A stretch of DNA of 64,000 nucleotides. Origin: Candidatus Omnitrophota bacterium (lineage in GTDB: Bacteria; Omnitrophota; Gorgyraeia; Zapsychrales; JAKLDJ01). The DNA lies in NCBI GenBank assembly GCA_022703585.1, contig JAKLDJ010000001.1, forward strand, positions 182,891 through 246,890, written 5' to 3'. Position 1 is the first letter of the stretch. Each line of letters begins with the position of its first letter. Under the pieces are notes generated by a model. The model ran no database searches. It saw only the letters and a list, made by a program, of their open reading frames with translations, and was not told the DNA's origin. This document shows positions 1 to 64,000 of the stretch, piece by piece. The translations under genes were made by a program, and so were the position numbers.

Positions 1-600
1 CAGATCTTGGGGCGTGATCTTATCCATCGGTGTCGGAACGATAGGAATTACTGGCATATTTTGGGCGGCATTCGGATCTCCAGGGTTAGGGCGCATAACC
101 ATCTGCCTGTCCTTTGATGCCATCAGAATGACCGTGCCCTCGGGAATAATCAGTTCATCCAGCCATGGCGGAACAATAACACGGCCCTTACCGAAGTTAC
201 ATACGGCCAATAAGAGCCTCCCGGGATCAAAGGGCCTGTAATATTCTTCCAAAAATTCTCCGACAGGCCGCCCGTTTTTCTTAAGACAAAGCATGCTATC
301 CTGGGAAGCATAACCGTGCAGTTCCAGAATATTTATATCTTGAAAAACATGATATTGGCCGCGAGTCGCGCTGACCAGGTAAACCATGCCTTTCGAGTAA
401 TGTTCCAGTTTCGGATAATAGAAAGACGGAGCATCATCGGGGACAATGCCAAGCACCCTGAGCGTTTCTGCAAGCTCCGTGTACATTCTAAAGACAGCGC
501 CAAGGTCATTCTTGACTTCGGAGTAAATATACTGAAGATAATCCGGCTTATAAATACTGGTAGAATCTGATGCGTCTGCTTCGGCGGTTTGGGGTATCGT
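1..600 (-). other. C-terminal-side domain of unknown function, preceded by a signal-anchor-like segment; a second copy lies at 10363-10960
   Basis: Verified translation includes ...GRPVGEFLEEYYRPFDPGRLLLAVCNFGKGRVIVPPWLDELIIPEGTVILMASKDRQMVMRPNPGDPNAAQNMPVIPIVPTPMDKITPQDL. I could not assign a family. Confidence 0.4.
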
Positions 601-775
601 GCCAGGTCCGGATATAACCGACAGCAAGACCAGCGCCAAAATCAAAACAGGACGTCTCGCCCGAGAGATGTGCCGCGCTTCGCCGACGGCGCGCGAAGAA
701 AGAGGATTATTGTCCGTCCGGATCATCCCCAAAATGGGCCCGGACCCGATGAGGCCTAAAAGACTAAAGAGGGCC
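1..775. repeat. Direct repeat copy A of an intragenic segmental duplication (partner 10363-11137, about 98-99% nucleotide identity)
   Basis: Positions 1-775 align base for base with 10363-11137 with only a few mismatches (e.g. tactgg vs tgctgg, ataacc vs atgacc). Identity ends at 775/11137. The copy may extend beyond the window start. Confidence 0.9.
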
Positions 776-3700
776 GACCTCGTCCCGAGGAGCCATGACA
801 ATAGGGACTCGGCCCCGAGGGAGGCGGGCACAAAACACCCCAAAGCGCCGGAGGTGTCTTTTTTCTCAACCACAGGCGCCGACAAAAGACGCCGGGGGTC
901 AGTCTCGGCTTCAGAAATCTCAGAAAACCATTCCTTAAAGAACCGGAGATTACCGGCCATGGTTATTAAAAGCCTTTTACAGGCAATTAAAGTCATGTAT
1001 TCCATTTTTTCTTTTTCGTCCGCCGTGCCGATCGCAGTCCGTTTGCCCAAATCATTTTTGATAATACGGCTTCTAAAGAGGTGCTCAATGTATTTCACCG
1101 CTGCGGGCTCCGTGAATCTACGCCGCGAGAAAATCCCTAAGTGCTCCGCGGCCCATTTCACGATAAATTTCTGGGCCCATTGCTGCATTTCGGGATGGAG
1201 CCCGGTCAAATCCCTCAACCGGGACTTGATTTCCTTATTGGCAGCCGCCAGATTTATTAAACTGAAGAAATTATCCGTCAGAATCTTGTAGAGCTCATCA
1301 AAATCCTCGCTGCACCCAGCGATCAGGAAAAGCCGGTAAGCCGTATTCTCGATTTCCGCGTTATCGGTTTCGAATTCTTTTAATACAGCGGCCCGGCGCT
1401 GTATCTCTTCGGTAGTGAGCTTCATGATTCCGGACAAATCTTCCAAAATGACATCGGCGCGCCGGGCCGCGCGAAACTTAAGCTCCCCGGCAGATTCCTT
1501 GGGCGCTTTATGTTCTTCTCCCCGGACAAAAGTTGACTCACCTAAATGATAAGTCCGATTTTCATTTCCAAAGCGCTCAGCCAGCGGATGATCGCGAGGA
1601 ATATTCAGCGGATAAATATCGTAGATATGCTGGGGTTTTAATTCTTTGGCATTCAGGATAGCAAATAATTTTTCTTTCTGCTGCGGATCAAAATGTAAGA
1701 TTTTAGGGAAATAGCGGTAACGGCCCCTGGCCGAAGCCCCTTTCCATACCGCCAGACGATAAAGGGCCTCAATTTCTCCCCGCGTCCATTGTCCTAAATT
1801 CACTGCCCTTAAATAGCCCACGACCGTCGAAACAGCATCTTCTTTAAAAAGTTTATCCAGCTTCTTGGCTGTGTCCTTGTCAAAATCCGGATAAACCGCC
1901 ATAAAGAGTGCCACGGAACGGTTCTTGAGAGCCTGCTCTATAAATATCCTTTCCATGGCCTCAAAATGGCTTGCGTCCACTTCTTTGAGCCCGGTTAATT
2001 TCCTGAGCTGGCTGAGATCAAACATCTGCCAATTTTGAAGGACCACTTCGCTGGCATAGAGAGTGAGATGTTTTGCCATGACCTTTAATCTCTTATGGTG
2101 AGCGGCATTGCCGGACTCTGCCGCGCGAACCATTTCCTCCAAAACAGCATGCGAGAGAAACGGCCGGTGCTGAAATTCTTCATCACGGTCAAAGGCAAAA
2201 TCTTCGTGGTTGGCGGCAATTTCAGGATCAATCAGAAATTCCAACGTTTTTTGGGAAAGGGCTGAATGCATCAAAAGCCTGCCAAAATGATCCGGATGAG
2301 AATCCAGTGAATTAAAAATACTTAACGCATTCCACACCGTTTGTCCGGATTCTTCTTGAAAGTGGAGAGCAAAATAGCTCGTGGCATGGGCATATTCGGA
2401 GTGCGCGGCCCCGGCAAAAGAAGCCAAAAACGCGCCCATCTTCCGGCCGAATCTCTGGGGTGCCATTTCCATCAACAAATTCAATGTCCTGGTACCGTCC
2501 ACGTCAAGACGGTTGCTGTAATTACCCTCATACTTTGTCAGGGAATAAAACGCATGAGACGCCGGAATTTGTTCACGCTTATCTGTTCTCCTTGAATAAC
2601 TGTAAAATTTGACCGTGCCGTCCTCCGCTATCTCGGCCTCGCCCCCTGAGTAATAGTCAAACAAGAAATCATCATTCAGGAAGCTTCGGCGAGAAGCCGA
2701 TAAAACAGTTTGAAGAATACACCGCGTCCGGAGCAAATTCTTAAACGTCCACTCGTGGCCCATGGCGCTGCCTTTTTCATCCCTCCATACATGCCAATGT
2801 TCTTTATCAAGCACCTTCACAAGATGCTCAATAAAACGCTCCGGGTTAATTTCTCTTCTGGCTGCCAGGACATAATACCGGTTCATGACCGCATCTTTAT
2901 GGTTATTCCAGTCCTCTTCCGCAAGATTCTCAACGGCCAGGAAAAATTGTTCTGCCGGCATACCGGAAAAAGATTCTTCTGCGCCGGGCCGCGAAAAATC
3001 AAATCCGGGCAGGCAAAACTGGGTGGTTCGATATTCTTCCAAGGCAGGATTGATCGGGACAACGCCTTGATATTCCTGGATAAACTGGACAACAGCGTTA
3101 TAGGTAAACAGCATGCGCAAAACATGCCGTATCTGCTGACGGCCTCCGCATAATTCATAACCTTTATTGCTAAAATACCCCCGGCGTAAGACAGTGTCAA
3201 ATTTCATAAAGCGCCAGGTGATCTTGTCGGCAAACATCTCATAAAGCCCAGAATGATTCATGAAGAAATGCGGCTCATCCCGGACAGTTTTTTCTGTCTT
3301 GGTTTTCGCAATATTGTCAAAATAACCGACGCAGTACGGGTCGGCCGACAAGGGCGATTCGCCCGTGCGGACGGCAAATTCCAGGATAAAGGCCACCGTC
3401 GAGTAGCCTGAAATAAAACGGAAGGCCTCTCCCGGCTGCGGCTTCAGCTGAGGCAAAAGCGTTTCCCTGACTCTGTCAATATTGTCTTTAAAGCGATTAT
3501 CGGTTTTATAGGAATAATGAAGGCTTTGCAAATAACGGTTATGAAAATCAATCCAGCGCTCTTTGTCCGGGATATCGCCTTTTCTTATTTCCGTTGAGGT
3601 ATAAGCACTGCGCATGATTGTGCCGAGAGATTCGTCGTGCATGGGGTCCCGGTAACCACAGCCCATCTCAATGAGTACGATTTCCTGCTCGATCCCCAGG

Positions 3701-6700
3701 GCAATAAGCAAGGCATGGGCTGCTTGATATAGCGAGGTGTCCTCAAGCAAAAAGACCCAGGTTTTCCCGTCGCGGGGGATACTGGCCGCGCGGATAATCA
3801 ATTCAAAGATATCCCGGTTAAGTTCTGCGAAAGAAATCTTTCCGTCATCGAAGAAAACCGGATCATCGGTTTCCGGAGGATTATACGTAAAGCGCATATT
3901 GCCTTTTCTTAAAGCCGCCGCACATTGCGTGCTCATACCAGGCAACTGCTTGCGTTCTTTCTCGCTATCGCATTGATCAATCACGCCTCGGGCGAAGGAA
4001 TCAAAGCGTACTGCCATTTCCTGTGGAGTTAAGACCCGCAGTTTACCGCTGGAGTCTCTGACAAAAAGCGAAGCCATAGGCTCAAGAAGATACATTTGCG
4101 CTGCCCGGGAAAGATCCAGCGCCGCATCCTCGGCCTTTTCGTCCTCCAGAGGGGCAGAGAGTAACGGTGTCTCCACGTGCGCTAATTGCGGCACTTTCTC
4201 ATCCGGATTACTTAACAATCCCGGGACATAAGCCATGTCCAGGTCAGGGTGGTCTACGGACTTTCCAAAATACTTTGAGATTGAACCCGATAAACTTTCT
4301 TCAGGCGAAGTAATACTTTTAATCAGGTTTTCAAAATATTCCTTGACCCGGTCTTTTAACCAACCTCTTTCGTTCTCTTTTACTGTTTCATCATGACGGT
4401 CAGCCATGGCCTCAGCCAACGCCTGAAGGTTCCGGGTGAACTCAACATGTTCCTGGTCCAACGGATAGAGGCTGAAGTCATGGATGCCATTATTAAAATG
4501 ATGGGTTTGACTATTGAGCGGTACCCCTTCATCGCTTAAAACCCAAGCGGCGTTTTGATAAAAGACGATCAGGAAGCTTTTTTTGTGGATCTTGATTTCT
4601 CCGACCCAGGCGTCATCGTTGATTCTGAATATACTGGAATCATAAATGTCCACATAATGCGTTAAGGCCAACGGTAATTGATTTCGGCTAATAAATTGCC
4701 GGACTGCTTTTTGTTCGCGCCGGTTAAATTTCTTGCTTTCATCACTATTCGATTCATAAAAATCATTCTTGATAAGATATCCGCTCAATCGTTCAATAAC
4801 CTCTACGACAAGCCTGGCCTTTTGAACGGTAGGCATAACGTCGATACCACCCAGGAAGGTGAGGGTTTCGTAGGTGCGAGCCAAGCGTACGGCTTCAAGA
4901 TAAAACGGCCTTAAATATTGGGGAATTGATTTTAAAAGGCCAATTGCGGACGGCTTCCCTAAACGCAGCAGGGCAAAATCAATCAGGATGTGTTCGGCAA
5001 CATAAACCTGCGACGAAACGCGCTTGGGCACATCTTTGACGGCACCGTCTTCACCGAGAAGCCCGAGTTTTTCTGCGAGCGCGGAAATCCTCTTGTCCGA
5101 ACCTTTGGCAGTCTTCAATTCCCGTGCCAATACGCGCAGCTTCCGGCGGTCAATGAGCTCTCGGATTTCTTTGCGGATTTGATTTTCCGCTTTGCCTTCG
5201 AGAATGTCCTTTGTCCCGTCGGAAACCAGCCCTAAGACAGACAGGCCCGCCAACACAGCAGTGGCGGGCAGGCCCGTCAGCCCCGTTAGAAATGTTGAGG
5301 GCAATAAGAAAGTTGTTAAAGTTTCTAACGGGGCCAGGGGCAACGAGAAAAACGCGAGGCAGCCTAATGTTTCGATGCCTCGAATCATTTCATCTTGCTT
5401 TAATTTTCCGCTGATAACAATAGCAAGTTGCTCGTATACAACTGAGAAAAAAAGTTGAGAAGTTACATAGTCGGACACTCTTATGCTGCCCAACCCGCAG
5501 TTTTCAATGCGTAAGACGTGCGTGCCGCTTCTTACGAAATAGAGCTGTTCATTGTACCTGCCTCTTGAAAGGGGTTTGATAGCGGTCCATAAGTCCTCAC
5601 TAAATCCTGCAATATTCGCAGTTTCATCGTAATGGATAACGCCAACAAGCTTTCCTGCAGAGTAGTCAAAAACAAGAAGATGGCATCCCGGAGGTTTGTT
5701 AAAAGCTTCCGAAAGAGGGGGACACTTTTCCTTATCCCAGCGGATGCTGATTTTGACTGATTCGGGATCTAGTATCGTCCGATGCAGATAAAGCATGACC
5801 GGATTATTAGTCCCTTTGTAATACACTATTCCTCTGGAAAGCGCGTGCTGACGCAGCCAACCGAGAATAGCCTTGGCAATTCCTTCTATTTGAAAACAGG
5901 ATTGTATGTGCAGGTGTTCCAATAGCAATTGAAAGCCACCAAGATAAAAGACTAAACCCGACGTGCGGCTTTGGCCCGGATCATCGATTCTCAGGTTATC
6001 CAGCCATATTTCATATTCCATGCCATTCGAAAAAGGGTCGCTTGAGCGGACGATTATAATGGTATTGCCTCGATGGGGTATCAATACCTTGACAGGATTT
6101 TCATTTTCATCGCGCCATTCTTGGGTTCCGTCGAGATACGCCACCCTGCGCGTCCACTCTTTCCCTTGGGCCGTATCGTCATCCGCGCCTTCTCGCACCA
6201 TTCCCGCGATAAAGACGGCGGGCCCCGCCAGAAACAGCGGGGCGGGCAGGCCCGCCAAGGGCAAGAAGAGCGACACAAAACACCCTAAGCGCCCTTCATC
6301 CTGCGCGGTCAGTTGTTGATAGATCTCCTGCGCGCGGCGCTGCTGGTCTTCGGATAACCACGCTACAGCGAGCCCATAACTTTTTGCTTCGAGATTCGGG
6401 TCAGGCGAAACAGTATAACGGGAACTGACTTTATTTGTCTTCTCATCAAAATCAACATCGGTTTTCCATAAATCAAACCCGAGTTTTTGCGCGGCAAGCT
6501 TAAGCCCGTCGCGGATATGGGTATTAAAGATAACCGTGACGTTTTGCTGGCGCAGGTAATGCAATACCGCCAGCTGAATCGCCGCCAATTCGAAATTATC
6601 GGTGCCGTGCAGCTCATCTAAAATAAGCAGGCTATCCGGCGAGACACTATTAATCATATCCGCATACTGTTTGAGAATATTAAGAAAATAACTTTCGCCG

Positions 6701-9700
6701 GTTTCGGTCACATTGCGGCCGCCAAAAAACGCCCCGATTCCGCCGAATCTGCTCATGGTTAAATCACCCGAGACATAAAAACCATGCCGGGCAAAGACGG
6801 CATTGATAAAACTATTAAGCATCAAGACACTCTTGCCGCTGGAATTGGATCCGGTTAAGATAAAAACCGGTTTTTGGGGGTTAACCGCAAACGTCTGCGC
6901 CACACCTCCCTGCAAAAACGGCCCACGCCCCCAGAAAAATGAATGGTTCGGGAAGAAGGGCACGCTATTTTCTAATCTAAATGTTCGATACTCATCAACG
7001 AGAGTCGGCGGCTTGATAGAATTCAAAATGACAGAACGGGCAATACCGGTAAATTCATCCACCCCCCTAGCAATCATTTCAAAATCTTTCCCAAGATGCT
7101 GGCAGGCCTCGCCCCATTCAGCTTCCAATCTTTCCCGTTCTTTCTTGCTTAAACCGGCAGGATCAACGGTATATTTTTGGCGCATCTCATCCAGCGCGGA
7201 TTCCTTTTTCTTCAATAATAGTTTTGTTTTGTCAACCAGGGGCTCCTGCGGCAAGGTCTCAAGGTGCTCGATAAGCAATTTCATTTTTTCTGCAAGCGCG
7301 TTGATCTTTTTCTCATTTTCTTTAACATCATATCGCGCCCAGCGAAATTCCCGGTCGATACATTTATTGACCGACGAAAGAAGTTCGGTAATTTTTTTAA
7401 GGTACTCTGCGCCCTGGGAAACAAAAAGCGCAGTCAGGCGCAGGCGGACATCAACCGCATCCTCCTGCGCGGTATCGTCCTCTTTTTCTGTCTGCGGCGC
7501 GGTTGTATCCCTGCCGCCTAAAAGGGACCCAAGAATTTCTTCTTTATCCGTCGGTTCTTCAATATTATCTGCATCGACATCCCCGGTAAATATGCCGAGC
7601 AACCGTTCCGGGGTCTTACGGAACGCGAAATGTTCCCCAGGGTAGAGATTAGCAAAAACCACTTCAAACATTGAAAAAGCCGCGGATTTCTTATCCAGCT
7701 TCAAAGAGGATGATTTGGAATCGCCCATTTTCTTAATCGGAATCTCCTCAATATCGCCCCCCTCGATAATGCAGCGATAATACGCCCGCGCCAAAGTAAT
7801 CATCTCCTTAGGAAACCCGGCCTGGCGCATTAATTCAATCGCGTAGCTGTGTTTCGCGATGCCGGGCACCAGTCCAAAATCAGGAACAATCCGGCCCTTG
7901 TTCTCTTTAACCGTATGCATAAAGGGCTGTTGGCCGGTGCGCGCCTGTAACAACTCGTACATTTTCTTCAAGTGGCTGGTAACAATAACCGTGGCGCCGC
8001 TACGGATCAGATCTTCGATAAGGACCGTGGCAATCGCCACCAATTCGTGATAATCCGTACCCGTCGGGACTTCATCAAGGATAATCAAATCTCCGGGCCC
8101 GGCCTTTTTAATCAAGTCGGTTAATTTTTCAATCAACATCCCGAAATAACCGTATCCTTTGTGCAGCTGTTCCGGCTCGGGAAAGACCGTGTAGATATTA
8201 CGAAAGACACCGATGGCCGGCGCGTCATCGGGAACCGGCAGGCCAACCTGGGTATAAAGCGCGGCACGGCCAAGGCCGCGGGCAGTCGTGGTTTTTCCAC
8301 CCATGTTGGGGCCGCTCAATAAAAGCGCATTATGCCCGCCGCCTAAAGAAATCTCGACGGGGTGAATGCCTTTTAAATCATCCTGTTGTTCTCTTTCGCG
8401 TTTCCGTCGCGTCTTCGCATCAAAGGCCTCAAGGAATCCATCGAAGATGTCACGGTCCGGTTTTGGCTGGAAGGCACGGGCAATGAGAACCGGGTTGCGG
8501 TAACGTGCCAATTGTATAGTGCCGGTAGGCTGCATGATATCGGCAAAACGGTAATTATTCTGAACGGCAAAAAGGGCAACACGCGCGTAATAATCAATTT
8601 CTGCCAAATAATTCTGCATCATCCCTGCCGGGAATTGGCGCAGGAACGAATGCTTGTCGCCGCTATTTTTCGCGCGCCGCCTTGAGGCGTAGGCCTCGTC
8701 TCGTTCCCGGCGTTGACGCCCCGCAGCTTGCCGAACAAAAGAGTCCAGACGTCTTAGGCCGCCTAAGAAGCCATCTGCATCATCATCGTCTTCTACATCC
8801 AAATCGTCATCGTCTGAAGAATCTGAAATTTCTTCCTCATCTTCATCCGGCTCGCTGTCTTTTTTGGCGGCTTTTTGTTGACGCTTCTCAAACAAACCCG
8901 GATTTTGAGGATACGGGTCCCCTTCTATGTGAGATTCGATGTTAATCACCCATAAATCGGATAATTTCTCCACCAGCGAAGAAAATTCTTTTATAACATC
9001 ATCAAAGAGCCCCTGCTCTTGAAGCTGTTGCTGTATTTCCTCCTCCATACTCGGCTTATCATTGTCCGAGTCATCGTCTTCATACAGCGCGCTATAAAGG
9101 TTACGCCCCTTATCGCGCCGATGAGAAGCATTCTTTTCCCGGTGCTTTTTAAGAATTTCCGGAGCGACAAAAACATTCGCATCGACGCGCCAATCTCCCA
9201 CAGCATTTAAGAATTTCCTTCGTTCCAAAAATGGCTTTAGCTCCGGCCGGCGTAACGTGACCTGAATCTTTTCTTTCCATCGTGCCATAACCGGAGAATC
9301 ACTCTCGGGCAATGCCTGTTCGACAGCCTCCAGGCACAAAATAACTCGTCCCAGCGCAATCAAAGCAGGCGCCACGTCGGGATAAGCCTCATCGAATTCC
9401 AGGGGTCCGTCGTTCCATTGCCCCTTGGATTCACGGTCCAAAATACTACTCCTCTCTTTCTTTTTGGGCACAAAGAACGGATAATGGTAGCGTCGTAACG
9501 TGCGCAGCTCTGAAAGAAAGTCTTCTTTTTCTTTATGATAGCGCGCGATTAGTTTTGTAAGCTGTTCTAGCGGATTGTCTTCGCTTGTTCCCTGAGCGGC
9601 AATCTCCATCAGGCTTTCGATGGCACGCCGGGCTATTAGAATATCCTTGTGCTGCCTCCAGGGGCGCAAGAGCCTTTGTTGCAAAATCCTTTGCACGTCT

Positions 9701-12700
9701 TCCGTCGCGTTGGCAAAAAACGGAATAACGTTTTCCAAAAGCCATTCTCCCTCGCTCTTAATTTCTAAATTTACCAAGTCATGCCCTTCAAGTTTCATCT
9801 TTCCGGGCCAAAAATCAGGGTCACCGTAGACGGGAATCCTAAATCTATTTGGTTCTTGGGCATCGTTTCCTGCGTCCTTCACCATCCCCATCACCGGCAG
9901 AAACATTAAGAACGGCCCGGCCCCGACGAGGCCTAAAAGATTAAAGAGGGCCGAGGCGGACAGGAACGCGAGCGGCGATAGGAACATAAGGGCCCGAAGC
10001 GTTTCAACTTCTTTCCAGTCATCGTCCTCCTTCGCCTCATCCCTCACCTCCTCCCAAGCCTCCCCCCGGCCTGGAAGAATGCTGCCTCTATAGTCAACAT
10101 CTTTTGCCGTCGGAAAGATTCTTTCAGGTTGGGCAGCGCCTGACCAACAAGAATCAAAAGGGTTGAAAAGCGACCACCATGTTATAGGCAGCTCTTGGCC
10201 TTTACTGAAACGCTTCCAGTCATCTGCCACAACAATAAAGATTAAAGGAGTTTTATCGGATTGCACTGAATCCGGTTGAAAGCCTATCCAGTCGCCTATC
10301 ATCATGCCAAACCAAGGCTCCCACCAAAGGTGTTTGACGTTGTTTCGCCGCTTGAGAACCTCCAGATCTTGGGGCGTGATCTTATCCATCGGTGTCGGAA
10401 CGATAGGAATTGCTGGCATATTTTGGGCGGCATTCGGATCTCCAGGGTTAGGGCGCATAACCATCTGCCTGTCCTTTGATGCCATCAGAATGACCGTGCC
10501 CTCGGGAATAATCAGTTCATCCAGCCATGGCGGAACAATAACACGGCCCTTACCGAAGTTACATACGGCCAATAAGAGCCTCCCGGGATCAAAGGGCCTG
10601 TAATATTCTTCCAAAAATTCTCCGACAGGCCGCCCGTTTTTCTTAAGACAAAGCATGCTATCCTGGGAAGCATAACCGTGCAGTTCCAGAATATTTATAT
10701 CTTGAAAAACATGATATTGGCCGCGAGTCGCGCTGACCAGGTAAACCATGCCTTTCGAGTAATGTTCCAGTTTCGGATAATAGAAAGACGGAGCATCATC
10801 GGGGACAATGCCAAGCACCCTGAGCGTTTCTGCAAGCTCCGTGTACATTCTAAAGACAGCGCCAAGGTCATTCTTGACTTCGGAGTAAATATACTGAAGA
10901 TAATCCGGCTTATAAATACTGGTAGAATCTGATGCGTCTGCTTCGGCGGTTTGAGGTATCGTGCCAGGTCCGGATATGACCGACAGCAAGACCAGCGCCA
11001 AAATCAAAACAGGACGTCTCGCCCGAGAGATGTGCCGCGTTTCGCCGACGGCGCGTGAAGAAAGAGGATTATTGTCCGTCCGGATCATCCCCAAAATGGG
11101 CCCGGCCCCGACGAGGCCTAAAAGATTAAAGAGGGCCGAGGCAGGCAGAAGCCCCGGAATAAAGCAGGCCAAACCTTTAGGCTCTCCGGTATCAGCAGCC
11201 GTCAAATCACGCTCCCACCACCATCGGCCGCGTTCAAAAACAAAGCGATATCCGGCATCTCTATATAAATCATCAAGCCGTGCAATACTTGTCGCCGGTA
11301 GATAAAGGGTCGTCGCTGAAAAAAGGCTGCTGCCCGCCGGCGCCAAAATTCGCCCCAGCTTTTGCTTTCGCGCATAAGCACGTACGGCCTGTTCAAGAAT
11401 ACGCTCAACCGAACCAAGTTTTTCGCGAACCAACCGCGGCGTACGGCGACAATTGATATAAAGCCTGGCCTGCAGAGTATTGATTTTTAGCCCGGCCTTC
11501 TTGCCTTCAATCTCAAAATCGACAAAGCCTAAAGGAAGTGAGTCTTTAAGCAAGGTTTCACGATATTCCCTGGGGACATCGCTGCCATTAACCCTAAGCT
11601 GTTCGTTAACAATAGGCCTTAACAGCGCCAGCATTTCTTCGTCGTGCAATAATACATTAAGCCTCTTTCCCGGCATTCCCATGCCCAGGCTCAAACTCAA
11701 TGCGCCTTCGTTTGACAAGGTATCCGGCCTAAAACCGGGAAGCGCCACACGCTCATTAATCTTTGCCCGAGATAAATCGAAGATTTGATAGTTGACCGGC
11801 TGTTTCGAAGGAAGGATAGCGAGCGCTCGCTCAAGAATCTTTATCCCTTGAGCTTGCGGGCTTCCGCTTAGATCTGCGCGCCTGATTGTGTCTGCGATAC
11901 AATTAATGTCTGTCGCCCGATTAAATCGACGGCCGTCAAAGCAAGCATATCCGGATTGAAGTGTCTTGGTTGTATAATGACGTAACCCCGCTAAATTTAT
12001 ATTTTTAGAATGATTTTTTCCGGTCACGGCACAATAAACAGTCCACAAAAACGCGATATTACTGCGGCTGGGCACCCTGAGGCTGTTTTTCCTGGCGTAT
12101 ATAAAATAATTTAATAATAGCCCGATGAAATGATTAGGGAATTCATCCAGGATTACACCAAATCCTTGAGCCCCTTCAAAATAATAGAATTCATTTTCGT
12201 AGTGCAAGTGCAATAAATCGGCAATATTAATTAACGGCAAACCTGCCCTTTGCGCGCGCTTGATAAACGGCCAACGCTTCGGGTTAACCAGATGCCGGCC
12301 CATTAAGGACAGCGCCTTTTGCCAGTCCGCGTCAAAATTGTCCCGGATAAACGCGGCCACCTTGTCCGGGTCATCCGTATCCGGCGGCAGCGCATTTTTT
12401 ATCGCCTCAAGCGCACTATCTTCGGTTCTCGGCGCTATACCGGCCATCAACACGGGTAGGAATATCAAGCCGGGAATAAAACAACCTAACCCTTGCGGCT
12501 TTTGGTAATCAGCGGCGGTAATAGTAGCACCCGGAGATCTCTTACGTGCAATCCATGCGACTTCGGTCATCATCCGGCTATACCCGGCCAAGGTCGGGGA
12601 GGGAATAAAACCATACCGGTGTGCCAACGACTGGTCGCGCGCAATCACATGCTTGTGTTCCTCGCTCAAATAGCCGCCCGCGATCAGCGCAACAATTTCA

Positions 12701-15700
12701 TCTCCCGTTACCCTTTCAATGCCGCGAATCAAAGCAATGCTGTTCGAATTATCGACGGTATACCCTACCCAGCGGCCAATGTTGGAAACAAGGACTGCCT
12801 TTTTATGCAATTTCGGCAGCCGCTCAAAAAGAGGCCGAAGATGTTCGGCATCTTTGAGATCACCCCGGATAAGATGGTACTGCCGGCTCGGCCGGTAACC
12901 GTTCAATAAAAGATGTTGTTGTGCCGCGGCTAAGGCTTCGTCGTCTTTTTCTATCAGAACAACCGATGACGCCCCCAATTTCAGCGCCACCAATGACAGC
13001 ATGCCGTCCCCGGCGCCGCAATCATAAATGCGCCTGCCGTCCATGGCGACATTCATCGCGGCTGCCATCGAGGCCATGGTGAAATACATCAGAGCCTTAC
13101 TGTCGACAATCGTATCGTGCAGATTTTTCAGGATAATAACATTGCGGTTAAGGGCTGTCCGCAGGCGGAGACTCAATTCCCCGTAGGCCTCGCTATCAAG
13201 GATAAATAAATGCCCGGCACGGATAAAACAGGAACCGAAATAGTCCGGCCGAAGAATTGGGCAAACAGGTGTGGGCATCCACGCCTCATGTACCTGCGGC
13301 TTTCCGGAAATCCTCTCCCAGCGTTCATTGGCGTATATTTTCTTGCCGTAGACAAGGCCTGATTCTTCCTCGAGCTCCCGGAATCTTTGACCCGACGGCT
13401 CAAGGCGTAATTCTTTAACGATGCGGCGGCTCAGGCGCCGGCACAATTCTTCATCAATTCCGACGGCAGGTGCCGAGAGAGGATTATTGTCCGTGCGGAC
13501 CATCCCCACCAGCGGCAGGAAAGGCAATCCCGGGAGCGTCAGAGGCAGCATAAAACAGCCGAGAGTTTCACGCGTTATTTGCGAAACGTCCTCGAATCCG
13601 TTGGTTGGGCTCTCTAAGGATGTCGCGTATTTTGGAACTACCTCTCGTCGCAAAGATTTTTCTCTGCTCTCTATTCCACGACGAACTGTTGACATCGTCT
13701 TTTCTAAATCTTGGAGGTTTAATTCGCGGCTTTTTCTTATTTCAGAAAGCCTCCTTAAAGCTTCCCCAATAGAATCTTCCAGATAAGACACCGACTCTCC
13801 CCAGGTGGAGAATGGTTTAGAAAGTCCTTTCATTAGAGTCCTAAATATATAATCTTCATTTGCCCTGGCACCCTGAATAACTCGAGACAATATATAAGCC
13901 AGATCCTGGGGATCAATTCTTATTGTTTCCCTGGACCCACCTCTTAAAAATGAAGAATGTGGATGAGAAATGGCTAAAGCTACTTTCAGCCACCAAGGAT
14001 ATCTTTCCCAGTGATAGCTGATCTCCCAAGATTTTTCTGCCTTGGAATATAGGATCTCCTCTTCTTTTTCTGGGGCGATGATTTCCCGAATAAAGTCGGG
14101 TAATCGATCCCAGATATCATCATCCATAAGAGATTGTTTAGTTGGTTTTTTGCCTGGCGTCGCGAGTTTTCTGGAAACTTTTTCAAATGTCTTATGCTCT
14201 TTCAAAGTAATAAGTGTCCCTGGTTTTTTCTTTTGGCCTAACAAGATAAGATCGTTTTTTTCATCTAACATCAGCCCAAGGATATGTTGTATCTGATCAT
14301 AATCATAACCTGCCTGAATCATCAAATTGACGGCAGAGTTCAAAGAGTATGTTCCCCACTGGGGACCCTTTTTTCTTTTTCGAGTTTTCTCTCTTTTCAA
14401 AGGTTTACGCCCCAGTGAACCTAATTTGGCATCTGTGAATTGAGACTTGGATGGTTTTCTTTTCCTTTCATATCCCCCATTGATGGTTTTTATGCCTGGG
14501 GCTGTCTTTCTTTTGTGACGGCTGAGATGATTTTGGCTGGCCTGGCGCGATTGAGGAACTCTCAAGGTATCCAATCGCTTGTCGAGCTCAAGCTTCCTGA
14601 AACGTCTCTGTTTTTCAGCGTATCGAGTACGATAGTCTTCCCAATCTTCAGGACTCACCATCCCCACCATAAAGACAGCGGGTAGGCCCAAGAACGGTAG
14701 GCCCGCCAGCCCCGCTAGAAATGTTGAGGGCAATAAGAAAGTTGTTAAAATTTCTAACAGGGGCAGGGGCAGAATAAAACAGCTGAGCGATTGAGAGGAC
14801 GGATGAAAATCAATAAGCAGAGACCCGAATCTATTCACTTCAAAACTTATTCCGCCAACGCCCTCGGGGACGAGGAATCTCCTGATTAAATCTGCATTAA
14901 AATCTGTTGTTTCCAGAGACGACATGGTTTCATTAATCATCCTACGGTTGTTTACGGCTTCGATATTGCCCAGCCTGGAAGATGTGCGAGCCATCAGGTT
15001 GCAAAAATTGATATTTCGAAATCCGGGAACTCTGAATATTCTGGATATCATCATGGATAAATACAGCAATTTGATTTGCGCCTCCGGGGCCAGTTCCGAA
15101 AGTGCTGTCTCTGGGTACCAGAAGCTGAAACCATTTCTTTCTCTTAACAGAAAGTCATAAAACAGGTCTCGTCCCGCCGGGTCACCGGCAAATACTTTCT
15201 CGACAGCAGGTAACATCCCTTCTTCTTTATCCGGATTGAGCCTGTTGAGCCTTTCTATGGCCAAATTCTGGCGTCCATGAGCAGCCCGGAGACGTTTGTC
15301 AAATATCCCCTCCAGAACAACCTCTACCGCCACGACACCTGTCACGGCCTTGCTGAGGAGAAGCGCTTCTTGAACCACCTCCGCCATCTCCAAGTATATT
15401 TGCTTGAAATAATCAAACAGCTCCTGGGTAAATAAACCTTCAGAAACTGTCGCCGTATCAATCACATTGATAAGAAAATAGAGTTTTAGAATATTGACAT
15501 TCTTCTTCCCGAGCGCGAACGCCATCACCGGGATTAAAACCTCTCTGGTGACCTCCCCCCGCTTCAACTGCCCGATCCAGCCATGTTCCCGGACCATGAC
15601 TAAAGCGACCTCACACTCTTGTTTGGCATAGCCGATTTTTGTAAATGTCTTTTCTCTTCTTAAAATCTCTGCCCCAGACTTCGGGTGGTTGGTAAAATCC

Positions 15701-18700
15701 AGGTCTGCGAAGGCGGGGTCGTTTTTATATTTTTCTGATTTACCGATATCATTCAATAACCCGATATGAATAGACAAGTTGCCAAATTCCTGATAGGCAT
15801 CAAAGAATAAGCCGGTCAAAAATGAAAACGCCTCTCGAGACAAAGGCGTTCTTCCCAGCTCCTCAAACTTGGCGCTATCCTGAAAATCTTCTATCGACAT
15901 GCGTGCCAAGGCTTCGATTTTATGAAGTTTTTTCATAATATGCTCATGGGATGTCGTATCGTAGTCCGGACTCTTGACGACAGTGTGGAAGGCGCGAATT
16001 TCTTCAAATGCCTCTTCCAATTGATTCGCCGGAATAATCGCGAGCGGACCGGCGATTTTATTAATGAGGGGCTGAACCTGGGCAATGGTCAGGCTAAACG
16101 CCGCCATGAGTTTGTGCAATTCTTCTGAAATTGTCGTATGATTGATCAACGGCGCGTCGGTGCCCAAGGCAATATGGATACCGTGCTGGTAAAACCGGTA
16201 GAACGGGTGTTCGAAGATGTCTTTGACAGCGCCTGTCTGGAGATTGCTTGAGGTATTGATTTCGATAATAATACCTTCGTCGGCAATCTTTTTGAGAAGC
16301 CGATTCTGCCGGGTTTTAAGTGCCTCAATCCTGCTTCTGTCGTAGACCTCGCCGTGGCCGTCCAGACTACCGAAAAGTTTCTCAGGGTCCATGCCGGCCG
16401 CGATGCCATGGCCGATCCTGTTAACCTTTAAAATCTTAATGGAATCTTCCATGCTCTTAAGCCCTTCCTCAAGGCTGTCAAAGGATTCGCCGGCGTGGGA
16501 AGTCCGAACCCTAAAGAGCTTCGATGAGCGCACCATCTGATAGGCCTTCTTGAATTTGCGAAGGTCACAGCCTTTTTCCGCTCCGGCGGTATCGATTCCC
16601 ACAAGATGGCTTTTTAAATCAACAGGCACAGACGGGTCATTTTTGATGCGGATAAGTTCTCCCGCGATTTTCTCAGGAATGCCTGCCTCAACGTGCTTTT
16701 CTATGATAACCACCATGCCGTATTTAAATTCCGGGTACTGCCCGGCCACTTTCTTCAACCCCTGATAACAAAGAGTTATTTTCTTTAATACGGAAGACTC
16801 TTCCGACGCATTAACAGGGACGGAAAAACGGAGTTCTAAATACCGAACCCCGTCCGCATAAGCATCTTCGGCAATTTCTCCGGCAACCCGGGTGATATCT
16901 TCATCCGAACGAATCAGCCTTCTTGCGATATCATATCTCCATCGGTATTCGTCCAGCGTGCCGGTTAAATCCGGCCTTCCCTGGCCCGCAATTATCCTGC
17001 CAAGCGCTGCTTCGTTTCCTTCTCTAATGATGGTTTCGAGACTAACGCCGTATTTTTCGTTGATGTCACTCCACGATATCTCGGATTCGTACTTTCTCGC
17101 TAACTCAATCAGCGTAGAAATCCGGGTAGGTACCAAATGAATATGGAAATCCGCGGTTTGAAATGTTCGTTGGATGACCGACCGCACGGTATCCCGGCGG
17201 CTATCGCTGCTTTTCGTCATCCCCGCTAAAAACAAAAAGCTCATCCCCGCCAACGGCATCATGAGGCAGCATTCCAGGCTTTCCTGGCGCGTACCTTCTT
17301 CAATAAATTCTTTAGAAGTGCTTATGCGAAACACCTCCGCATACCACGGCCCCGGATTCGGCAGATACCCCAGCTGTTTTAATATCCTGCCGGTCTTCCG
17401 GTTCCTATCCCGGGCGCGTTGCCAGAATTCACGCGGGTCAAAACTCGGAAATTCCGGCGGGTGAAGCTGCGACCGATGCGCCCGGATACTTTTTATCTTG
17501 CGACGCATGAGATCCCTGCTAAAAGGAACAACAATCAAACCTTTTTCCTGGGCGTCATGAAGCGGCCATTCTTCGTATGCGCCCCGGTAACCCCACATCC
17601 GGATACCATCGGCCGCATCCTCATGACGTAATGCCCGACGGAGAACCTCCGCGCCGAGGCCATGCGCCCCATGCGGGTCCCGTTCGGCGGAATAAAAGAT
17701 ATTCTGCGGTTTAAATTCTTTTAGAACCCTTCGCACCGCGGCCACATCCCCTTGCTCATCAATTGCTTTAATATGGACAAAGCCCCGGTGGTAATAATAA
17801 GGAAGGTCAAGAAAGACGGTATTTCCGACGCCCAGCATGCCGGCCGCGGCACGCGCCTCCGCCTTCCGGACTTCAATCCGTGCCCTGCGCCACAAATCAT
17901 TGATGTCTTTTTCGGACAAAGGATAGCTGCGGCTTAAGGAATCGGCACAAAATTGTTCAAAAAGACGTCTCGTCTCCGGGTCAGTCATCCGAACCGCGTT
18001 CTCTCCCGATGTCATATAAATAACGGTAACATCATTGCCCCGGACCGAAAGCTGCGCAACTGTAGCCGCCATGGTAATAACATCGTCGTCGGGATGCGGA
18101 GAGAATATAACAATGCGTTCACCCCGGGGCAAGAGGTCATGACCAATGCATGAAATCACCGGCCGCAAGAATTCCATAGCCCGTTTCTGTACCGCCCGCA
18201 TGCCGCCGACGCCCTCGATATAATCGGTAGAAAAACCGATATCCTCCATATCCTTAAGGGTCAATTTCTGCACCGTAAGCCCCGGCTGTCGGCGCAATAT
18301 TTCAATTGCCGCCTGAAGCGAACGCGGACGCGTCCATTGTAATCCGAGACCGGCTATTTGCCACGGTGTTCTCCTGTGAGGCAGCTTGCTGGCAGCGTCT
18401 TCGTCTAAAAGCCAACGGACATTCGAATGGTATTTTGTGAAGGTAACAGGAAAATCACCCGTGGGATCATTATCGTAAAGTCTCTTGATAACAGGCGATT
18501 TTTCTTCGCCGTCGGCCAAAATAATAATTTCACTGCTCTCAAGGATATTCATAACACCCAGGGTGATAGCCCGAGACGGCACCGACGCGCTCCAGCTGCC
18601 GCCCATCCGCCTAAGATTATAGAAACGGAATGCGGTATCAAGCCTGGTCTTGGGCGAAAGATCCACCGGCCGGGTGCGGTCAGTCACACGCGAGCCCGAT

Positions 18701-21700
18701 TCATTAAACCCCATATGGCCTCCCAACAGGATCGTACGGCCCCTGGCGTCTTTTAAAAATTCAAATGTTGCAGAGTCCCTGACCGGAAAAGCACCGCCGA
18801 TGCCAATTATCGCCAAATCGGCTTTGCCGCGCCCGGCTTGGGCAATGGCTGCTTGCAGCTGCTGCTCGTAGGCGTCGGCGACCGTTTGCGCGTCACTATA
18901 TTCAAAAACCGGGGGCAGATAGCGGTTGCTCTGTTTGGGGGCCCGCGACGGGTCAATCCGGTCAAGCCGTCGATAAAATACCTCATCCATATAAAACGCG
19001 TAGCTTAAAGGATGCCCCCGCTCAAGGCCGAGGTATTCATCGAGGTTGAAAAAGACAACGCGGGAAAAATCGATCGTGCGGTCTTCTTTGTACCGGCGCA
19101 CCAAGGCGGCCCACATCGGTAAGGGTGTCGCTCCCGTCGGAACGATAATGACCGCATCGGGAATCATTTTAACCAACCTGATCACGCGCTCGGCTGCCGC
19201 TTCGCCCAGCAAGGCACTGTTGGCAAAAATATTAATTGAGGTAGGACTATACAGCGGCCGGCGTATATCCTCCGTCATCCCCGTCATAAAGACAACAGGC
19301 AGGCCCGCCGAAGACAAAAACACCACGCCCGGCAGAAAACAACCCAGGCTGTCATCTATATCATTCCGCGGCGCGGACGCGCGCGCCTTTTGGGCGAGCC
19401 GGTGTTTCACTTCACCAAAAATTTCCCCTTCATTCCACTGAAAAGTAAATTGATTAAACAGCATGTCGATGGAAAGCTCATCAGCCCCCGTGCGCATAAT
19501 AGCCGCTATCATCTGCTCAACCGAAATCTTCTGGGCGATACCCTCGCGCACAATCTTGCGAATATGCTTTGCCGTCTCCCAATCGTTATGGAAAAGTGCT
19601 ATCGCCGCTATAATCCTCCGGTGCGCCCGCCGGTATTTTGGCAGCCGAAACACCCGCGCAATCGCACTGAATCGCCCATAATATTTCAGGCAATAGGCAA
19701 GCCACACATCGCCGGGGACAAGATGTTCTTCGTCAAAATCGACTCTGCCATAAATATCCCGCTGGCGTCTTACATGATGAATATTCGCGCATGCGACAAT
19801 GGCTTCTACAATTCCAATATATGTCCCACCCTGTGAATTTCCATGTACGATTTTGCGCACTGATGAGGCAATGACCCGTTTGGCATAGGCAATATCATCC
19901 AGGGTTAAATACTGCGAGTGTTGAGAATCTTCCAATGGCGAAATCACGAGGTTCCATCGGTCGTCATCAATCGTAGTGGTTGTCTGCGCGTCAATATCCT
20001 CGGGGAAATATTCCAGAGCCGGAATTTCTTTCCACCAATGACCAAATACATCCTCATCGGGAATATCATCCCAGCGCTCCAGGCTCACGCGCACGCCTAT
20101 AGCGGTATAAAACCGTACAATGATGTCGTATAAGTCAGCCCATTTTGTAAGAGGATACGCCTCGCGAGGAAACTGCTGCCGGTATTCTCGTAAGAGATAC
20201 TCGATAAATTTCCTCTCCAGCGCCGCGTAATCAATAACACCCTGCTCGTTTCGAAGCACCGAACCTGAAACCTCAAAGCATGTAATACCATAGTGATGAA
20301 AAACATAAAAAGAACCGTTAAGATGCGAAGCCGTAGCAACGTCATTAAAGCCGGGAAGAATGACAGGCCAAAGCCTGTCCGTCGCCAGAGGGTGATGATG
20401 ACTATGGATATCAGAACCTTCAGCATCTTTGGCCTCAACCCAAACCGTCATCTGCGTTTCTTCCGGTGTCCTCCCCCGGACTAGACGCCAACGCCCGCTC
20501 TCGGAAGAACGATATAGCGCAACCTCAAAACCCAGGCCGGTTAAAGCCTTGAGCATCCCTTTGGTCGGCTTGGCAATATCAAAAATATCACCCGGCTGAG
20601 CATCGACGATCGTCTGTATATCCACATCCCCCGTCATTCCCGTCACAAATAGGGCGCCCAGGCCCGCCAGCCCCGTTAGAAATGTTGAGGGCAATAAGAA
20701 AGTTGTTAAGATTTCTACCGGGGCCAACGCCAGCATTAAAAGGCTTTCGAGACCGAAGCCGGGTAACAGAGCTCTAATAGCCTCCGGGGCTGAACCCCCA
20801 TTTTCCCTGTCCGTCTCTATCTTCTGGCTTAACGCCTTCTTGCACGGATTCGAAATCCATGTATTGGCCTCCGCTGCCCCCTGGCGAATAGCCCTGACAG
20901 TTTTTTCTGAATAAGATGGCACATTAAAATGTAATAACGCCCGTGCGGCCATGCAACGCACGTACTCGTTGGGGTCGTTTAAAAGAAGATCCGCGAGACA
21001 CTCTTCAACTTCTCGCGATTGAATGCCCAATTTCCAAAGAAAGGCTACAAAATTCGACCGATACTGGGTAAACCCAAATTGATCAATCAGCGTATATCCT
21101 GACGCCCTCATTAAAACCTCGCACCCCTCCTGTATTTCTAAATCTGCGATTCTCTGGCCAGCGTCAAGCGCCGCAGTCAAAATGTCGCGATTTGCTTCGT
21201 CATTCTTTTCGACCAAAGTAAGTCCTTCATGTATCAAAAATAGTTTTTCGACCGCCTTAATTAAAGTAACGGATTCAGAAAATTGTCCTGAGTCAGAGCT
21301 TACCATCTCATCGGGGCTTGAAGCCGGCGTTTCGCTAGCCGGGCCGGGCGAAGAATATTTCGCCTTTAAATAGCTCACAGCCATGGCACAGGCTAGGCTA
21401 ATATCACTGATAGGCGTGTCTTCGGCGGGATTATGGCTGATGCCGTTTATGCTGCGGACAAAAAGCATAACAGCCCTGACGCCTTTTTTGGCAAAATATG
21501 CGGTATCGTGACTGGCACCACTGTGAAGATTAAGGAAGGGAATATTTTTTTCGCGGGCGACTCGCCGGAAATCATCCTGCAGATCTTGGTCCAATTCAAC
21601 CGGTTTTCCCGGCGGCCCATGCTCGGTAATCGGATACAAAAGCGTTTCTTTTAAGAGCTGCACTAATGTATCGCGAACTCCTATGTTGTACCCACGAATA

Positions 21701-24700
21701 TCAATGCTCACTTCCAACTGACGGCCATCACGGAAGATTTTTCCCACGGTTGCGACCGGGCGGTTTTGAGAATCTTCCTGCGCCTCGGCGGCCTGTCGCG
21801 CTCTTTCTTCAACCGCGCGGACAATCTCCAGGGCCTGCAGGTAGGAATCAGAGGCCATATCAAAAATTCCCTGCGAAGGCTTGCTGACTTTCAGAATTGT
21901 GGTGGTATTTCTTCGCGCCGCGACAGAGCGCAATACCTCTTCGGCCCGGACGCGTTCCTGCGGCATAATATACAGAGCCATAGTCACTTTACCGGGAATA
22001 GTATTCATCGAGCCGTTCTCGATTTCGATACCGGCGACGAGATCCCTTCTTTTAAGGATATCTCTCAGCATGACCGCCAACTCCGTGGCAGTGGCCAAGG
22101 CATCTTTTCGACCATCCATCGGCGTCGCCCCGGAATGATCCTGCTGGCCCTGGATTTCAATAAGCTGCAGATCCTTATCATTAACGCGGCGCTCATCCGT
22201 GATGTCGGCCACATATTTAAAGCGATGGGCGGCGGCAATACCCTTGACGATACCGACGGGGCAGCCGGCCTTTTCCAATACCGGGCCCTGCTCGGGATGT
22301 ATTTCCAAAACGAATTCGATATTTCTTAAGTTGTCTCTATCCTGCTCCGCTGCCAGCGGATCAAGCCCGCGGCCTCGCATGGCCTCAAGTATTTCCTGCT
22401 TGGTGCGTATAGGCCTTCCTTGAGCGTCAGATTCTTTAAGCGCGGACCACTGGAATGCGCCGGTAGCAAAACCGCTTCCGATCATGGCAATATCAAAACG
22501 GGTCGATTCTTCGCAGCGATAGGCGACAACCTCGAGAGGATTGGTTAATCGCACGCCGGATTCTTTTAGCTGTCTGACGATTTCAAGCCCGGAAACAACC
22601 CCGGTTATCCCGTCAAATTTCCCTGCGCCTTTAACGCTGTCCAAATGGCTGACGATACGAATAACCTTGGCGCCGGGATTAAGCCCTTCAAGCCGTCCAT
22701 AGAGATTGCCGGCCGCGTCCGTCCGGACGGTTAGGCCGAGAGAGAGCATTTGTTTTCTTACATAGTCGTGGGATTCATCTTCCAGGGAAGAATACCCCAG
22801 CCGTGTTCTTCCTTTTTCCGGGTTGTCACGGGAGGCGCCGATGGCTCCGATGGCTTCAATGTGCCGGGCAATTTCCTCCTGCGCTTCTTTCTCGCCTTTG
22901 ATCATTCCTAAAGGCCCGGCCTCGCTGAGGCCTGCGAAGGCCGAGGCGGGCAGGAACATCAGCGGGCCAAAGAACATAAAGGCTCTTAGCTTATCGGAAT
23001 CATCCGCGTCAAACGGATTATCAACTCCCAAGCGCTTGGAAAACCTTCTGATAAAATCATCAAAGTCATGCGGTTCGGCGCCCAGCATGTCCCGTCCTAT
23101 GGACCGGCCTTCTATATTTTCTTTTAAATCCGCGAAGACACCGACAAGAGCGCAGATAACGCTGAATTCTTGCGGAGTGTATTCCATCTCCGCAATAGTA
23201 AACCTAATCGAACCTTCAAGGTATGCTAATACCCGGCCGTTATGGACAGGAATTTCTGGCTTAGACTGCGATTTGTCGGCAAGGTCTTTAAGAATATGGC
23301 GATGGTCGTACGCGTCAATTGCCATGACAATGCTTGTATCGGGCATTTCATAGGCAACCCATTTTAAGGCAACTATATTGCCGAATCCCTGCTGCTCGAG
23401 TTCATATCCTGAAGTTATCCCATGGGGTATGCGCTCGGCATCATATATCCTGACCTCCGGCAATCTCCTTCCTGCGTCGTGGCTCCGGGGAAATCTGCGC
23501 AGGCTTCCCTGCTGCTCAAGCGCCTGCAATGCCTTAAGCACTGCCTCGGAGCCCATAGAATCAAACAATTCCTTGGCAAATATCTGCCCGGCGTGGCTGC
23601 CCTCATCAAACCCCACACAGAAACTTCCCGCGCCGATAAGCATTTCTCTATCGGCATGCGAACCCTCGTCACCAAACACCGCAATCTCATCAATCGAAAG
23701 GTTATGTTTATCGGCAAAATCAAAAAGCGCAAGCGCCTTGTGCCGCGCTGTCTCATAGCCATCAATCTGCTCAACCAGGGATGCGTCATCCACAAACCGT
23801 TCCAAGTATTTTTTATACCCTCCTGTCCCGCCGCCGGTAATAAGCGCGACCGGATATCCGCAAGCCAGCAGTTTTCCGATAAAACGCGCGAGCTTCTCTT
23901 TTGTTTCTTCTGTCTTTCCATCAAATGAGATGTCCAGCGTCCCGCCGATGTCAAAGGCAAAGCCCCTGACCCCGCGCCATTTAAAGATATTCCATTTTTG
24001 CCGGTTACTTAATCCCTCAAACCGTTTGGCATCCCTGGCTAAAACAGTTTCTATGACATCGCGTATCATGGATTCTGCCTGGCGGTCTCTTTCTTGCGAA
24101 AGCTGTTGTAAACGTACCATCGCCTGCGCGTCAATTCTCCCGCCGGGTTGAATAATATTCAGCAGATACTGCGAAAATGCCTCATTAACCCATTTCTTTA
24201 TTTGCTGATAGGAAATATAATGGTTCCGGGCGATCTCAATCGCGTTAACCGGTTTACCGTCACGAACAATGGCGTGAGTTTCCTCCTCGAGATCCCTGAT
24301 TCGGATATACGAGCCGTCGTTAAACCGTGAAATAAGCCTTTGCAGAACGTGAATTGCAAATGAAGGAACAGCAGGAATAAAACGCAGGGCAAGATAGCTT
24401 GTTAAGTGCAGCGGCGCAAACGGGGCATAGAGCCCTAAATACCACAGCCGGCCAATAATCTGGCCCGAAAGGTAGCATTCCCGCAAGAATTCGGGATAGA
24501 AAACATTCAATGAACCGCGGCGCGAAGTTAATATTTCATTGCTCCACTTAAAAATAAGAATTTGACGGATCATCAAGTACTTCCGCAGCGTCGGGTTAGC
24601 ATTAGCGGGAAGCGCGATTTTTAAATCAAAATAGTCGTTTTCATCAACAATAAAGCTTGTTTTTATATCGTCAACGGGATTAAATCCTTTGGCATAATGC

Positions 24701-27700
24701 ATGATCGCCCAATACAAAACCCAATCCAGTTTCTTTGCGGCTTCGTCCTCTAAATCCTTAAGCATCGCCTCTGCTGTTTTTTGTTCCTTATTTGGATTTG
24801 GCCTCCTCAGCAGAACAAGCGCCCCCAACGCATTTAAAATAACGCCTCCCGCCAAAATAAACATACCTATTTCAAGCGGCGACAGGGCGCGCAACGTATC
24901 TTCTTGATCCGTAGACACTTTATGATTTTCAGGAATCATCAGCTGGCGCATCATTTCACGCATTTGCGCATCTTCTTCTTCCCTTTCGTAGTTTCTCTTC
25001 GGGCGCGCGTTAATCCAGGACAGGTCGCGGCGCATATCCGCAGTAATCCGCATTTTTTCTTTGCCTATTCTCTCCCAGACATTATCCGCTATTTGATACC
25101 GCTTCTGCCCCGTAGGCGGCAGGCACTCATATTTCTTGCGGGAATCCCTCATCCTTCGCCACTCTTTTTCAAAGCCACGGCCGGCAAAACGCTCGTGTAA
25201 ATACCGAGCCATGGCCTCACGGGCCCAGAGGTGAGCGCCAGGGGAAAACGTATCTTGATTGTGCCCGGATAACTCAATAAAATTCGATAAGCCTCCCGTT
25301 CCCTTATAGCCGTACAATCCTGCCTCGGCCAGGTCCCAATAAAGGACATCACTTCGCTCATCAACCTTAAGCTTGCGCAGATATTTCTCGGCCAGGCCAA
25401 AAGCAATGCCCTGATACAACCCAAATAACATCCAGCGGATATTATTGCGGACGCGCGCGCTACGCGTGGTTTTAAGCAGTTTAAAGAGAAGGCCCGATTC
25501 ATATTCGAATTTTGGATAGGATAACAGCGTAAATCCGTGCACGCTAACGGTTTTGCGCGCACGCAACATTTTTTCCATCACATTTTGGTAGGCAAAATTC
25601 ATAATGCGCGCCTGGCTTTGCCGCTGCATCGGCAAAAACATCGTAAAGACAGAACCGGCCTTTCCGTCTGATGCCACCTTAATTCTGCTATGCATGCAAT
25701 ACATAATATGCGAAATGAAATCCAACGTAAGCGTACTGCCAGAAACCCTTTCGTTCCTGACCGCATGGCGGACCATAGAAAATAATCCTTGTTGATTTTC
25801 TTTTGGAATACCCTTGCCTGTATCTTTGACCTTGACGATAGCGCCGTCAATCAACCTCGCGTACCCAAACAGATTTGCTGTTCCTCTTCTCACGACAATG
25901 CGCACAAGGCCCTTCTCAGTATGTTTAACGGCATTAGCAATAAGTGTACGGACGGTGGCGCGCAGCAACTGCTCTTCACAGTCATCAACAACTAATCTCC
26001 TTTGGTCACTGTCAATCTCAAAATCAAGGCCCTTGGCCTCGGCAGCCGCACGCAGCTTCTCGGCCTCATCCTTGACGATTGGCACAATGTCCAGCGTCCT
26101 AAAATCAATACCGATTTCCATCGTATTAATATACGTATTGGCTTCGTTAGCAATGATTTCGTACCTGCTGAGGCTTTTTAGCCATCGCACGATTTGCTCC
26201 TGACGCTCCTTTTCCTCCGTGCCAAGATAGTCAAGAAGGCTCCCTATCTGCCGTGCTATACCGGCAACATCAAAGATGTCTATGCCACCGTTATGGCGCA
26301 AAACCAACATAAAAGTATCAAGGCTTTTATACCCATGTTGACGCATATAACGCCGGACAACACCCCAGGGGGCACTGCCGTCGGCCACCATCTCTCCCAA
26401 CATGCAACGCAGATGCTTCCTATCTCTGGCAGTAACCCGACCAAAACGTTGTCGAAACTCTTTTGACCGGCCGATATAAATATTAATAAGCCCGTCATAA
26501 TTTCTACGCCAAAACTTGTGATCCGTACTCCCCACAACCATGGATGCTATGCCTAATTGGTACAGATGTGCCCGAGCCTCGACTCGTTTATCCGATGTGA
26601 CGTTAGCCCTGTCATTCTTTTCATTCCTTGTAAACTCCGGGCCGATTTCGCGGCCCCGTACCACAAATTCTTTAAGCTGCCACTCACTTAACCCGCCGCT
26701 ATACCAGAATTGATAATTCCAATTGACCGAGAAGCTGACAACAACCTTGTCCACTTTAAATTCTCGCTTGATACGCTCGATCACCGGATCGACGAGCTTT
26801 CTGGGCGTCGGCTCGCTAAACCCAAGAATAGCGGCAAGCCCCGCGACCTTAAAGTGTGCCTCTTCAATGACCGTGCATGTCTGCCGGATAGCCGGCCATG
26901 CCTTTTCTTTAAATGCCGGCAAACCTTCATTTTTCAATACTTCGGAGCCATACGCGCACGCCTCACGAAACGGGCGCTGGGCGTCGCGGAATTCAACCAT
27001 GCCTTCATAAAGGATCCGACGTGTTTCCTGCAAATTAAGCCTGCGCGGCGCTCGATCGGAGGAATCATCGTCACGGTCAACAGCGTCTTTGATCACCCCC
27101 AAAAGAAACAGCGAGAAAACAGGAAAAACAAAACACCCCAGCGTATCTTCGCGGCCGGCGCCGATTTCACGCATGACCTGTTCATAATACGCAGTGACTT
27201 TCTGGGCTTGAATGTCAGTTTCTAGGATACGATCAAGCATGGTTAAAGCAGCCAATTCAAACCCATGGTCCCGGTCATGAAATAACCGGCGGTATCGTTC
27301 TTCATCACGTTCTCTTAGGCTATCAAACGCTCGTCCAAAGACCTTACCCTGAGCAATGAGTGTTTGATGCCGCTCGACTGCTTTTTGCCCTTGCTGGCGG
27401 ACAGTTTCCATGAATATTTGAAGCGGGCGACCATGCCCTCGGGAGACAAACCATAAAAACCACAGTTTCACGTCAAGCATGGACATAAATCGGTTCTGCA
27501 GCGATGCATCGTCATTGTAATCTTCATGCTGGTTCAGCCGGATTTTATCGAGGAGGATTTCGATTTTCCGTGGATCAGCCGGGGCGTGCAGATATCCAAG
27601 AAAGAATCGGGCATACTCTTCGAATTGCTTTTGTTCCCCTTCCGGTGTGCGGACAATATAGACGTCCGCGAATGCCTTCATCCATGTTTTTACTTTCTTT

Positions 27701-30700
27701 TCTGCGTCAGAAATTCTCCGCAAAATCGCAAAATAAACGGCATTATGCAGACCATGCAGAATAAACGGCACAACAAAAACCCCTGTCTTCCAGTAGGCAT
27801 AGCCCCAGAGAATCCCCATCCCGATCCTGAAGATGCTGAACCGGTTATCGCTGTGAATCAAGGCAAACGCCACGCTGCTAACCAAAAGAGCGATGGATGT
27901 CGATACAGGCATACCCGCGACGATTGAGATCAGACCGCAATAATTCAAAAGCGCCTGGAGACCCATAAATAAGCCGGCCCGGAATATTAATTCTTCGACC
28001 AGCGGTATCTCAATCGCGATGGTGGTATAGGTTTTTAAAGGTTCCCCATAAATAATAGGGTGCCGGCTATCACGTCTTGAGGAATCTTTTAAATACCGCT
28101 TGGCAGACAGAACAAAGAAGAAGAATACCGGAGCACACAACAGGGCAACCATTTTAAGAGTGTAGAGCAGCGCCGGGATTATTTCCCGCCGGTCATGATA
28201 GGTCAACGCCAGGGCGATCGCCGCCGGGATAATATTGGCGACCAAAATTCCTGCCCAGCGCCAAAGCTTGTCGTCTTTCTCCTTTTGCCCATTAGTCTCT
28301 TCCTGCACCATCCCCACCAGCCCCGTTAGAAATGTTGAGGGCAATAAGAAAGTTGTTAAAATTTCTAACGGGGCCAGCGGCACAAACAAAAGCGGCCACA
28401 GAGCGAAGGGCGTAAGACAGCCGAGATTACCTTCTCGTGGCGACGCGTCGTCGCGGTATTTCACCTTTTCGATAACGATCATCATATTGCTGTCGGGAAG
28501 TGCGACCTCGCGTCCTTCTGAATCAAGGAGCCTGGCTTTGCCTTTTAAGTTGTCAATATACCCTTGCTGCAAATACGATTCTTCGTCTTTAGCTAACGGC
28601 AGAGATCTAACCACCATGCCTTCTTCTTGGGCAATCGCGGTGATCAAATCAATGTAACCCTGACGGGTCAAAACACCGTATTGCTCGCGCACTTCATAGG
28701 GTAAGCTGCTTGGGTCAAATTCGGGACGATAGGCCCAAGTCAATGTAAAGAGAAACTCCATCGCGTCTTTCCGTAACATGCGAATACGCCATATCTCCTG
28801 AGCGGTATCTTCAGAAACTATTTCATAGGCATCCGATAAATTCCGGCCTTGGAAATTATTCACAAAGAAATCAAAGACTTCCTTATTTTGCCTGCCTGTC
28901 AACTCAAGGATTTGCATTGCCTCGCCATCAGGCGGAATGGCGCCGTCGCGGATAAGAAGCCTGCCGCCAACGCCTAAAACCTGCAAGGCTGCCCTAAAAA
29001 GATCTCTGATCGATTCGATATTAAAACGCCGGCCGTCTTTTTCGGTATAGCTGTAGACTTCATGCAAGAGCGCGCAAAGAACAACCGTGTGGGCCATTGT
29101 TTCTCCGGCAGAGGCTAAGGCCGCTTTTAAATCGTTGGCGTTGGCTTTGATAACTCTCGCGGAGAGATTCTTTGCTTTTATTTTATGATCAAGTGCCTGC
29201 ACAGCCTCCTCGGAAACTTCAACGGCCAAGATCCTCTCAATGCCGTTGACCTGCTTAAATATTTCGGCGATCTCAAGCGTTGTGCCTTCACCGGGCCCGA
29301 TATCCACCCAGACGGGCCCACGGCCGTGCCTAAGAAGTCTGGCCTTGTCGCTTCGGGCAGCGGCCATTCCTTTTAAATAAAGCGCCTCATTGCTGACGCG
29401 GTCAAAGTTATCTTTACGGATGCCGTAGGCATCAAGAAGCATCTTAAGAACCTCGTGGAAGCGCAATGAATTGCTCACCTCATAGATATGAAGAAGTTCC
29501 AGCAAGTGGTTTGCTTCTTCGCTAAACCTGAAATCAAACGATATCGACTCCACGCCGGGGATGCCCAGATCGGCCGTTCCCAAAACAGGCTTTTCGCCGT
29601 CATGATGATCCGTCTTGTCAAATACTGAGACCGTCTCAGAATTAACGATCAGTTCTTCAAGGTCAACCCTGTCAAGCAATGCCTCCAGAATGCGAACCTT
29701 ATACGGGTCAAACTGATGCCGACCGCAAGAAAGCTGGCGCATAAGATCAAAGAAGCTGATATGAAACGGCCTTGTCATATCAATACCTTTTCTTTGGGCA
29801 AAGGCAAACGCCAAGGCAAGCACTTTAATTTGAGGCTCTGCCCTTAAATCGAATGTCGCACTTTCAACGTACCAGCCCTGGAAGTGCCTTAAGTCTTCGA
29901 TGAGAATCCGAATCGCCTCCGACGAAAGATTGTCAATCACGCGCTCTAATTCTTCTTTCGGCTCGCCTAACTCTCTTCTTTCCTGACGGAAGCGTCCCAG
30001 CCGGTCTTTTAGATACGCCCGCCGGGATTCTTCGGTTGCAAAGTTATCCCAACGCGCACGATAAACATCATCCCAGGAAACAGGGAATGTTTCGCCTTCG
30101 GGCGTAATAACACGGCAGAAATTATTAAAGAATCCGCGCATCTCCTCATTAAGCCGCGAGGTAAATAATCCTTCGCGAATACTCGATACATCCAAAACAT
30201 TTAACAGGTAAACAATATCGCCGACTCTTCGTGCAGCCAAGAGGGCATCATCCTGAGCGCCAACAGCCTCGGCAAGCTCTCCAAAATGCTCACGGATCCA
30301 ACCCGTGAAGTCTTCAAAAACATCGTAGGAGACTTCCCCTCTGACCCACTGCCCGGCAAAACCTCGGGTTTCGATAACGCGATAGAAGAATTCATTTAAT
30401 ACCATTCGGTGCGGATACGCCCTTAAAAGTTCAATATTCTCAAAAAGGCCTCTGTGCCAGCTTAAGGATGCCATATTACGCAAAATGAGCGCCGCTGCCT
30501 TATTAGGCAGACGAAAATCAATGCCCTCAATCTGCGCCCACTCTCGAAGCAACTCCGGCAGCGCACTTTTAGCCACATCATGATAGAGAAAAGCAATGCG
30601 TATGTAGGAAAGGATATCAAGTTTCTCGAGGGTGGCCACCACGTCCGCAAGATACTCAAATTCTCTGTTGGAGATACCCGGCTCGTCCTGAAAGAGTTTT

Positions 30701-33700
30701 AGATCTCCTCTTTCCAACCCCAGCAGTTTTCGAGCAAAGCCCCGTTCAAGGATATGCTTAACTAGAGATCTATTTCTTCGCGGCTGAACCGGCACCGGCG
30801 TGGCATCAAAGTTCATCGAGCCGGGCGCCTGGAACAAATATCCGTGAATCTCCGGAAAAAGCCGTTGTATCTCATTTTCTGCGGCAGTCTCGCGCGCACC
30901 CAAAAGTGGTTGGAATTCATTTACTAATGCTTGTGTATCGGTATAAATCCTTTGTTCGATGCGGTCTTTGTGGACAACAACAGCGGTCTTGATCGCCCCG
31001 GGTTTGGGACGGATCCGGTAGACTTGAAGGGTATGCCAATACGGCTCTTCGTCGACCCGTGCGTCAGCCTTGAACCTTAAGCCGCCTTCTTGAATCAACC
31101 AGTCTTTCCATTCCTGCGTAACCGACCCTATTTTTAGCGGCACCTCGAACGGCTCGCCTAATTTCTCGACGATAAGCCGGTCCCCGAATTCTTCAAGATA
31201 CCTTTCGAAATCTTTCTTCCCCAAACTGCTAACGTTCATAACAATACAGGCATCCGGATTATGCGGATTAAGATGGTCGACGCCGATTTCCAGTACCTCG
31301 CGGATAAAACCTGTTCCCCGATAAGGGTCTTTTTCATCCGTTTTCATGAAAGGCGGCAAGCTAATATAAGGCGGATTGATGATCATAATATCATACGCTA
31401 TATCAAGGCCCCGTATCCCTTTGCCCCAATAGGAATGAAGCTTAATAGAATTCCTGGGGCCCCGGTATGCCTTAACCGCCAGCACGGACGCTCTTAGGGC
31501 ATAAATACTGATATCGCTAAATCCGACGTGTTTGACGCCCGGGAATCTTGACAATATCGTCGCAGTAACCTTTCCGCCGCCGACTCCTCCTTCAAAGATG
31601 GATTTAATACTCGCCTTGTGCAGAATACCGGCTTCATCCATGCGCTTGATCAACAAAACCGTATCAATATTGGTCGTCCACACATCCCTGTCGATGCTCA
31701 AATCCCAGGAAACAATGACTCCCCGATAATGGGTATAGCGTCTGTTTTGTTTTAATAAGGCATTGAGCGCTTCTCTTGTTTCACCGGCAAGATGATGGTC
31801 AATAAATCTTTGCGGAGTAATAAGCCGGCAGTTGGGGATAGTGGCGACGGGCTTGTCTTCTAAAACCACGGCCTCATAATCGACGCTGCCGTCCTCTCTA
31901 AATACCTTTGAATCATCCAGAACACGGTAATAACTTATATCAAAATCACCTCTCTCATTATCCTGAATATCGATAAACAAAGATAACGGGTTGGTGCGAT
32001 CGGCAGGCAAAACAATCGATAGTTCCTGCGTCGGCCCTTCGGCAACAGCAACTTTCTTATTTTCATTCTGAACAACATTCGGGACAGTCAATAACTCGAT
32101 TACTTTAGAAAAATCGTTCCAGCCGCGCAAAAGATAATCGGCTCCGTTTTGGATCAATACGCTGCGGTTATACTCAAATTCTTTGCCTTCGCCTTGCGGC
32201 AGGCCAAAGGCAATACCGCCTAATTCATTAACAACGCTTAGCCCCCCAATCCAGTCATTGAAATAAACAAAGGTATGGTACGGGAATTGTATCTTGAGCT
32301 CCCGATAAACCTTTTCGCGCGAGATAGACGTATCAAGATTTTCCTCGGCATCTTTTTTGCCGACAACATGATTAACGGAGATATATTTGGTAAACCCGCG
32401 CCGGCGCAGTTGTTTGACGGCAAGCGCCGTCGGACTGCCGGTTATAACGACCATGGGAATATTGCGTTCGAAAAGCTCTTTAACAAATTCTAAGGCACCA
32501 GGCATGGCCTCGGGGACATTCTGGCGCAGCATATTGCGCTGATGCTCAAGCTCCCAGACGACTTCCTTTTCCGGCCTGCCGCAAATCTCGGCGATACGCC
32601 GGATGATCTCTTTTTCGTCGACATGGACCGCGTTGGCCTCAACCCAGGCAAGGCCGTCAGAATTACCGGTCAAACTATTGTAGGTGTAGGCATATTCGTG
32701 TTTCCATGTCGGCATAAAAAGCGTGCCGTGCATGTCAAGAACAGCCATAACAGGCCTATCCTGCGGAATGATTTTTTGTTTATCGGGATGGATGATTTCT
32801 ATATCCGTCCCGGGGATAAATCGCCTTACAGACAAGTCTTCTCTTTTGTCCACGCCATCGTTGTTGACGGCTCCTGCCAGCGACATAAACATCAAGGGTC
32901 CCAGGGCGAAAGGCAACACGAGACAGCCAATCGCTACAGCATCATCCTTAACTAAAACTCCTTTAAAGCCGTTGGAGAAATAGCGCACCTTTTGTTTACT
33001 GACCTTAAATACAAATGTCTCGACCGTGCCGTCTTTTTTCCGAGCCTGGATAGAGTGTTCTTGCCATTCCAACGAAGGAACGCTGCCTTCCATAATTCCG
33101 GGGATAGAGGCAACCGTCACACCCTCTTCTCTTAACTGGATACGAAGATGGGAAATCCTGGTAACTCTCCAGGAATCGATACGGACAGGCACCGCATTGC
33201 TAAAGTCGCTCGGGCAACGGGTGGCGATCAAGGCATCGTCAAAGGTTAATCCGACATGTTCCAAGATTTTGTGAATATACAAGTCGGTTTCGTCCAGAGA
33301 TCTGGCATTGATCTCTCCGATGATGTACCCGGCAAAACCGCCCCCGGCGGTTTTGCCGAGCGACACCGGCACCTTCACGATAATATCTTCCGGGGCGAAC
33401 TCGGGAAGCCTTTCGATATCGGGCGCATTTTCACCCGTAATAGGCCTTGCCTGGACGATAAAAAGGTCTTCGCCCTTAAAGGCAAACTCCACATCCACCG
33501 GAAATCCTAATGCATCCTCTAATCCCATGACAACATCCCGGAGCCTCTTGATTTCTCCCTGAGTCAAAGGAGAATCTTTCATTCGGCCGTCACGAGTTTC
33601 TACGGACGCTTTCCGGGAATGCCATAAGTCCTTAACAAAGCTTTCCATATCAGCGCGTTCCTGGCCGGAAGAAAGGCTAAGCTGTATCCCGTCCCATACG

Positions 33701-36700
33701 GCACCTTTAGGCTCGCCGGAGAATCCGTAATAAACCTCCAGGATATCACCGGTTGTGGCGTCAAGATCGATGATGGTGCTATAGTTACCGGCGACGGCCA
33801 TCATGCCTTCTCCGATCACGGTTTCGATGGTGGTGTATCCGGCCAGATGTGAAAAGGCAACTCCTGATTTTTCCGCGAAGATGTAATCCTGCAGGAAGGG
33901 ATGACGGTTACGCCTTGCTTCCATCTGAGCAACTCGACTCCCGAGTTTTGGTTCCGGACCAAATTCATGATCCATAGCCAAATCGGCCAAATCCTTGAAG
34001 CGATCCGTGAGCGAACTTACGAACCTGCCGGCATAACTTTTCTCAAAACTGTCTTCGCCAGGCTCAGAAGAACGCCATATGCGGCTTTGGGAAAGCCCGG
34101 ATACTTTCTTGAGCCAGCGGCCCTTTTCTTGCGCCGACAGCATCCTTAAAAATAAGAATTGGTCTATCAGCCAATCAAAATGATATCTGGAATCATGCCA
34201 CATGCGTTCATACAGCGACGGGGATATGTTGCCATTATATTTTAATAACCGAGTGATAAAAGGCGCGTTTCTTAAATCCAGGAATAACTCAGTCCACTCG
34301 TCTTCGGGGGCGTATTCAATAAACGGTTTAAACACGCTTTCAAAGAGCTGTCGAATCCTCTGCCTAAAATCATTTTCATCGGAGGCGTTTAAGTAAAGCT
34401 GCCTTAAGTAAAAAGAGCGACTGAATTTTCGGCTCTCTTCATCCGCCGGCAGAGCGGCTGCATCGCCTTGCGTATAAAGCCTCACCTCAATCGAGCCCCC
34501 TTCAGATGCCACGCGGATATACGGGCCCGGAATCTTGAAGATAGCTTCTTCAATCTTAACCTTGGCATATATGACACCGCTATGCGCATAGCGGTAGGCC
34601 AGGTCTTTAAGGTATTCGTTTTCAAAAATAACATAGGGAGGAATTTTAAAGCCCAGTTGCCGTGCCAGGCCCAGCTCATCCAAAATTATCAGCCAGGCCG
34701 CCTTGCCGCCATGCACCGGCATCAATTCCTGGAATCTTTCCCGAGACGATTTGCGATTGCTCTGGAGGACCCCCAACAGCGGCAGGATGAAGAAAAACAT
34801 ATCCGGAATAATAAAGGCGTGAAGTTTTGTCGCCGTCAACTCAAAGCAATCCACCATCCCTTCCCGAAGAATGCTGTTTTGAAGCAGCCACTTTAGAGCC
34901 TCAACACCGGTCAGCCGCCATGTGCGCGGATCCTGGAAAGAAATCCGGAACTGCCCGAAGCCGGCCTGGCCCCGTAAATACCCCATCAATGTCCCGGCAA
35001 TAACCTCTTCAAGGGATACTTCACCGGTTCCGCTGACCTTTTCAACAACACGATAATGATCGCTGCGCCGGTGCACGTTTCCGTCGATATCGCTCACGTA
35101 ATAATCCTGATATAATGTTTTCCTCGTTTTCAGATTGGCAATCTGCCTGAACGACTTAAGTGTGATACCGACAGGCAACACGTCTTTTAAAATCCTGTAG
35201 AACTGAAGACCCAGCCTTTGGCCGGAGAGATGAATCACGACATTCGGGCTAAAGGAAACATAATCCAGATTAATAACGATCGATAATACGTCCCCTGTGC
35301 CGTCTTTCCCGGGGGACTTGATCAGTTTCACAATCGGCTTGGCGGATACCAAATGGTCGCTTTCTCTTTCCAGGAACACTTCAACGGCATCCGGCTTATA
35401 ATCCGGTATGTGTGCCCTCAAGCTGTAGCATGAATGATCTTTCGCCGTCATTTCTTTTCCGCTCAGCGCGCGCGCGATATCGGAGAGCACAATCATGGGG
35501 AGGCTATGAGAGCAATCGCCCTGCCGCAGTCCGGCGGGGTCAGGGGCCAATGCGCCCTCATTGATTCCTTCGGGGCGCATTGGCCCCACAGCGTTTTCCT
35601 CAAAAAGCGGATTTAAAACGACAAAAAGCGTCGTGGTTACCGTTTCGCCTTCCCTTAAATACTCAAGATGCACTTGGGTTTTTTCCATCAGTCGACCCAA
35701 GCCCTGCATGCCACAGCCTTTATTACGATAATCACTTCCCCACCTTCTCCGGCCGCCTGTATCTGCCAGGTAAACAAGGCCCTGCCTAAGGCCTCGTTGG
35801 TTTTTCTGGAGCATGCCCCAGCATTCTTTGCTGGCCAATCCATTTTGTCGGAGTATAACCTGTAAAATATATTCCATCGCCCCGCTTTCCGTTGTTCTTA
35901 AATAAATCCCCATCGCGCGATATCCAATAACACCACCCCGGCTGTGATATCCGGCATTATCTTCCAGCCCTGAAATCGCATACACCAGAGGACTCTTATT
36001 CACGGTTCTTCCGATTTCGCCCTCAAGAATTTGAATAATATCGTAATCCCGATAAATACCGTTGATGGCCAGTTCTTTCGGCCCAAAAACTCTTTCTCCT
36101 GACCCGCGCGCCTCTATTCCGCCTTCCATATTGGTAAAAACAATTCGTTCGCTGTCATCAAAAACCATGCCGGCAATCGCCGCCAGGGGAGCCAACGTTA
36201 AGAAAACAAGGCAGGAAACATCTTCACCGTCATTTGAATCGCGCTTCAGGGACGTATCCAAAAGATCAACATGAGCAGCCGGCTCACCGATAGCTTTGGT
36301 CGCCCGTTCAATCTCCTTAAGGCAAACGCCTTGGAATAAGGTTACACAATCGGCAACAAATTCCTGCACGGCCGTCTTCCACCGGTCAAGCTCGCCTTGC
36401 CCAAGACGCGCAGCCTCCAGCAGGGAGAAAAGCTCTCTTTCGACAGCATAAGCTTCTTGAGCCTGCCCTGTTGCTCTTAAAGCAGTCATCATCCTTGATG
36501 CTATGAAAATGCTATCGCAAAGATTTCTTTTGCGTGCCTTGACGTTAATCTCTTTTTGGGAAACATACCCTATTTCCCTATGCGCCGACTGTGCCGCCTC
36601 TCGGATTTGTTCAACAGTAAAGAAGCTCATGTCCGCAACAAAACACTTAAATTCTTCTTTATCCGTCGTAAGCTGCCAAGCTACGGCATCGGCAATAACT

Positions 36701-39700
36701 TCACCAAATACCCTTCCCATCATTTCAAAAGGAAAGAAACTGCGTGGGTCAACTTCATAGGACCGCTCGGGAATATAAAGCCCGCTGATATATTGACTGC
36801 CACATGGAGCATTATAGAGACGTTTGGATAGAATCTCTTTTTCAGCTCTTTCGCTATATTCGATCGTTTCAGGAAATTCATGAAAGACAGCGCCATGGCC
36901 CAGTTCATGACGCGCCACCACCTTTAAGCCAAGAAGAATTCTATCAGCCGTATATGTCAATGCACCCGTAAAAAGTGAAAGGCCGTATTGGCGGTCATTC
37001 TCACAACGCCCCCTGACATGAAACATCATTGGGGTGATGGCATGAACGCCTTCTGCCATTCCTGCTTTAACATGTAAAAATTGGACCTTGATGCCAAAAT
37101 GTTCCTCAAATCGCTTGATTTCTTCGCTAAGAACAGTAACGGCGCGGACAAGTTTTTCAAGAGTCCAGCCATTTTGTTTTCCTTCATCCAAGACACGCAT
37201 CAATTCTTGTTCAACGAATTCAAAATGTCTGCGCATCAGCCCCTGCAGACCAAGCTTTTCTTCAAATTGCAAATTATCGTAACCATGCACGAGAAGCGGA
37301 CAGGAAAGAATAATCTTCTGGATGGGATTTGGATTGGCTTTAGCCGCCTCCAGAATTTCATCCCGCCTTTTGCATTCCGTCTTCGCATAGAGAGCGATCT
37401 CAAGCCATACCTCCAGCATCCCCGGAAAGGCCATCTGACCAAAACCCGTCAGGCGATTGATCTCCGCGCTTGACCGCGACCAGTAGTCACCGGTTAAAAC
37501 TCTCTGCGTAATAAATCGCTCAAAACCGGAGCCAGAGCCCAGCAAACCTTTGTATCGCCCTTCAAGGATCTCCGTGCGAAGGGCATCAATAGCTTTTTGG
37601 CTGCCTTTATATTTTTTCTTAGCGGCGCTGGCTTTTGCCAAAAATTCAGAAAACCCGGACTGCGCATCTTTAAAGCTCGCAACAATCTCTGCGGAATAGT
37701 CAACATCGTCTTCTTGTTGGTCCACGGCACCCAAAGATAACAAAGGTAAAATGGGCAGACCCAAAAGCGGAAAAACAAAACAGGAAACATCTTCGCCTCC
37801 TGATTTCTTCTTCGTAGAACGAGTGCCGGAATTCTTATATTTTTTACCTTTGTATCGCTCCTCACACTCTCTGCGATGGGCCTCCTGCGCAAGAATACGC
37901 TGGCGTTCCTGAGGAGGAAAGAGATGCCGGGTGCGGCTATCCAACGCCAGATAATACCTTGCTTTTGCTTCTATTTGGCGCACGCGTTCCCGCGTTAGTT
38001 CAAAGCGTTGCCCCGCCTCTTCAAGCGGTATCGCATCCTCGTAAGTCTCATCAAAACGGCCACCCTCCACCCCCCAGCGAATAGAGATCAGCTCAATATC
38101 GCGCTCGGGCATGCCGTGCTCGAAAAGAACCTGTCTGACCAAGACAACCAGTTTAGGCCCATCCAATTCAAAATCGCGCTGCGCGACAAGCTCCAGGTCG
38201 TTCTCGTCGGCAAACGGCAACGGCTCCATGTCTTCGTCTTCCCAGTGAAAATCAAGCCGTATCAAAGGATCTGACGAAGCCATAACTCTATGCATATCCT
38301 TAAGCTTTATGCCCAGACGCTCGGCTACCTCTTCATCGCGGACAGACCGTTGTCTTTCTTTTTCTAAAGCGGCCCGCGCTTTCCTTATTTTATTTGCCGT
38401 TTCAGCCCGATTGATGGGGATACGTACGGTTCGGCTTTCATTCCCAAGGCAGCGCTGGATCGCCTGGCGTACCCACCAGGCGGCGTAGGTCAAAAATCCT
38501 TCGCGCGCCGGATTCCAGCGCTCTGCCGCGGTGCGCAGGCCCATATTCCCTTCGTTGATCAAATCAAGAAATGTAAGCGGGGAATATTCGCTCAGATACT
38601 GGGCGTATCGTTTTGCAATGGAAACAACAAAACGCAAATTTGCTTCTATCAGATATTGCTTGGCGATCGGGTTGCCGCGCTGTATCTCGCGGCCCAGCGC
38701 TCGCTGCACACGATTAGACAAAAGGCGGAACTGTTTGATGTCGTTTAAGTACGCGGCAATGGCGTCGTCCGGTGCGCGCCGAGATGTCGACGGGGAGTCA
38801 CGGCGCATCGCAAAGGGCGCGATCGCGTCCGCTGTCACCTGCCAGTAATGAACAAGCAGCTGGTGTGTCACACGATAACGGTCCTGGTGCGGTATTTTTT
38901 CCAGAATTCCGCGCGCCACAAGCACACGCAGGCCGTCGCGGATAGTAGCACGTTGCAACCGGTAAAGGACTGTGTACCTTTTACCTCTATATCTTAATCT
39001 CTTTGGAAGGTTCCTTTGTGACGACGGGTACAGAGGGGTTCGCTCTTTCAGCATCTTCGAAGGCGGGGTAAAAACCCAGAGAGTGCGGTGCTCGTCGATA
39101 ACGACACGCGAAAGCGCAACTCTACCTTTAAACGCAACGTACCGGCGTAGCGCATCAAGGTAAGTATCAAAATCAAATTCCTGCCGCTCCATCAGCGAAT
39201 CCTCTTTATCGTCTTTTCCGCGCCAGCGCAGGACTTTTTCTGCCGTCCGAAGCGTACCAAAAGCAAAGTCCCGGCTGTCATGCTGCGCCACCGCCGCCTT
39301 ACTCTCCGAAAGTCCGGGCTTTGACGAGTCTGGGCTTTGTCGAGATTTCCCCGCACGCGCGCGACGGGCCTTCGGCTGAGGTTCATCAGCCGGGTTCGTT
39401 TCGACTTTCTCCTCGGGCAAAACCGGAGCCGTCATTGCCGCAGCAGCCGAATCCTCTTCGCGATTGCCTGCGGCCGCTAAAAGCACGCCCACAAGAATCG
39501 CCATCACCTCTAGCGGGCTGGGTTCGAATGTACGCGGGAACTGTGCATTAAATTCTTTAGCGCGATCCGGCGATGTTAAATTCACTCTAAAACGCAATCC
39601 GTCTTTGCTGTATATCTCGGCACCGTCTTTATCTTTAATAAAAATAACCTGCGCCGGCTTGCCGTCTTTTATCATGACCACAACCTCGGCGCCGCGGAAT

Positions 39701-42700
39701 TCTGTGTACGTCCCGTAGTATTGCCCGAAGACGTACAGTGTCCCGTTTTCGGCATGAATGTAATACCGGAAAAATAGTTTGTTACCCATCCCCGCGGCGC
39801 GCTTAATCATCCGCCGCTGGTTCATCTGGTCAAAGGTATCTTCGAGGATACCGGTTTCCTCATCGCAGATGTAGCATAATCGTTTTGAGACACCGGTCAC
39901 GGTATTGCCCTGGACATCCCGGACAACCGAGGCAGCCACCACAAAGGTACGGGATCCACTCGGGTTCACAATCTCGACATCCGACCGGCCGTAGGGATAC
40001 TGGCCAAACGCGACCCAGGGTTCGCACTTTCCGTCTGCCTCGCGCCGGCAACGCAATCGCAGGCTACCGCGTTTATCGAGTGATACATTCTTTAAAATAT
40101 AACAATCGGTCAGCGCATTAAATTCGGCATCGCTTAATTCAATAAACACGCTGACATCCTTTTTAAGCTCCGTGTCGTAGACAACCGAAAATTCGCAATC
40201 AAGGTCGGATTCTAATGACTTAAACCGATAGACAAGCGCGTCACGAACAAACGCTATCCCCCACTGGCTGCCATATTTCACGGCGAAATGCGCCCATTCG
40301 CGGTTTTCCATGCGCGGCCCGTCGACTGTCATCACCGGCCTGCCGCCGCCAAAATTCAACGATCCCCTGTTGCCCAATTGCGTCACAACCGCGATATGCG
40401 TATGCGCCGCGCATAAAGGAGCAAAGACGTCATGGCGCACCTTGGTCCGCTCAAGAATAATCGCGCCCGTATCCATATCAATCAGCCGCGTCTTGCCGTC
40501 TTGTTTTGAAAGCGCGTAGGCGTCATCGATTGCCCGGCGTAGCGATTCAGGGATCACCCACGGAACAAAGAAACACCCCAACGCTTCGGACTCGCGAGAC
40601 GAATCAGGAACGACCCCTTTTTCTCTTTCGGCATCCTTTCTTTCGGCAAGAACAGCAAGAGTTGCTTTTCCGTTTTGAGGCGTGTAGCCGAGATCTTTAA
40701 AAGGACTTTGATAACCGAATCCGCTATGAAACGGCAGGCGACGAATAGTCATTTTTCTCTTTCGAGTCTTAGCCTGGGCGAAAAGATTATCGATATCAAT
40801 GCCTTGCCTGGCAAATTCTTGATGCGGAGGATTGCGCAATCGTTCATGCACCCAGTCAATAATCTGAAAGACTCTAACGCGCGTCATGCCAAAGTCACGG
40901 GCGACTTCATCGCCTGTCCCGCCTAAAAACAGATAGCGGATAACAACCTTGCGGTTGCGCACAGAGACATTTCTTTCGCTCATCACGATATCCAAGACCC
41001 CCATCACTCTCGAGCGCCTGTTTTGGTTTTCCTCACTTTGCTCAAAATCATCGGAGAATTCCGCATGTGCATTTTGGACGTTATGCGCCAGCCAAGATTC
41101 GCTATACCGGTCTGTTTCTTTTCTTCTGGACCTCGACCGCGACATAATGCCTTGCTGGATAAGATAATTGGAAACAGCATTGGCTAAAAATCCGCGCCGT
41201 CGTTCATTTCCCCTAAGAAGACTGATAAATTCCCGGCTCGTTCTTGGCTTTCTTTCATCACGCGTCACAAAATCGATCGCTTTAGAAAAGACCATCTGCG
41301 CCATATAACGGATATCCCCGGCATCGATACCCTTCTCCCGGTAATCGCCGAAATACGAAAGCAGGAGCTTCACAACGCAATATTCCAGATAACCACGAAA
41401 GCGCCTGTTTAATGCGTCGTACGCATTACCGTTGTGCTCACCGATCAAACGCAAGAGTTCAGTCGCGATATCTTCTCTGGTAGGTAGCCGCAAAGCCTCC
41501 TTGACTTTTTGACCGTTGTCCTTTGAATGTACACCCGTCCAACTCCATGTGATGCGCCGGCGGTCGGGCTCGGGAATCCCGAAGGCCTCACGCAGCCGCT
41601 GAATACCGCCGAACTTTCGAATCATCCCGGCAAGATCGGGATGTGTTTTATTGATGTCATTCAATCCGACACGAGTCAAATCATAGCCGCCTTCTTTTAA
41701 TCGCACCTGGAGATAATCGGCAAGAATTTCCGAAGGAATAAATCTCAAGAAAACTATCGGATTCTTCAGCCGCCGCCGGCGGTCGATCCAGTCAAACCAA
41801 AAGGCCGCCAGGGTTTCAAATTTCGAGCCGGTATAATCAACCCGTAAGCGATAGAGCGCCTCGATCTCATACACAGCACCATCGTTAAGATAGGAATACA
41901 AAAGCCCGATCAAACTTTTGCCGTTGAAGGCCTTGAGCGGTTCGCGGAAATCATTGGGTATTAAATCCCCGGCCGATGAACGCCTGTCTTTGAATTCTTC
42001 GAGCAGAATATCAACGAAGGCCCGAATGACAACCAATCGCTCTGCTTCGCCAAGCGCGTGGATCTCCTTCCAGAATCCTTGCTTGCCGGATTTTCGCCCT
42101 GTCCGGAATCGCTCAATCCACGGCTGGGCCGTTAACCCGTTATCAGAAATTGTGCCTGCCAGCCCAAACAAAAGGGCCGGGAAGAAAAAGGCGATGCATT
42201 CCAGCGATCCTTCCTGTGCCGTCGAACCACCGGCCGCGTCTTCCGCTCCTAAAATAAATTTGATCACTTCAATCTGATCCGGATCATAAAGTCCTCTGAG
42301 ATAATAATCAAGCGCCGTCTCAAGCGCACTGGGACTAACCGCTTCAAGCGTATCAGCCTTTTCACTGATCGTCATCAGCCGGTCGTAAAATCCATCCGTA
42401 TCAACCAAGGAATCCAGAATCTGAATAACTTGACAGGCTGCTTCAACGCGCCCGCGGACTGTCATCGTGAGGCGGCCCGAAGGGCCGCCGGAGTACATTT
42501 CGCGTAAAAGTGCGATCATCGTAAAGTCATGAGCCGGTAATCGGCCGGCGCGCACCCGAATAAAATCCTCTGTCCGGACAACCCAGGGCAAGGTCGCCGT
42601 CCCGGAAACTTTGTACGGGACAAAATTCCTCCTCGCCTCGGCAACGATCCCATAGGCATCACTGACATCCCTTGCCTTTCCTGCTTTCTGGATCCACAAA

Positions 42701-45700
42701 CCGACGGTTGCCGACCAACGCGGGTCTTTGGGAGATGTCTCACTAAGGAGAAAATCTTCGAAAATCTGTTTTAATTCTATGCCGAGCTCGATGCGCATGA
42801 TTTGATTGAGGGCCGCCATATCAAATCCATCCTCGTCAACAGCGGGATGGCTGTCTTCAAAGAACACTCTTTGGCAAATTTCCTTGAATCGACGCCAGCC
42901 ATCTTCAATATTGTCATACTCCTGTTCTTCGCCTTCGTCCGGCGCATAATCGCCATCGAAAACAATCCTTCTCTCGATAACAATCCGGTCAACAATATCC
43001 ATAATCTGCCGAAAAGCATCTTTGAGTTGTTCACGGCACTCCCGCCACCGGACATTGTGGACCCTGGCTTGCTGGGAATTAAAAAGCTGAACTTGTTCGA
43101 ACTCCGACGAATCAGAGCATCGGACCCACATAACAGGAGAATCCAGCCGGGCGTCATGGGCAAAGCCCTCAACCACAGCAGGAACATACCGACCCTTTCT
43201 CTGCTCAAGCAGCATGACCGCCTCGTCTTCTTTAAAGAGGCGGCTTTTCCTGGCGGCAACTTTTTCATCGACCCCGAGCGGATAAACGCGCACAATCGCG
43301 TCTTTGTGCCGCCGGCCTAAAAATCCGTCGGAGGTTAAAAACATGATCATCCGCCTGTTTTGAAGATTGGGCTGCTCAAGGACGGCGACTTTCTGGCCGC
43401 CGACCTTATATCGAGGCTGCTCGCCTTTCGTGAGGGGAATTTTGTACTGGAGAAATACGATTTGACCGGGCCTCACCTTAAGGCCCTGACTATCCTGATC
43501 GACGATGAGGTCTGCCTGATTGAGCTTTTTGTTGACCAGAAGCTCCGGGTAACCGAGCCGATTCAATATAAAGTTAATTTCGGCGAGCTTGCCCGGCTGG
43601 CGCTCCAGCTCTTTAAAATCTTCGCTGAACAGTTCCTTAAGCCTCCCCTGCCAGTCCTCGGACGTGGGCCCGTTGTCGATTTGGCCCAAAAATATAACGG
43701 GGAGCCCCGCTATAAAGACGGCGGGCCCCGCCAAAGACAGCCCGGCTTCGCCGAAGGCGAAAGCCGAGGCGAGCGGGGTAAACAGGTCCGCCAATGGCAC
43801 AAAACATCTCAAACCGCCGGAGACATCCTCATCTTTTTCTTCATTTCTTCGCCCGGGAATGCTCCAGGTAGAAATGAAATGGGGCGGCAATTTAGGTTCG
43901 CTATTAGGATCTACGCGGTTTGCGATTACTTCAAAGTCCGGAAATGGAATTTCCGGATACCAATTCCGAATAACCATTTGCCCGGGAGGAAAAATACCTT
44001 CGTATTGTTTCTTTCCGGTTTTCCGGCCTTGTCTGTTTAAATACGGGACCAGGATTCCTTTATGGGGCTTTACCATCACCCAGTTTAAACCATTGACAAA
44101 GGCCATTCCGTTTAGAGCCAACACCCGTTTAACGTCTTTTAAAGCCTTAAGTTTATCAGTAACATAACCCAGTGTTTCCCATGTCAATAAGACCAAGTCA
44201 AAATGTCCGTCGGGGTACGGCAGTCCGTTTCCGACATCCCAGAGCCGGGCATGGCTTCTAAAATATTCCATGAACGCTCGAATCTCTCTTAAAGAAGGAT
44301 AAAATTCATGCCGAGTTAACGCTCTCATAAACTGGGATTCATAAATGCGAATATCTTCTTTGTTGATAAAATGCGTCTCCACGTCCGGATAAATTTCCAT
44401 AAATTCATACACAATAACTCCGGCGCCCGCGCCGATAATAAGCGCGCGCTGTCCTTTTCGTCCGGAAAAATCCCTCGACACCATATGAGAAAATTGTTCG
44501 TCCTCAGAATCAAACCCTCGCGTAACATTGACATAGGAGAAATAAGGATTATGGTAATCTTCGTCCATCATTCCCACCAAAAACACGGCGCTCATCCCCG
44601 CCATAAACGGCAGGATAAAACATCCCAAATGATCCGTCGGTTCGCCCTCTTTGTCCGGCGTATTGGTTGATACGAAATCGTCCTTCGAATCCAGCGTTTC
44701 TTTGAGGGTCGGGGGCCACCAGTGATAACGGCTATTGGCCGCCCTCGGCAGCCGCGCCAAGGCCTGGAGGACTTCGGGAACTTTCTTGTGATCCGTAACG
44801 GTATCAGGCGAAACCCCGGCTTTTTGCGCGACCATTTCTCGCGTGGCCGCTATACCCTCGGATATAAAGAATTCTGCTGCCGCAATAATATCATTACTAC
44901 AGGAAGACCGTCCGTGCCTTGATTCCGGTAGCCGGGCAAAGGCTTGGGCAACGGCGGGATTGGATTTTCTGGCTTGAGCAAGAGTAGTAAGGCCAACTTT
45001 GGCTTTGTTCGCGACCATGGCTCTGGTAACTACCCCACCCTGCAACACAAAAAACTCAACCGCCGCGATGATGGCGGAGTGGCTGGGGCATTCTTTTGCC
45101 TTCGCCTTCGGCAACCGGGCAAGGGCCCGGGCAACGGCGGGGTTGGATTTTTTAAACTGGGAAACAGTATTAGGATTAACCCGTGCCCTGTGGGCCACCA
45201 TCTCCTGCGTAACATAAGGAGTACCTTGATTGATAAAATACCTGACGGCAGAAATAATTCTCCTGGCGGGAGGAGTTTTTAATCTTTTGGCTCCCGAAAC
45301 CTGCCCGTCTCGGCCTTTTGTCCGTCCGTTGGACGAGATCTCGTCCCGCTTTTGGGCGGGACGGACCTCGCCGGATCCGGATCTGTCCTGACTTTGAGCC
45401 TCGCCGGAACCGGATTCAATATGTGGAAGTTCCTTAAATAGGCCGCCGTAGTATCTTTCGAGCGTACTGGATGCAATACCCAGAAAATCCGCCGCTTTTG
45501 AATACGAGCCTTTTGCCTGTTCGAAAGCCAAATATACGGCATATCTTCGGCCGGATTTAATCGCAGGAAAAGCAACTTCTAGGTCATTTAACTCTTTCAC
45601 AAATTGCGGCAATTGCCTGCGCACAGCCCCAAAAACGGACGAGTCCGGGCCGGAATCTCTCATGATTTTTTTAACCCCGGGAGCATGAAGCCGTAACAGG

Positions 45701-48700
45701 CGTGCCGCTTGGTCGATATCATTGTCTTTAATCAAAAGCGCCGCATAGACGAGAAGCGTCTTGACAAAGACAATCCACTGCGACAATAAGCCGCTTTCTA
45801 CGATTGCCGTGCGCACAAGCAATTCGGCCATCGTTAATTGTTTCGCGACCCCGGGAATAACCTGGCCATCCTTTTGAAGGACACTCCCGTATTTTCTCTT
45901 TAGCATTGCCGTATTAATCCCCAAAAATTGTGCTGTACTCTGTTGATTGTACTCAGCCTTTTCAAAGGCAATGTCAACGACCAATTCCTGAGCCTCGGCA
46001 AGCGTGGGTAATCGTCGCGCGGAACCGGCATACGCCTCAATAAAATTCTCCAGGGATGCCTCGAGCGCAGTCGTTAAAACCAGGTCTTCGCGGACAAGAG
46101 ATGGGGGGCCAATATTGGTATAGATCGCCCGCGGCCCAGTACCGACCATTTTGGCGGCAACGGCATACGTACCTCCCAGACGATACGCCGCGCGGAATAA
46201 AAGAGCTTTGGTAAACGAAAACCATTGAAAATAAAGACCGCTTTCCTCCAACGCACTCTTTAGAGTAATACGCGCGTATCCGGAATCATACAGGGGACTG
46301 GGAGTAAGAGGCTCCATTCCCGGTAATGGCGATAGCCTGTCAATCTCGGGAGAAATTACGGCGTCTCCTCCCTCTATCTCCGGAACCATACGGGCGCGAT
46401 AAACCCGCCAGAAGGTTGTCGAGTGAATGCCGAGCAATTGGCTGGCCAGGTCCCTGCACCGCCCGCTTCGGCAATAAGCGATATTAGCAACAATCTCAAA
46501 CGATTCTCGAAATGTTGGAAAAGCCGTAATACCGGAGGTTTTCAAAAGGGACAGAAAAGCATCTACCTGGCTTAATGCCTTCTGGGTAATGAGCGGATAA
46601 TGCTCGGCATTCTTTATTTGATGAGACAGGGTCGTCGGATCGATACCTAAGATAGGGGCCGCACGCCGACGGATTCCCCGGTTCTCTTGAAGCGCGGCAT
46701 AAATCAACAAATACCGTGTAAATAAAAGCCAGTCGGATGTTAAGCCGCTGGTGATAAGAACGCGATTAAGGATATCCCGCAAAGAAGCTAAATTCCCGAC
46801 ACCGGTCACGGGCTTAAGCGGCAATTGTTTCTCAACGGCAGCAATATCGTACGCGGCATCGAGGTCTCCGAGCAATTGAATCCAGGTCCCTTGTTCTTGT
46901 TCCGAAAATCTGTAAAATCTCTTTTTAGATATTGATGGACACAAGGCGGCCAATTCTTTCGCCAGCCACATGCGATAACTATCCCTATCGAGATTTTGCT
47001 GCCTGGCTGATGTTTGATGTAGAAAATCAACTGATTGTTTGAATAATTTGTCCGCTCTCGGAGATGTATAAGCAATATCGGGATTCTGATACAGCATCTG
47101 AATTAAAGAACGCAGCGTATCGATTTTATAGGCAATAATGTTACAGTAATTGAGCACCTCTAAGCGCGCCTCCCGGTTGTGAGCCTCAGCGGCCATTTGC
47201 ACAGCCCGGATAGTTTCATCGACGGTCGGCCCGGCTAAGAAGCCTGCGGCCTCTTGCTGAAAACTGCGCACAAGCTCTTCGAGGACATCGGCAGAAATAA
47301 AACGCCTCAACAATTTATCCTCAAGGCTGGCATAAAACCGCACGCTCCCCGGGCTACCCTGGCGCGCGACGCGCTTTTTTGCCTGATGGTCAATACGACG
47401 CTCATCATTGACCGAAATAATCGCGTGTAACCCGCCCAGCGCCTCTGCCCGCGGCTCCAGCACAATATCGGTTCCCCGGCCGGCAATATTCGTTGCCACG
47501 GTCACGGCCCCAACCTTTCCTGCTTCAGCAACAATACGCGCCTCATGAGCGTCATTGCGGCCGTCCAGAAGGTTGTGCGCCACCTCCCAATCCCTTAGGA
47601 TCGTGCTCATAATATGCGCATCCTCAATGGTCGAAAAGATAATCAGAACCGGACGTCCCTGGGCATGCACTTCTAACGCGTCTACGGTCATCCTTTCAAA
47701 TTTCTTTGAGCGCGTCTCGGATAATACCGAATGAAATGCCGTCATTCGCGATTCCTGATTCAGAGGAATACACAGGCTCTCAATACCGTATAGATCAAAA
47801 ATATCAGCAGCCTGCCGGCCAATCGTACCGCTCATCCCCGCCACACGGCCGCCGCGCGTGATAAGCATCCGGTAAAACACCGGGTACATCATAAGGGCAA
47901 TAAATTTCCGGGACCCGGTAAGAGCAACACCCATTTTGATTTCGACTAATTGCTGGATATAGTGAGCCCAGACCGTCCTAAATTTAAGACGCCCAGTATG
48001 GCTATCAACGATAACAACTTCACCGTCCTCAATAACAAAATGTTCATTCTCTTTATAAAATTCTTTGACTATCAGTGCCCGGGGAATAAACGATTCCACT
48101 GAGTTGATATACTGCGCATGTGCCAAAGTTGAAGCGGCAGCCCGATTCCGGACTTTCCTTCTTCCGGCTTCGGTTAGAGTCACGGTTTCATGGATTTCAT
48201 CAACTTCGTAATCAGGATCGCCGACTTTTACCAGGCTATCGGCTATTGAATAAACCGTCTTCAAGAATTCCGGAGTAAAAGATTCGTCGCTGCTTCTTCG
48301 GCCACCCCACCTTGTCCTTTGTCCCTCGGCTATAACCAGGGGAAAACCTGCCTCGTCGACAAAGATACTGTCAACCTCATCTACGACTGTCAAAAACGGC
48401 AATTGGTGAGCCAGGACATGTTTCTTCCGGTCTAACTCAACCTGGTCATGGAGATAATCAAAAACAACCTCGCTTTTATCCGCATACACGATATCGGCGC
48501 TATAGACGGTTTGCGCCTCATGCCAGGGAATGTGCCGGAAAGAGCCGGCTTCTTCATCATCAGGAAGCGTATTGTCAAAAAGATACCGCCCCCGGTGCGT
48601 GACCACCCCAATCGATATGTTTAACCGCGAAAGAATCGTACCCGCCAGTTCGGCATCGCGCCGCGCCAGATAACTATTAAAGGTATGGATGTGGGCTGGG

Positions 48701-51700
48701 CCCTTACCAATGAGAGTAGTTAAATACGCAGGCAAGAGACCGGCCAATGTCTTTCCTTCGCCGGCATCCATTTCTATGGCGTAACCTTCGTAGAGGGCGA
48801 TACCGGCCAAAAGCTGCGTATCATAAAGCCGCTTGGCCGTTATGCGCCGTATGTGCTCCCGTAAAAACGCGAAGGCGTCGACAAGAAGGTCATACGGTTG
48901 CGCTCCGTTTTGCGCCTGATGTTTCAGCAGTAAATGACGCGCTCCCCATTGGTGAGCAGGCACAGCCATCAGGGCAGGTTCTTGCTCGTTGATTCGCGCC
49001 ACCAAATCACGGTAATACTCCGGCACACTGGGCAGTTCATCGCCAAAGAGCCTTTTTGCGGGGCCGGCCTCCTCGGCGACGATTGTCTTTTCAATTAAAT
49101 CTTCCGGGGGTATCCCGGCCGCTTGACAGGCGGCTTCCCACGAGCCAAAGTATTTCGGATGCGCGGCAGAGAAATATATCGCCCGCCCTTTAATCGCGAG
49201 GCCAAAATATCGCTCAAGGATATCTGTCGTTTCGACAGATATATCGTGAGAGATGGCCTTTTGCCAAAGACCAACACCTTCCCGGTGCAAAATTCTGATA
49301 GCCTCAATCAGCAGTTCCTTGCTCCACGACATCAGTACGCGTTCACGCCGGATGCGATCAGCGTCAAGCCCTAACGCTGCCAATACCGAATACCAGGGGC
49401 CGATGTTTTCAACCGTTTGAAGATAGACGTCACGCCCGGTCATTTGAAGACCTCTAAAATGCAACGCAATAATTTTCCCTGCCCTGTCGGAGTCTCGTAT
49501 CCGCAACAAAACCGGATTAAGCGATACGCCGCTAGCATGCAGAGTGTGAATGATCTCATGCATGAGTTTCTGCGACGCTGCCTGTTCTTTGCTTGTATCG
49601 CCTTCTTCTACCATCCCCGTCAGCCAAAGGCCCAGAAATAGAATATCCATCCCGGGTAAAAACGCGCCCAGGAGGCTGTCCGTCTCGACAGGGCTTTGAG
49701 TATTTTCTCCGGAGATGTCAACGGGTTCCGGCGGCAGAGAAGCGGCGCGCTTAAAATGAACCCCAAGAAGAGCGCTGATTTTCCGCGTAACCTCGACATA
49801 ATCCACTTCTTCGAATCCGGCAGGCATAAATGCCTCGATAATCGAGATACCCCTGGCCGCTTCCTCGATCCAAAGCGGCACACCATGCGATCTATTAAGA
49901 TGATGCAGGCTCTTTTTTCCGGTAACCGTTGTCACCTTAAAATGATGTTTTGCCGATGCCGCGAAATGGCCCAGGACAACGACGGCCTTGACCCTTTGCA
50001 ATTGCCGTAACGGTTCCCGTATCTTACCCGCGTCGTCAAGAAGATAATGATTTTCGGTATACCGGGCAGGACCGGCCCAAAGCCTGTCAGCTGTCTGCAG
50101 GATAAGCGATTCCTTTTCACTGCCAAAAACCAATCCCGTATGCCGCATCAGATAAACCATCAACAGCGCCTTATCGGTTTCGTCCCGGACAAAAACAAGG
50201 ACCGCGCCCTTGCCCGGAATAAAAAGAAGCCCGCAGGCGCTTTTTTCTTCCCGAATACTTATAAGAAGATCAGCGTACCGATGGGAGAATTCACGCACCG
50301 GCAAAGACGGCAGGGCAATGCGATGAGACCGGATATATACCATTTCATTGATAAAGGAAACCGGGGTCCGGCAACTGCGCATCAGATGGTCGAGATATAA
50401 AGGATACACGCGCTCCAGGGAATCGGCAAATTCCTGCAAAAGCGCACCAGTGACGGCTCGAGGATAGCGTTCCAATAACGAAGTTTTATCTTTGGCCGCC
50501 ATCTCTCGCAAGGTCACGGCGCAGGGTTCGTCGCGAAGAAGGGCGCGGCGTTCAAACAGGGTAACAGCCTTTTTAAAGACCCAGGTATAAATAATTTCCC
50601 CGGCTTCCTGTTCGCCGCGGCCTTTAAGGCCGAGCCATTCTTTTAATTCATCGACGGTGACACGCTCGTGCGTCCGGGGGTCATGAAGCAGATAGGACAA
50701 GACATCCTGAAATTCCCGGAAGTTTTTCTCCAGGAGGGCAACTTTTTTCTGATAGCCTTCTTCTTGGCGGTAACGAATATCCGCGTTAAAATACGAGGGA
50801 ACAAAAAGCATGGCTCTATTATCCGAGCTCCAGGTAACAAAGGTCACCTTCCAGCCCAGATGAAGCAACAACTCCTCCATCCATTCAGGTATCGCCGGAA
50901 ACACATCATCAAATTTAGCCAGGAAAATAATTTCGTTTAATCCATTGGCACAATCACCCAGCATCTTTCTGACCTCTTCCCGGATTTGTATGGAATTTTC
51001 GGCGTTCATAAGATACTTGAGCTTGGCCATGGTATGCTCGCTGAGTATGTCCCTATCCGACGACACAGTAATCTCAACCAAGGCTAAATGCCCGTCTTGT
51101 TTACGGATGAGCCCGTCAAACTCCATGTAATGAAAGTCCAGGAGGGCTTCGGGGACAACGCTGTATCCCAGCGTCTCTAAATATTGAAGTCCCAACAACT
51201 CGCCTATTGCCCCGGCCATCTTTTTCTTTGTTTCTTCGATACCCGTAGAAACCCAACGACGGTCAGATAAATTTATCTCCTCTAAAAGATTCCCGCGCAA
51301 TGAATGCAACGACCCCCATCGGCCGATGAGCGCGACCAGCTCTTCTTTCTGCTGGGGATCCTCGCCGATTTCAATCAATGCCTTAGCGTGCAACGGCGAC
51401 CATCCCGCACGGCTTTGAGCCGTCACCCGCCGGATATTCTCGCTGATACCTTGCGCAAGGGAATCATCCATGCCTCTTAAAAGCACCCTAAGAGCATCTT
51501 CGGTCCGCCAGTAATCCGACAAGGAGCCAAAGATCTTCGATAAGACCTCGGGTTGTCCTTCCCGTAATTGTTCGACGTGGATAACACAGTGGTCCCGATG
51601 CTGTGATTCGGAAACCGGAAGGCGGATTGTCCATTTTGTCCCCCGGTCACCTTCACGCTTGACCGCCAGGCGTCCGTGAAAAATTCTTTCGACAGTGTCA

Positions 51701-54700
51701 GTAATCATGGGTTGTTGCTGCCCCTGTTCCCAGGATTTAAGGCGGTCATTTTGATTGATGCCTTGAGGGGCATCGTCAACAAGAGCGATAACAAGCTGCT
51801 TGTCCTTGAAACGTAAAGAGATTTTGATCTCTCCGGCGCCAAACTTAAGGGCGTCTTCGATGATCGAGAATAGCCGGTTACCGAGCTCGCGGCGGAACGA
51901 TCCTTTGGGAATTTCGAAGTACTTTGCCTCCGGTGCGATGCTGATTTGGAAAACCGCCTGCGGATACTGCCTGCCATAACGTTCCCCGGCGAGCTGAATA
52001 ACATCCTCCAGAAGCCGATGGACACTTAAGGTGCTGTCCGAAACCCCCTGCACCGTCCCCAAAACCGGCAACAAGGCCAAATATATGGCAGATAAATCTC
52101 CAGCGAGCATAAACGGCACCATCAGCGTAAACGGTAAAAATCCGTTCAAGTCATCTTTTTTGCCTGCTTTGGCCTTAGCCTTATTTTTCAAAATCGGCGC
52201 GGCCTTGCGAGTTTTCGAAAGCCTGCGATCAGGATGGGTGATGTATTTCTGCCACAAGGCATCAGAGATAAATCCGAGATCACGCAACATTACAATGTGG
52301 AACGCAAGCCCATGCGGATTGGAAACAATGCCGGTAAGAATAGCACGGTTGTATGCCGCAAGAACAGACGGTGAAAACGCCGAACTTCGTAAGTGTAGCA
52401 AGAATGATATATTTTTAATTTGACCAGAACGATTAAGCATCGTAAAAGCCTGAAGACGCCTAAGGACCTCATTGCCAAGCTCTGTTTTGCGGATTTCAAA
52501 TTTCTCTGCCTTCGATTTTTTCCGACGTTGCGGCGTCTGCCGCCCGGAAGCTTTATCTGACGCCTTATTTCTGCCCGGCGGGCATTGGACTATTCCATAT
52601 CGTTTTAAATCATCCGGATGATTTCGAAAATAGTATGCGAGCCCTGTCTGGGTCACGCCCATCACCTTAGCTGCCTGGGTGGGGTTAAGGCCCCGGAGTT
52701 TTTTCAATCCGGCCTTAGCTAAAAGTGCGGGAATCTTGGAACCTCTTCCCCTTCCTTTTCCTTTGCTGATTCCATAGCACTGGAGATCGTCGGGATGTTT
52801 CCGAAAATACTCAGCAAGACCCGTTTGATGAACACCTATGACTTTGGCTGCCTGTGACACATTAAGGCCCTTAAGCTTTTCTATCCCTGCCTGGACCAGG
52901 AGGCCGGGAATACCGGATTCTTTTTGTCCCCGTACCACCCCATAATGTTCAAACTCATCCGGGTGTTTATTAAAATAATAAGAGAGGCCTACCTGGGTTA
53001 CCCCGAGCAACGCGGCCGCCTGAGTAAAATTAAGACCATTGAGTTTCTCAGGGCCGGCTTGGGCCAGGAGAATGGAAATTTTGGATTCCCTCTTTAATCC
53101 CCCTGATTTTCCTCCTTTAACAATGCCATAACGCTTAATATCGTCGGAATTCTTGCGAAGATACTTCAAAAGGCTCATATAGTGTACGCCTATGACTCTG
53201 GCCGTCTCAACAATATTAAGGCCGCGAAGCTTCTCAGGGCCGGCCTGGGCCAGGAGAATGGAAATTTTGGATTCCCTCTTTAATCCCCCTGATTTTCCTC
53301 CTTTAACAATGCCATAACGCTTAATATCGTCGGAATGCTTGCGAAGATACTTCACAAGACTCATATAGTGTACGCCTATGGCCCTGGCCGCCTCGATAAC
53401 ATTAAGACCGCGGAGTTTCTCAGGGCCGGCCCGGGCTAAGAGGCCTGAGATCTTGAGTGCGTTCTTTCCTCTTATTATTCCGTAGCGTTCAAGATCTTCG
53501 GGGTGCTCTTTAAAATGCCTGCCAACATCTTTCAAGTTTCTTCCTATAGCCTTGGCCGTCTGCGCAATATTAAGACCCTTAAGTTTCTCCGGGCCAACCT
53601 GGGCCAGAAGGGCGGGAATCCTGGGTGCTTCCCTGCTATTGACTACCCCGTAACGCCCGAGTTCCTCAGGGTTTTCTCTGAAGTACCTGGAAAAGCTTGT
53701 CTGGCCTACCTTAAGAGCCTTGGCCACCTGTGTAATATTAAGACCCCTGAGTTTCTCGGGACCGGCCTGGGCCAAAAGGTCTGGGATCTTGGATCTTTTT
53801 TTCCATTCTCCCCTGCCTTTTCCTTTAATAATGCCATAACTCCGGGCATCGTCAGGATGCTTGCAAAGGTACGCCGCAAGACCATTTCGATGCACACCTA
53901 TAATTTTGGCTGCCTGAGCAAGATTAAGACCTTTGAGCTTCTCGGGACCGGCCTGGGCCAGGAAGTTGGAAATCTTGGATTCCCTCTTTGTTTTTCCTCT
54001 AATCAATCCGCAGCAATCAACCTCATCCGGATGCTTTTGAAGATACCGCGAAAGTCCTACTAGGCTTACACCGATCAGCTCGGCCACCTGGGTAAAATTA
54101 AGACCACTGACCTTCTCGGAGCCGGCTTGGGCAAGAAGAACGGCAATCTTGGGCTCCCGCTTCAATTCCCCCGGTTTTTTTCCTTTAACAATGCCGTAGC
54201 GCTGAATATCGTCGGGATGTTTCCGAAGATACATTGCGAAACCTGTTGGATTCACACCTATCACTCCAGCCACCTGTAACACATTAAGACCTCGCAATCT
54301 CTCGGGGCCGGCCTGGGCCAGGAGGCCGGGGATCTTAGATCTTTTGTTTCCCTTTCCTTTCCCTTTGATAATTCCGTAACGATTGATTTCATCCAGATGG
54401 GATTTAAAATACCGCCGAAGGCTTTCCGACCTCAGTCCGATAATTTGAGCTGCCTGGGTGATGCCAAGACCGCGAAGTTTTTCCGGGTCAGCCTGGGCCA
54501 GGAGACAGGGAATCTTGGATCCTTTTTCTCCTCGTACTACCCCGTAACGCTTAAGCTCATTCGGGTGTAGATTAAAATGCCGAGAAAGGCCTGCTTGGCT
54601 TATACCTATCATCGCAGCCACCTGAGCGATATTGAGACCTCTGAGTTTTTCCGGGCCTGCCTGGGCCAGGAGGCCGGGAATCTTGGATCCTTTATTTCCC

Positions 54701-57700
54701 TTTCCTTTGATGATGCCGTAACGCTTGATCTCATCTGGATGTTCTTCAGCGTACTTGCAAAGACTTGAATAAGTAATTCCTGTAACTTTAGCTGCCCCGG
54801 CTATATTAAGTCCTCTCAATTTCTCCTGGCCGGCCTGGGCCAGGAGGGCCGCGATTCTTAACTCCCCTGCACCCTTGACGATCCCGTAACGTATAAAATC
54901 GTCGGGGTGCCGCCGAAGATGCCTGGCGAGAGATAGAATTTTTACTCTGATAATCCTGGCTGCCTGGGTGACGGTGCGGCCCTTAAGTTTTTCCGGGCCG
55001 GCCTGGGCCAGAAGTACGGAGATTTTGGATCTCCTTTCTCCCTCTTTTATTTCGTAGAGTTTACGATCTTCCGGATGCTCATTAAAATATTGCAAAAGGC
55101 CGCCCTGGCTTACCCCGATTAGCGCAGCTGCTTGAGCAACGGTAAGGCCGCGAAGTTTTTCCACTCCCATCTGGGCCAGGAGGCCGGGAATCCTGGACGC
55201 TCTCTGCCCCCTGGTTATTCCATAGCGTGCGGCCTCGTCCGGGTGTTTCCTGAAATATTGAGAAAGACTTGTGTCACTCACCCCTATCACTTTGGCCGCC
55301 CTAAAGATGCTGAGGCCTCTTAATTTCTCTATCCCTGCCTGAGCCAGGAGATCGGAAATTGCCACCTGTTTCGGACCCTTGACGATCCCGTAACGATTGA
55401 TCTCATCCGGATGATTCTTGAGATATATTTGAAGGACACCTGACCCTGTTTTGATAACTTGAGCAGCCTGAACAATATTAAGGCCCCTCAATTTTTCTAT
55501 CCCCGCCTCGGCCAAAAGGCCTGGGATACGGGAATAAATGCTATCTCTCGCCTTCTTTCTCTCCGACGGAGACGGCATCACAACCCCTTCATAAATGAAA
55601 TAGGCCTGGTTGATCCCGACGCCCAATGCCGCGGCCGCGCTCTTAAGATTCTCATACTTCTTGCCGAATTTACCCTCCAGCATCCCAACGATAACAAGAC
55701 GTTGCGCCTGTCTAAGAGTGGGTAACGCCTGCGGCTCCGCGGCAAAGAGGCCGGCAAATTCAAGATAGCATTGCCTAACCTCGTGGGCAGCCACAGAGGC
55801 TTTGTCAACATTCTTTAAGGCGTTGCCGTAGACGGCTTCCGAGATATCCAGGAGCCTGGCGGCAATCCCGTAATTTCCCCGCGCCAGGATATTCGCCGTA
55901 TAGGCAAAAAGGATCTTGGCAAATTCAAGATAATACCTCTGCGGTAAATGGCTTCTCTCAAAACTTTCTTTAAGAAATCTCATGGCTGTTTCGATGTCGC
56001 GGTGATTACCATTCCCTCCATTTGAACCGCGCCGCTTCTCATAGGTTCTCAAGAATTCAAACGAGATACCGGCTTCGTGCAGAAAATCAAAAAAGCGCTG
56101 CGTATCGGCTCCGGAAAGACCGATAATCCCTCGAGAAGTCAGGCGCACCGGTTCGTAGAGGATGGCAGCCAGTTTTTGTTCTGTCCAGATTCGGTAGGCC
56201 TCGGCATCGGCCTCACGACTTTGATACTGCGCCTCCTCTAAAAAGAAGGGAATTTCCTGTAACAGCGCCCATGCGGCATCTTTGGATTTACAGATCAGGT
56301 GGACTATGCCCCAGAGAATTTCAAGCCGCTCAACGATAAAATTAAAATTCCTAAGCACCTCTGTGCGCAACCTGCGGCTGCCTTCTTCCGTTGCGGCCTG
56401 GGCCTGTTCCAAAATCTGCTCAACCGCATCCCCTTCAAAAAGACGCGGCAAATCACCGCTACCGGATCTTTCTAATTCTTTAAACTGCGGGACAAAGGCC
56501 TTTAACAAACGTTCCTCAAGATTTGAATAAATACGATAGCTCCCCGGCGCCCCCTGACGGGCCGCGCGCCGCTCGGCCTGGGTATCAATACGCCGTTCGT
56601 CGTTAGCCATGAGAATAACGTGCAGCCCTCCGCGCGCGAGCGCCGCCTCATCAAGAACAATGTCTGTCCCGCGTCCGGCGACATTGGTTGCGACCGTGAC
56701 CGCGCCCAAAGCACCTGCCGCGGCAATGATAACAGCCTCCGCCTCATCGTCGAGGCCGTCGAGGACCTGGTGCTCTATTTCCATCTGACGCAACAGCACG
56801 CTCACGGCATGAGCATCCCGGATAGTCATTGTCACCGCCAAAACCGGACGGCCCTTTTTGTGTTCCTCGATGATCTCCTGGGCCATAGCCGCATATTCTT
56901 CTGCCGCGTTTTCCAGGACCGTCGTCGGATATCGCGTCAAACGTGACGATCTGTGCGGAGGAATTGCAACACTTTGAATGCCATAGTTTTCTTCTATCTC
57001 CGCAGCCTGCGCGCCGATGGTTCCACTCATGCCGCTCACCACTGCCCCCAGCGCCTTCAGGCGCCGATAAAACATCGGAAAAGTAGTCAACGCCTCGGCC
57101 CGATAGGGAAGAGTGATGCCCACCTGCGCCTTGATCTCGACAAATTGATGGAGATAATTCATCCACATGTGGCTGTGTTTCCTGCGGCCGGTGTAAGGGT
57201 CGATAATCACAATGCGCCCTCCTTCACGGATAAATTGCACATTCTCTTCATAAAACTCCTTGACCACAAGCGCCGTCTCCAGTAATCGCCGGGTCACCGG
57301 CCGCTCAAAATTGACAAATAATGACTGTGCCTGCGCAGAGGATATAGCAGCAGTAATCCCTTGCGGGGTTAACATGGCCGTCCGGTGATCCCGATTAAGC
57401 TCATAATCTCCGGGCGTATTTAGTTTCTCGGCTATTTCATAAAGCGCCTTTAGGAAAATCGGGAGCATCTTGGCGCTCTCTCCCTTCGAGAGAATCAGGG
57501 GTGAAGCCGACTCATCAACCCACACGCTGTCGGCCTCATCCACAATCACAAAGGACGGCGCATAATGAATCGGTATCCTATAGCGCGGAGCAAGGCTTAA
57601 ATTCGCGCTTAGATAATCAAAGACCGCCGCGCTTTTTTCGGCATAGAGGATATCAGCGCCGTAAGCCTGTTTCTCTTCCTTCTGAATGAGACTCTGCGAG

Positions 57701-60700
57701 AATCCCTTGACCCTATAATAGCGCCCTTCACAGACACAACTGACCGATACGTCCAGCGGAGAAAGAATCTCCGCGGCCTGCAGGGCATCACGCCTGGCCA
57801 GGTAATTGTTGAACGTATGAACGTGCGCGTGCACTCCTCGCGGCAACGAGTGCACATAAGCGGCCAGGATTCCGGCGTAGGTCTTACCTTCACCGGACTC
57901 CATTTCGACAGCGAAACCTTGATACAAACAGGCCGCGGCCAGGATCTGCTCGTCATAAAGCCGTTTCCCGTTCAATCTTCTGATGCGTTCCCGGAGAATG
58001 GCAAAAGCTTCAACCAGAACTTCGTCAAGAGTATCCGGCGTGGCCCGTTTCTTCAACTCCAGGGCTTTTTGATACAAGCCACTGTCCGAAAGCGCCCGCA
58101 GCGCCTCTTCTTCGGCCGCGACCTCTTGAACAATCCTTGTTAATTCGTCCGGCGGAGCGGGCAGACGGCCTCCGTCGATAGAAGAGAACGCTCCGACATT
58201 ATCCGGCGCCTGTGTCCGTGCATCTTCCTCATCCCTTACCGTACCCGGGAAGGCAAAGACGAACGGCAACAAGGCCAAAATCCAAATCCCCGGCCACGCC
58301 AAGATGAAACCGCAAAAATCTTCTTCCCCGAAGGGCAGCTGCGCGTCCTTTAGGGGTAATTCCGACTGGGTCCGGTCTAACCCTAAAATAAACCGCACAA
58401 CCGCTAATTCATCCGGATCGCTCAAATCCTTGGAATAAAATTCCATCGCATAAACCGCGGCCTTGGGAGTTATCCCTCTAAATTTCCGGAGATCATTGCG
58501 CAGACGGACAATCGCGTTATAAAACAGGTCCTCCGGCGTCCAATGGTCCAGCGCCCGGGCAATCATCATAGCCCATCGAATACGCTCACCGATTGTAGTC
58601 AAACGTGCGCCCGTGTCCCTTAACAGGGCAATCATGGTATAGCCGTGACACGGCAGAACATCAGCCAGAATCTCATGATAAAACTCTTCTTTAACAGCCC
58701 AGGGAATCGTTCGCGTCGCGGCAACCCGCTGGCCGACAAAATCGTTTAAGGCTCTTTCAATCTGCTCATACGCCTCCCGGACTTTTTCGCGCTCACCCGG
58801 CATAAGCCAATTGCCTAACTCTGCCGCCCAGGCCGTGTCCGTCCCGTCAGGATTGTCGTGCAAAATTTCAGAAAGTATCCGGGGCAACGTAGCCCGCAAC
58901 CGGCTCTCGGTAAAGGGCTGAATAAACAGGACATACGAATCCAACCCTTCTTTCGAGAACCAATCATTACTCTTAAAGAAAATATTCCGGCATAGGCGCG
59001 CAAATTCATCCCAGTCTTTTAAAACGCTCTTTACGCCGCTCCTGAAAGGCCTTTCAAGGTCAATCCGATTTTGAATGATGTCGACGATGTCCCGTAAGCC
59101 TTCCCGGAATTCTCGGCGGGTACGGGCAAACTCATAATTATGCTCAAGGACTTCATCCGCCCTGAAGAATTGAACTTCGCGGGCAGACTCCTCTCCCGGC
59201 ACCTGAACCGTCATGAAACGGCCGATATCCGAGCGATAAAATCCGGAAACCGCACCTGTAGCCTTCTTTCCGTCGATGTCGATAAGCACAACCTGGTCAC
59301 CCGAAACAAACAATGCCTCTTTCTTTGCCGAAACCTCCGCATCGATTTCCAGGGGAATAACGCGCAAGATATTGCTGAACTTGATTCGATAAACTTCTCC
59401 TCCCGGCAATAACCGAATCAACGGCCGGTCATCGTTTTCAACCTCCGCCGGCTCTAAGATAACAACCTTGCATCCCGAAACCGTAGTACGGTCAATAACC
59501 ACTTGGTCTGTCAGGGTAAATTGCATATAGGCAATCAGCCCCTTGCGCAGGCTAATCTGCGCTGCCGGCTCCCGGTCGCTCATCAGGTACTGGAATATTT
59601 GATTTTCCGGGACAAGCGGTTTCAGCCCCAGCTTTTCCAAAAGGCTATTCACGCGCGCGAACTCTTCTGGGGTAAGCTCCGAGCTCGGTTTATCCAACAG
59701 AGAACTAAGCTCCCTTAAAGATGCATTAGTATCATCGTTAACGGCCATGCCCAAAACCGGCAATAACATCAGCGGTAGCATAAAGCAGGCAAGATTTTCT
59801 CCTCTTTGTTTTCCGGCAATCATTTCATTTCTATCGTCAAACAACGTCAATCCAAGCTCAAATCCAAGCTCTTGGGTAATAACACGCCGGTATTCTTCAA
59901 ATTCCTTTCGCGTATACATCATAGTAAGATCAGCCAGAATCCCGGGCAACCTGGTGCCAAAAGGAGAAACTTCTTCATTCGCAATTTTAGATTCTTTAAG
60001 TAATGCCTGCATTTGCGTGTTACCGCCGTACAGGATGGTGCACATGGCCCCGGGCGTTACGATACGATGGCTGACCATTGTGCCTGTTATTCTGAATATA
60101 TCCGCCAGGGCCAGTAAATCGCCCGTCGAAGGCAAGCTGTCTGCCGTCATATTTCGCTGAACCGGTAAAATAACCCCATCTTTGGGATGGGTATGCCCTT
60201 GCTCTTTAAAAGCGGCCGTTGTCATCTCGGAAAAATTATCCGTCATTTCAGTAAGCGTTTTTAAATCGGCCCACAGCGGAATAAGCTGTTCCCCTCTAAG
60301 CGTCGACGTAAGCAGACCCCGCTCGACACCGTCTTTGAGATCTCTGCCTTTTCGAAAATACCAGACATCCTCTTGCTCTAACCGGCCAAAAGTAATCTCG
60401 GAATCTGAAGCTGTTATGGCCAACGCTTGATAAAAAACATCTGTCGCAGTAATCGAACCCGGTATACAAACAACTCTTAATTGTTCATACGGCTTAAGCG
60501 CGCTTAATCGGATCAAAAGATCTTGGAGAGAATTAAATGTTATCGTCTTTGTCCGCGGAATATATGTTCCCATCTTTTCAAGTTGAAATATCAAGTATTC
60601 AACCACATCCCCAACAACATCGCTAAAGGTGGCCATCACAGCAGGAACCTCTTTTAAAAACGGCAACAAAGCGACCCTCCTCGTATTCGTTGCCCACTCA

Positions 60701-63700
60701 AGCTCCTCGCTCACCAAAAATCTTTTACAGATATCGTCAACGTTTTCCCTGCTCAGAATTACCATCTCAATACCATTGATACGCGTGAGCCGTTCGGTGA
60801 AAATCCTTCGGACAATATCAAACTCATCATCCGGGGCCATAATGCCAAGGAAGTGCGGGTCATGCGCCAAAACAAGCAATAGCTCGTCGATCTGCTGGTT
60901 AACCTGCGCCCTTCCATCCTCCAGGCTGCCGATGACGGGTAAAACAACCAAGCTAATTAGCGCCCCCAGGGCAAAAATGTTTTCAAGCCCGGCAAAAGGC
61001 AAGATCAAGGCAGCAAGCCCTTGCTGTCTTGATTGTTCGGATCGTTTTTGCTTCTGTGCTCGGTTAGAATCCGGCGTATAGCCCAAATCTTCAAACGGAC
61101 TTACATATCCTTCACCGCTATGAAACGGGCTTCGAACCGCGGCTCTTTTGATTCTCCTTCTGACTTGGAAAAGTAATTCAATATCGGCTGCTAAACCCTT
61201 GAACCGGGGATCGCGGTCTAGCTTTCTTCGATAATCATTAATGATGCCACTGACACGATTTCTTGATATCTTAAAATGGGCAGCCACCTCCGTGTTCGAC
61301 CGGCCAAGAACAAGCCATTGATTGATAATGCGCCGGTTTCTATCAGATAACCCCAGCTGCGCCATCGTATAGTTCAGGTCAGAGCTTACTCTCTCCCACT
61401 CATCATTATCAATTAACATATCAAGAACATTCCTTGTCCCGTCGGGGACATCGCCGTTCCTTAAGCCGTCAGTCGACAGGCCATTGCCGTTTTCTTCTTG
61501 CTCGGAAATCGCCTGGAGCGATAGCGTACGCCGCTGCCGCTTCATTTCCTTGAAAACTCCCAGGCCTCTTAAATATGTGATCACTTCATTGCGGATAACA
61601 CCCCTTCGCGCAGTAGGATATTCTGACAAGCGACTGCCGTTTAAGAGGGAAATAAAACTGGGGAAACCTAAAGTGCCGCCCCGGCGCATAACATAGGTCA
61701 CGGCTCTTTTAAGCGCGAGATCACCGATAAAGTTAATTTCAACGCTCGAGATTGTTTCCAAACCATGATTTCCCCAAGTGCAATAATTCAAATAGTACCT
61801 GACCCGGGCCCGCAATAAAGGAGCTAAAACTTCCCTTAAGGCTAAGTAGGCACTGCTGTTCCCCTTTTCGATAAGCCTTAATAGCGCCTTCCCTCGTTCG
61901 TATTTGCCTGCGATGCCAAGTGCTTCTTCAACTTCTTTTTCATCCGCATACGTCCCTTCCCATTGAGGAATCTTTCTTTTGTCAGAAGGTTTCTCCAATC
62001 CTAAAATTTTGCGTGCGTTTGTCATTCCGCCGACCATCCTCACCGCAATTCTTAGCCGACCGGTCAGTTGTCCGTCGATAAATGTCTCAACCGGCCTTCC
62101 GGATTCTTCCCATACCTTCTTTAACCAAAGAGCTTTGACCTCAAAAGGGACATACCCGGAGACTATGACCTCCCCGTGTTTGAGCCTTCGCTCTATCCAG
62201 CCAAGCCAAAACTCTGCCAAAGTCCTGAATTCCGACCTGTCCTTGGAGGCTGATAAATCATCCTGTAGCCGGTAAAGCGTTTCAACGGAATATTCCAGGA
62301 TATGCTTCCGGTAGGAATACAAAAGCCCCCGGAGGCTCTTGCCGCCAAAAATCCCGTTTCCGGATTGCGTGAAATCGTCCGGAATCAAATCCCAGATAGA
62401 ATCTTTCTTGACCGGCTGACTTCTAAGAAGAACATGGATAAATCTTCTAAAGATGGCGGTCTTAACTTCAGGAGATAGTTTGTGAATATCCTGCCAAAAA
62501 TCCTTTTCTCCCGAAGACCGGACTTCCCTGAACCGATTGACATAAAAGTCACAGACACTCTTTAAGGCCGGCCGCCAGTAGCGCCTAAGATCACCAATAT
62601 GAACCCCGAGATCTTCCTCGATGCGAGAGACAACCTCGCTGCGGGACAGAGGGCCTGATGTCGTGCTCATGACCAAAACAATTGCCTGCACGACAGAAAT
62701 ATGTTCAGCGATAATCGATTTTGTCTCACCGCTGCTCCTTTCCAATGCCGCCTGTAATATCTTCGGCCAGTGACAAGAAATCGCCCTTCCTTTGAGATGA
62801 ATTTTCTCGGCCAACCATACTTGAGACGGCACCCGGCCGTTTTCCTCTACGGTTCTTATAAGCAGGCTGACCGCCTCATCTAAATCAAATCTCCCTAAGG
62901 AGGATTGTTCCCCCTCCCACAACCTGATAGCTTCTTTGACTCTTTCATCACCCCGCGCCTTCAAGGTTTCCAGAACCTTCGACCAATAGCTCCCAATCGT
63001 ATCAGGATCAACGCTAAATACTTTGCCCAGCTGAGGCTGGGTGGGCAGATAGACTCGCGCAGGATCGTTTTCAAACAATGACATAATGTAATTGGCAATA
63101 GCCTCAAAAGGATCAATATAGTACTGCACCACCCATCTTAGTTTTTCATTATCCTGTTCCATCAAGGCAGGCAAAATTTTGGTCGGCCAGTACGCCTTAA
63201 TCGTGCGCAAGCTGACACGGGCTTTAAGAGCAACTGTTTCCTGTGTCGGAAGTTTTCCAGTTTTTTCAAAGATATTTTTGATGATCCGAACAGTTTTTTT
63301 CAGGTCAAATGTGCCGCGGGAGGCACGCTGTTGGTTGCGGGCGCGGACAATTTCCGCTACTCTGGCATCGCCCTGTTCTTCAAGGCCGCCTAAGATTTTC
63401 TGAAGATGAAGCCCTGCGGTAGAAATGCTGACCCCAACCCCATCGGCAATAAAGGGAATGGTGGGCATTTTTTTGGCTTGCGGATTTTTACTGAAATAAT
63501 CCAAGAGAAAATCAATGGTCCTCTGCAAATCAAAATCACCGCTGGGTTTTCTTTCTTTGGCCATACCGATAACAGGGAAGAAAGAACAAAGGGCCGCACC
63601 AACTGTCCACTGACCAAAATTAAAGAGGGCCGCTGCAGCACCAGTTCCAACCCCACCAGCCACGGAAGAGGTTATTAGAACTGTCAACTCAAAGAGAGTT

Positions 63701-64000
63701 TGCTGCAGCGGCCCAAATACAACAAATAAAATCGCAGTTAAAAGACTGATGCCAATAAGCAATGAAATAACTGCTGAGCTATTTCTGCGATTGACTTTGG
63801 AATTGGCTCCGGCCTGCCGTTTGGTGTTTCTATCCGCCAACCACACCGAACAAACCGAATGCCTGCTGCGCTGTTCAAAGGCCGTTAAAGGATTGATAAC
63901 AAATCCCAGCGACTTAATCGCCTCCTGGTCTTGGATGCGATCGTCATCATTACAGGCCATTTGATACCCGCCCGCGACAAATACGGTAACCCCGCGGATT
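1..64000 (-). CDS. Giant multidomain ORF, partial at both ends (no start or stop inside the window), at least 21,333 codons
   Basis: Hand translation of the minus strand at more than 25 sites gave protein-like sequence in the same codon phase (low end = 1 mod 3) with no stops. Sites checked: 1-240, 600-1080, 1320-1587, 5281-5400, 6190-6295, 7981-8340, 9880-9990, 11040-11175, 13000-13050, 13480-13570, 14641-14770, 16150-16290, 17100-17280, 20710-20780, 21421-21500, 22620-22720, 25800-25960, 27130-27175, 27721-28500, 30541-30660, 33421-33520, 38521-38640, 41461-41520, 47461-47520, 48721-48830, 53161-53360, 56641-56710, 57841-57960, 60181-60240, 62461-62520, 63841-64000. None of the 48 minus-strand ORFs in the supplied track is in this phase, as expected if the frame contains no stop at all. 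Confidence 0.8.
600..845 (-). other. Punctuation module (Cys motif + hydrophobic segments)
   Basis: TSGALGCFVPASLGAESLLSWLLGTRSALFSLLGLIGSGPILGMIRTDNNPLSS ... RRPVLILALVLLSVISGPG (verified). Confidence 0.7.
5225..5400 (-). other. Punctuation module
   Basis: IETLGCLAFFSLPLAPLETLTTFLLPSTFLTGLTGLPATAVLAGLSVLGLVSDG (verified). Confidence 0.7.
5281..5333. repeat. 53-bp conserved element with 13-bp inverted repeat, copy 1 (one stem mismatch)
   Basis: ccccgttagaaatgttgagggcaataagaaagttgttaaaGtttctaacgggg. The minus frame encodes PLETLTTFLLPSTFLTG. Confidence 0.9.
6190..6295 (-). other. Punctuation module
   Basis: EGRLGCFVSLFLPLAGLPAPLFLAGPAVFIAG (verified). Confidence 0.65.
7950..8400 (-). other. 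MutS-type (domain V) ABC ATPase-like domain
   Basis: Walker A GGHNALLLSGPNMGGKTTTA (rc of 8281-8340) and Walker B-like GPGDLIILDEVPTGTDYHEL (rc of 8041-8100). These resemble the MutS/MutS2 ATPase core. Confidence 0.55.
9880..9990 (-). other. Punctuation module (no Cys)
   Basis: LRALMFLSPLAFLSASALFNLLGLVGAGPFLMFLPVMGMV (verified). Confidence 0.65.
10363..11137. repeat. Direct repeat copy B of the 775-bp duplication
   Basis: See copy A. In addition, a 41-bp stretch (cccggccccgacgaggcctaaaagattaaagagggccgagg) is shared by 11105-11145 and 9915-9955. Confidence 0.9.
10960..11175 (-). other. Punctuation module (duplicate of 600-845 plus GLACF)
   Basis: DTGEPKGLACFIP ... SALFNLLGLVGAGPILGMIRTDNNPLSS (verified). 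Confidence 0.7.
12420..12495 (-). other. Punctuation module
   Basis: PQGLGCFIP verified; GLIFLPVLMAGIAP follows. Confidence 0.55.
12650..13150 (-). other. Class I SAM-dependent methyltransferase-like domain
   Basis: Motif I AMDGRRIYDCGAGDGMLSLVALKLGASSV, verified as the rc of about 12990-13047. Confidence 0.5.
13495..13570 (-). other. Punctuation module
   Basis: RETLGCFMLPLTLPGLPFLPLVGMVRTDNNPLS (verified). Confidence 0.7.
14641..14795 (-). other. Punctuation module (Ser-Cys variant, contains conserved element copy 2)
   Basis: SQSLSCFILP ... LLEILTTFLLPSTFLAGLAGLP ... MVGMVSPEDW (verified in parts). Confidence 0.65.
14710..14763. repeat. Conserved element copy 2 (degenerate: gctag, aacagggg)
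   Basis: ccccgctagaaatgttgagggcaataagaaagttgttaaaatttctaacagggg. Encodes PLLEILTTFLLPSTFLAG. Confidence 0.85.
16050..17160 (-). other. Adenosine/AMP deaminase-like amidohydrolase domain
   Basis: Verified ADEGIIIEINTSSNLQTGAVKDIFEHPFYRFYQHGIHIALGTDAP (rc of 16150-16284), matching the A_deaminase CP(I/L)SN ... SLNTDDP signature. N-terminal metal-binding motif DFHIHLVPTRISTLIELA (rc of about 17100-17160). Confidence 0.65.
17210..17280 (-). other. Punctuation module
   Basis: LECCLMMPLAGMSFLFLAGMT (verified). Confidence 0.55.
19265..19345 (-). other. Punctuation module
   Basis: DDSLGCFLP verified; hydrophobic stretch ending ..MTGMTED follows. Confidence 0.55.
20630..20780 (-). other. Punctuation module (no Cys, contains conserved element copy 3)
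   Basis: PGFGLESLLMLALAPVEILTTFLLPSTFLTGLAGLGALFVTGMTGDVDIQ (verified). Confidence 0.65.
20671..20723. repeat. Conserved element copy 3 (one stem mismatch)
   Basis: ccccgttagaaatgttgagggcaataagaaagttgttaagatttctaCcgggg. Encodes PVEILTTFLLPSTFLTG. Confidence 0.9.
21380..22900 (-). other. M20 family Zn amidohydrolase, N-carbamoyl-amino-acid hydrolase / allantoate amidohydrolase type
   Basis: Verified RTDAAGNLYGRLEGLNPGAKVIRIVSHLDSVK (rc of about 22625-22720) and the C-terminal motif ASHDTAYFAKKGVRAVMLFVRSINGISHNPA (rc of about 21425-21515). Both are hallmark motifs of the AmaB/HyuC-type M20 subfamily. Confidence 0.7.
22930..22995 (-). other. Punctuation module (no Cys)
   Basis: DKLRAFMFFGPLMFLPASAFAGLSEAGPLGMIKGEKE (verified). 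Confidence 0.55.
24820..24870 (-). other. Punctuation module (short)
   Basis: LSPLEIGMFILAGG. Confidence 0.4.
25700..26050 (-). other. GHKL (histidine-kinase-like) ATPase domain
   Basis: N-box LIANAVKHTEKGLVRIV (rc of about 25880-25960) and G1 box LIDGAIVKVKDTGKGIPK (rc of 25801-25860). Confidence 0.55.
27120..27175 (-). other. Punctuation module (single hydrophobic stretch)
   Basis: MREIGAGREDTLGCFVFPVFSLFLLGVIKDAVDRD (verified). Confidence 0.65.
27720..28320 (-). other. CPBP family intramembrane glutamic endopeptidase domain (CAAX protease/Abi, PF02517-like)
   Basis: All three family motifs verified within a polytopic hydrophobic region: motif 1 EELIFR (rc of about 27985-28002), motif 2 FALIHS (rc of about 27851-27871), motif 3 HGLHNA (rc of about 27741-27759). 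Confidence 0.85.
28300..28430 (-). other. Punctuation module fused to the N-terminus of the CPBP domain (contains conserved element copy 4)
   Basis: DDASPREGNLGCLTPFALWPLLFVPLAPLEILTTFLLPSTFLTGLVGMVQEETNGQ (verified). Confidence 0.75.
28321..28373. repeat. Conserved element copy 4 (perfect 13-bp stems, 27-nt loop)
   Basis: ccccgttagaaat-gttgagggcaataagaaagttgttaaa-atttctaacgggg. Encodes PLEILTTFLLPSTFLTG, immediately N-terminal to the CPBP domain. Confidence 0.9.
30300..30750 (-). other. HD-domain metal-dependent phosphohydrolase-like domain
   Basis: Verified RIAFLYHDVAKSALPELLRE (rc of 30541-30600), the HD signature. Upstream EFEYLADVVATLEKLDILSYI (rc of 30601-30660). Confidence 0.55.
32880..32945 (-). 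other. Punctuation module
   Basis: AVAIGCLVLPFALGPLMFMSLAGAVNNDG. Confidence 0.5.
33400..34250 (-). other. PEP-utilising enzyme N-terminal ATP-grasp-like domain (pyruvate phosphate dikinase / PEP synthase PPDK_N type)
   Basis: Verified EDALGFPVDVEFAFKGEDLFIVQARPITG (rc of about 33432-33520), matching the conserved DIEWA..G.LYILQ.RP.T C-terminal motif of PPDK_N domains. Confidence 0.5.
35455..35525 (-). other. Variant Cys-containing hydrophobic segment
   Basis: LRQGDCSHSLPMIVLSDIARALS. Confidence 0.3.
36170..36235 (-). other. Punctuation module (Ser-Cys variant)
   Basis: GEDVSCLVFLTLAPLAAIAGMVFDDSER. Confidence 0.5.
37735..37800 (-). other. Punctuation module (Ser-Cys variant)
   Basis: GGEDVSCFVFPLLGLPILPLLSLGAVDQQEDDV. 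Confidence 0.5.
38000..38900 (-). other. RNA polymerase sigma-70 family-like domain (regions 2-4)
   Basis: Verified region 2 NLRFVVSIAKRYAQYLSEYSPLTFLDLINEGNMGLR (rc of about 38533-38640). Downstream, recalled but not re-verified, a region-4-like LTRERVRQIEAKAR. Confidence 0.65.
40560..40600 (-). other. Punctuation module (short)
   Basis: ESEALGCF followed by a short hydrophobic run. Confidence 0.45.
40600..41150 (-). other. Sigma region-4/LuxR-like HTH followed by a PFHSGxGYxSPFxDLGYTP motif (paralog of 61030-61450)
   Basis: Verified RLPFHSGFGYQSPFKDLGYT (rc of 40681-40740). The HTH segment upstream was read less carefully. Confidence 0.4.
42150..42235 (-). other. Punctuation module
   Basis: GSLECIAFFFPALLFGLAGTISDNG. 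Confidence 0.45.
43690..43835 (-). other. Punctuation module (Arg-Cys variant, long)
   Basis: EDVSGGLRCFVPLADLFTPLASAFAFGEAGLSLAGPAVFIAGLPVIFLGQIDNG. Confidence 0.5.
44000..44560 (-). other. Rossmann-fold methyltransferase-like domain
   Basis: Verified SRDFSGRKGQRALIIGAGAG (rc of about 44425-44485), a GxGxG nucleotide-binding motif. Family assignment is tentative. Confidence 0.35.
44570..44640 (-). other. Punctuation module
   Basis: PTDHLGCFILPFMAGMSAVFLVGMMDEDYHN. Confidence 0.5.
44740..45290. repeat. 3x tandem repeat (about 183 bp units) encoding about 60-aa units ending in ...A(L/F)ARLP
   Basis: Repeated DNA cores cggcagccgcgccag (about 44745), tgattccggtagccgggc (about 44925) and cgccttcggcaaccgggc (about 45105). 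Gggcaacggcgggattggatttt is repeated at about 44950 and about 45130. The minus-frame units encode VxxxxAxxMVAxKAGVxxxTVxxxKKxxPxVxxALARLP. Confidence 0.6.
45300..47350 (-). other. Region with repeated Fis-type (HTH_8-like) helix-turn-helix modules
   Basis: I read repeated motifs of the form AA.(F/L)LGI..(S/T)TL.R.Y in the minus frame. Only partly re-verified, so confidence is low. Confidence 0.3.
47300..49100 (-). other. SecA-like preprotein-translocase motor ATPase domain, copy 1
   Basis: Verified AKRLYDTQLLAGIALYEGYAIEMDAGEGKTLA (rc of about 48735-48830, SecA motif I/Walker A) and GKVGAVTVATNIAGRGTDIV (rc of 47461-47520, SecA motif VI). Confidence 0.75.
49600..49680 (-). other. Punctuation module (Gly-Ala-Phe variant, no Cys)
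   Basis: TDSLLGAFLPGMDILFLGLWLTGMVEEGD. Confidence 0.5.
51700..52050 (-). other. Second GHKL-like ATPase segment
   Basis: Verified RLFSIIEDALKFGAGEIKISLRFKDKQLVI (rc of about 51790-51880), an N-box-like motif. Downstream DDAPQGI was not re-verified. Confidence 0.35.
52575..55560. repeat. Tandem array of about 17 repeats (about 170-185 bp each) encoding about 57-60-aa helix-turn-helix-like units
   Basis: Conserved core ggccggcctgggccaggag recurs at about 52885, 53055, 53235, 53425, 53595, 53760, 53945, 54125, 54310, 54490, 54660, 54830, 55000, 55170, 55335 and 55505. Verified unit (rc of 53161-53358): LVKYLRKHSDDIKRYGIVKGGKSGGLKRESKISILLAQAGPEKLRGLNIVETARVIGVHYMSLLKYL. Adjacent units 53040-53220 and 53225-53400 are about 98% identical at the DNA level. 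Confidence 0.85.
55900..58150 (-). other. SecA-like motor ATPase domain, copy 2
   Basis: Verified LNGKRLYDEQILAAACLYQGFAVEM + ESGEGKTYAGILAAYVHSLP (rc of 57841-57960) and GALGAVTVATNVAGRGTDIVL (rc of about 56645-56710). Confidence 0.75.
58250..58335 (-). other. Punctuation module
   Basis: GEEDFCGFILAWPGIWILALLPFVFAFPGTVRDEE. Confidence 0.5.
59745..59805 (-). other. Punctuation module
   Basis: AGKQRGENLACFMLPLMLLPVLG (verified). Confidence 0.55.
60000..60930 (-). other. Possible metallophosphoesterase-like domain
   Basis: Verified DNFSEMTTAAFKEQGHTHPK (rc of 60181-60240), a GHTH motif. Other calcineurin-like motifs were not confirmed. Confidence 0.25.
60940..61030 (-). other. Punctuation module (no Cys)
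   Basis: GLAALILPFAGLENIFALGALIS (verified). Confidence 0.5.
61030..61450 (-). other. Sigma region-4-like HTH plus PFHSGxGYxSPFxDLG motif (paralog of 40600-41150)
   Basis: Verified AVRSPFHSGEGYVSPFEDLG (rc of 61081-61140). Confidence 0.4.
63545..63665 (-). other. Punctuation module
   Basis: SSVAGGVGTGAAAALFNFGQWTVGAALCSFFPVIGMAKER (verified). Confidence 0.6.

Follow-up and report, generated by a model that had tools for sequence, protein, structure and literature searches.

The whole stretch of DNA analysed here (the window, 64,000 nucleotides) is almost certainly an internal 64-kb segment of a 257,412-bp gene that encodes 85,803 residues in an uncultivated Candidatus Omnitrophota bacterium, and it encodes a chain of whole-protein modules; taken jointly, this identity and this module anatomy are highly probable. 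The modules, about 31 in number and 133-2,022 aa long, are separated from one another by 30 hydrophobic linkers. The giant gene itself is real and striking, and it has already been in the literature since 2023. The linker motif together with a CPBP protease embedded among the modules offers candidate processing sites, and this may be the new part.

Stop codons were counted in all six frames of the window. The minus-strand frame, read as the reverse complement with codons on plus positions (3,2,1), (6,5,4) and so on, contained no TAA, TAG or TGA in 21,333 codons. This is the outcome predicted by the earlier note, which had proposed a single gene of more than 64 kb open at both ends. The remaining five frames contained 588, 724, 1142, 1439 and 891 stops, and their longest open runs were 139-288 codons. 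With stop codons at ~3-7% as elsewhere, an open run this long is effectively impossible by chance. The supplied ORF list showed only short off-frame or antisense ORFs and missed the giant frame, because the lister drops ORFs running off both ends, as had been suspected.

1..63999, minus strand, stop-free frame of 21,333 codons, both ends open, probably codons ~56,854-78,186 of the 85,803-residue Omnitrophota gene

The codon composition of this frame was uniform, with GC1 > GC3 > GC2 (0.57/0.53/0.40) in 21/21 three-kb blocks. When scored with a self-trained codon table, the stop-free frame was the best frame in 212/212 sliding 600-nt windows. All of the Pfam and NCBIfam domains lay in it, from ~aa 800 to aa 19,200, which is most of the frame; its final ~2,080 aa gave no domain match in the Pfam/NCBIfam profile search. 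No tRNA or Rfam family was found in the 64-kb window. The frame is coding over its full length.

The domains formed a mosaic of unrelated enzymatic and DNA-binding types, in agreement with the earlier description. The main modules and domains are as follows.

56335..58143, minus strand, SecA-like ATPase module 1 (SecA_DEAD, PP_bind, P-loop_SecA) without helical scaffold or wing, from profile and alignment
52600..55512, minus strand, ~18 tandem HTH_3-like DNA-binding repeats of ~60 aa
46834..49020, minus strand, SecA-like ATPase module 2, 45% identity to module 1
46624-46707, minus strand, Fis-type HTH_8 after SecA-like module 2
44098..44223, minus strand, Methyltransf_11 core in a 243-aa methyltransferase module between linkers 7 and 8
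37915..38775, minus strand, sigma-70 family module with regions 1.2, 2, 3 and 4
36232..37704, minus strand, module carrying HExxH at aa 9031, perhaps a zinc protease, matching no family
33424..33888, minus strand, PPDK_N / PEP-synthase-like ATP-binding domain
28465..32742, minus strand, HAD hydrolase, HemK-like methyltransferase and PRK06922-type SAM methyltransferase in a single module
27736..28026, minus strand, core of a CPBP / Rce1-like glutamic intramembrane protease; motifs EExxxR (aa 12002), FxxxH (12045) and HxxxN (12082)
25585..26220, minus strand, histidine-kinase-type HATPase_c module
21367..22881, minus strand, M20 / allantoate-amidohydrolase-like module
17368..19233, minus strand, full-length PRK02122-type protein (NagB-like deaminase and PIG-L deacetylase) in one module
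16006..17166, minus strand, adenosine-deaminase module
12844..13071, minus strand, PrmA-like SAM methyltransferase core
6400..8616, minus strand, single module with two MutS_V / MutS2-like ATPase domains

A weak HD-type (HDIG) match and whole-module paralogues were also observed within the window. When the Pfam-dark modules were compared with PDB sequences, only sigma factors and weak methyltransferase matches were obtained. The borders of the modules fall where full-length family profiles end. Position 6 of the allantoate-amidohydrolase profile aligned 8 aa past the linker Met, and the adenosine deaminase match started 17 aa past the linker Met. At the other end, the PRK06922 match reached profile position 676/677, 16 aa ahead of the next linker Cys, and positions 32-637 of the 653-position PRK02122 profile occupied one module. 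Many modules are thus probably complete, ordinary stand-alone proteins, several of which align end to end.

Both SecA-like modules matched Pfam with E-values of 1e-55 to 1e-56. Their DEAD motor, preprotein cross-linking domain and second P-loop domain aligned to canonical SecA / SecA2 with 31-37% identity. In contrast to canonical SecA / SecA2, the helical scaffold, the wing and the C-terminal zinc-binding tail are absent, the alignment ending before scaffold and wing in both copies, and the domain is embedded in a giant ORF with HTH arrays following. The SecA equivalog scores were far below cut-off (377-415 vs 814 bits; 391 vs 862 bits). Searching with the SecA module found no giant relative; everything returned was either canonical SecA, at the same 31-37% identity, or a short SecA-like protein lacking the wing. 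Both paralogues, used as queries in GTDB genomes, led to one locus (L001). Its 6,177-aa ORF, from another uncultured bacterium, was rejected as a relative: it has a SecA-like domain and none of the linkers.

The 30 linkers are listed below.

63547..63600, minus strand, linker 1 (atypical), ..GAALCSFFPVIGMAKERK
60910..61026, minus strand, linker 2, QQGLAALILPF...LPVIGSLEDGR
59731..59802, minus strand, linker 3, GENLACFMLPLMLLPVLGMAVNDD
58222..58326, minus strand, linker 4, EEDFCGFILAW...FAFPGTVRDEED
52033..52155, minus strand, linker 5, DDLNGFLPF...LLPVLGTVQGVSDS
49597..49686, minus strand, linker 6, ETDSLLGAFLPG...WLTGMVEEGD
44554..44640, minus strand, linker 7 (canonical short form), PTDHLGCFILPFMAGMSAVFLVGMMDEDY
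43669..43824, minus strand, linker 8 (long), GGLRCFVPL...LPVIFLGQIDNG
42136..42216, minus strand, linker 9, QEGSLECIAFFFPALLFGLAGTISDNG
40522..40593, minus strand, linker 10 (N-side motif only), ESEALGCFFVPWVIPESL
39448..39528, minus strand, linker 11 (atypical), SPLEVMAILVGVLLAAAGNREEDS
37705..37800, minus strand, linker 12, GEDVSCFVFPLLGLPILPLLSLGAVDQQEDD
36148..36231, minus strand, linker 13, GEDVSCLVFLTLAPLAAIAGMVFDDSE
34744..34833, minus strand, linker 14, TKLHAFIIPDMFFFILPLLGVLQSN
32854..32946, minus strand, linker 15, AVAIGCLVLPFALGPLMFMSLAGAVNNDG
28288..28440, minus strand, linker 16 (long, with palindromic element), GNLGCLTPF...PLEILTTFLLPSTFLTGLVGMVQEE
27064..27156, minus strand, linker 17, EDTLGCFVFPVFSLFLLGVIKDAVDRDDD
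24781..24906, minus strand, linker 18 (atypical, basic residues after it), EDTLRALSPLEIGMFILAGGVILNALGALVLLRR
22885..22998, minus strand, linker 19, SDKLRAFMFFGPLMFLPASAFAGLSEAGPLGMIKGEKE
20620..20787, minus strand, linker 20 (long, with palindromic element)
19261..19359, minus strand, linker 21, DDSLGCFLPGVVFLSSAGLPVVFMTGMTEDIR
17200..17289, minus strand, linker 22, QESLECCLMMPLAGMSFLFLAGMTKSSDS
14635..14799, minus strand, linker 23 (long, with palindromic element), SQSLSCFILPLPLLEILTTFLLPSTFLAGL...VGMVSPEDWED
13474..13575, minus strand, linker 24, RETLGCFMLPLTLPGLPFLPLVGMVRTDNNPLS
12415..12501, minus strand, linker 25, PQGLGCFIPGLIFLPVLMAGIAPRTEDS
11056..11184, minus strand, linker 26 (upstream flank of duplicated module copy 1, with 50-nt D8 repeat)
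9862..10008, minus strand, linker 27 (downstream flank of copy 1, with D8 repeat; matches the start of contig L002, see below)
6175..6300, minus strand, linker 28, EGRLGCFVSLFLPLAGLPAPLFLAGPAVFIAGMVREGADDD
5206..5379, minus strand, linker 29 (long, with palindromic element)
694..855, minus strand, linker 30 (upstream flank of duplicated module copy 2)

The linkers are short, hydrophobic and rich in Pro and Gly, with (D/E)-x-L-G-C-F on the N side, L-x-G-M-(V/I)-x-(D/E) on the C side and an overall consensus of C-F-x-L-P-x-x-x-G-L-P-x-x-x-x-x-G-M. Strict matches to the full motif numbered 16, against a mean of 0.05 in 300 shuffles. On the N side of the 29 linkers that could be anchored per side, Leu was found at -2 in 23/29 and Phe at +1 in 18/29, and position 0 was Cys in 19/29, Ala in 8/29 and Gly in 2/29. 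A hydrophobic stretch always followed this signature. Right after the C-side Gly, Met (ATG) was observed in 15-18 of 30 linkers (15/29 of those anchored), compared with 2% Met overall; the remaining linkers had ACG, GCC, CAA, AGC and similar, i.e. non-start codons. The core from Cys to Gly had only 12-17 residues in 12/27 measured linkers, and several linkers contained uncharged runs of at least 19 residues. Each linker carried on average ~3 Pro and ~4 Gly. The 19-mer insertion energy, estimated on a rough Hessa-type scale, was unfavourable for most of them. Both flanks were net acidic (-1.2 per 12 aa vs 0.0 background). The density of hydrophobic segments was ~1 per 700 aa (30 linkers in 21,333 aa), and two signal-anchor-like segments and the CPBP membrane domain were present besides.

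The conserved linker residues were encoded by many synonymous codons, which places the conservation at the protein level. Consistently, a role at the RNA level was rejected: the folding energy of the linkers was just 1.4 kcal/mol below that elsewhere with no Rfam match, and the palindromic element showed no covariation. The linkers are thus protein-level features. Two known signals were also rejected, from their established motif definitions. A lipobox on the N side would need the hydrophobic segment on the other side of the Cys, and a prepilin-peptidase site on the C side would need it on the other side of the Gly. The linker alignment gave no match in a word-indexed protein search.

We propose that the giant gene may be translated as a multi-enzyme polyprotein, whose linkers would hold cytoplasmic-type enzyme modules at the inner membrane. 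Proteolytic processing would then most likely take place at the linkers, with the CPBP/Rce1-type protease encoded in the ORF as a plausible enzyme, and cleavage would release or lipid-anchor individual proteins. The Rce1-like domain of this protease was detected with E=2e-12 and its EExxxR, FxxxH and HxxxN motifs are intact. In favour of the proposal, one ORF holds several complete proteins and the junctions between them are conserved. Against it, about a third of the linkers have Ala or Gly in place of the Cys, Met does not always follow the C-side Gly, the CPBP module scored below the NCBIfam cut-offs of MrtJ (29.9 vs 75 bits) and MroQ (36.6 vs 270), and the literature takes the hydrophobic segments as transmembrane anchors of an uncleaved protein. 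Rated apart from the identity and anatomy of the gene, cleavage at the linkers is a tentative suggestion drawn from the sequence. The fuller reading, a true bacterial polyprotein of ~100+ complete proteins, cut at the linkers by its own CPBP protease and grown by accretion through recombination at the linkers, must be put more doubtfully still.

The linkers could instead be transmembrane helices of an uncleaved polytopic protein, one machine crossing the inner membrane about every 700 residues. All giant Omnitrophota proteins have numerous predicted transmembrane helices, ~1 per 370-1000 residues in both preprints on them (bioRxiv 10.1101/2023.11.21.568195; 10.64898/2026.06.07.730766), and the density of our linkers and the long uncharged runs in several of them agree with this. 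However, single spans would be expected to put every second module outside the cell, and neighbouring modules need cytoplasmic cofactors or DNA: a SecA ATPase stands beside a SAM methyltransferase at linker 7, a PPDK_N-like (ATP-grasp-type) domain beside HAD and SAM methyltransferases at linker 15, and sigma-70 and MutS ATPases are among the modules. Cores of 12-17 residues are short for a transmembrane helix, and the Pro and Gly content, the mostly unfavourable insertion energy on the rough scale and the acidic flanks on both sides, contrary to the positive-inside rule, argue in the same direction. A mere anchor also needs no conserved two-sided motif. We regard the polytopic arrangement as possible but doubtful.

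The topology problem of cytoplasmic-type enzymes would be solved if the linkers were monotopic or hairpin tethers, Pro/Gly-kinked dips into the cytoplasmic leaflet that leave the uncleaved modules all on the cytoplasmic side, lined up on the membrane like beads on a string. The consensus, two short hydrophobic halves about a Gly/Pro turn, fits such a hairpin, as do the short cores and the acidic flanks on both sides. Such tethers are unlikely, leaving the conserved Cys, the Met enrichment after the invariant Gly, a signal-peptide-like stretch and the intramembrane protease module without explanation.

The Met enrichment and the whole-protein nature of the modules would suit an operon in disguise, whose stops were lost and whose modules are made separately by internal initiation at the linker Met or from internal transcripts. 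Promoter-like sites were slightly above shuffle expectation, and terminator-like hairpins on the coding strand were ~4-fold enriched in linkers (12/54 vs 3.1 expected). But these terminator-like sites are weak, with stems of 5-9 bp, and Gly/Ala/Pro codons ahead of Phe/Leu/Ile codons account for them. Internal initiation driven by Shine-Dalgarno sequences was rejected, no such motif being found at proper spacing upstream of the linker ATGs, and other linkers hold non-start codons at the Met position. Moreover, about 30 successive modules in phase with zero stops are no accident, and without stop codons upstream ribosomes would read through regardless. This disguised operon is improbable.

The window also contains one of its modules in duplicate, at the following two places.

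9895..11137, minus strand, duplicated module copy 1, signal-peptide-like stretch at its start, 3' end sharing 98.7% identity with the opening 150 nt of L002
1..775, minus strand, duplicated module copy 2, continuing past the window edge

Within the window the two copies are 99% identical with 7 mismatches. The 1.2-kb duplication has linker repeats on its flanks, and the classical signal-peptide-like stretch of the module lies ~25 aa after a linker. In addition, four linkers carry an in-frame palindromic element of 89 nt, whose 33-nt core is 100% identical and whose translation reads PLE(I/T)LTTFLLPSTFLTGL. The Rickettsia palindromic elements are in-frame palindromic repeats inside genes; the element described here likewise lies in frame within coding sequence and has no sequence relationship to them. 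Gene conversion between linkers is as good an explanation of its spread as mobility. The linkers appear to serve as in-frame recombination joints, through which modules would be duplicated and shuffled. This would explain the growth of such a gene, and the linker-flanked duplication suggests a concrete mechanism for it.

A profile built from the window linkers was searched against 1.84 billion proteins. It found a single true relative, P0121 (7 linker matches, E=6.7e-11), and no other giant protein; either the motif is private to this gene, or the profile lacks the sensitivity to pick it up elsewhere. P0121 represents the last 7,465 residues of a gene whose called length is 85,803 residues on each of three independent contigs (0.8-1.6 Mb) from ENA, JGI and NCBI (ERZ761563 NODE_2, JGI Ga0116241_10000010 and DAOTDT010000001.1 of GCA_035453785.1). 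On a 530-kb JGI contig (L002) its gene starts 138 nt inside one end, and the frame stays open up to that end. Over its first 150 nt L002 matches window 10044-9895 with 98.7% identity, after which the sequences diverge, and the window stops 775 nt into the second, 99%-identical copy of the same module. As the window and the fetched 3' end do not overlap directly, it is the duplicated module that carries the join, which a possible third copy at another site would weaken. On this join the window would lie at about codons 56,854-78,186, corresponding to ~DAOTDT010000001.1:1,020,112-1,084,111 in reverse complement, with a gap of probably ~318 nt, free of direct overlap, to the fetched 3' end.

The fetched 16.4 kb, comprising the last 9.4 kb of the gene and 7 kb downstream, was 100% identical on the three long contigs. 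Two PilZ genes, a GH94 gene, a PT-HINT protein and a sugar ABC transporter lie downstream of the 3' end, and no T2SS genes were seen in 10 kb; neighbours for secretion or carbohydrate import are among the marks of the Omnitrophota giant genes. Five downstream genes encode proteins identical to NCBI proteins named Candidatus Omnitrophota bacterium. Through the join, these protein-identity matches suggest an Omnitrophota host for the window, a lineage that the earlier note had mentioned as a possibility. Other searches gave nothing: neither the exact DNA of the window nor the exact 33-nt core of the palindromic element was present in viral, genome and metagenome contig collections; ten boundary variants of a guessed partial protein between the repeat copies were not in the protein collection; 5,000 aa of P0121 had no match in the metagenome contig collection; and the methyltransferase module, the linker and module B had no homologue among 5.8 billion proteins.

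The longest ORF of West-Roberts et al. 2023 (bioRxiv 10.1101/2023.11.21.568195) has 257,412 bp and 85,804 codons and comes from an Omnitrophota in wastewater; its authors report that it was manually curated. The 85,803 residues plus a stop give exactly this length, and the gene of the window is almost certainly this ORF. The novelty implied earlier is lost with this match: the gene was published in 2023, and finding it again is no discovery.

There is a small chance that the window derives from a different, paralogous giant gene of the same or a close Omnitrophota genome sharing only the duplicated module, since the DNA common to L002 and the window is limited to a 150-nt module end and linker without direct overlap. 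However, L002 starts exactly where an assembler break is expected with the second module copy 10 kb upstream, as it is in the window, the window length plus 7,617 downstream codons fits within 85,803, and the linker families and composition are common to the window and P0121/L002. An open frame produced by chimeric joining or by collapse of paralogues at internal repeats is very improbable: the window does hold repeated linker DNA and the 1.2-kb, 99%-identical duplication, exactly where two short-read JGI assemblies break, but a chimera would not keep 64 kb stop-free in one phase with uniform codon statistics, the copies differ at 7 positions and are thus not collapsed, and the identical 85,803-residue length appears on three contigs from separate sources. 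The same gene call on independently assembled long contigs answers the earlier worry about mis-assembly, even though short-read assemblies are interrupted at the duplication.

A stop-free frame of more than 64 kb makes this one of the most extreme genes known, since surpassed by giant proteins of up to 147,155 aa (Nielsen & Lui 2026, bioRxiv 10.64898/2026.06.07.730766). Its internal grammar may matter more: whole proteins, a recurring two-sided hydrophobic linker containing Cys, and a CPBP protease among the modules. If the polyprotein proposal is true, the linkers would be the 'cleavage points' that West-Roberts et al. called missing, and an expression strategy known in viruses would be new for cellular prokaryotes. 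The question of the field is whether such giants work as a single chain or are processed into many proteins, and at which sites. It becomes directly testable, because ~37 predicted junctions (30 in the window and 7 in the 3' end) give exact peptide termini. These can be searched in metaproteomes of digester or wastewater samples in which the organism is abundant.

Viral and organellar polyproteins, such as those of picornaviruses and flaviviruses, make many proteins from one ORF, and flavivirus junctions include membrane segments. The ORF of the window resembles them in its complete unrelated proteins, embedded protease candidates and short conserved junctions. It differs in being a cellular bacterial gene, ~25 times longer, with an unrelated junction motif, and its processing is a candidate only.

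The Cys-containing sorting signals MYXO-CTERM, JDVT-CTERM, Synerg-CTERM and CGP-CTERM are cut by CPBP-family myxosortases (Haft, bioRxiv 10.1101/2023.06.07.544157; Guo, Haft & Wall 2025, PMC11980579). As in the MYXO-CTERM type, a conserved-Cys signature is followed by a hydrophobic segment and a charged cluster, and a CPBP/Rce1-type protease is encoded alongside, here in the same ORF and weakly similar to MrtJ/MroQ. In contrast to that type, the element is internal and repeated ~30 times with a next module following, rather than C-terminal; its charged cluster is acidic (-1.2 per 12 aa) rather than Arg-rich; its Cys is not invariant (19/29 anchored linkers); its hydrophobic segment is often too short and too rich in Pro and Gly for a transmembrane helix; its flanking modules are cytoplasmic-type enzymes rather than exported surface proteins; and its CPBP module is under the family cut-offs.

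West-Roberts et al. regarded the hydrophobic segments as transmembrane anchors, described the cleavage points as unknown and proposed C39 or S8 peptidases as possible processing enzymes. In a search of their text, 'linker' and 'polyprotein' had 0 occurrences, and the linker motif, the whole-protein modules and the CPBP module were not described. The window shares with their ORF the SecA_DEAD and PP_bind domains without scaffold or wing, the many hydrophobic segments, and the methyltransferase and peptidase content. Omnitrophota giant genes are taken as ORFs of >90 kb (>30,000 aa); the present frame exceeds 64 kb in the window and would reach 85,803 residues through the probable join. Numerous hydrophobic segments and divergent SecA_DEAD and preprotein-binding domains without scaffold or wing, both characteristic of giant genes, were found in the window, as were the enzyme families methyltransferases, M20 peptidase, CPBP, HATPase, HAD and weak HDIG. 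'Archaeovorins' also carry GT, GH and NUDIX families; the window, which is this quarter of the gene, gave no match to a glycosyltransferase, a glycoside hydrolase, NUDIX, dockerin or a HEAT array.

Nielsen & Lui 2026 described a class of multi-enzyme metabolic clusters in Gorgyraeia, with proteins that they concluded from DeepTMHMM to be membrane-anchored or secreted; 'cleav', 'linker' and 'polyprotein' each had 0 occurrences in a search of their text, and neither cleavage nor a linker motif was discussed. Their examples differ in coming from groundwater and the Baltic and in reaching 147,155 aa. There are likenesses to this class: many Pfam families tile one polypeptide, the density of transmembrane segments is similar (~1 per 700 aa in the window), and the window content matches their Pfam module 1 (PF08241, PF02518, HAD, HD) and the PF07517 SecA group.

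The minus-strand frame with codons at + positions 3-1, 6-4 and onwards contained no TAA, TAG or TGA in 21,333 codons, which bears out the earlier note's claim of a stop-free frame spanning the window. In the same six-frame translation of the window, the remaining five frames carried 588-1439 stops each, and their longest open stretch was 288 codons. GC1/GC2/GC3 was 0.57/0.40/0.53 and stayed nearly constant over 21 successive 3-kb blocks, and the giant frame scored best in 212/212 sliding 600-nt windows. Stop counts, uniform codon-position GC and frame scores together indicate that the open frame is correct, far beyond chance. GC skew was negative over the entire window, and neither a tRNA search nor an Rfam search of the window found anything. 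The ORF listing gives short off-frame ORFs only, because ORFs running off both ends are omitted; the same note had rightly suspected that the listing misses the giant frame.

Hydropathy scanning plus inspection gave 30 short hydrophobic segments (18-58 aa) in the translation. These linkers split it into about 31 modules, ranging from 133 to 2,022 aa. Residue counts refer to the 29 linkers with a usable anchor on each side. The N-side is acidic at -4 and -5, with Leu at -2 in 23/29 and Gly at -1 in 12/29. Position 0 is Cys in 19/29, otherwise Ala or Gly, and +1 is Phe in 18/29, then I/V/L and P. On the Gly-anchored C-side the next residue is Met in 15/29, then V/I, then an acidic cluster. The MAFFT consensus was L-x-C-F-x-L-P-x-x-x-G-L-P-x-x-x-x-x-G-M. 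Written as a strict regular expression, the full motif matched 16 times, against an average of 0.05 matches over 300 residue shuffles. Many synonymous codons encode the conserved Leu, Gly and Cys, and the conservation is therefore at the protein level. The linkers are Pro- and Gly-rich, and their flanks are net acidic on both sides (-1.2 per 12 aa versus 0.0 in the background). The Cys-to-Gly spacing was only 12-17 residues in 12 of the 27 linkers measured. Autonomous membrane insertion, estimated with a rough Hessa-type scale, was unfavourable for most linkers.

Weak intrinsic-terminator-like sites on the coding strand (a GC hairpin, then a T-rich tail) were about 4-fold enriched in the linkers, which held 12 of 54 sites against 3.1 expected (p=5e-5). 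The enrichment may be no more than a consequence of codon order, with Gly/Ala/Pro codons preceding Phe/Leu/Ile codons, or the sites may serve for pausing or attenuation. Examples are as follows.

Terminator-like sites in linkers
6216-6230, minus strand
43719-43733, minus strand
19293-19310, minus strand
44584-44605, minus strand
36170-36186, minus strand

The family content of the translation was obtained from Pfam and NCBIfam profile searches. It agrees with the description in the earlier note, a mosaic of unrelated enzymatic and DNA-binding domains, and differs from a repetitive adhesin.

Families matched in the translation (Pfam/NCBIfam)
Two SecA-like ATPases (SecA_DEAD, PP_bind, P-loop_SecA)
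Fis-type HTH
Complete sigma-70, regions 1.2-4
PPDK_N-like ATP-binding domain
HAD hydrolase
Four SAM methyltransferases
Rce1-like CPBP intramembrane protease (module aa 11,905-12,281), EExxxR, FxxxH and HxxxN motifs intact
Histidine-kinase ATPase
M20 / allantoate-amidohydrolase-like enzyme
PRK02122-type NagB-like + PIG-L protein, full-length
Adenosine deaminase, with a weak HDIG match
Two MutS-type ATPase domains

Further module features
52600-55512, minus strand: about 18 tandem HTH_3-like repeats of ~60 aa following SecA-like module 1, diverged (60-85% DNA-level identity)
36232-37704 (aa 8766-9256): module without family match, HExxH zinc-protease-like motif at aa 9031
aa 4814: second HExxH zinc-protease-like motif, in a module without family match

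The HTH_3-like array is an unusually long run of DNA-binding domains for a single module. About 40% of the translation, including the last 2,078 aa, had no family match and no PDB sequence match.

Wherever a full-length family profile was matched, its ends adjoined the linkers, and these modules are whole proteins. Position 6 of the allantoate-amidohydrolase profile falls 8 aa past the linker Met, and the adenosine deaminase match starts 17 aa past it. Positions 32-637 of the 653 in the PRK02122 profile fill a 657-aa module, and the match to the PRK06922 methyltransferase runs to profile position 676/677, stopping 16 aa ahead of the next linker Cys. Paralogous modules also aligned over the linker-to-linker span: W4 and W9 share 28% identity across their whole length, W10 is the counterpart of the C-terminal 500 aa of W2, and SecA modules 1 and 2 share 40-45%. 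These three old pairs (28-45% identity) stand in the mirrored order A-x-B-SecA ... SecA-x-B-A, A and B being paralogous module types.

Paralogous module pairs
aa 152-991 and 7289-7802: + coordinates 61027-63546 and 40594-42135
aa 1424-1891 and 6778-7261: + coordinates 58327-59730 and 42217-43668
aa 1927-3948 and 4802-6453: + coordinates 52156-58221 and 44641-49596

The mirrored order implies module-level duplication plus rearrangement.

Repeats and palindromes
1-775 and 9895-11137: duplicated 1.2-kb module, copies 10.4 kb apart, 99% identity
737-786, 9914-9963 and 11099-11148: 50-nt repeat D8, in the linkers bounding the duplicated module copies
5263-5351, 14692-14780, 20653-20741 and 28303-28391: 89-nt palindromic element, in frame, in four linkers
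63620-63715, minus strand: very stable hairpin inside the coding frame, 14-bp perfect stem GGGCCGCUGCAGCA...UGCUGCAGCGGCCC

The copy at 1-775 runs off the window end and shows 7 mismatches to the module ending at linker 27. The palindromic element has a 17-20 bp stem and a 27-nt loop, and its in-frame translation is PLE(I/T)LTTFLLPSTFLTGL. A 33-nt core is 100% identical across the 4 copies, with diverged flanks. No covariation was seen among the copies, and the exact core DNA was not found in viral, genome and metagenome contig collections. The element could be an in-frame mobile insert or a product of gene conversion among linkers. The unit of paralogy is the whole module, and the gene might have grown by recombination between similar linkers, which would duplicate or move modules and keep the frame intact. 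The hairpin at 63620-63715 (MFE -59.3 kcal/mol over 141 nt; z=-5.9 versus shuffles) adjoins aa 77-95, the sole clearly TM-like helix of the window.

Homology search with the methyltransferase/module B query gave no match, and the SecA module retrieved canonical SecA (31-37% identity) and short SecA-like proteins, with no giant relative among them. A GTDB genome scan returned solely an unrelated 6,177-aa ORF without linkers. A profile built from 27 window linkers was then searched against 1.84 billion representative proteins and found one true relative, P0121 (7,465 aa; seven linker matches, E=6.7e-11); two further matches were unrelated repeat proteins. The 530-kb JGI contig L002 carries the P0121 gene 138 nt from its start, and contig L003 ends with an identical copy. 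The P0121 frame stays open up to the L002 edge; the sequence ...RDEAKEDDDWKEVETLRALMFLSPLAFLSASALFNLLGLVGTGPFL... in it is that of the linker 27 region in the window. Positions 1-150 of L002 are 98.7% identical in DNA to window 10044-9895 and diverge thereafter, and both JGI short-read assemblies break exactly at the module duplication. The simplest reading is that L002 would continue the window after ~318 missing nt.

Long contigs with the gene
ENA ERZ761563 NODE_2, 1.17 Mb
JGI 3300010429 Ga0116241_10000010, 0.82 Mb
NCBI GCA_035453785.1 DAOTDT010000001.1, 1.61 Mb

Directly downstream of the giant gene
L002 22647-32536 (also L004-L006): two PilZ-domain genes, GH94 (cellobiose/chitobiose phosphorylase-type), a 1,147-aa PT-HINT polymorphic-toxin-type protein and a sugar ABC transporter

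The three long contigs show 100% identity over the gene's last 9.4 kb and the following 7 kb, and all of them give a gene call of 85,803 residues. An assembly artefact behind the open frame is very unlikely, because call and 3' end agree in this way. The protein ends in ...SPQEAECG*, and in NCBI the genes after it carry the name Candidatus Omnitrophota bacterium. With the stop, 85,803 codons make 257,412 bp, the exact size of the longest ORF in West-Roberts et al. 2023 (bioRxiv 10.1101/2023.11.21.568195). By arithmetic, without direct overlap, the window is with high probability codons 56,854-78,186 of this gene, at about DAOTDT010000001.1:1,020,112-1,084,111 in reverse complement, within the ORF at 849,554-1,106,965. 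Overall, the interpretation of one giant gene is supported; the gene itself is already published, and the headline open frame is already known.

We favour the reading that the product would be a polyprotein tethered to the membrane and processed at its linkers, although cleavage there is put forward tentatively. Both duplicated-module copies carry a classical signal-peptide-like stretch about 25 aa past the linker Met.

Signal-peptide-like stretch RARRPVLILALVLLSVISGPGTIPQTAEA/DAS
~10990-11050 (aa 17655-17690)
~630-690 (aa 21109-21144)

It resembles an internal export-type signal inside the giant ORF, and makes most sense if the module gains a free N-terminus. The modules with HExxH motifs are possible additional processing proteases. 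An uncleaved polytopic protein is likewise a doubtful possibility, and its single-pass topology would put every other module outside the cell. Simple single-pass TM helices are unlikely, since alternate modules would face outside, yet neighbours both require ATP, SAM or DNA: a SecA ATPase lies beside a SAM methyltransferase, and the PPDK_N-like ATP-binding domain beside HAD and methyltransferases, with the sigma-70 and MutS modules as further examples. Linkers acting as monotopic hairpin tethers are rather improbable. Internal translation initiation is very improbable: no Shine-Dalgarno motif was seen when looked for, and one third of the linkers have non-start codons at the Met position. For the processed polyprotein, the linkers and the CPBP protease make whether and where giants are cut a concrete, cheap test.

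The window fits the published descriptions of giant genes. West-Roberts et al. 2023 reported numerous TM regions in all full-length giant genes, one class with methyltransferases, peptidases and similar enzymes, and, in most giants, divergent SecA_DEAD and preprotein-binding domains without scaffold and wing, which the window's SecA-like domains also lack. The 'multi-enzyme metabolic cluster' class of Nielsen & Lui 2026 (bioRxiv 10.64898/2026.06.07.730766) reaches 147,155 aa, contains PF08241, PF02518, HAD and HD, and has a TM helix about every 370-1000 aa. In both papers the hydrophobic segments are interpreted as TM anchors. The words 'linker' and 'polyprotein' occur in neither text, 'cleav' is missing from the 2026 text, and there seems to be no earlier description of the linker grammar. 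The ORF from the GTDB scan (2198-20729 of CAYSSX010000005.1, uncultured bacterium) shares 33% identity with the window in its SecA-like domain and has only a few hydrophobic segments and no L-G-C-F linker; large SecA-containing proteins therefore exist without the linker grammar. Stand-alone SecA-like proteins of ~660 aa (P0057, P0113, P0107 and P0114) lack scaffold and wing, truncated as in the giant gene, and several Desulfobacterales MAGs label such proteins 'prepilin peptidase'. They are possible free-living relatives of the SecA module in the giant gene.

Myxosortases cut Cys-type C-terminal sorting signals (Haft, bioRxiv 10.1101/2023.06.07.544157; PMC11980579). The window linkers do not qualify as such signals, being internal, with an acidic rather than Arg-rich cluster and a non-invariant Cys, and the window's CPBP protease scores below the family cut-offs. 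Points of resemblance are the conserved Cys, the hydrophobic stretch and charged cluster that come after it, and the presence of a CPBP protease.

Follow-up and report, generated by a model that had tools for sequence, protein, structure and literature searches.

Glutamic intramembrane proteases of the CPBP family are known or predicted to process signals that combine a Cys motif with a hydrophobic segment, and some of these signals keep a Pro inside the segment, as in JDVT (DP at +9), Synerg (an invariant Pro) and CGP (C-G-P) (10.1101/2023.06.07.544157). MrtX cleavage was previously shown experimentally and requires the Cys (PMC11980579). For giant proteins of Omnitrophota, the published comparison is the 'Archaeovorin-type', in which cytoplasmic enzymes were predicted to be extracellular and the question was posed whether and where the chain is cleaved (West-Roberts et al. 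2023; 2026 complete-genome preprint). A sequence motif for the TM-like segments is described in neither of these two works.

The window, the whole 64,000-nt stretch of DNA analysed here, is filled entirely on the minus strand by an ORF without stops (21,333 codons, 21,333 aa), in which residue i is encoded by window bases 64000-3i to 64002-3i. Met at aa 14 is a possible start, and a strong N-in TM helix was predicted near the N-terminus, at aa 74-98. The full chain has at least 21,000 aa and probably about 29,000 aa in total. About 30 unrelated enzymes are carried by this single gene within the window, and its cargo domains include methyltransferase, peptidase, PPDK and HEAT domains. Two SecA-like motors are also present, 39-47% identical in BLAST pieces and 42% identical over the full alignment; no scaffold/wing domain was detected in motor 1.

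1..63999, minus strand: giant ORF, uninterrupted, open at both window ends
56650..58146, minus strand: SecA-like motor 1 (SecA_DEAD, PP_bind, P-loop_SecA)
47446..49020, minus strand: SecA-like motor 2, paralogue of motor 1
27700..28305, minus strand: CPBP / Rce1-like glutamic intramembrane protease domain, aa ~11899-12100, with EELIFR, FALIH and HGLHN motifs

A short hydrophobic module recurs along the chain. A first-pass annotation of the same DNA had put it at about 28 copies, roughly one per 2 kb, and 28 were indeed found, each with an independent E-value of 3e-3 or below against a profile built from curated copies and spaced at about one per 760 aa (2.3 kb).

63559..63594, minus strand, aa 136-147: module 1, ALCSFFPVIGMA, short; preceded by two N-terminal TM-like segments
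60922..61020, minus strand, aa 994-1026: module 2, GLAALILPFAGLENIFALGALISLVVLPVIGSL, without Cys
59740..59793, minus strand, aa 1403-1420: module 3, LACFMLPLMLLPVLGMAV, minimal type
58237..58317, minus strand, aa 1895-1921: module 4, FCGFILAWPGIWILALLPFVFAFPGTV, ~30 aa upstream of SecA-like unit 1
52051..52149, minus strand, aa 3951-3983: module 5, LNGFLPFTLMVPFMLAGDLSAIYLALLPVLGTV, without Cys
49609..49674, minus strand, aa 4776-4797: module 6, LLGAFLPGMDILFLGLWLTGMV, GAF variant
44566..44628, minus strand, aa 6458-6478: module 7, LGCFILPFMAGMSAVFLVGMM, between SecA/HTH unit and 251-aa methyltransferase unit
43684..43812, minus strand, aa 6730-6772: module 8, LRCFVPLADLF...AGPAVFIAGLPVIFLG, long; RC variant
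42145..42204, minus strand, aa 7266-7285: module 9, LECIAFFFPALLFGLAGTIS
40546..40581, minus strand, aa 7807-7818: module 10, LGCFFVPWVIPE, truncated copy, N-cap only
37723..37788, minus strand, aa 8738-8759: module 11, VSCFVFPLLGLPILPLLSLGAV, after sigma-70 unit
36160..36219, minus strand, aa 9261-9280: module 12, VSCLVFLTLAPLAAIAGMVF
34765..34824, minus strand, aa 9726-9745: module 13, LHAFIIPDMFFFILPLLGVL, without Cys
32866..32931, minus strand, aa 10357-10378: module 14, IGCLVLPFALGPLMFMSLAGAV, between PPDK_N ATP-grasp unit and HAD + methyltransferase unit
28306..28425, minus strand, aa 11859-11898: module 15, LGCLTPFALWPLLFVPLAPLEILTTFLLPSTFLTGLVGMV, palindromic insert; directly upstream of CPBP unit
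27091..27141, minus strand, aa 12287-12303: module 16, LGCFVFPVFSLFLLGVI, minimal type
22900..22989, minus strand, aa 13671-13700: module 17, LRAFMFFGPLMFLPASAFAGLSEAGPLGMI, without Cys
20632..20778, minus strand, aa 14408-14456: module 18, IRALLPGFGLESLLMLALAPVEILTTFLLPSTFLTGLAGLGALFVTGMT, palindromic insert; without Cys
19273..19347, minus strand, aa 14885-14909: module 19, LGCFLPGVVFLSSAGLPVVFMTGMT
17215..17277, minus strand, aa 15575-15595: module 20, LECCLMMPLAGMSFLFLAGMT
14656..14787, minus strand, aa 16405-16448: module 21, LSCFILPLPLLEILTTFLLPSTFLAGLAGLPFLGLPAVFMVGMV, palindromic insert
13498..13563, minus strand, aa 16813-16834: module 22, LGCFMLPLTLPGLPFLPLVGMV, five Pro
12430..12489, minus strand, aa 17171-17190: module 23, LGCFIPGLIFLPVLMAGIAP
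11083..11172, minus strand, aa 17610-17639: module 24, LACFIPGLLPASALFNLLGLVGAGPILGMI
9880..9999, minus strand, aa 18001-18040: module 25, LRALMFLSPLAFLSASALFNLLGLVGAGPFLMFLPVMGMV, without Cys
6196..6288, minus strand, aa 19238-19268: module 26, LGCFVSLFLPLAGLPAPLFLAGPAVFIAGMV
5221..5367, minus strand, aa 19545-19593: module 27, LGCLAFFSLPLAPLETLTTFLLPSTFLTGLTGLPATAVLAGLSVLGLVS, palindromic insert
721..843, minus strand, aa 21053-21093: module 28, LGCFVPASLGAESLLSWLLGTRSALFSLLGLIGSGPILGMI, in recent duplicate of module-24 region

The consensus consists of an acidic flank, an N-cap (T/S)-L-[G/A/S/R/E]-C-[F/L]-h-(h)-P, most commonly (T/S)-L-G-C-F-h-(h)-P, a variable hydrophobic stretch (10-40 residues), a C-cap h-h-G-M-[V/I/T], x(1-4) and then D/E. 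The Pro/Gly-rich core is very variable in length (12-49 aa), and relative to the Cys, minimal modules carry Pro near +4 and +9. Read from the list above, Cys is present in 21 of the 28 modules and replaced by Ala or Gly in 7, and each of the SC, RC, GAF and Cys-less variants reported at first pass is represented. A Cys at the N-edge (first four positions) was observed in 20/28 modules compared to 3.6 in within-module shuffles, C[FL] in 18 compared to 1.3, GM within the last five positions in 16 compared to 0.8, and Pro at positions 5-8 in 22 compared to 9.5. The whole ORF contained 17 occurrences of [LVI][GAS]C[FLIM], where 500 shuffles of the whole protein gave 1.7 (maximum 6), and every Cys inside an uncharged stretch of at least 14 residues fell within the first 8 residues of that stretch (23/23). 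Composition does not account for the motif, since the within-module shuffles fell short of it. Conserved caps around a core of variable length, beyond what composition gives, suggest that the modules are recognised by a machine and that bulk hydrophobicity is not what counts. None of the 28 copies matched any Pfam or NCBIfam model, Cys-type C-terminal sorting signals included, in agreement with the initial impression that this was no described sorting signal or linker.

The modules lie at unit boundaries. The first-pass annotation overstated this in placing one between essentially every pair of domains, as several inter-module units hold two or three domains (SecA with an HTH array; HAD with two methyltransferases; NagB-like with PIG-L). 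A single short module separates the SecA/HTH unit from a SAM methyltransferase, and another the ATP-grasp domain from HAD and the methyltransferases. In domain alignments, position 15 of the SecA_DEAD profile fell on unit residue 31, position 9 of the NagB-like profile on residue 25 and position 151 of the PrmA profile on residue 143, and one methyltransferase unit is 251 aa long. Judged from these alignments, the units look like whole proteins that start directly after a module. Shuffling of units as module-bounded cassettes was also seen.

The TM and amphipathicity check that had been proposed showed that the modules are not amphipathic and are poor canonical TM helices. Their cores contain 9.2% Pro, 11.7% Gly, 24% Leu and 11% Phe; many have only 15-20 residues between the caps, and many cores of 15-18 residues hold at least two Pro. 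Long modules are built from 9-20-residue hydrophobic pieces in series with single charged residues between them. A crude Hessa-scale sum gave a median of +2.6 kcal/mol for the modules compared to -3.7 kcal/mol for the N-terminal TM helix of the ORF. Acidic residues numbered 2.75 and 3.11 per 12-residue flank against 1.58 expected, about twofold on both sides and in line with the acidic flanks originally noted, with basic residues at background level, and this argues against positive-inside TM helices. The genuine TM helices of the ORF carry K/R flanks (KVNRRN before TM1, RARR before aa 17663, and the CPBP helices). In AlphaFold predictions made with the module alignment the core was not helical, at low confidence. 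Because neighbouring units alike depend on ATP, SAM or DNA, an alternating single-pass topology is functionally implausible (the parity argument). Substrates of intramembrane proteases are in general marked by helix-breaking residues in the membrane segment.

A module-profile search of 1.84 billion proteins (representatives), also proposed at the outset, returned only two relatives, P0001 and P0002. P0001, a fragment of at least 7,492 aa, is probably the 3' continuation (C-terminal part) of the window gene; BLAST between it and the window ORF detected modules and nothing else, and four of its eight modules lack Cys as read from its module list. P0002 (L029) is an independent giant-ORF fragment of 37% GC with unrelated cargo, so the motif is conserved outside this gene. 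Its modules read L-S-A-F, with Cys absent in 4/4. A strictly thiol-dependent mechanism is weakened because Ala or Gly replaces Cys in 7/28 modules here and in 4/4 in P0002. The profile retrieved no Archaeovorin-type giant proteins, and the cassette thus appears restricted to a lineage.

The CPBP domain encoded in the ORF matched the Pfam Rce1-like model (E = 2e-13), and its EExxxR, FxxxH and HxxxN catalytic motifs are all intact. It is weakly similar to MroQ, MrtJ, Mrt_core and MrtC, far under every curated Mrt/MroQ cutoff, and a domain search did not find it in P0001 (7,465 aa) or P0002, both of which are fragments. CPBP genes being common, a single one among about 40 units could be a coincidence, to which we would assign a low probability.

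Tentatively, and short of calling it probable, we propose to read the modules as cassettes at the junctions of a polyprotein that is tethered to the membrane. Each cassette, short, proline-kinked and uniformly hydrophobic between a small residue-Cys-Phe N-cap and a Gly-Met-aliphatic C-cap, would dip into the membrane from its cytoplasmic face, or form a re-entrant loop there, without crossing the bilayer as a helix, perhaps assisted by the built-in SecA-like motors. We infer from this that cytoplasmic-type enzyme units would all be kept on one side of the membrane. The N-cap at the membrane interface would be the recognition site for the cis-encoded CPBP/Rce1-type protease, which may cut beside the Cys or small residue and leave some 30 or more protein-sized units, each anchored via a hydrophobic remnant. 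If so, the modules would mark the points at which the membrane holds the giant chain and at which it may be cut. Observations in favour are the conserved double caps and their recurrence in the unrelated P0002, the non-canonical TM traits with helix-breakers, the parity conflict, the whole-protein-like units after modules, and a cis-encoded CPBP together with the signal type known for that family. Against it, Cys is not invariant, whereas MrtX and Rce1 depend on it; known signals for CPBP enzymes stand at the C-terminus with an Arg cluster and the modules are internal with acidic flanks; sorting-signal HMMs match no module; and the CPBP domain is below the Mrt/MroQ cutoffs, possibly coincidental, and missing from the fragments P0001 and P0002. 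Re-entrant stitches and processing cassettes, the two roles first suggested, emerged from testing as the two best candidate explanations, and they are not exclusive of each other.

The main rival keeps the membrane burial and drops the proteolysis: monotopic or re-entrant dips would pin one continuous chain cytoplasmically at ~30 points as uncleaved staples, and the result would be a membrane-bound carpet of enzymes with the caps as interface or turn elements or insertase recognition sites. This is possible, if doubtful. The physico-chemical evidence and the parity argument apply to it equally, the ORF itself supplies SecA-like motors with a preprotein-binding domain, and such segments in giant proteins have already been treated as membrane anchors (10.1101/2023.11.21.568195). 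Ala or Gly for Cys fits a small-residue interface role better than thiol chemistry, and an interior that tolerates in-frame palindrome insertion and large length changes is expected if only burial matters. However, plain anchors normally conserve hydrophobicity and not double sequence caps across lineages with unrelated cargo, and the strong Cys preference is left unexplained and the cis-encoded protease without a role. Ordinary bilayer-spanning helices, with consecutive units alternating between the cytoplasm and the periplasm or cell surface, are what TM predictors return for Omnitrophota giant proteins, with about one such helix predicted for every 1,000 aa (10.64898/2026.06.07.730766); high hydrophobicity with a low moment (the Eisenberg 'transmembrane' region) and Kyte-Doolittle peaks of 1.9-2.7 agree with this, and the SecA-like motors could export alternate units. 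We consider it unlikely given the short cores with two or more Pro, the acidic flanks without the positive-inside signal seen in the K/R-flanked helices of the same ORF, and the unexplained caps. SAM-, ATP- and DNA-dependent domains would moreover land outside the cell, and West-Roberts et al. report equally implausible localisations for their giant proteins.

Distinctly unlikely is a role as soluble recognition peptides, hydrophobic handles bound by the SecA-like preprotein-binding domains, chaperones or one another, through which the giant chain would be bundled, threaded or exported; they might, for instance, be export signals repeated inside the chain for its delivery into prey. Two SecA-like motors with PP_bind lie in the ORF with modules just upstream, conserved caps suggest protein recognition, and AlphaFold gave no core helix, albeit at low confidence. 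However, SecA-bound signal peptides have basic, not acidic, n-regions, about 30 exposed stretches so rich in Leu and Phe would be strongly aggregation-prone in solution, and no sign of a secretion context was seen. At the DNA level, the modules could be in-frame copies of repetitive or mobile DNA, or recombination joints, whose hydrophobic translation is tolerated without protein-level function. A 55-60-nt palindromic repeat inside four modules (15, 18, 21 and 27) is nearly identical between copies, synonymous sites included, further sub-pieces recur in DNA (families D6-D9), and units are shuffled at module boundaries. Assemblies also break at a module: the DNA of module 25 shares 98.7% identity with the 5' end at which JGI contigs L002 and L003 are truncated. 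Yet the codons of the LGCF cap differ between copies (codon table), most short modules have no excess RNA/DNA structure (several canonical copies have positive z-scores), the reading frame is preserved in every copy, the motif is retained as protein in the 37%-GC lineage, and the conservation of Cys, Phe, Pro and Gly-Met is at the peptide level. Codon divergence and peptide conservation already largely refute this highly improbable reading.

Compared to known systems, oleosin-, caveolin- and reticulon-type hairpins resemble the modules in being Pro/Gly-interrupted hydrophobic segments, and they enter and leave on the same side; at 30-70 aa they exceed the modules in length, each protein has only one, they are eukaryotic, and no sequence motif links them to the modules. 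In the eukaryotic CaaX box, as in the modules (CFML, CFIL, CFVF, CLVL), Cys is followed by aliphatic or aromatic residues and the protease family is the same. However, CaaX makes up the final four residues and must first be prenylated, whereas the module Cys is internal with a hydrophobic run of 12-45 residues, and no prenyltransferase was identified here. Viral polyproteins of the flavivirus and pestivirus type likewise yield many unrelated mature proteins from one ORF, with junction hydrophobic segments that anchor products and position cleavage sites and with the protease encoded within. Here the gene is cellular and roughly tenfold larger, neither its junction motif nor its protease class is related to the viral ones, and the viral segments are true signal/stop-transfer helices with alternating topology. 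Archaeovorin-type proteins share the giant size, about one hydrophobic segment per 1,000 aa, a divergent SecA_DEAD with PP_bind and no scaffold/wing domain, and methyltransferase, peptidase, PPDK and HEAT domains; the cleavage domains proposed by their authors, C39 and S8, are both absent from this window. CPBP-processed Cys-type sorting signals differ in standing once at the C-terminus rather than internally at ~30 per polypeptide, in ending in an Arg cluster rather than a G-M-h cap and acidic flank, and in their cargo, which here is cytoplasmic-type with no N-terminal signal peptide per unit. They have in common with the modules a Cys signature immediately N-terminal to the hydrophobic segment, in some types a Pro inside that segment, a motif common to cargo otherwise without homology, and a CPBP/Rce1-type protease encoded alongside, here within the same ORF.

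The window was occupied by one open reading frame of 21,333 codons on the minus strand, stop-free over all 64,000 bases and open at both ends, and a six-frame scan found at least 588 stops in each other frame. The GC content was about 50%, with a steadily negative GC skew. A candidate gene start was seen at the methionine at aa 14 (MACNDDD...; aa 14-98 correspond to window positions 63706-63960). No in-frame stop lay upstream of it in the window, and it is possibly the true start of the giant gene. A strongly hydrophobic transmembrane (TM) helix at aa 74-98, preceded by K/R, was followed by a Gly-rich hydrophobic segment and then by the first module. Pfam searches resolved the frame into a long run of unrelated, mostly cytoplasmic-type domains, all on the minus strand:

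SecA-like motors (SecA_DEAD, PP_bind, P-loop_SecA), two sets
52585-55716 (aa ~2762-3805), HTH_3/XRE-like tandem array of ~17 helix-turn-helix repeats
Sigma-70, regions 1.2-4
Class-I methyltransferases, several
PPDK_N ATP-grasp domain, HAD domain and HATPase_c domain
Peptidase M20/M28 and HEAT repeats
NagB-like and PIG-L domains, and adenosine deaminase
MutS_V/AAA ATPase domains, two
Rce1-like (CPBP) membrane protease, one

The helix-turn-helix repeats had a period of 168-186 nt, were mutually 44-60% identical, and followed SecA-like motor 1 inside the unit of that motor. A looser second series was seen behind motor 2. In the Pfam search, the scaffold/wing domain PF07516 matched neither SecA-like motor, whereas it was present in all ordinary SecA homologues. 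Archaeovorin-type giant proteins of Omnitrophota have been described with many TM-like segments, a divergent SecA that lacks the wing and scaffold, and PPDK, methyltransferase and peptidase domains (10.1101/2023.11.21.568195). The giant size, the many TM-like segments and the SecA_DEAD and PP_bind domains without scaffold/wing were shared by the window frame, whose predicted architecture resembles that of these proteins.

The first-pass annotation had described about 28 copies of a short hydrophobic module, lying between essentially every pair of recognisable domains. These modules were recovered when the frame was scanned for uncharged stretches and hydrophobicity peaks, and a profile HMM found 28 copies, about one per 760 aa. 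The statement that they separate each domain pair was slightly overstated, as several units carry two or three domains. In a MAFFT alignment the consensus opened with acidic residues and (T/S)-L-[G/A/S]-C-[F/L]-h-(h)-P, continued through a variable hydrophobic part rich in Pro and Gly, and closed with h-h-G-M-[V/I/T], 1-4 further residues and D/E. The pattern [LVI][GAS]C[FLIM] was observed 17 times compared to 1.7 in shuffled sequences, and every Cys within the uncharged stretches (23 of 23) fell among the first eight residues of its stretch. When residues were shuffled within modules, Cys at the N-edge (20 observed) and GM at the C-edge (16 observed) were expected only 3.6 and 0.8 times, respectively. 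The motif far exceeds chance and composition. Acidic residues occurred at about twice the expected frequency in both flanks and basic residues at background; per 12 aa, the C-flank averaged 3.1 acidic against 1.7 basic residues, and its mean net charge was about -1.4. On a reading of the aligned modules, the cap position was Cys in 21 of 28 modules and Ala or Gly in the other seven, and in all 28 the cap led into 12-45 uncharged, hydrophobic residues.

The length of the segments between modules ranged from 240 to 2,029 aa (median near 500), and several units started in a native-like manner: position 15 of the SecA_DEAD profile fell at unit residue 31, position 9 of the NagB-like profile at residue 25 and position 151 of the PrmA profile at residue 143, and one methyltransferase unit measured 251 aa in all. 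An ancient duplication related aa 486-2613 to aa 4971-7817 (window ~56160-62540 and ~40550-49090) through three module-bounded units with 24-47% identity:

aa 486-1021, minus strand, duplicate of aa 7294-7817
aa 1386-1873, minus strand, duplicate of aa 6739-7251
aa 1928-2613, minus strand, duplicate of aa 4971-5686

The order of the units was permuted between the two copies, the duplicate edges followed module boundaries, and modules were kept at the paralogous junctions. Being bounded by modules and permuted, the units behave as shuffled cassettes. A recent duplication (window 1-~1000 and 10363-~11400, aa 21052-21333 and 17609-17879) showed 92-99% protein identity and 100% identity over 300 nt. 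Its start coincides with a module, it takes in a classical TM helix with K/R flanks, RARR-PVLILALVLLSVISGPGTIP, and the window end falls within its second copy.

All of 1.84 billion representative proteins were then searched with the module profile in HMMER. Four hits had E up to 0.001, two of them genuine; P0003 and P0004 were rejected as low-complexity or repeat artefacts. One genuine hit, P0001/P0005, has at least 7,492 aa and comes from JGI metagenomes 3300009838 and 3300009776. P0001 contained eight or nine modules by the profile, four of eight without Cys, and in a BLAST comparison the modules were the only parts that matched the window frame. Its gene is cut inside a module at the contig end. 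On the corresponding contigs, L002 and L003 (Ga0116154_10000089, 155.7 kb, and Ga0116153_10000004, 530.6 kb), the ends lie within a module, and positions 1-150 match window 10044-9895 at 98.7% identity. The frame there (7,465-7,492 aa) encodes a response-regulator receiver domain, a TPR array, about eight modules and repeated K/R-flanked TM helices. Because the contig ends in a module, the 150-nt stretch matches and the window closes in the second copy of this region, P0001 most probably continues the window gene on its 3′ side, in the same organism or one very close to it, which would make the full protein roughly 29,000 aa or more. As probably the same gene, P0001 was left out of the independent relatives. 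The short-read assemblies of L002 and L003 break at the repeated module, and modules appear to be both joints for the duplication and shuffling of units and breakpoints of short-read assemblies. Downstream of the stop of the giant gene, L003 22647-32536 carries genes for two small PilZ-domain proteins, a GH94 (cellobiose/chitobiose phosphorylase-like) enzyme, a 1,147-aa PT-HINT protein and ABC sugar transporters; neither a protease gene nor a lipid-transferase gene was evident in this interval.

The other genuine hit, P0002 (MHA1675679.1), places the cassette outside the window gene. It lies on a contig of 5,141 bp and 37% GC (JBQSHT010000029.1, GCA_054386435.1) that is open in frame throughout, is annotated as 'HAD-IIIC family phosphatase, partial' and was binned to a Njordarchaeales (Asgard) MAG, the bin being uncertain for so short a contig. 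Its four modules read D-x-L-S-A-F-I-L-x-F-I-F-x-P-x-G-x-L-G-(M)-x-K/E-D/E. The small-small-Phe cap and the Pro at +9 are kept in them, as are the Gly-Met region and acidic residues on the flanks, with Ala replacing Cys in all four. The same contig encodes a polytopic membrane region of ~220 aa with no assigned family. P0002 represents an independent lineage, and its cargo is unrelated. With two relatives found, one of them Cys-less, the cassette is conserved but rare, and Cys is preferred but not essential.

Further searches returned no additional copies. Nothing was retrieved by word-indexed homologue searches, whether the query was a multi-module segment of 1,320 aa or the module alignment, and a search with the SecA-like region brought up ordinary SecA proteins alone, 31-36% identical, without any giant relative. 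A GTDB genome scan with an alignment of the SecA paralogues yielded one SecA-like frame of 6,177 aa (L001, CAYSSX010000005.1, locus positions 2198-20728), whose SecA-like domain was 33% identical to that of the window. No modules were found in this frame, so the cassette is not used by all SecA-bearing large proteins. Of 126 pattern matches in a metagenome scan with the module alignment, tblastn confirmed none; the degenerate DNA pattern LGCFxPGx[IV]F gave 25 matches, all by chance, in a metagenome collection evidently lacking the JGI samples of P0001; and scans of viral contigs gave no matches.

The module cores were composed of 24% Leu, 11.7% Gly, 11% Phe, 10% Ala and 9.2% Pro. Minimal modules cover the distance from Cys to Gly-Met cap in only ~15-16 residues and have prolines at about +4 and +9, as in C-FML-P-LMLL-P-VLGM, and long modules are chains of hydrophobic pieces of 9-20 residues with single charged residues between them. 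Amphipathic in-plane helices were ruled out, since the mean hydrophobic moment of the modules (0.26) was below the protein-wide mean (0.31) and their hydrophobicity was uniform. Canonical TM helices have about 19 or more hydrophobic residues with few breakers; many module cores had only 15-18 residues between the caps, and the best 19-residue windows of most modules contained 1-4 Pro. In a crude Hessa 2005 sum with approximate scale values and no position weighting, the best 19-residue window per module had a median of +2.6 kcal/mol compared to -3.7 for the N-terminal TM helix of the frame. The positive-inside asymmetry was also missing, as both flanks were net acidic; K/R residues flanked the TM helix at the N-terminus, the one at aa 17,663 and those of the CPBP domain (KVNRRN, RARR, SAKRYLKDSSRR) and not the modules. 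We infer that the modules seek the membrane or are buried in some other way, yet make poor canonical single-pass helices. AlphaFold models were uninformative for a module-CPBP-module fragment without alignment (pLDDT 41.6) and too weak for use for a single module with the 28-module alignment (pLDDT 60, no helix).

Four modules contained a DNA repeat of 55-60 nt:

28303-28391, minus strand, inside module 15
20653-20741, minus strand, inside module 18
14692-14780, minus strand, inside module 21
5263-5351, minus strand, inside module 27

The copies were near-identical, synonymous sites included, had perfect terminal inverted repeats of 14-20 bp (GCCCCGTTAGAAAT, 27 nt, ATTTCTAACGGGGC) and encoded PLE-ILTTFLLPSTFL-(T/A)GL. 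As RNA, the repeat folded with -36.6 kcal/mol (z = -3.2). It was not found in loci L001-L003 and had no Rfam match. Its appearance would fit the in-frame insertion of a MITE-like or palindromic element, or else a tract of gene conversion. RNA structure was rejected as the basis of the modules, as only the long modules with palindromic inserts were structured and the canonical short ones were not; Rfam gave no match for the modules. Internal translation starts at Gly-Met were also rejected, with a Shine-Dalgarno-like sequence at -14 to -7 of none of 16 Met codons compared to 6% of all in-frame ATGs.

The single CPBP domain (aa ~11899-12100) lies directly after module 15 and has all three catalytic motifs, EELIFR, FALIH and HGLHN. 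Its similarity to the CPBP families MroQ, MrtJ, Mrt_core and MrtC was weak and far below every cut-off, and the CPBP unit had no meaningful match among PDB sequences. Our tentative preference is that the modules are junction cassettes of a membrane-tethered polyprotein, with the N-cap cut by this cis-encoded protease. One frame of ~29,000 codons would be translated as a single chain and stapled co-translationally to the membrane by ~36 iterated cassettes, and its own CPBP/Rce1-type protease would cut the small-Cys-Phe caps to release at least 30 individual enzymes and regulators, among them SecA-like motors, a sigma factor, helix-turn-helix arrays, a MutS-like ATPase, a deaminase, methyltransferases and peptidases. 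The cleavage step is suggested by analogy, the presence of the protease and the conserved caps, and it is weakened by the Cys-less copies. If the same dips were left uncut, the chain would form a stapled carpet of enzymes, a possible but doubtful outcome. The membrane dip is common to the cleaved and the uncleaved reading, and it is the step that we consider best supported.

Topology bears on the reading in which the modules are true, alternating TM helices. A single short module divides the SecA/HTH unit from a methyltransferase unit and another divides the ATP-grasp unit from a HAD and methyltransferase unit; with ATP-, SAM- or DNA-dependent domains on both sides of single modules, strict in/out alternation would strand some of them outside the cell. 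A dip that enters and leaves on the same side is probably the simplest topology, and alternating helices are unlikely. A role of the modules as soluble-phase handles for SecA-like motors or chaperones is improbable. A reading at the DNA level, with the modules as neutral repeats or filler, would find repeated DNA in the four palindromic inserts, but the codons of the LGCF caps vary and the caps are also kept in a genome of 37% GC, and we regard it as very improbable. The cleaved polyprotein ranks narrowly ahead of uncleaved staples, followed by alternating TM helices, soluble handles and DNA repeats.

Giant microbial frames encode 10,000 to 147,000 aa, and whether their products remain single chains or are cleaved is a published puzzle; cleavage points that have not been identified hinder structural analysis, and TM predictions imply implausible localisations (10.1101/2023.11.21.568195). 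That study and a 2026 complete-genome preprint on such proteins describe TM helices but no sequence motif. A sequence-defined cassette provides cut sites in silico and target peptides for proteomics, and it is worth following up because the question of whether and where giant proteins are cleaved becomes directly testable. If cleavage is true, this would be the first defined processing signal of bacterial or archaeal giant proteins, CPBP/Rce1 biology would reach iterated internal signals, and a polyprotein strategy would operate in a cellular organism. If there is no cleavage, the cassette would still represent a new kind of membrane staple, short, kinked by proline and conserved at its caps. 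The module joints and breakpoints also bear on the assembly and annotation of giant genes.

Searches of the 28 modules against Pfam and NCBIfam matched no model, and the NCBIfam/TIGRFAM sorting-signal models gave no match at E up to 10. Several known signals were rejected on their defining features. A CaaX box requires a C-terminal tetrapeptide and all 28 copies are internal; the lipobox L-[AS]-[GA]-C has a basic n-region and an h-region before the Cys, where the modules have acidic or polar residues, with the hydrophobic run downstream. A Hint/intein G-C-F requires a Hint fold of ~130 aa, and here 12-45 hydrophobic residues follow the Cys with no Pfam match. The nearest match to 2A StopGo (D-x-E-x-N-P-G-P) was RTDNNPLS, which lacks NPGP, and the defining feature of prepilin G|F sites was missing.

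The closest known design is that of the Cys-type tripartite C-terminal signals, with a Cys signature, a hydrophobic segment and an Arg cluster. The sorting-signal literature describes single-copy, C-terminal signals only. The hydrophobic segment has a conserved Pro in JDVT, Synerg and CGP (10.1101/2023.06.07.544157), and cleavage of such signals has been predicted or shown for 'myxosortases' of the CPBP/Rce1 family (10.1101/2023.06.07.544157; PMC11980579). In these signals and in the modules alike, the hydrophobic segment follows the signature. The known signals sit at the extreme C-terminus, whereas all 28 window modules are internal and the true C-terminus of P0001, ~730 aa past its last module, is without one. 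An Arg-rich cluster follows the segment in the known signals, whereas the modules are acidic there, and the Cys signature is replaced in a quarter of the window modules, in half of those counted in P0001 and throughout P0002. That a cellular mega-polyprotein, made as a single chain, stapled co-translationally and self-cleaved at its caps, is the internal, iterated counterpart of these signals is a proposal that we make with doubt. The modules seem to share the design and the enzyme class of Cys-type signals but not membership, being internal, iterated, acid-flanked and not strict in Cys. The cassette lies outside all described families, and it resembles both the hydrophobic punctuation of giant proteins and Cys-plus-hydrophobic signals of the CPBP type.

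Follow-up and report, generated by a model that had tools for sequence, protein, structure and literature searches.

The window, by which we mean the whole 64-kb stretch of DNA analysed here, is occupied by one giant gene. A single stop-free frame on the minus strand runs from 1 to 63999 (21,333 codons) and is open at both window ends, and a scan of all six frames found no other stop-free stretch of at least 300 codons, which bears out the reading of the window as one giant coding frame in an earlier first-pass annotation. Pfam scans of the whole frame returned matches spread all along it, including two SecA-like sets (SecA_DEAD, SecA_PP_bind and P-loop_SecA; PF07517, PF01043 and PF21090) with no match to the SecA wing/scaffold family PF07516. 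Sigma-70 r2-r4, MutS_V, A_deaminase, PIG-L and M20 were also identified, together with PPDK_N, HATPase_c, HAD and a Rce1-like (CPBP) domain. The best database relatives of the SecA-like domain were ordinary SecA proteins at ~33% identity, with no giant proteins among the matches listed; full-length relatives (>800 aa) have PF07516, while the many ~660-aa matches are without it. Hydrophobicity analysis (Kyte-Doolittle, 19-residue window, mean of at least 1.8) identified 35 hydrophobic segments along the protein, ~28 of them distinct, and the gene can be described roughly as ~30 cassettes, typically with one enzyme-like domain each and hydrophobic linkers between them. Older internal duplications, recovered by a chunked protein self-search, comprise whole blocks in permuted order and, by our own comparison with the hydrophobic segments, appear to be bounded by linkers. 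With HATPase_c, PPDK_N, HAD, methyltransferases, peptidases and HEAT (the latter a weak HEAT_2 match, E = 0.004), the Archaeovorin-type repertoire is present, and the predicted domain content of the frame fits that of the published Omnitrophota "Archaeovorin" giant genes.

Two near-identical segments are found within this frame. Copy A (1..777, minus strand; residues 21075-21333) and copy B (10363..11139, minus strand; residues 17621-17879) match at 769 of 777 bases (98.97%), without gaps and in the same orientation, and are offset by 10,362 bp, equal to 3454 codons, so that both are read in the same codon phase of the minus-strand frame. The first-pass annotation had recognized this same-orientation, same-phase pair, although with a length of 775 bp that is corrected here to 777 bp. 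When the window was compared with itself, no other tract in the 64 kb had both a length >210 bp and an identity >93%. A tandem-repeat scan (periods of up to 500 bp) missed the pair, and exact 60-nt patterns taken from the repeat were found in neither the genome nor the metagenome contig collection. Followed in gene direction, the repeat begins at 11139/777, the match breaking off abruptly at 778/11140, and on the opposite side it is clipped by window position 1, where copy A leaves the window. Since this cut falls in the middle of a domain, we infer that the duplicated sequence extends beyond 777 bp; what is visible may open a tandem unit of 10,362 bp. A continuation "upstream of position 1", as raised previously, is on the minus strand a continuation downstream in the protein. 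The remainder of cassette B (9880..10362, minus strand) reaches through the next linker (residues 18004-18040), as delimited by alignment with the cassettes of an Omnitrophica homologue (P0123, see below), and its counterpart is predicted from the sequence to lie past window position 1, after copy A. In both copy B and the Omnitrophica homologue, the cassette runs ~120-160 aa beyond the point at which copy A is cut.

Copy B opens with the C-terminal half of linker X (SALFNLLGLVGAGPILGM), followed by a basic loop (IRTDNNPLSSRAVGETRHISRARR) and a signal-anchor-like hydrophobic segment (PVLILALVLLSVISGPG), and then continues into the first ~200 aa of a domain marked by His and Cys motifs; this domain spans residues ~17683-18000, with the His at 17774 and the Cys at 17813. 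The earlier description of the segment as a module plus the start of a domain thus holds, the linker/membrane part being followed by a domain for which Pfam, NCBIfam, PDB and fold searches gave no match: there was no Pfam match even at E = 10 and no NCBIfam match, PDB sequences returned nothing relevant (sole match 1s7h, ykoF, E = 0.95), and the domain models had no Foldseek match at E below 0.6. Confidence in these models is low (pLDDT 43 and 62); a strand-helix-strand arrangement is predicted around the motifs. An exhaustive phmmer search over 1.84 billion representatives identified cassette homologues only in two Candidatus Omnitrophica MAG fragments, P0001 and its cluster mate P0123; the other match (P0002) was weak and probably spurious, and neither a word-indexed search nor a profile search found cassette orthologues. 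Both fragments are short (contig fragments of 1.4-2.7 kb) and carry a tandem pair of diverged cassettes that are arranged like those of the window. The HGY and CN motifs are invariant in four cassettes, namely the window copies and both P0001/P0123 cassettes, and are located at 10561..10680 (minus strand) in copy B, with the HGY codons from 10680 downward and the Cys codon at 10561-10563, and at 199-318 (minus strand) in copy A. An invariant His-Gly followed later by an invariant Cys is the order seen in clan CD/C80 peptidases, in which the His-Gly closes one strand and the Cys a later one; here the order is read from the sequence beside low-confidence models. Assignment as a clan CD/C80-type autoprocessing cysteine protease is not supported, as matches to the family profile and to a caspase-like fold were absent from the Pfam, NCBIfam, PDB and Foldseek searches. 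From the invariant His and Cys only, we take the duplicated domain to be a putative thiol-dependent enzyme, and the positive-inside rule predicts its placement outside the cytoplasmic membrane.

Upstream of the repeat, copy B is abutted by the N-terminal half of linker X (11140..11172, minus strand; GLACFIPGLLPA), which lies outside the near-identical tract, and copy A by the N-terminal half of linker Y (778..843, minus strand; ALGCFVPASLGAESLLSWLLGTR). Because Y resembles X at motif level only, the linker of copy A is a Y/X hybrid. Many linkers of the gene fit the motif x-L-[GAS]-C-[FL]...G-M-[VI], and the junction sequence itself recurs in two more of them, as a 44-bp exact match in a third linker (9914..9957, minus strand, encoding ASALFNLLGLVGAGP; 100% identical to 11099-11142) and in more diverged form in a fourth (residue 16813). 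A short piece shared with the third site had been noted before, and it spans these 44 bp rather than the 41 bp (9915-9955) then assigned to it. The tract is identical to copy B, while copy A differs by three substitutions within it; its edge falls no more than 3 bp from the start of the A/B repeat, and the shared codon choice has P ~2e-8 given the gene's own codon usage. Chance cannot account for the repeat pair, its phase or the 44-bp tract. The copies are direct and in register, and their junction lies in pre-existing linker homology, which is the arrangement expected of an unequal crossover.

Linkers also share a second kind of DNA repeat. An element of ~70 bp occurs at 5267..5342 (minus strand) and in three other copies (14696-14771, 20653-20726 and 28313-28382); it is palindromic, its 33-nt core is invariant in 4/4 copies, and all four belong to one gene, one orientation, one frame and one linker type. 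Ten exact repeats of at least 20 bp remain once the 777-bp repeat and a helix-turn-helix (HTH) array are set aside, and seven of them are in-phase repeats within hydrophobic linkers, made up of the 44-bp tract plus six pairings of the ~70-bp element. An eighth exact pair (6209-6230 / 43712-43733) lies in hydrophobic segments outside the motif-defined linker set, which we read as linkers, and the pairs 54661/55171 and 54871/55375 belong to the HTH array, with one member just beyond the array cut-off. On this reading, and apart from the 777-bp repeat, linkers are the sole non-tandem sites of the window with exact tracts of at least 20 bp in common. Exact tracts common to linkers span 22-44 bp, with P ~1e-8 per copy for identical codon choice. 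Rfam had no match in the window, and a degenerate 32-nt palindrome pattern had zero matches in the genome collection. Three metagenome matches to the palindrome were discarded: two were of low complexity, and the third (L002), a short and otherwise unremarkable coding region, lacked a giant open frame and was chance-like. When a sliding 90-nt fold was run over the whole minus strand, linkers were not singled out as hairpins, the four-copy element excepted.

The eight differences between copies A and B, at positions 50, 592, 616, 678, 694, 744, 750 and 764 of copy A, are distributed unevenly. Seven fall within the gene-proximal 186 bp (592..777 of copy A, minus strand; partner 10954-11139), where three are synonymous and four non-synonymous (pS 0.056). 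The gene-distal 591 bp (1..591, minus strand; partner 10363-10953) contain one difference, a substitution at position 50, with no synonymous change (pS 0) and an exact run of 541 bp. Divergence therefore changes near 592/10954, at 3.8% on one side versus 0.17% on the other (Fisher P = 2.6e-4, from n = 8 differences only). Such a sharp step inside continuous homology is the signature expected of gene conversion, here resting on the same eight differences; its upstream flank consists of the more diverged 186 bp and then of linker similarity at motif level only. The differences comprise seven transitions and one transversion, with no indels and the frame kept, a pattern resembling that of ordinary point mutation between genuine paralogues.

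One way to explain these data would be a single recent duplication, after which the eight differences arose and came to be clustered near the linker by chance, through relaxed constraint or at a local mutational hot spot. Both the clean single breakpoint and the 98.97% identity across the pair are compatible with this, and four of the seven clustered changes are conservative replacements in the membrane/loop part. However, the clustering is significant (P ~3e-4 to 6e-4) and is also present at synonymous sites alone (3 versus 0 differences, P = 0.023), a pattern that relaxed constraint on the protein leaves unexplained, and we regard a single event as quite unlikely. A tract composed of an older 186 bp and at least 591 near-identical bp instead argues for two events, and the sequence points to 592..777 as an older layer of homology and to 1..591 as a very recent one. 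Recent duplication or gene conversion, as proposed in the first-pass annotation, remains the best reading, with the mosaic arguing that two events were involved.

The same differences bear on whether the pair could be the template and variable repeats of a diversity-generating retroelement, or a cassette carried by a mobile element. Direct repeats in a surface-protein gene are the usual setting of such retroelements, and short palindromic DNA elements do occur in the linkers of the giant gene. The mismatch spectrum nevertheless led us to reject a diversity-generating retroelement, as the seven transitions and one transversion involve all four bases and are not restricted to the adenines of one copy. 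Moreover, Pfam scans of the whole frame showed no reverse transcriptase, transposase or integrase, and the flanks of the tract carry no terminal inverted repeats or target duplications, leaving an origin of this kind highly improbable.

An assembly or consensus artefact would require that paralogues or strains were collapsed or cross-polished, or that copy A is a chimeric join in an unresolved repeat. The repeat abuts window position 1, as if the contig had broken within it, and the 541-bp exact run exceeds any short-read k-mer; the assembly-hazard caveat attached to this repeat from the start is a fair one. Polishing of two paralogues of ~96% identity could also yield a near-perfect distal part, and the literature on giant Omnitrophota genes reports repeat-linked fragmentation and raises collapsed multi-copy assembly as a possible mechanism. 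Conversely, copy A has a unique upstream flank, with no k-mer in common with the flank of copy B, and the copies are set apart by eight private substitutions, so that some molecule must exist in which the Y flank runs into B-like sequence. A well-formed linker is reconstituted at the junction with the frame preserved, and the 64-kb open frame argues for a high consensus quality. A de Bruijn break would be expected no more than one k-mer from the start of the 541-bp run and not 590 bp into it, and the window edge also lies past a further substitution, that at position 50. Weighing both sides, we consider an artefact unlikely.

We therefore favor, as the probable explanation, that the copies are real paralogous cassette starts which were generated by linker recombination in two layers within a giant membrane protein gene of the Archaeovorin kind. 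In the cassette, half a hydrophobic linker leads into a signal-anchor segment, which is followed by an orphan His/Cys domain. In the first layer, an older homologous recombination between linkers would have produced the ~186 bp at roughly 96% identity, covering the linker tail, the basic loop and the membrane segment. In the second, a very recent exchange may have begun in this shared stretch and rendered at least 591 bp downstream near-identical, continuing past the window edge. This exchange could have been an X/Y unequal crossover that duplicated the 10,362-bp interval in tandem, with only the opening 777 bp of the second unit falling inside the window. Alternatively, it may represent a gene-conversion tract, the two sister cassettes being already in place. 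As the upstream homology between X and Y is short and at motif level only, linker homology is a putative substrate of this recombination.

A broader possibility, which we put forward as speculative and on balance doubtful, is that the linkers are dual-purpose joints, acting as recombination sites in the DNA and as membrane-insertion or processing sites in the protein. At the DNA level, shared linker tracts would mediate the duplication, permutation and homogenisation of cassettes, with the 777-bp copy as the newest product of a gene that would still be enlarging by steps of 1-10 kb. In the encoded protein, the L-[GAS]-C-[FL] motif, the membrane segment and G-M would form sites of membrane insertion or processing, which the embedded CPBP protease and SecA-like domains might serve, and the polypeptide would amount to a fused "operon" of membrane-tethered enzymes.

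These findings bear on the origin and persistence of bacterial genes of 60-400 kb. The present data suggest that duplication or homogenisation of single modules continued in this giant gene until very recently. An in-frame copy at 99% identity (at least 0.8 kb and possibly 10.4 kb) would directly show continuing cassette-wise growth or homogenisation, and a breakpoint in a conserved linker would mark the linkers as the site where this takes place. The 541-bp exact run also has a practical consequence: it genuinely endangers short-read assembly, read mapping and polishing, and with them any claim about the length of this gene.

Several known systems share features with this locus. In PKS/NRPS megasynthase genes, modules are duplicated and undergo concerted evolution via recombination in conserved inter-module sequence. 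By analogy, the giant gene is likewise a long cassette gene in which conserved inter-cassette sequence may serve crossover or conversion and near-identical modules are found beside diverged ones; unlike PKS/NRPS modules, its cassettes appear to be unrelated enzymes with no assembly line, and its linkers are hydrophobic membrane segments. Rickettsia palindromic elements are in-frame palindromic repeats within coding sequence and resemble the ~70-bp linker repeats in being short, multi-copy palindromes that lie in coding sequence and always in frame. The linker repeats differ in that they number only four copies, confined to one gene, orientation, frame and linker type, and are absent from the genome and metagenome collections searched.

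At the protein level, the linker motif recalls MYXO-CTERM-type Cys sorting signals, which are cut by CPBP "myxosortases" (PMC11980579): in both, a small residue and Cys directly precede a membrane segment, and the giant protein that carries the linkers also includes a CPBP/Rce1-like domain. In contrast to MYXO-CTERM signals (PMC11980579), the linker motifs occupy internal positions and not the C-terminus, and the sequence after them is acidic, not Arg-rich. A MYXO-CTERM-like signal with a myxosortase is not supported as an explanation of the linkers, given these internal positions and the absence of an NCBIfam sorting-signal match; the CPBP domain scored 35-40 bits against myxosortase cut-offs of 75-270, and the linker Cys is missing at the homologous position in the Omnitrophica relative.

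A close likeness is to the Archaeovorin-type genes (West-Roberts et al. 2023, bioRxiv 10.1101/2023.11.21.568195). Shared features are a huge single ORF with many transmembrane or hydrophobic segments, divergent SecA DEAD, preprotein-binding and P-loop domains without the wing/scaffold, and HEAT, HATPase_c, PPDK_N, HAD, methyltransferase and peptidase domains, and Candidatus Omnitrophica MAGs supplied the sole cassette homologue. The window shows at least 21,333 aa, as compared with at least 30,000 aa in the defining set (bioRxiv 10.1101/2023.11.21.568195). Giant genes of Omnitrophota have been reported near type II secretion-like loci. A term search of West-Roberts et al. 2023 (bioRxiv 10.1101/2023.11.21.568195) found cysteine, CAAX, palindromes and gene conversion absent from the text, so the Cys linker motif, the DNA-identical linker tracts and the near-identical duplication are apparently undescribed there. 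For very long Omnitrophota proteins, Nielsen & Lui 2026 (bioRxiv 10.64898/2026.06.07.730766) found that domains are as a rule repeated along the polypeptide, with 65% of the long proteins that have a Pfam match repeating a Pfam, concluded that nucleotide-level repeats are mostly "dissolved" and saw no recent large-scale expansion, in a study that scanned tandem repeats only. Old, diverged internal duplications are found in the window gene as well, but in contrast to the proteins of that study it also carries two stretches of at least 777 bp that lie 10.4 kb apart and are 99% identical.

Pairwise alignment of window positions 1-900 with 10363-11262 showed that copy A (1-777, residues 21075-21333) and copy B (10363-11139, residues 17621-17879) are identical at 769 of 777 bases without gaps, followed by a sharp loss of similarity at 778/11140. 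The near-identical intragenic duplication proposed in the first-pass annotation was confirmed by self-BLASTN of the window, which returned this pair (98.97% identity over 777 bp) as the sole long near-identical repeat in 64 kb. The direct copies had been assigned a length of 775 bp; the measured length is 777 bp and, as the alignment begins at window base 1, copy A is cut short at the edge of the window, 777 bp being its visible part. In the gene direction, the repeat starts at 11139 (copy B) and 777 (copy A) and continues toward lower coordinates. The two copies are offset by 10,362 bp, or 3454 whole codons of one open frame, and therefore share their codon phase as had been described. A third piece, previously placed at 9915-9955 (41 bp), is indeed shared but spans 44 bp (9914-9957) and matches 11099-11142 at 100%. 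The minus-strand frame (1-63999; 21,333 codons) contains no stops and is open at both window ends, and a six-frame scan of the window found no other frame with at least 300 open codons.

The protein encoded by each copy begins with half a hydrophobic linker, the C-terminal one (SALF[N/S]LLGL[V/I]G[A/S]GPILGM). Next come a basic loop (IRTDNNPLSSRAVGE[T/A]RHISRARR) and a hydrophobic segment with an AXA-like site after it (PVLILALVLLSVISGPGTIPQTAEA); this segment resembles a signal anchor and leads into ~200 residues of a soluble domain. The latter had no family match, in agreement with the earlier description of a module plus the start of a domain of unknown function: no matches were obtained in Pfam, even at E = 10, or in NCBIfam, nothing relevant was found among PDB sequences, and a word-indexed search of 5.8 billion proteins identified no relative. 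Exhaustive phmmer against 1.84 billion representatives recovered one true relative, P0001 (E = 1e-15), which, like its longer cluster mate P0123, is a partial protein from Candidatus Omnitrophica MAGs. P0123 carries two diverged tandem cassettes, each composed of a hydrophobic stretch, an 'NN-x-SS-P' loop (a motif recurring in this fragment), a membrane segment and the domain. An invariant H-G-Y, followed 39 residues on by C-N (then G, V, P), is present in copies A and B and in the two cassettes of P0123. The two AlphaFold models of the domain were weak (pLDDT 43 and 62), and Foldseek of these models against PDB gave no match. Given the lack of a family or fold match and the invariant motifs, we refer to it as the orphan His/Cys domain; its location, judged by the positive-inside rule, is probably extracytoplasmic, and its invariant residues would possibly fit a thiol enzyme. 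When the window cassette was aligned with those of P0123, homology reached the next linker (~residue 18000, window ~9880), indicating that copy A is cut mid-domain and that the duplication exceeds 777 bp.

The eight differences between the copies (window 50, 592, 616, 678, 694, 744, 750 and 764) are unevenly spread, with seven in the 186 bp next to the gene-proximal boundary and one in the other 591 bp, which include a 541-bp exact run. Nei-Gojobori counts gave three synonymous and four non-synonymous differences in the proximal sub-tract (592-777; pS 0.056) versus zero and one in the distal sub-tract (1-591; pS 0). This clustering was significant by Fisher's test across all sites (P = 2.6e-4; n = 8 differences) and at synonymous sites alone (P = 0.023). 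The recent duplication or gene conversion suggested initially is thus supported, but in refined form, as a mosaic of an older and a very recent layer. A single event, with differences clustered by chance or locally, appears improbable, being disfavoured by the synonymous-site test. Seven of the eight differences are transitions, none is an indel and they are not adenine-specific, a spectrum that excludes the pattern of a diversity-generating retroelement. Given this spectrum, and as Pfam scans of the frame detected no reverse transcriptase or transposase domain, both a diversity-generating retroelement and a mobile element were rejected as the source of the pair.

Upstream of the repeat, the N-terminal linker halves differ between copy B (linker X, GLACFIPGLLPA) and copy A (linker Y, 778-843, ALGCFVPASLGAESLLSWLLGTR), with only the motif L-[GA]-C-F in common. 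A recurrent type of inter-cassette linker starts with an acidic stretch and L-[GAS]-C-[FL], continues for 15-45 hydrophobic residues rich in P, G and L, and closes with G-M-[VIMT] and a second acidic stretch. The four-residue core matched 19 times, versus ~3 expected by chance, and 15 matches then run into a hydrophobic segment; linker motifs have their first residues at 59793, 44628, 37788, 36219, 32931, 28425, 27141, 19347, 14787, 13563, 12489, 11172, 6288, 5367 and 843 (minus strand). Comparison with Pfam coordinates located the motifs between domains, so that the protein reads as ~30 cassettes, typically with one enzyme-like domain each. Although internal, the motif resembles a lipobox or a signal of the MYXO-CTERM type (Cys plus membrane segment); it matched none of the NCBIfam sorting-signal models, and its Cys is not conserved in P0123. 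A further linker (13465-13563, minus strand, residues 16813-16845) ends in GMVRTDNNPLSAPAVG, the same tail as the start of the duplicated cassette, and is followed by an unrelated cassette without a membrane segment.

Apart from the 777-bp repeat itself and an array of helix-turn-helix (HTH) motifs, the window has ten exact repeats of at least 20 bp. Seven lie in-phase in hydrophobic linkers, namely the 44-bp tract and six pairings within a four-copy family of ~70 bp (5267-5342, 14696-14771, 20653-20726 and 28313-28382; minus strand, one frame and orientation) encoding (L/V)E(I/T)LTTFLLPSTFL(T/A)GL. Another (22 bp, 6209-6230/43712-43733, minus strand, in-phase, encoding LAGPAVFI) joins hydrophobic segments 37 kb apart, which read as linkers, albeit outside the motif-defined set, and are probably further linkers with identical DNA. 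The remaining two (54661/55171 and 54871/55375) each have one member just beyond the limit set for the HTH array, of which they form part. Under the gene's own codon usage, the same codon choice in linker tracts has P ~1e-8 per extra copy, and the 33-nt core of the ~70-bp element (TTAACAACTTTCTTATTGCCCTCAACATTTCTA), identical in all four copies including synonymous sites, P ~1e-24; identity is thus at the DNA level, beyond peptide conservation. The flanks of the four elements are unrelated. The element folds into a hairpin in which a stem of 13-20 bp (CCCCGTTAGAAAT ... ATTTCTAACGGGG) closes a 27-nt loop (MFE -29 to -37 kcal/mol), and it was not found in Rfam, genome collections or metagenome collections. 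Immediately downstream of one palindromic element sits an Rce1-like/CPBP intramembrane protease domain (27736-28026, minus strand, residues ~11992-12088, Pfam E = 6e-12), which is a generic CPBP domain as it scored far under the NCBIfam cut-offs for MroQ, MrtJ, MrtC and myxosortase core. In a sliding 90-nt, GC-corrected scan, the top two local RNA folds were 33296-33385 (z -5.3) and 63626-63715 (z -7.1), both minus strand; the former contains a GC-rich palindrome with a perfect 13-bp match (CGGCAAAACCGCC-ggg-GGCGGTTTTGCCG) within the coding frame, with no T run behind it.

Identity between copies A and B begins at most 3 bp from the onset of the 44-bp match between a third linker (9914-9957) and linker X. 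As the likeliest explanation, we propose that the pair is the latest outcome of homologous recombination between linkers in a giant gene made up of cassettes. An earlier event would have left some 186 bp of linker tail and signal anchor, ~96% identical, at the two sites, and a very recent exchange starting in this older homology would have rendered all downstream sequence nearly identical. The exchange could have been an unequal crossover between linkers X and Y, duplicating the whole 10,362-bp interval and predicting a hybrid Y/X linker exactly as at copy A, or gene conversion between sister cassettes over at least 591 bp; both explain the window data equally well. An assembly or polishing artefact is less likely, since copy A is joined to a flank of its own and carries private substitutions, its junction restores a well-formed linker without loss of frame, and no stop interrupts the frame through 64 kb.

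Older duplications at 25-44% amino-acid identity are also present between window ~40549-49089 and ~56161-62544 on the minus strand (residues 486-2613 and 4971-7817, respectively). They comprise three whole-block pairs (residues 501-1021/7309-7817, 1504-1873/6863-7251 and 1928-2613/4971-5686; 29-44% identity) in permuted order (a, b, c versus c, b, a), and one of these blocks is the SecA-like cassette. Comparison of block ends with hydrophobic segments placed the edges beside linkers, which suggests cassette shuffling. Separately, an HTH-like array (~52546-55716, minus strand, residues ~2762-3818; weak HTH_3, HTH_31, HTH_17 and similar matches) has units ~50% identical at the protein level and holds one young 186-bp tandem pair (53045-53436, 93% DNA identity).

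Internal repetition is the rule in long Omnitrophota proteins. A survey whose scans covered tandem repeats only reports nucleotide repeats as largely dissolved and sees no sign of recent large expansion (Nielsen & Lui 2026, bioRxiv 10.64898/2026.06.07.730766); TRF on the window (periods ≤500 bp) missed the copy A/B pair. Searched by term, neither that study nor West-Roberts et al. 2023 (bioRxiv 10.1101/2023.11.21.568195) yielded a mention of gene conversion, palindromes or lipobox, and the latter yielded none of cysteine or CAAX. Intragenic duplication in giant modular genes is already known, and what is unusual here is the recent date and informative breakpoint; the linker observations, based on one gene, are more original than the repeat. 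Pfam domains spread along the entire frame include two SecA-like sets (SecA_DEAD, SecA_PP_bind, P-loop_SecA), both without the SecA wing/scaffold domain, sigma-70 regions 2-4, MutS_V, adenosine deaminase, PIG-L, peptidase M20, glucosamine-6-phosphate isomerase-like, PrmA-like methyltransferase, Rce1-like CPBP protease, HATPase_c, PPDK_N, HAD and many helix-turn-helix motifs. One frame thereby joins domains usually encoded by separate housekeeping or enzyme genes, together with ~28 distinct strongly hydrophobic segments. Archaeovorin giant proteins are described as rich in transmembrane regions; their SecA DEAD/preprotein-binding domains are divergent and lack wing and scaffold, and HATPase_c, PPDK_N, HAD and HEAT rank among the commonest domains of the set (West-Roberts et al. 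2023). Overall, in its hydrophobic segments and wing/scaffold-less SecA-like domains, the window frame agrees with this description of the Omnitrophota "Archaeovorin".

Follow-up and report, generated by a model that had tools for sequence, protein, structure and literature searches.

The 64,000-nt stretch of DNA analysed here (the window) raises the question of why a 53-bp palindromic element should recur, almost letter for letter, at four places inside one protein-coding gene. The host open reading frame (ORF) lies on the minus strand, as do all features described below, and contains 0 stops in the 21,333 codons counted across the whole window; it spans the entire window and is thus longer than 21,333 codons, and this single ORF carries all four copies. 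Its recognizable domains are divergent SecA_DEAD, PPDK_N, HATPase_c, HEAT, HAD and methyltransferases, and TM-like segments occur about once per 760 aa.

Anatomy and divergence of the four copies

Searching the window with the 53-mer at ≤3 mismatches returned exactly four matches, starting at 5281, 14710, 20671 and 28321, while 100 dinucleotide shuffles returned none. Nucleotide and peptide profile searches revealed no more diverged copies in the window, and no solo element ends were found there. The preliminary description had reported four near-identical copies in one codon phase, and the mismatch search and the ORF phase agree with it: all copies have the same orientation and the same phase (phase 0), the frame is open throughout, and the spacings between copies (7650, 5961 and 9429 nt) are each divisible by 3. 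Together with a trailing sense-strand CTGG, the element forms a repeated cassette of 57 nt, or 19 codons, in which terminal inverted repeats of 13-14 bp enclose an AT-rich core of 27 nt and the CTGG comes last. The cassette encodes the 19-residue hydrophobic peptide PLEILTTFLLPSTFLTGL, the foot of its consensus hairpin is CCCCGTTAG, and the inverted repeats coincide exactly with the ends of the identity block.

Copy 4 (28317..28373; element 28321-28373, CTGG 28317-28320) is the consensus and encodes PLEILTTFLLPSTFLTG-L. Its 13-bp arms are perfect, as first described, and reach 14 bp with the flanking G/C (28320-28333 and 28361-28374). Copy 3 (20667..20723; element 20671-20723) carries two differences, L->V in the 5' arm and a synonymous ATT->ATC adjoining the arm, and its arms match at 12/13 positions with one internal stem mismatch. 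Copy 2 (14706..14762) also has two differences, P->L and T->A, so that its arms match at 11/13 positions; both changes form G.U pairs in the sense RNA, giving 13/13, and the DNA hairpin is weaker (-5.6 kcal/mol). Two details of the original account needed correction here, since the element of copy 2 (14710-14762) ends at 14762 rather than 14763 and its first residue is L, not the P assigned to all copies. Copy 1 (5277..5333; element 5281-5333) has a single difference, I->T at the loop-closing pair; its arms match at 12/13 positions, and CTGA takes the place of the trailing CTGG.

In all 14 columns where the residue is invariant, the four copies use the same codon (P about 10^-22 under the codon usage of the gene), whereas 4/5 columns of conserved flanking residues adjoining the element vary synonymously. 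The proposal that nucleotide conservation exceeds what the peptide needs is thus borne out, also by the comparison of synonymous identity with the flanks that accompanied it. The codons are themselves atypical for the gene: the element falls at the 0.7-2.2 percentile of codon adaptiveness among 19-codon windows, includes the rare codons CTA (4%) and TCA (10%), and has a GC content of 39% vs 50% for the gene. Divergence is star-like and looks neutral. Copy 4 equals the consensus, and the five differences (T>C, C>T, A>G, T>G and T>C on the sense strand) cluster at the element edges; four are nonsynonymous, as expected without selection, four lie in stems, and none is compensatory. No subset of copies shares a derived variant, and the central 25 nt are invariant in all four (P about 0.04 under uniform mutation). 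These results suggest that the near-identity of the copies most likely reflects recency, and not long-term selection on peptide or structure.

Host modules, proposed insertion point and a tentative model

Each copy sits in a short hydrophobic 'punctuation' module that resembles a membrane-anchor linker. The modules, already pointed out in the preliminary description, are a recurring feature of the ORF, and 24 further ones without the element were found. The host module of copy 4 (28306..28425, aa 11858-11897) reads LGCLTPFALWPLLFVPLA-insert-VGMV, and ...FVPLVGMVQEE after excision; that of copy 3 (20641..20781, aa 14406-14452) is without Cys; that of copy 2 (14650..14790, aa 16403-16449) reads SLSCFILPLPL-insert-AGLPFLGLPAVFMVGMV; and that of copy 1 (5221..5370, aa 19543-19592) reads TLGCLAFFSLPLA-insert-GLPATAVLAGLSVLGLV. 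Length and sequence vary widely among the host modules, whose flanks are as like those of element-less modules as each other, or more so. By self-BLAST, homology around the element ends at about 40-50 aa (protein) or 65-80 nt (DNA), so the diverged flanks noted earlier hold and the likeness is limited to the host module; the surrounding kilobases are non-homologous, and the cassettes delimited by the modules are independent in evolution. Since the flanks are unrelated, the copies did not arise by segmental duplication. Of the earlier suggestion of a 'very recent duplication', the recency stands, as copy-paste of a 57-nt cassette, and the duplication of a larger segment does not.

Removal of the 57 nt in silico restored canonical modules of 19-27 aa in all four copies. 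The joined flanks of copy 1 matched at 21/24 positions an element-less paralogous module at 6193..6291 (aa 19236-19268), whose 'empty site' lies between TTGCCCTTGG and CGGGCCTGCCCG; those of copy 4 matched equally well (21/24) the module at 13495..13566 (aa 16811-16834), with its 'empty site' between CTGCCGCTGG and TGGGGATGGT. Shifted excisions gave 15-19, and the restored junctions of copies 2 and 3 stayed at background level against element-less modules, all sites compared being paralogous ones. The proposed insertion point falls between YTGG and YGGG and codes for L-(A/V)-G. The octamer YTGGYGGG has 16 sense-strand sites, 11 of them in the 4% of the ORF that consists of modules and 12 of them in frame 0, vs a single antisense site; this distribution explains the shared frame and orientation of the copies.

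Taken together, these observations lead us to regard the element, tentatively, as a young non-autonomous palindromic mini-insert, like a MITE (miniature inverted-repeat transposable element) in form and like a Rickettsia palindromic element (RPE) in function. A 57-nt cassette would have been copied, at the module-specific target, into four hydrophobic modules that existed before and had diverged already; since this target is nearly confined to modules, one strand and frame 0, each copy would land in the same orientation and phase. The cassette would then be translated as a passive 19-residue hydrophobic extension of a tolerant segment. As a by-product, it would leave four in-frame direct repeats of 53-57 bp, 6-23 kb apart, that could serve as substrates for homologous recombination, and recombination between them would delete or duplicate whole enzyme cassettes with the frame intact. 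What the sequence shows directly is the anatomy, the surplus of codon identity, the modules recovered on excision, the star-like divergence and the spread of target sites; the act of insertion and its enzymology, like this recombination consequence, are parts that we infer. The model is supported by perfect 13-14-bp inverted repeats that mark the exact limits of the identity block, by modules that excision restores (21/24 junctions for copies 1 and 4), by varied host modules in non-homologous surroundings, by exactly four near-identical copies with star-like divergence and no intermediates, by the atypical codon usage and low GC, and by the enrichment of the target octamer in modules, on the sense strand and in frame 0. 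Searches for the peptide and the element gave no match in one genome per species, in JGI metagenomes, among 5.8 billion protein clusters, or in viral contigs, plasmids and phages. The search for the element in related genomes that had been proposed thus yielded no copy in public collections, which is consistent with a young, lineage-specific element. Finally, palindromic inserts that are translated in frame are already well established (PMC10969869).

Several points weigh against the mini-insert. No transposase is seen in the single-ORF window, and a MITE of 53 bp would be very small. The sense-strand flank pairs that might represent a target-site duplication (TSD) are CTGG/CTGG, TTGG/CTGG, CTGC/CTGG and CTGG/CTGA, perfect in only 1/4 copies, and CTGG is common in this Leu/Ala/Gly-rich context, with 317 sense-strand occurrences. 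A convincing empty-site paralogue exists for two of the four copies only. The invariant central 25 nt and the G.U-preserving stem changes of copy 2 make some constraint possible. Furthermore, the modules share other identity islands without inverted repeats, which indicates that the gene has a mechanism independent of terminal inverted repeats that could also have spread the cassette.

Competing explanations

The last point leads to short-patch gene conversion or replication template switching, a close rival that we consider possible but less probable than the mini-insert. Here the cassette would have arisen once, a template switch possibly making the palindrome, and would have been copied between modules via 10-25 nt of flanking module homology, with no transposase or TSD involved and with ongoing conversion keeping the core identical. 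In its favour is island B (SALFNLLGLVGAGP), present at 9914..9963 (module at aa 18000) and 11099..11148 (module at aa 17608), where 44 nt are 100% identical although both flanks are unrelated and no clear inverted repeats occur; AGPAVFIAG and GM(I/V)RTDNNPLS are further such islands among modules. At the 3' end (sense) of the island B copy at 11099..11148 starts a 777-bp in-frame duplication, its junction lying inside island B, in the same module kind as the hosts of the 53-bp element. The twin of 10363-11148 lies at 1..786, is 99% identical over 777 bp and is cut off by the window start; its identity falls to 40/44 within island B and is lost beyond. Edge-clustered differences around an invariant central 25 nt are what eroding tract ends would leave, and copying guided by homology accounts directly for the frame, orientation and module position that the copies share. 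The imperfect TSD pairs in 3/4 copies also fit conversion, and an excess of perfect palindromes in the ORF (6, of which 5 independent, vs 0.33 +/- 0.62 expected) is compatible with template-switch mutagenesis. However, variable tract ends would be expected, and the identity block stops exactly at the palindrome ends in all copies. RecA-dependent conversion over a 57-nt heterology would have to work from flanking homology that is short and imperfect, derived variants shared by subsets of copies are lacking, and the atypical codon usage is left unexplained.

An RNA-level role is unlikely. Under this explanation a selected 13-17-bp mRNA hairpin would stall ribosomes or mark an RNase site during synthesis of the hydrophobic segment, and so aid membrane insertion or punctuate expression of the giant mRNA. 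The stem structure itself, as first described, is real: the sense RNA of the four copies folds at -12.4 to -16.7 kcal/mol (z -2.8 to -5.7), the stem is extended in context by CUGG/CUGG with G.U pairs, and among the 90-nt windows of the 64-kb mRNA copy 4 ranks fifth in stability. The RNA-preserving changes of copy 2, the coincidence of the rare-codon cluster with the element and the enrichment of perfect hairpins in the ORF point the same way. On the other hand, the copies show no covariation, with 0 compensatory changes, 4/5 substitutions in stems and the internal mismatch of copy 3, and conservation is highest in the loop, on which a simple hairpin would place no constraint. In the 24 element-less modules structure is raised only marginally (mean z -0.46) and no comparable hairpin occurs, so hairpins are not a general module requirement; nor was the element found in any of the other genomes searched. 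A -1 programmed frameshift stimulator was rejected, as no conserved in-frame slippery heptamer X_XXY_YYZ lies 5-9 nt upstream, where the codons differ in the four copies. An intrinsic terminator or attenuator was likewise rejected: the loop has 27 nt, CUGG(C/U)GGG follows the hairpin in place of a U-tract, and a terminator scan of 5000-24999 found no site at copies 1-3. No Rfam 15 family matched anywhere in the window at gathering thresholds, and hits at E<=10 were generic hairpins only. The pausing or frameshifting hairpin proposed in the preliminary description gained no positive support from these data.

It is similarly improbable that the palindromic cassettes and the L-G-C-(F/L)...G-M-V modules together equip giant genes with a system of their own for exchanging or processing cassettes in frame. 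If they did, the identical patches in TM-coding linkers would serve for crossover, as recombinase sites, or for pausing or processing of the mRNA, and an ORF of >60 kb could gain, lose and reshuffle TM-anchored enzyme units with its frame never broken. Very unlikely is a dedicated DNA recombination site, in which a recombinase-bound palindrome would allow programmed excision or exchange of 6-9-kb enzyme cassettes, as in an intragenic shufflon- or integron-like system. Symmetric 13-14-bp arms around an asymmetric 27-bp core, direct orientation in one phase, spacings that are all multiples of 3, modules that bound independent cassettes and the neighbouring island at a duplication junction all suit such a site. 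Nevertheless, no recombinase domain was detected in the window, the 27-bp spacer is long compared with known tyrosine or serine recombinase core sites, 3/4 copies carry uncompensated arm mutations, no copy pair has the homologous flank that past exchange would leave, and the site was not found in the other collections searched. As for the recombination hotspot suggested at the outset, its support is indirect: island B does lie at the junction of the 777-bp duplication, but no such junction is seen at the four 53-bp copies. Neither a selected RNA hairpin nor a recombination site is supported, though each keeps a low probability. Ordinary protein-level conservation, with a functional peptide in old paralogous modules and identical codons from codon bias, has next to no probability: although the peptide hardly varies and belongs to a module that recurs, the idea is effectively refuted by the codon identity in rare codons, the synonymous variation of other conserved module residues (L-G-C-F, G-M-V), the profile searches, the 24 modules entirely without the peptide and the 4/5 nonsynonymous substitutions.

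Comparison with known systems

The host ORF matches the 'multi-enzyme' class of giant genes with many TM helices in Omnitrophota (West-Roberts et al. 2023, bioRxiv 10.1101/2023.11.21.568195; Nielsen & Lui 2026, bioRxiv 10.64898/2026.06.07.730766; Seymour et al. 2023, PMC10066038), with its >21 kaa, multi-enzyme domain set and many TM-like segments. Searched by terms, West-Roberts et al. 2023 and Nielsen & Lui 2026 yielded neither a conserved L-G-C-F...G-M-V module nor intragenic palindromic repeats; palindromes and hairpins appear nowhere in the former, nor motifs and cleavage in the latter.

By analogy, the element may be likened to the selfish palindromic inserts of Rickettsia genes. According to a review (PMC10969869), RPEs and intragenic ERIC/BOX are in-frame translated palindromic inserts, and RPEs of about 100-150 bp form several families in many unrelated Rickettsia genes (Ogata et al. 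2000, via the same review). As in RPEs, a short palindromic repeat lies in frame within a coding gene, open in that frame and read as an extra peptide that the protein would tolerate, with several near-identical copies in otherwise unrelated contexts. In contrast to RPEs, the element measures 53-57 bp, resembles in sequence nothing in the collections searched and is seen only in one giant ORF, where every copy occupies one kind of hydrophobic module and one target sequence. Membership in an RPE family or in the Rickettsia lineage was rejected on size and lack of similarity, and because the host gene belongs to the giant-gene type of Omnitrophota.

Like MITEs and intragenic ERIC/BOX, the element is small, has terminal inverted repeats and no transposase coding capacity, and occurs as dispersed near-identical copies with a possible 4-bp flanking direct repeat. 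It differs from MITEs in being smaller than typical, in a TSD that is imperfect in 3/4 copies, in having no known parent IS, with no match to the element in the fetched loci or public collections, and in a strict orientation and frame bias, which needs a sequence-specific target or homology-guided copying. REP/REPIN elements, which are RAYT-associated, are extragenic and form a 20-40-bp hairpin whose foot has a GTAG/CGTC tetranucleotide. This class was rejected, as all copies here are intragenic and the foot is without GTAG or CGTC. A diversity-generating retroelement (VR/TR) was rejected because the substitutions are not confined to adenine positions.

Finally, concerted evolution and ectopic conversion in large surface-protein genes also produce short identity patches between paralogous modules in diverged surroundings, with duplication junctions within such patches, as in island B here. 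The 53-bp patch differs in being bounded by a perfect palindrome, and the cassette behaves as a presence/absence insertion relative to the other modules and not as a homogenised stretch of an alignment.

Sequence and anatomy of the element

The 53-bp palindromic element occurs four times in the window (copies 1 to 4, beginning at positions 5281, 14710, 20671 and 28321), each with at most two mismatches to copy 4, against a chance expectation of zero. As the preliminary description had it, the copies are near-identical whereas their flanks have diverged, with homology lost past about 40-50 residues. Their common codon phase was also confirmed, and all four share one orientation. The encoded peptide reads (P/L)(L/V)E(I/T)LTTFLLPSTFL(T/A)G, of which PLEILTTFLLPSTFLTG forms part; the motif described earlier therefore holds, except that its first residue is P or L and not always P. 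At each of the 14 columns where the residue is invariant, the four copies share one codon (P about 1e-22 under the codon usage of the gene), and the element includes the rare codons CTA (4%) and TCA (10%), whereas synonymous variation occurs in four of the five adjoining columns whose residue is conserved. This comparison of element and flanks bears out the claim that the nucleotides are conserved beyond the need of the peptide.

The arms (the terminal inverted repeats) are 13 bp long, or 14 bp with the flanking G/C, and are perfect in copy 4, as first reported. On the sense strand, each copy is laid out as YTG(G/C), CCCCGTTAGAAAT-27 nt-ATTTCTAACGGGG, CTG(G/A) and (C/T)GGG; adding the 4 trailing nucleotides to the 53-mer gives a repeated cassette of 57 nt, or 19 codons. 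In-silico excision of these 57 nt restored, in all four copies, the canonical form of the host module, a recurring hydrophobic punctuation segment of the giant minus-strand ORF; copy 4, for example, gave ...FVPLVGMVQEE and copy 2 gave CFILPLAGLPFLGLPAVFMVGMV. The restored 24-nt junctions of copies 1 and 4 matched element-less modules (aa 19244, aa 16826) at 21/24 positions. Control excisions shifted by at least 6 nt scored 15-19, while shifts of ±3 nt scored as high as 18-21 because the flanking CTGG is repeated. The junctions of copies 2 and 3 matched element-less modules at background level. The flanks track module paralogy, not element genealogy: the 3' flank of copy 1 was 12/12 identical to an element-less neighbour module and matched those of copies 2 and 3 at only 9/12.

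The putative target YTGGYGGG was found 16 times on the sense strand, 11 times within modules (4% of the ORF) and 12 times in frame 0, and once on the antisense strand, with roughly 8 of the module sites carrying no element; this distribution would alone account for the shared frame, orientation and location of the copies. Sensitive nucleotide and peptide profile searches detected no older, diverged copies in the window. Read antisense, the core carries TTGAGG-16 nt-TAAAAT, with TG just before, a 9/12 match to a sigma-70-like promoter on the plus strand (28335-28362 in copy 4, 14724-14751 in copy 2). This match was intact in copy 2 by scan and in copy 4, outside the scanned range, by identical sequence; copies 1 and 3 have a broken -10 hexamer. 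Overall, the scanned region was not enriched in promoter-like sites.

Age and RNA structure

The copies diverge in a star-like pattern around copy 4, which equals the consensus; the other three carry 1, 2 and 2 private nucleotide changes. Four of the five changes are nonsynonymous; four lie in stems and one adjoins a stem, and none is compensatory. Furthermore, the codon adaptiveness of the element ranks within the bottom 0.7-2.2% of 19-codon windows, and its GC content is 39% compared to 50% for the gene. Elsewhere, degenerate back-translated peptide scans of genome and metagenome contigs returned low-complexity chance matches only, the pattern YTN adding noise by admitting Phe codons too. 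Queried as a profile, the four module peptides had no match among 5.8 billion protein clusters, viral contigs contained neither the exact core nor the arm-gap-arm pattern, and blastn found no meaningful match to the element in plasmids and phages. The star-like and mostly nonsynonymous divergence, the atypical codons and GC content, and the lack of any instance elsewhere among the sequences searched together indicate recent copy-paste rather than long-term purifying selection. The very recent duplication suggested earlier thus stands as a copy-paste event, but not as segmental duplication, which is ruled out by the non-homologous flanks. The nucleotide conservation is real and is accounted for neither by the peptide nor by segmental duplication. 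Two small observations point against pure recency: the central 25 nt are unchanged in all copies (P about 0.04), and both stem changes of copy 2 are G.U-compatible in mRNA, with a weaker DNA hairpin; with five substitutions in total, neither is significant.

The proposed stem structure was supported by RNA folding, the sense-RNA 53-mers having energies of -16.7, -12.4, -14.5 and -15.5 kcal/mol (z -5.7 to -2.8). Within the surrounding sequence, CUGG/CUGG contributes G.U-containing pairs to the hairpin, and copy 4 ranked fifth in stability among 4,261 overlapping 90-nt mRNA windows. A role in translational pausing or frameshifting was not supported, since there is no conserved slippery site or U-tract at the copies, no change is compensatory and element-less modules are scarcely structured (mean z -0.46). 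Rfam held no family matching the element. The ORF as a whole contains 6 perfect inverted repeats (5 independent) compared with 0.33 +/- 0.62 expected from synonymous-codon shuffles; four other unique ones lie at 63627-63714, 35543-35587, 33330-33358 and 1388-1470 (arms 12-15 nt, loops 3-60 nt). Across the entire mRNA, no 90-nt window is more stable than 63626-63715 (z -7.1), which falls in a hydrophobic segment. The excess of inverted repeats would be compatible with a mutational process that generates palindromes or with selected mRNA hairpins.

Modules and identity patches of the giant ORF

The minus-strand ORF fills the whole 64-kb window and runs off both ends, with 0 stops in 21,333 codons compared with 588-1439 stops in the other five frames. 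Pfam matches along it form a mosaic of housekeeping-type domains that usually belong to different proteins: two SecA_DEAD/PP-bind/P-loop sets (SecA-like ATPases), a sigma-70 r2-r4 set, PPDK_N, HAD, several methyltransferases, HATPase_c, peptidase M20, HEAT, Glucosamine_iso/PIG-L, adenosine deaminase and MutS domain V. HTH_3/HTH_31-type matches mark a tandem array of ~17 HTH-like repeats (about 52570-55540, aa about 2820-3810) with a unit of 56-62 aa (168-186 nt) and 60-79% nucleotide identity among repeats. An Rce1-like CPBP intramembrane protease with several TM segments (27733-28023, aa 11992-12088) directly follows the host module of copy 4 and is a candidate processor of the polyprotein. 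The ORF fits the multi-enzyme giant genes of Omnitrophota, which are described as encoding divergent SecA_DEAD domains along with many TM helices (bioRxiv 10.1101/2023.11.21.568195, 10.64898/2026.06.07.730766; PMC10066038). The papers on these genes call the cleavage points unknown and the transmembrane predictions ambiguous. A SecA-like chunk used as query retrieved canonical SecA alone (~37% identity) and no giant relatives.

Hydropathy and motif scans identified ~28 stereotyped modules, about one per 760 aa, of the form x-L-(G/S/A)-C-(F/L)-x-x-P, one hydrophobic stretch of 18-23 residues, G-M-(V/T/I) and acidic or charged residues (for example 13495-13566, 6193-6291, 19273-19350 and 44560-44640; aa 16811, 19236, 14883 and 6456). 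Because all Pfam domains fall between two modules and homology to outside proteins ends at modules, the ORF is a chain of independent TM-anchored enzyme cassettes separated by modules. For aa 15650-16849, an HMMER search of 1.84 billion representatives returned stand-alone proteins at 40% identity, none crossing a module, and stand-alone homologues of the adenosine-deaminase unit have an N-terminal signal anchor at the module position. The only related large proteins found, P0271 and P0272 (5.5-6.8 kaa), share one block with the ORF (aa 14912-15565; window 17304-19262, L010 17284-19200, L011 13735-15732; 51% and 45% identity, respectively), which is exactly one inter-module unit, with modules 14883-14909 and 15573-15595 at its edges. 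Their genes lie downstream of dnaX-recR in syntenic loci; the element, sought in these related genes (L010, L011), was absent, as were modules. The proteins contain 1 and 0 Cys, compared with 150 in the giant ORF.

The four host modules are unusually long (38-47 residues) because the element lies within their hydrophobic stretch. Six module regions (four hosts and two element-less) matched no Pfam or NCBIfam family, a CorA-like resemblance (E = 0.2) being dropped, and on inspection lipobox, sortase, Hedgehog G|CF and prepilin-peptidase readings of the L-G-C-F start each fitted poorly. Term searches of the two giant-gene preprints did not find the motif. As to function, the modules may anchor the protein in the membrane or mark where it is processed. 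Their architecture is perhaps a more valuable lead than the element.

Three families of other short identity patches (36-50 nt, 86-100% identical) connect modules that are otherwise diverged, coding SALFNLLGLVGAGP (island B; 9914-9963, 11099-11148, 737-786), AGPAVFIAG (6203-6243, 43706-43746) and GM(I/V)RTDNNPLS(S/A)(R/P)AVG (683-731, 11045-11093, 13460-13508). The modules at aa 17608 and aa 18000 carry copies of island B that agree at 100% over 44 nt, with unrelated flanks on both sides. In addition, an in-frame duplication of 777 bp (1-777 and 10363-11139; 99% identity, 8 differences; offset 10,362 = 3 x 3454) is cut at one end by the window start; its other end falls within a module, at the point where island B has its 3' end, and inside the island the twin copy is only 40/44 identical. 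This edge bears the signature of a crossover within island B, and short identical module patches thus do serve as cassette-duplication junctions. The four copies of the element, direct repeats of 53-57 bp in frame with one another, would be expected to serve recombination just as well. No pair of elements has a homologous flank, so no past exchange is visible at the element itself; support for the suggested recombination hotspot is thus indirect and comes from a neighbouring island.

Origin and relation to known palindromic inserts

We consider it likely that the copies were spread by recent copy-paste, their identity reflecting youth, which is what the two leading accounts have in common. How they spread is less certain. 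The best-supported account, still tentative, is transposition-like insertion, in which copies of a young palindromic mini-insert would have entered a target specific to the modules, to be translated passively. Homology-guided short-patch conversion, though doubtful, is nearly as likely, and the identity islands that have no inverted repeats speak for it. A selected RNA hairpin and a dedicated recombination site are improbable even when combined. Terminator, -1 frameshift site, DGR, attC and REP were rejected on sequence inspection.

The window bears on how bacterial giant genes of tens of kb are assembled, kept open and possibly processed. Modules gather nucleotide-identity patches, one family of which is a palindromic in-frame insert; selfish or otherwise, such patches offer homology through which whole cassettes could be duplicated or deleted in frame, and one of them contains a real duplication junction. 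Should the element be no more than a selfish insert, a rare phenomenon, translated palindromic DNA of the Rickettsia palindromic element (RPE) type, reaches a new lineage and membrane-segment coding sequence. [quoted passage not shown]

Follow-up and report, generated by a model that had tools for sequence, protein, structure and literature searches.

The window analysed here, a stretch of 64,000 nucleotides, is filled by one reading frame that probably, on balance, belongs to a single giant multi-enzyme gene of the Omnitrophota type, an "operon in one ORF" whose modules are both joined and anchored by hydrophobic linkers. The window would be an internal slice of this gene, possibly including the N-terminus, and its linker-joined modules would be autonomous units, each the counterpart of an entire gene elsewhere, and mostly catalytically competent.

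A single open reading frame

1..63999, minus strand: single ORF of at least 21,333 codons that runs past both window ends (stop-codon scan)

Residues are numbered downward along the window, aa i lying at position 63999-3(i-1). This minus-strand frame (window:1-63999:-) contains 0 stops in 21,333 codons, against 588-1439 in each of the other five frames, an outcome with a chance of about 1e-478 in random codons. One gene fills the 64-kb window and no flanking genes are found inside it. As the ORF leaves both window ends, the region 6300-34250 (aa 9917-19234), in which a sequence-only reading had placed a string of enzyme cores, marks off an arbitrary part of a gene that is far longer. The amino-acid composition of the ORF is globular (GC1/2/3 = 57/40/53%), and both base composition and GC skew are uniform over the window. 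With a codon model trained on the Pfam-annotated domains only, the ORF frame was the top-scoring one in 102/102 un-annotated windows of 150 codons. This is a genuine ORF, coding along its whole length.

Enzyme and regulator modules

The following features were obtained by domain searches with Pfam profiles and PDB sequences.

56161..58146, minus: SecA-like motor 1, with DEAD, PPXD and second P-loop domain (Pfam SecA_DEAD 2.6e-56, P-loop_SecA 7e-33, SecA_PP_bind 2e-12)
52591..55536, minus: 17 tandem helix-turn-helix (HTH) units of ~58 aa (self-BLAST, phmmer, Pfam)
46942..49020, minus: SecA-like motor 2, 43% identical to motor 1 (Pfam, alignment)
37921..38772, minus: complete primary-type sigma-70, regions 1.2-4.2 (Pfam Sigma70_r2/r3/r4)
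33424..33888, minus: partial PPDK_N / PEP-utilising ATP-grasp domain (Pfam 1.1e-10)
32350..32742, minus: HAD-type hydrolase, weak (Pfam Hydrolase 4e-05, below gathering score)
30544..30618, minus: HD-like LYHDVAK motif only (regex; aa 11140, window ~30580)
29029..29355, minus: SAM methyltransferase, motif I VDIGPGEG (Pfam Methyltransf_25/23 about 2e-4, below gathering score)
27730..28257, minus: CPBP / Rce1-like intramembrane glutamic protease with flanking TM helices (Pfam Rce1-like 2.3e-12)
25624..25974, minus: GHKL (HATPase_c) ATPase (Pfam 1e-11; PDB PhoR alignment)
21367..22773, minus: M20 amidohydrolase, N-carbamoyl-amino-acid hydrolase type (Pfam M20 1e-14, M28 9e-08)
18382..19206, minus: NagB-like, glucosamine-6-P deaminase fold (Pfam 1.4e-10; PDB 2bkv 1e-27)
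17632..18108, minus: PIG-L/LmbE-type de-N-acetylase, PHPDD and HGAH (Pfam 1.7e-16, motifs)
16006..17166, minus: adenosine-deaminase-like (ADA-like) amidohydrolase (Pfam A_deaminase 8e-36; PDB 6n91 alignment)
12865..13071, minus: PrmA-type SAM methyltransferase, motif I YDCGAGDG (Pfam PrmA 1e-06)
7780..8322, minus: MutS domain V ATPase 1, GPNMGGKT and ILDE (Pfam MutS_V 1.9e-44)
6280..6864, minus: MutS domain V ATPase 2, GSNSSGKS and LLILDE (second Pfam stretch; self-BLAST to ATPase 1)

As had been claimed from the letters alone, many unrelated enzyme cores are strung along one polypeptide, and no single pathway explains them. Seven of the eight cores then named were reproduced by Pfam or PDB, the exception being the HD phosphohydrolase. 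No HD domain was matched in Pfam at E<=1 by pieces covering aa 10381-11856, and the isolated candidate segment gave no Pfam match at E<=10 and nothing in PDB. The LYHDVAK segment is without the upstream His of the HD domain, and its AlphaFold model (pLDDT 40) is too low for a fold test. The HAD-type matches at 32350-32742 lie close by. Two cores of the 6300-34250 region had been overlooked, the NagB-like (18382-19206) and PIG-L (17632-18108) domains. The SecA-like and sigma-like modules were confirmed, the former in two copies, and lie outside this region.

Motor motifs are intact in both SecA-like modules according to the alignment, and their scaffold/wing domain is missing in Pfam searches. 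Motor 2 is 32-38% identical to canonical SecA, but PF07516, present in all canonical SecA, is absent here. The helix-turn-helix units share 47-60% identity by self-BLAST, are counted as 17 copies by phmmer, match Pfam HTH_3 (3.7e-22) and also appear as the DNA repeat families D1-D3. The sigma module matches PDB SigA 7l7b (3e-41) over chain residues 117-385 of 390. The PPDK_N match is limited to profile positions 173-314 of 328, and PDB PEP synthase gave only 0.006. The best PDB match of the M20 domain is the N-carbamoyl-L-amino-acid hydrolase 3n5f (1e-48), with intact metal ligands, and MutS ATPase 1 is closest to MutS2 (PDB 9kce, 1e-22). The CPBP module keeps three of three catalytic motifs (EELIFR, FALIH, HGLHN), its matches to NCBIfam MroQ and MrtJ being below cut-offs, and the catalytic D/H/E positions of the NagB-like domain are retained.

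More generally, signature residues are intact in both SecA-like and both MutS modules and in the M20, CPBP, PIG-L, NagB-like and methyltransferase domains. There are three partial exceptions: the GHKL ATPase, which has the N-box and G1 but a degenerate G2 box (SGSTLTL) and no HisKA; the ADA-like domain, with HxH, HAGE, GHG and TDAP, where the second Asp of TDDP is replaced by Ala; and the HAD domain, whose motif I reads DMHGT. Since catalytic residues are mostly intact and coding potential between domains is complete, the ORF is neither a pseudogenised fusion nor a series of dead copies, two outcomes that the sequence-only reading had envisaged.

The NagB-like and PIG-L domains constitute one module of 667 aa, 39-46% identical to modules in P0001-P0005, and in 24/25 other genomes the same unit stands alone as a gene with a median length of 641 aa. 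These two cores are not unrelated, because a fused protein made up of both is widespread and serves amino-sugar metabolism. For the units, about 30 in number, "gene-sized modules" is a better name than "captured domains": NagB-PIG-L is a separate gene in nearly all of those genomes, and the sigma module spans a whole SigA. The earlier expression "domain-capturing super-protein" is fair, but what it describes is not new and corresponds to the giant multi-enzyme ORFs already published for Omnitrophota.

Hydrophobic linkers at module boundaries

About 28 hydrophobic linkers were mapped by a hydrophobicity scan, exactly at the boundaries of the gene-equivalent modules.

32860..32940 (aa 10354-10380), minus: Cys-type, the sole linker between the PPDK_N and HAD/methyltransferase modules
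28309..28431 (aa 11857-11897), minus: long Cys-type, with palindromic element copy 4
27091..27144 (aa 12286-12303), minus: Cys-type
24808..24870 (aa 13044-13064), minus: hydrophobic, SPLE type without Cys
20629..20766 (aa 14412-14457), minus: long, with palindromic element copy 3
19273..19350 (aa 14884-14909), minus: Cys-type, N-boundary of the NagB-PIG-L module, aligns with RSELR of homologues
17215..17271 (aa 15577-15595), minus: Cys-type, C-boundary of the same module, aligns with RSE[LI]R of homologues
14650..14790 (aa 16404-16450), minus: long Cys-type, with palindromic element copy 2
13498..13566 (aa 16812-16834), minus: Cys-type
12430..12498 (aa 17168-17190), minus: Cys-type
11083..11175 (aa 17609-17639), minus: Cys-type, containing the start point of the recent duplication
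9880..9993 (aa 18003-18040), minus: long hydrophobic, preceding the MutS module
6196..6288 (aa 19238-19268), minus: Cys-type, after the MutS module
5221..5370 (aa 19544-19593), minus: long Cys-type, with palindromic element copy 1

Thirteen more linkers of the same family lie upstream of the 6300-34250 slice, within 34756..63783:

63691-63783, 63559-63687, 60922-60981, 59737-59796, 58237-58317, 52039-52149, minus
44566-44631, 43678-43746, 42145-42198, 39463-39507, minus
37723-37788, 36160-36219, 34756-34800, minus

The linkers are 15-50 residues long, rich in Gly, Pro and Leu, and follow the consensus [E/D]-x-L-G-C-F ... G-M-[V/I], then charged, mostly acidic residues, both edges being conserved. 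The N-edge Cys is found in 18/28 linkers versus 1.7 expected, and LGCF 7 times versus 0.04 expected. Aliphatic residues occupy positions +1 and +2 after the Cys. The flanks are acidic on both sides and the positive-inside signal is absent.

The linkers also serve as junctions for module duplication, and four of them harbour a repeated DNA element.

1..846, minus: recent duplicate of 10363-11175 (linker and following module), ending at the window end
5263..5351, minus: in-frame palindromic DNA element (repeat family D5), with copies at 14692-14780, 20653-20741 and 28303-28391

Window positions 1-300 and 10363-10662 are 100% identical over 300 nt of DNA (repeat family D4), the duplicated module is 92-99% identical in protein by self-BLAST, and the junction falls within a linker. 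Different module contexts share junction sequences (repeat families D8, D9). The palindromic element, 60-70 nt with inverted arms of 13-17 nt, is inserted in frame; its 33-nt core is 100% identical in 4/4 copies, with 0 matches in 100 shuffles. RNA folding gave z-scores of -1.1 to -4.0 for the sense strand and of -4.3 and -5.3 for the antisense strand, and no Rfam match was found.

From the hydrophobicity scan and a parity argument, the linkers are predicted to be monotopic or hairpin anchors on the inner face of the membrane, the chain not being threaded to and fro. The ATPases, SAM enzymes, sigma factor, HTH arrays and phospho-sugar enzyme would then all lie on the cytoplasmic side. The two SecA-like motors, which have the preprotein-binding domain without the scaffold/wing, may have as their substrate the linkers of their own chain, which resemble signal sequences, and modules may have been gained, lost and copied through recombination in the linkers. 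A membrane-tethered sigma factor and MutS2-type ATPases would be awkward in an uncut chain. The linker edges are also more conserved than plain anchoring needs.

Alternative explanations

A processed polyprotein, cut at or near each linker to release some 30 separate proteins, is possible though doubtful. Here the CPBP/Rce1-like protease would act in cis on an internal CaaX-like box, L-G-C|F-a-a, and in relatives other proteases would cut RSELR, SASPLE or SGFG[VA]A. Like the cleavage sites of viral polyproteins, the boundary motifs are short, specific to a lineage and highly conserved, and they occupy equivalent module boundaries: in the 6,177-aa L002 ORF, RSELR is found 10 times versus 0.02 expected, and in the window LGCF 7 times versus 0.04; RSE[LIVM]R of homologous multi-module proteins aligns with the linkers of the window; and in the other two large proteins examined SASPLE recurs in P0135 and [SA]GFG[VA]A in P0157. 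The CPBP module has all its catalytic motifs, and CPBP proteases are known to cleave sorting signals composed of a Cys-containing signature and a TM segment. As in CaaX, aliphatic residues follow the Cys, helix-breaking Gly and Pro abound in the linkers, free proteins would be the more natural working form of the sigma and MutS2-like modules, and processing has also been raised by West-Roberts et al. On the other hand, 10/28 linkers are without Cys, Gly takes its place in P0134, the closest relative fragment, and P0135 pairs its CPBP module with SASPLE rather than Cys-type punctuation. The CPBP module of the window scores below all myxosortase family cut-offs, no linker fits a CTERM sorting-signal model, and acidic rather than Arg-rich residues make up the tail that follows the linker. 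Part of the motif conservation could stem from recombination between linkers or from gene conversion.

A multi-pass, largely extracellular surface protein, as in the "Archaeovorin" model of prey attachment and cell-wall digestion, is improbable. Under this model the chain would cross the membrane fully at every hydrophobic segment, with alternate modules outside the cell. This is the published reading of related genes; wall fragments could be substrates of the amino-sugar enzymes (NagB-like, PIG-L) and of the M20/M28 peptidase folds, and the SecA-like motors could export the chain. Nevertheless, Pfam detects no adhesin, dockerin, glycoside-hydrolase or lytic-transglycosylase domain in the window, where functions that depend on the cytoplasm prevail (four ATPase types, SAM methyltransferases, sigma-70, 17 HTH units, a phosphorylated-sugar enzyme). 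With three short linkers between Sigma70 and PPDK_N, and one from there to the SAM-methyltransferase module, parity would place PPDK_N opposite both; the linkers also show no positive-inside bias. West-Roberts et al. themselves termed some predicted localisations "highly unlikely".

That the frame is a mis-assembled or pseudogenised concatenation, not translated as one, is very hard to believe. Long-read assemblies in the literature have independently yielded the same architecture. The perfect 300-nt repeat could signal repeat-induced mis-assembly at the window end, and Pfam covers only 17.5% of the ORF, but the stop-free length, the codon-model scores, the uniform composition and skew, and the conserved catalytic residues all argue against an artefact.

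G-C-F is the Hedgehog autoprocessing tripeptide. Another megaprotein class (NRPS/PKS megasynthase, repeat adhesin/RTX toxin, intein/Hedgehog-type self-splicing, anti-phage defence fusion) is scarcely credible: the linker GCF resembles that tripeptide, defence systems, too, contain MutS-type and GHKL ATPases and ADA-fold deaminases, and PADLOC gave weak CARF-ADA and RdrB matches, but these are generic to the ADA fold and weaker than the Pfam A_deaminase match, no condensation, adenylation, KS, ACP, Hint/intein or adhesin-repeat domain was found in the ORF by Pfam at E<=0.01, and the 15-50 hydrophobic residues after the Cys are too short for a Hint fold.

Comparison with known giant genes

The GTDB representative genomes gave no exact match and JGI metagenomes no close relatives; a single remote relative, in which a CPBP module is embedded, is annotated Candidatus Omnitrophota. 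Giant multi-enzyme genes have already been described in this phylum (West-Roberts 2023; 2026 catalogue preprint). Those of West-Roberts 2023 have numerous TM segments, divergent SecA DEAD and PPXD domains without the scaffold/wing, methyltransferases, peptidases and PPDK, and the "Class 1 multi-enzyme" giants of the 2026 preprint frequently contain HATPase_c, methyltransferase and HAD domains. As its architecture matches these published giants, the gene of the window belongs to a known kind. None of the glycosyl-transferase, glycoside-hydrolase and NUDIX domains that mark "Archaeovorins" lies in the window. Conserved-edge linkers at boundaries, a recent module duplication with its start inside a linker and an in-frame palindrome were not found in West-Roberts 2023 or the 2026 catalogue. 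Most domains of giant proteins are considered in the published view to be outside the cell, and West-Roberts et al., who discuss processing, state that the cleavage points are unknown; the cysteine-plus-hydrophobic "punctuation" observed here may reveal the way in which these proteins are anchored or cut up.

An uninterrupted coding frame

On the minus strand, the frame read from window position 63999 downward contains 0 stops in 21,333 codons, while a stop-codon count over the six frames gives 588-1439 stops in each of the remaining five. The open reading frame (ORF) is open at both window ends, its stop-free length is at least 63,999 nt, and the probability of meeting a stop-free frame of 21,333 codons by chance at the given base composition is about 1e-478. 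The translation has a globular amino-acid composition with an entropy of about 4.1 bits throughout. GC at codon positions 1, 2 and 3 amounts to 57, 40 and 53%, and both GC content and GC skew are even along the window. The region 6300-34250, in which the sequence-only reading had placed eight enzyme cores, corresponds to residues 9917-19234 and is an arbitrary slice of this translation.

Pfam domains cover 17.5% of the ORF. A codon model trained on the Pfam-annotated domains only gave the best score to the ORF frame in all of the un-annotated 150-codon windows (102/102). The objection that the frame might be a decayed or pseudogenised fusion with low coding potential between its domains is therefore not borne out. 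The two lowest coding-potential windows of the ORF score -0.007 and -0.153 bits per codon, where the mean is 0.21. Both fall in window 13600-15000 (aa ~16350-16800), a charged region adjoining a palindrome-bearing linker, and the ORF frame is still the best one there.

The first hydrophobic segment, aa 73-103 (window 63691-63999 region), is the sole one preceded by strongly basic residues (KRQAGANSKVNRR, net +5), and in this it resembles a signal anchor at a protein's N-terminus. Codon 14 (window 63958-63960) is an in-frame ATG, and the frame is open to the window edge. The gene start may lie at or near the right window end.

Domain content and catalytic residues

Domains were called by Pfam scans of the whole translation, also at relaxed thresholds, and by sequence searches against the PDB. 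About 20 distinct Pfam families are tiled on the chain and none of them is dominant. Seven of the eight cores initially named were recovered by these searches. The MutS-type ATPase is represented by two matched copies of MutS domain V, and the SAM methyltransferase by a PrmA-type match plus other SAM methyltransferases; the adenosine-deaminase-like (ADA-like) amidohydrolase and the GHKL ATPase were both reproduced by profile search. The best solved relative of the M20 carbamoylase-type enzyme is the N-carbamoyl-L-amino-acid hydrolase 3n5f (1e-48), and the CPBP/Rce1-like protease scored 47.5 bits in Pfam against a cut-off of 22.4. The PEP-utilising ATP-grasp core stands in part, as a PPDK-type match in which only the C-terminal part of the domain is present. 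The eighth core, an HD phosphohydrolase, was not recovered. Its candidate, a 'LYHDVAK' motif at residue 11140 without the upstream His, has no PF01966 match at E<=10 and the segment has no PDB match. A fold comparison of this segment was impossible because its single-sequence AlphaFold model is too poor (pLDDT 40); the model of one dark module reached a pLDDT of 36. Three further domains were detected within 6300-34250: NagB-like, PIG-L deacetylase and, as a weak match, HAD hydrolase.

The initial description had warned that each core might be a diverged and catalytically inactive copy. The signature residues listed below do not support the view that the cores are dead copies, since they are kept in both SecA-like motors, both MutS domains, M20, NagB-like, PIG-L, CPBP and the methyltransferases, with partial exceptions in the ADA-like, GHKL and HAD modules.

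Signature residues of the modules (minus-strand ORF)
SecA-like motors (both): GEGKT, VDE[AV]DS, GMSGT, TVATN[VI]AGRGTDI and RRID...RQG.PGS kept
MutS domains (both): Walker A and B present
M20: every metal-binding and catalytic motif kept
ADA-like: HxH, HAGE, GHG and the zinc-ligand Asp kept; second Asp of TDDP replaced by Ala
NagB-like: catalytic Asp, His and Glu positions kept
PIG-L: PHPDD and HxxH present
CPBP, module aa 11857-12303: EELIFR (aa 12002), FALIH (12045) and HGLHN (12082) present, corresponding to EExxxR, FxxxH and HxxxN/D
Methyltransferases: motif I present
GHKL: N-box and G1 present, G2 box degenerate, without a HisKA partner
HAD: motif I is DMHGT

Outside 6300-34250, the chain carries two SecA-like motors, a complete primary-type sigma-70 and 17 tandem HTH units. 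Both SecA-like copies contain PF07517, PF01043 and PF21090, the Pfam scan found the scaffold/wing domain PF07516 in neither, and their identity to canonical SecA is 32-38% among the matches listed. The sigma-70 (window 37921-38772) comprises regions 1.2 to 4.2 and matches SigA at 3e-41 with the whole of SigA covered. It is bounded on either side by a linker, within a giant chain associated with the membrane. The HTH array (window 52591-55536) follows the first SecA-like motor directly and consists of ~58-residue units that are 47-60% identical, with the consensus LLAQAGPEKLRGLNI.QAAK.IGV...L..Y..KHPD...RYGI, an unusually long run of DNA-binding-type domains. As for the MutS copies, Pfam detected PF00488 only, and none of the MutS1 mismatch-binding, connector, core and clamp domains or the MutS2 Smr domain. 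Judged by their domain content, they are best described as MutS-type ATPase modules and not as repair MutS. NRPS/PKS and repeat adhesin classes were ruled out by the Pfam domain content, and PADLOC gave no defence-system signature.

Hydrophobic linkers as module boundaries

A hydrophobicity scan located 36 hydrophobic runs in the 21,333 aa, of which 28 belong to one family of boundary linkers. These make up 3.7% of the residues and delimit modules of roughly 300-2,500 residues. Linker length varies from 15 to 50 residues, and Leu (23%), Gly (12%), Phe (10%) and Pro (8%) are abundant. Conservation is seen at both edges: the N-edge reads [E/D]-x-L-[G/S/A]-C-[F/L]-aliphatic-[L/F/P]-P, and the C-edge reads G-M-[V/I], with a charged residue next in 27/28. 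The N-edge Cys is found in 18 linkers, compared with 1.7 expected, and is missing from the other 10. LGCF occurs 7 times against 0.04 expected; once one repeated DNA element is set aside, no other 4-mer is as strongly over-represented. Both flanks of the linkers are net acidic and free of basic clusters; the C-flank has a mean net charge of -1.4, and Asp and Glu together fill 32% of the first six positions there. Internal translation starts at the linker-edge Met were considered and rejected, an SD-like motif at -16 to -5 being present in 0/18 of these positions versus 37/406 of the other in-frame ATGs.

The NagB-PIG-L module illustrates how the linkers relate to natural boundaries. This module consists of 667 residues between two linkers and shares 39-46% identity with its counterparts in five further multi-module proteins. 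When aligned, both of its linkers coincide with the pentapeptide RSE[LIVM]R in three homologous proteins and with a hydrophobic segment in a fourth. Furthermore, the unit is a free-standing gene in 24 of 25 loci of ordinary bacteria, with a median of 641 residues. The linkers mark real evolutionary units, because the NagB-PIG-L boundaries align, the unit is a gene elsewhere and the sigma module spans the whole of SigA.

Relatives and their punctuation

Relatives of this chain are few, and the searches recovered no close one. An exact 50-mer from the window had no match in GTDB representative genomes, the N-terminal 450 aa had no relative in JGI metagenomes, and the three-module stretch aa 16404-17604 had no homologue among 5.8 billion proteins. 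An exhaustive search with the CPBP module produced only 35 weak matches among 1.84 billion representatives. Canonical SecA dominated the protein search with the SecA module, which gave no giant relatives among the matches listed, and the SecA alignment had no match in viral contigs. A metagenome scan with the NagB-PIG-L alignment returned mostly ordinary free-standing two-domain genes. The following relatives were compared, all of them with boundary motifs that recur.

Relatives with punctuated modules
L002, a MAG locus: L002:2198-20728, plus strand, MAG contig CAYSSX010000005.1, complete ORF of 6,177 aa with APH, HTH_8, SecA-like, two GNAT and methyltransferase domains
P0135, a remote relative: 2,740 aa, assigned by NCBI to Candidatus Omnitrophota, with a CPBP module and SASPLE-type motifs at seven sites
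P0157, a protein of 5,942 aa: [SA]GFG[VA]A at eight sites
P0134, a fragment of 293 aa: nearest relative of the stretch following the CPBP core, with the hydrophobic linker style of the window and Gly in place of Cys

In the L002 ORF, RSELR is repeated 10 times without variation, against 0.02 expected, and the same pentapeptide bounds modules in the proteins P0001, P0003 and P0004. The RSELR proteins resemble the present ORF in being large (2,200-6,200 aa) and built of gene-sized modules, in having a SecA-like motor, HTH_8 and methyltransferases, in their NagB-PIG-L module (39-46% identical) and in the recurrence of a short motif exactly at module boundaries. They differ from it in that the boundary is a soluble pentapeptide and not a hydrophobic Cys-linker, that they are much smaller and start with a signal anchor, and that no CPBP was detected in the L002 ORF. 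The RSELR proteins share, along with this anchor, an 'IQDAH' domain, which is a candidate processing protease. No published description of RSELR-punctuated multi-module proteins was found in the literature searched. Taken from sequence comparison, the boundary motifs of the different lineages would be equivalent to one another: LGCF linkers here, and RSELR, SASPLE or [SA]GFG[VA]A in the relatives.

Probable duplication junctions and a palindromic element

The chain contains a near-identical repeat and two diverged ones.

Repeated segments (minus-strand ORF)
10363-11175 (residues 17609-17879) and 1-846 (residues 21052-21333): near-identical duplicate, period 10,362 nt
60937-62544 (aa 486-1021) and 40549-42120 (aa 7294-7817): diverged paralogous pair
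58381-59844 (aa 1386-1873) and 42247-43785 (aa 6739-7251): diverged paralogous pair

The similarity of the first pair begins inside a linker, with none upstream; some 270 downstream codons are near identical, the copy is cut by the window edge, and the final 300 nt before that edge are 100% identical. This situation points either to a recent module duplication or to a repeat-related assembly problem, which could in principle produce an identical repeat at the left window edge. The sequence 'GM[VI]RTDNNPLS', made of the linker plus the first residues behind it, is common to three junctions with different neighbours. On this sequence evidence, the linkers appear to be recombination or duplication junctions. 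The two diverged pairs are without Pfam annotation and 24-36% identical; their conserved order is a sign that a segment of two or more neighbouring modules was duplicated long ago.

The four longest linkers contain, in frame, a palindromic element of ~60-70 nt.

Copies of the palindromic element
5263-5351, minus-strand sense, in-frame copy in a linker
14692-14780, minus-strand sense, in-frame copy in a linker
20653-20741, minus-strand sense, in-frame copy in a linker
28303-28391, minus-strand sense, in-frame copy in a linker

A 33-nt core is identical in all four copies, with no synonymous differences, and its flanks are diverged. Inverted arms of 13-17 nt (CCCCGTTAGAAAT / ATTTCTAACGGGG) surround an AT-rich loop of 27 nt, and the element encodes ...APLEILTTFLLPSTFLTGL... 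in the protein. Folding z-scores range from -1.1 to -4.0 on the sense strand and are -4.3 and -5.3 on the antisense strand; two arm substitutions give rise to G-U wobbles. The element had no Rfam match at gathering thresholds and no match in viral contigs, and a flanking 'CTGG' direct repeat is exact in one copy only. RNA structure as a general attribute of linkers was rejected, the 24 palindrome-free linkers having a mean z of -0.12 versus -0.15 in controls (p = 0.43). The element is an insert, reminiscent of in-frame palindromic repeats, and not a general linker property, because its removal leaves a linker of normal length and the other 24 linkers show no excess of RNA structure. It could be mobile, as a small palindromic repeat, or else act as a functional hairpin.

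Rickettsia palindromic elements (RPE), said to have been described by Ogata et al. in 2000, are reportedly small repeats that insert in frame in protein-coding genes and are longer than ~60-70 nt. Like an RPE, the present element is short, palindromic and hairpin-forming, occurs in several near-identical copies, keeps the frame and adds a peptide at a tolerant site. Unlike RPEs, its four copies within the window are all in one gene and in linkers only. Further perfect inverted repeats of 12-15 nt, unrelated in sequence to this element, lie inside the ORF at window 35543-35587, 33330-33358, 63627-63714 and 1388-1470; arms of at least 13 nt among them are commoner than chance (~0.1 expected by a rough estimate of our own).

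Membrane arrangement and possible cleavage

Functions that require the cytoplasm dominate the window: four kinds of ATPase, SAM methyltransferases, a phospho-sugar enzyme, a sigma factor and HTH units. Three linkers separate Sigma70 from PPDK_N, and a single one, at aa 10354-10380, separates PPDK_N from the adjacent SAM-methyltransferase module. If each linker crossed the membrane once, some of the modules that need the cytoplasm would therefore be on opposite sides. The flank charges of the linkers show no positive-inside signature. Together, the cytoplasmic content, the linker parity and this lack of a positive-inside signal speak for a chain remaining at the cytoplasmic side of the membrane, presumably pinned by kinked monotopic or hairpin linkers. 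With a topology taken from a simple hydrophobicity scan, the linkers would pin the chain to the membrane as monotopic or hairpin anchors. The SecA-like motors, which keep the PPXD and have no scaffold/wing, could plausibly act on the linkers of the chain they belong to, which resemble signal sequences.

A possible, though rather unlikely, alternative to an intact tethered chain is that giant bacterial ORFs of this kind are polyproteins whose modules are split by lineage-specific signals, LGCF plus a hydrophobic segment or RSELR, SASPLE or SGFG[VA]A. In the present ORF, a CaaX-like Cys box would be cut by the in-cis CPBP protease, freeing the sigma factor, the MutS2-like ATPases and ~30 enzymes, and the linkers would double as shuffling junctions. 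The adjoining hydrophobic segment would present the internal Cys box at the membrane. Conserved linker edges combined with lineage-specific motifs, as in viral polyproteins, speak for cutting, and free sigma and MutS2-like modules would be more natural than tethered ones. The aliphatic residues after the Cys are those of a CaaX box, the CPBP protease in cis has intact catalytic motifs, and there is a precedent in CPBP proteases that cleave sorting signals made of a Cys signature, a TM helix and a charged tail. Against cutting, the Cys is missing in ten linkers and is replaced by Gly in P0134. A comparison of linker type and protease co-occurrence in four relatives adds that P0135 pairs its CPBP module with a different punctuation. 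The tail is acidic and not Arg-rich, no curated sorting-signal model matches the linkers, and the CPBP module falls below every myxosortase cut-off. Moreover, recombination among the linkers may explain part of the motif conservation.

A lipobox reading of L-x-G-C was rejected because the Cys precedes the hydrophobic stretch instead of following it, and a signal-peptidase-I site at G-M-V because position -1 is Val, Ile or Met. In Hint autoprocessing, a fold of ~130 aa follows the nucleophilic Cys. Self-processing of this type at 'GCF' was dismissed as well, with no Hint or intein Pfam match in the ORF and only 15-50 hydrophobic residues after the Cys.

In some bacteria with very small genomes, giant genes occupy a sizeable part of the sequence and encode proteins of 20,000 to 150,000 residues. 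The present ORF offers a concrete, testable punctuation, with module boundaries located at single-residue precision, conservation at both linker edges and a candidate protease in cis, so that a tethered mega-enzyme could be told apart from a bacterial polyprotein by experiment. Its module content (sigma, MutS2-type ATPases, 17 HTH units, SAM and ATP enzymes) argues that at least some giant proteins are cytoplasm-facing regulatory or metabolic arrays and not prey-digesting surface coats.

Comparison with known systems

The linkers partly resemble the Cys-containing CTERM sorting signals processed by CPBP myxosortases. In the 18/28 that have the Cys, a Cys signature abuts a hydrophobic segment that is followed by a charged cluster, and the accompanying CPBP/Rce1-family protease, its catalytic motifs intact, is here part of the chain itself. 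They differ from CTERM signals in being internal, with about 28 repeats and none C-terminal, in having an acidic tail versus an Arg-rich one, and in the absence of the Cys from 10/28. Nine linker peptides had no NCBIfam CTERM sorting-signal match at E<=10, and the CPBP module scored under all myxosortase cut-offs: MrtJ 34.7 bits (cut-off 75), Mrt_core 17.7 (100) and MroQ 39.9 (270).

The sequence-only reading had proposed a domain-capturing super-protein. As a kind, such a protein is not new, because giant genes of Omnitrophota are already described in the literature. Giant ORFs were reported in most Omnitrophota classes (Seymour et al. 2023, PMC10066038). West-Roberts et al. 2023 (10.1101/2023.11.21.568195) described giant Omnitrophota genes with numerous TM regions, methyltransferases, peptidases, PPDK and divergent SecA DEAD and PPXD domains without scaffold and wing; most domains were held to be extracellular, some predicted localisations were considered implausible by the authors, and the cleavage points were stated to be unknown. 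A 2026 preprint (10.64898/2026.06.07.730766) catalogues 916 such proteins of up to 147,155 residues, in which TM segments represent ~2% of residues; a public set of 5,761 Omnitrophota proteins of at least 10 kaa comes with it. The main texts of these two preprints contain no MutS and no sigma, and that of 2023 no deaminases. Neither main text contains a residue-level Cys punctuation, a cross-lineage equivalence of boundary motifs, linkers as duplication junctions or an in-frame palindromic element.

The present ORF shares with the Archaeovorin / Class 1 multi-enzyme ORFs a length of more than 60 kb with regularly spaced hydrophobic segments (by hydrophobicity scan), two divergent SecA DEAD and PPXD modules without scaffold/wing, a tiling of heterogeneous enzymes (methyltransferases, HATPase_c, HAD, peptidases, PPDK), and a poorly conserved sequence with few relatives. 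It differs from Archaeovorins in that Pfam detected neither glycosyl-transferase nor glycoside-hydrolase, NUDIX or dockerin domains in the window, the HEAT content being a single weak HEAT_2 match (E 8e-4, relaxed Pfam scan). Were it merely another member of the known class, its value would be that of a well-dissected example. It departs from the Archaeovorin / Class 1 descriptions by its full sigma-70, its tandem MutS2-type ATPases, its 17 HTH units and its ADA-like, M20 and CPBP modules.
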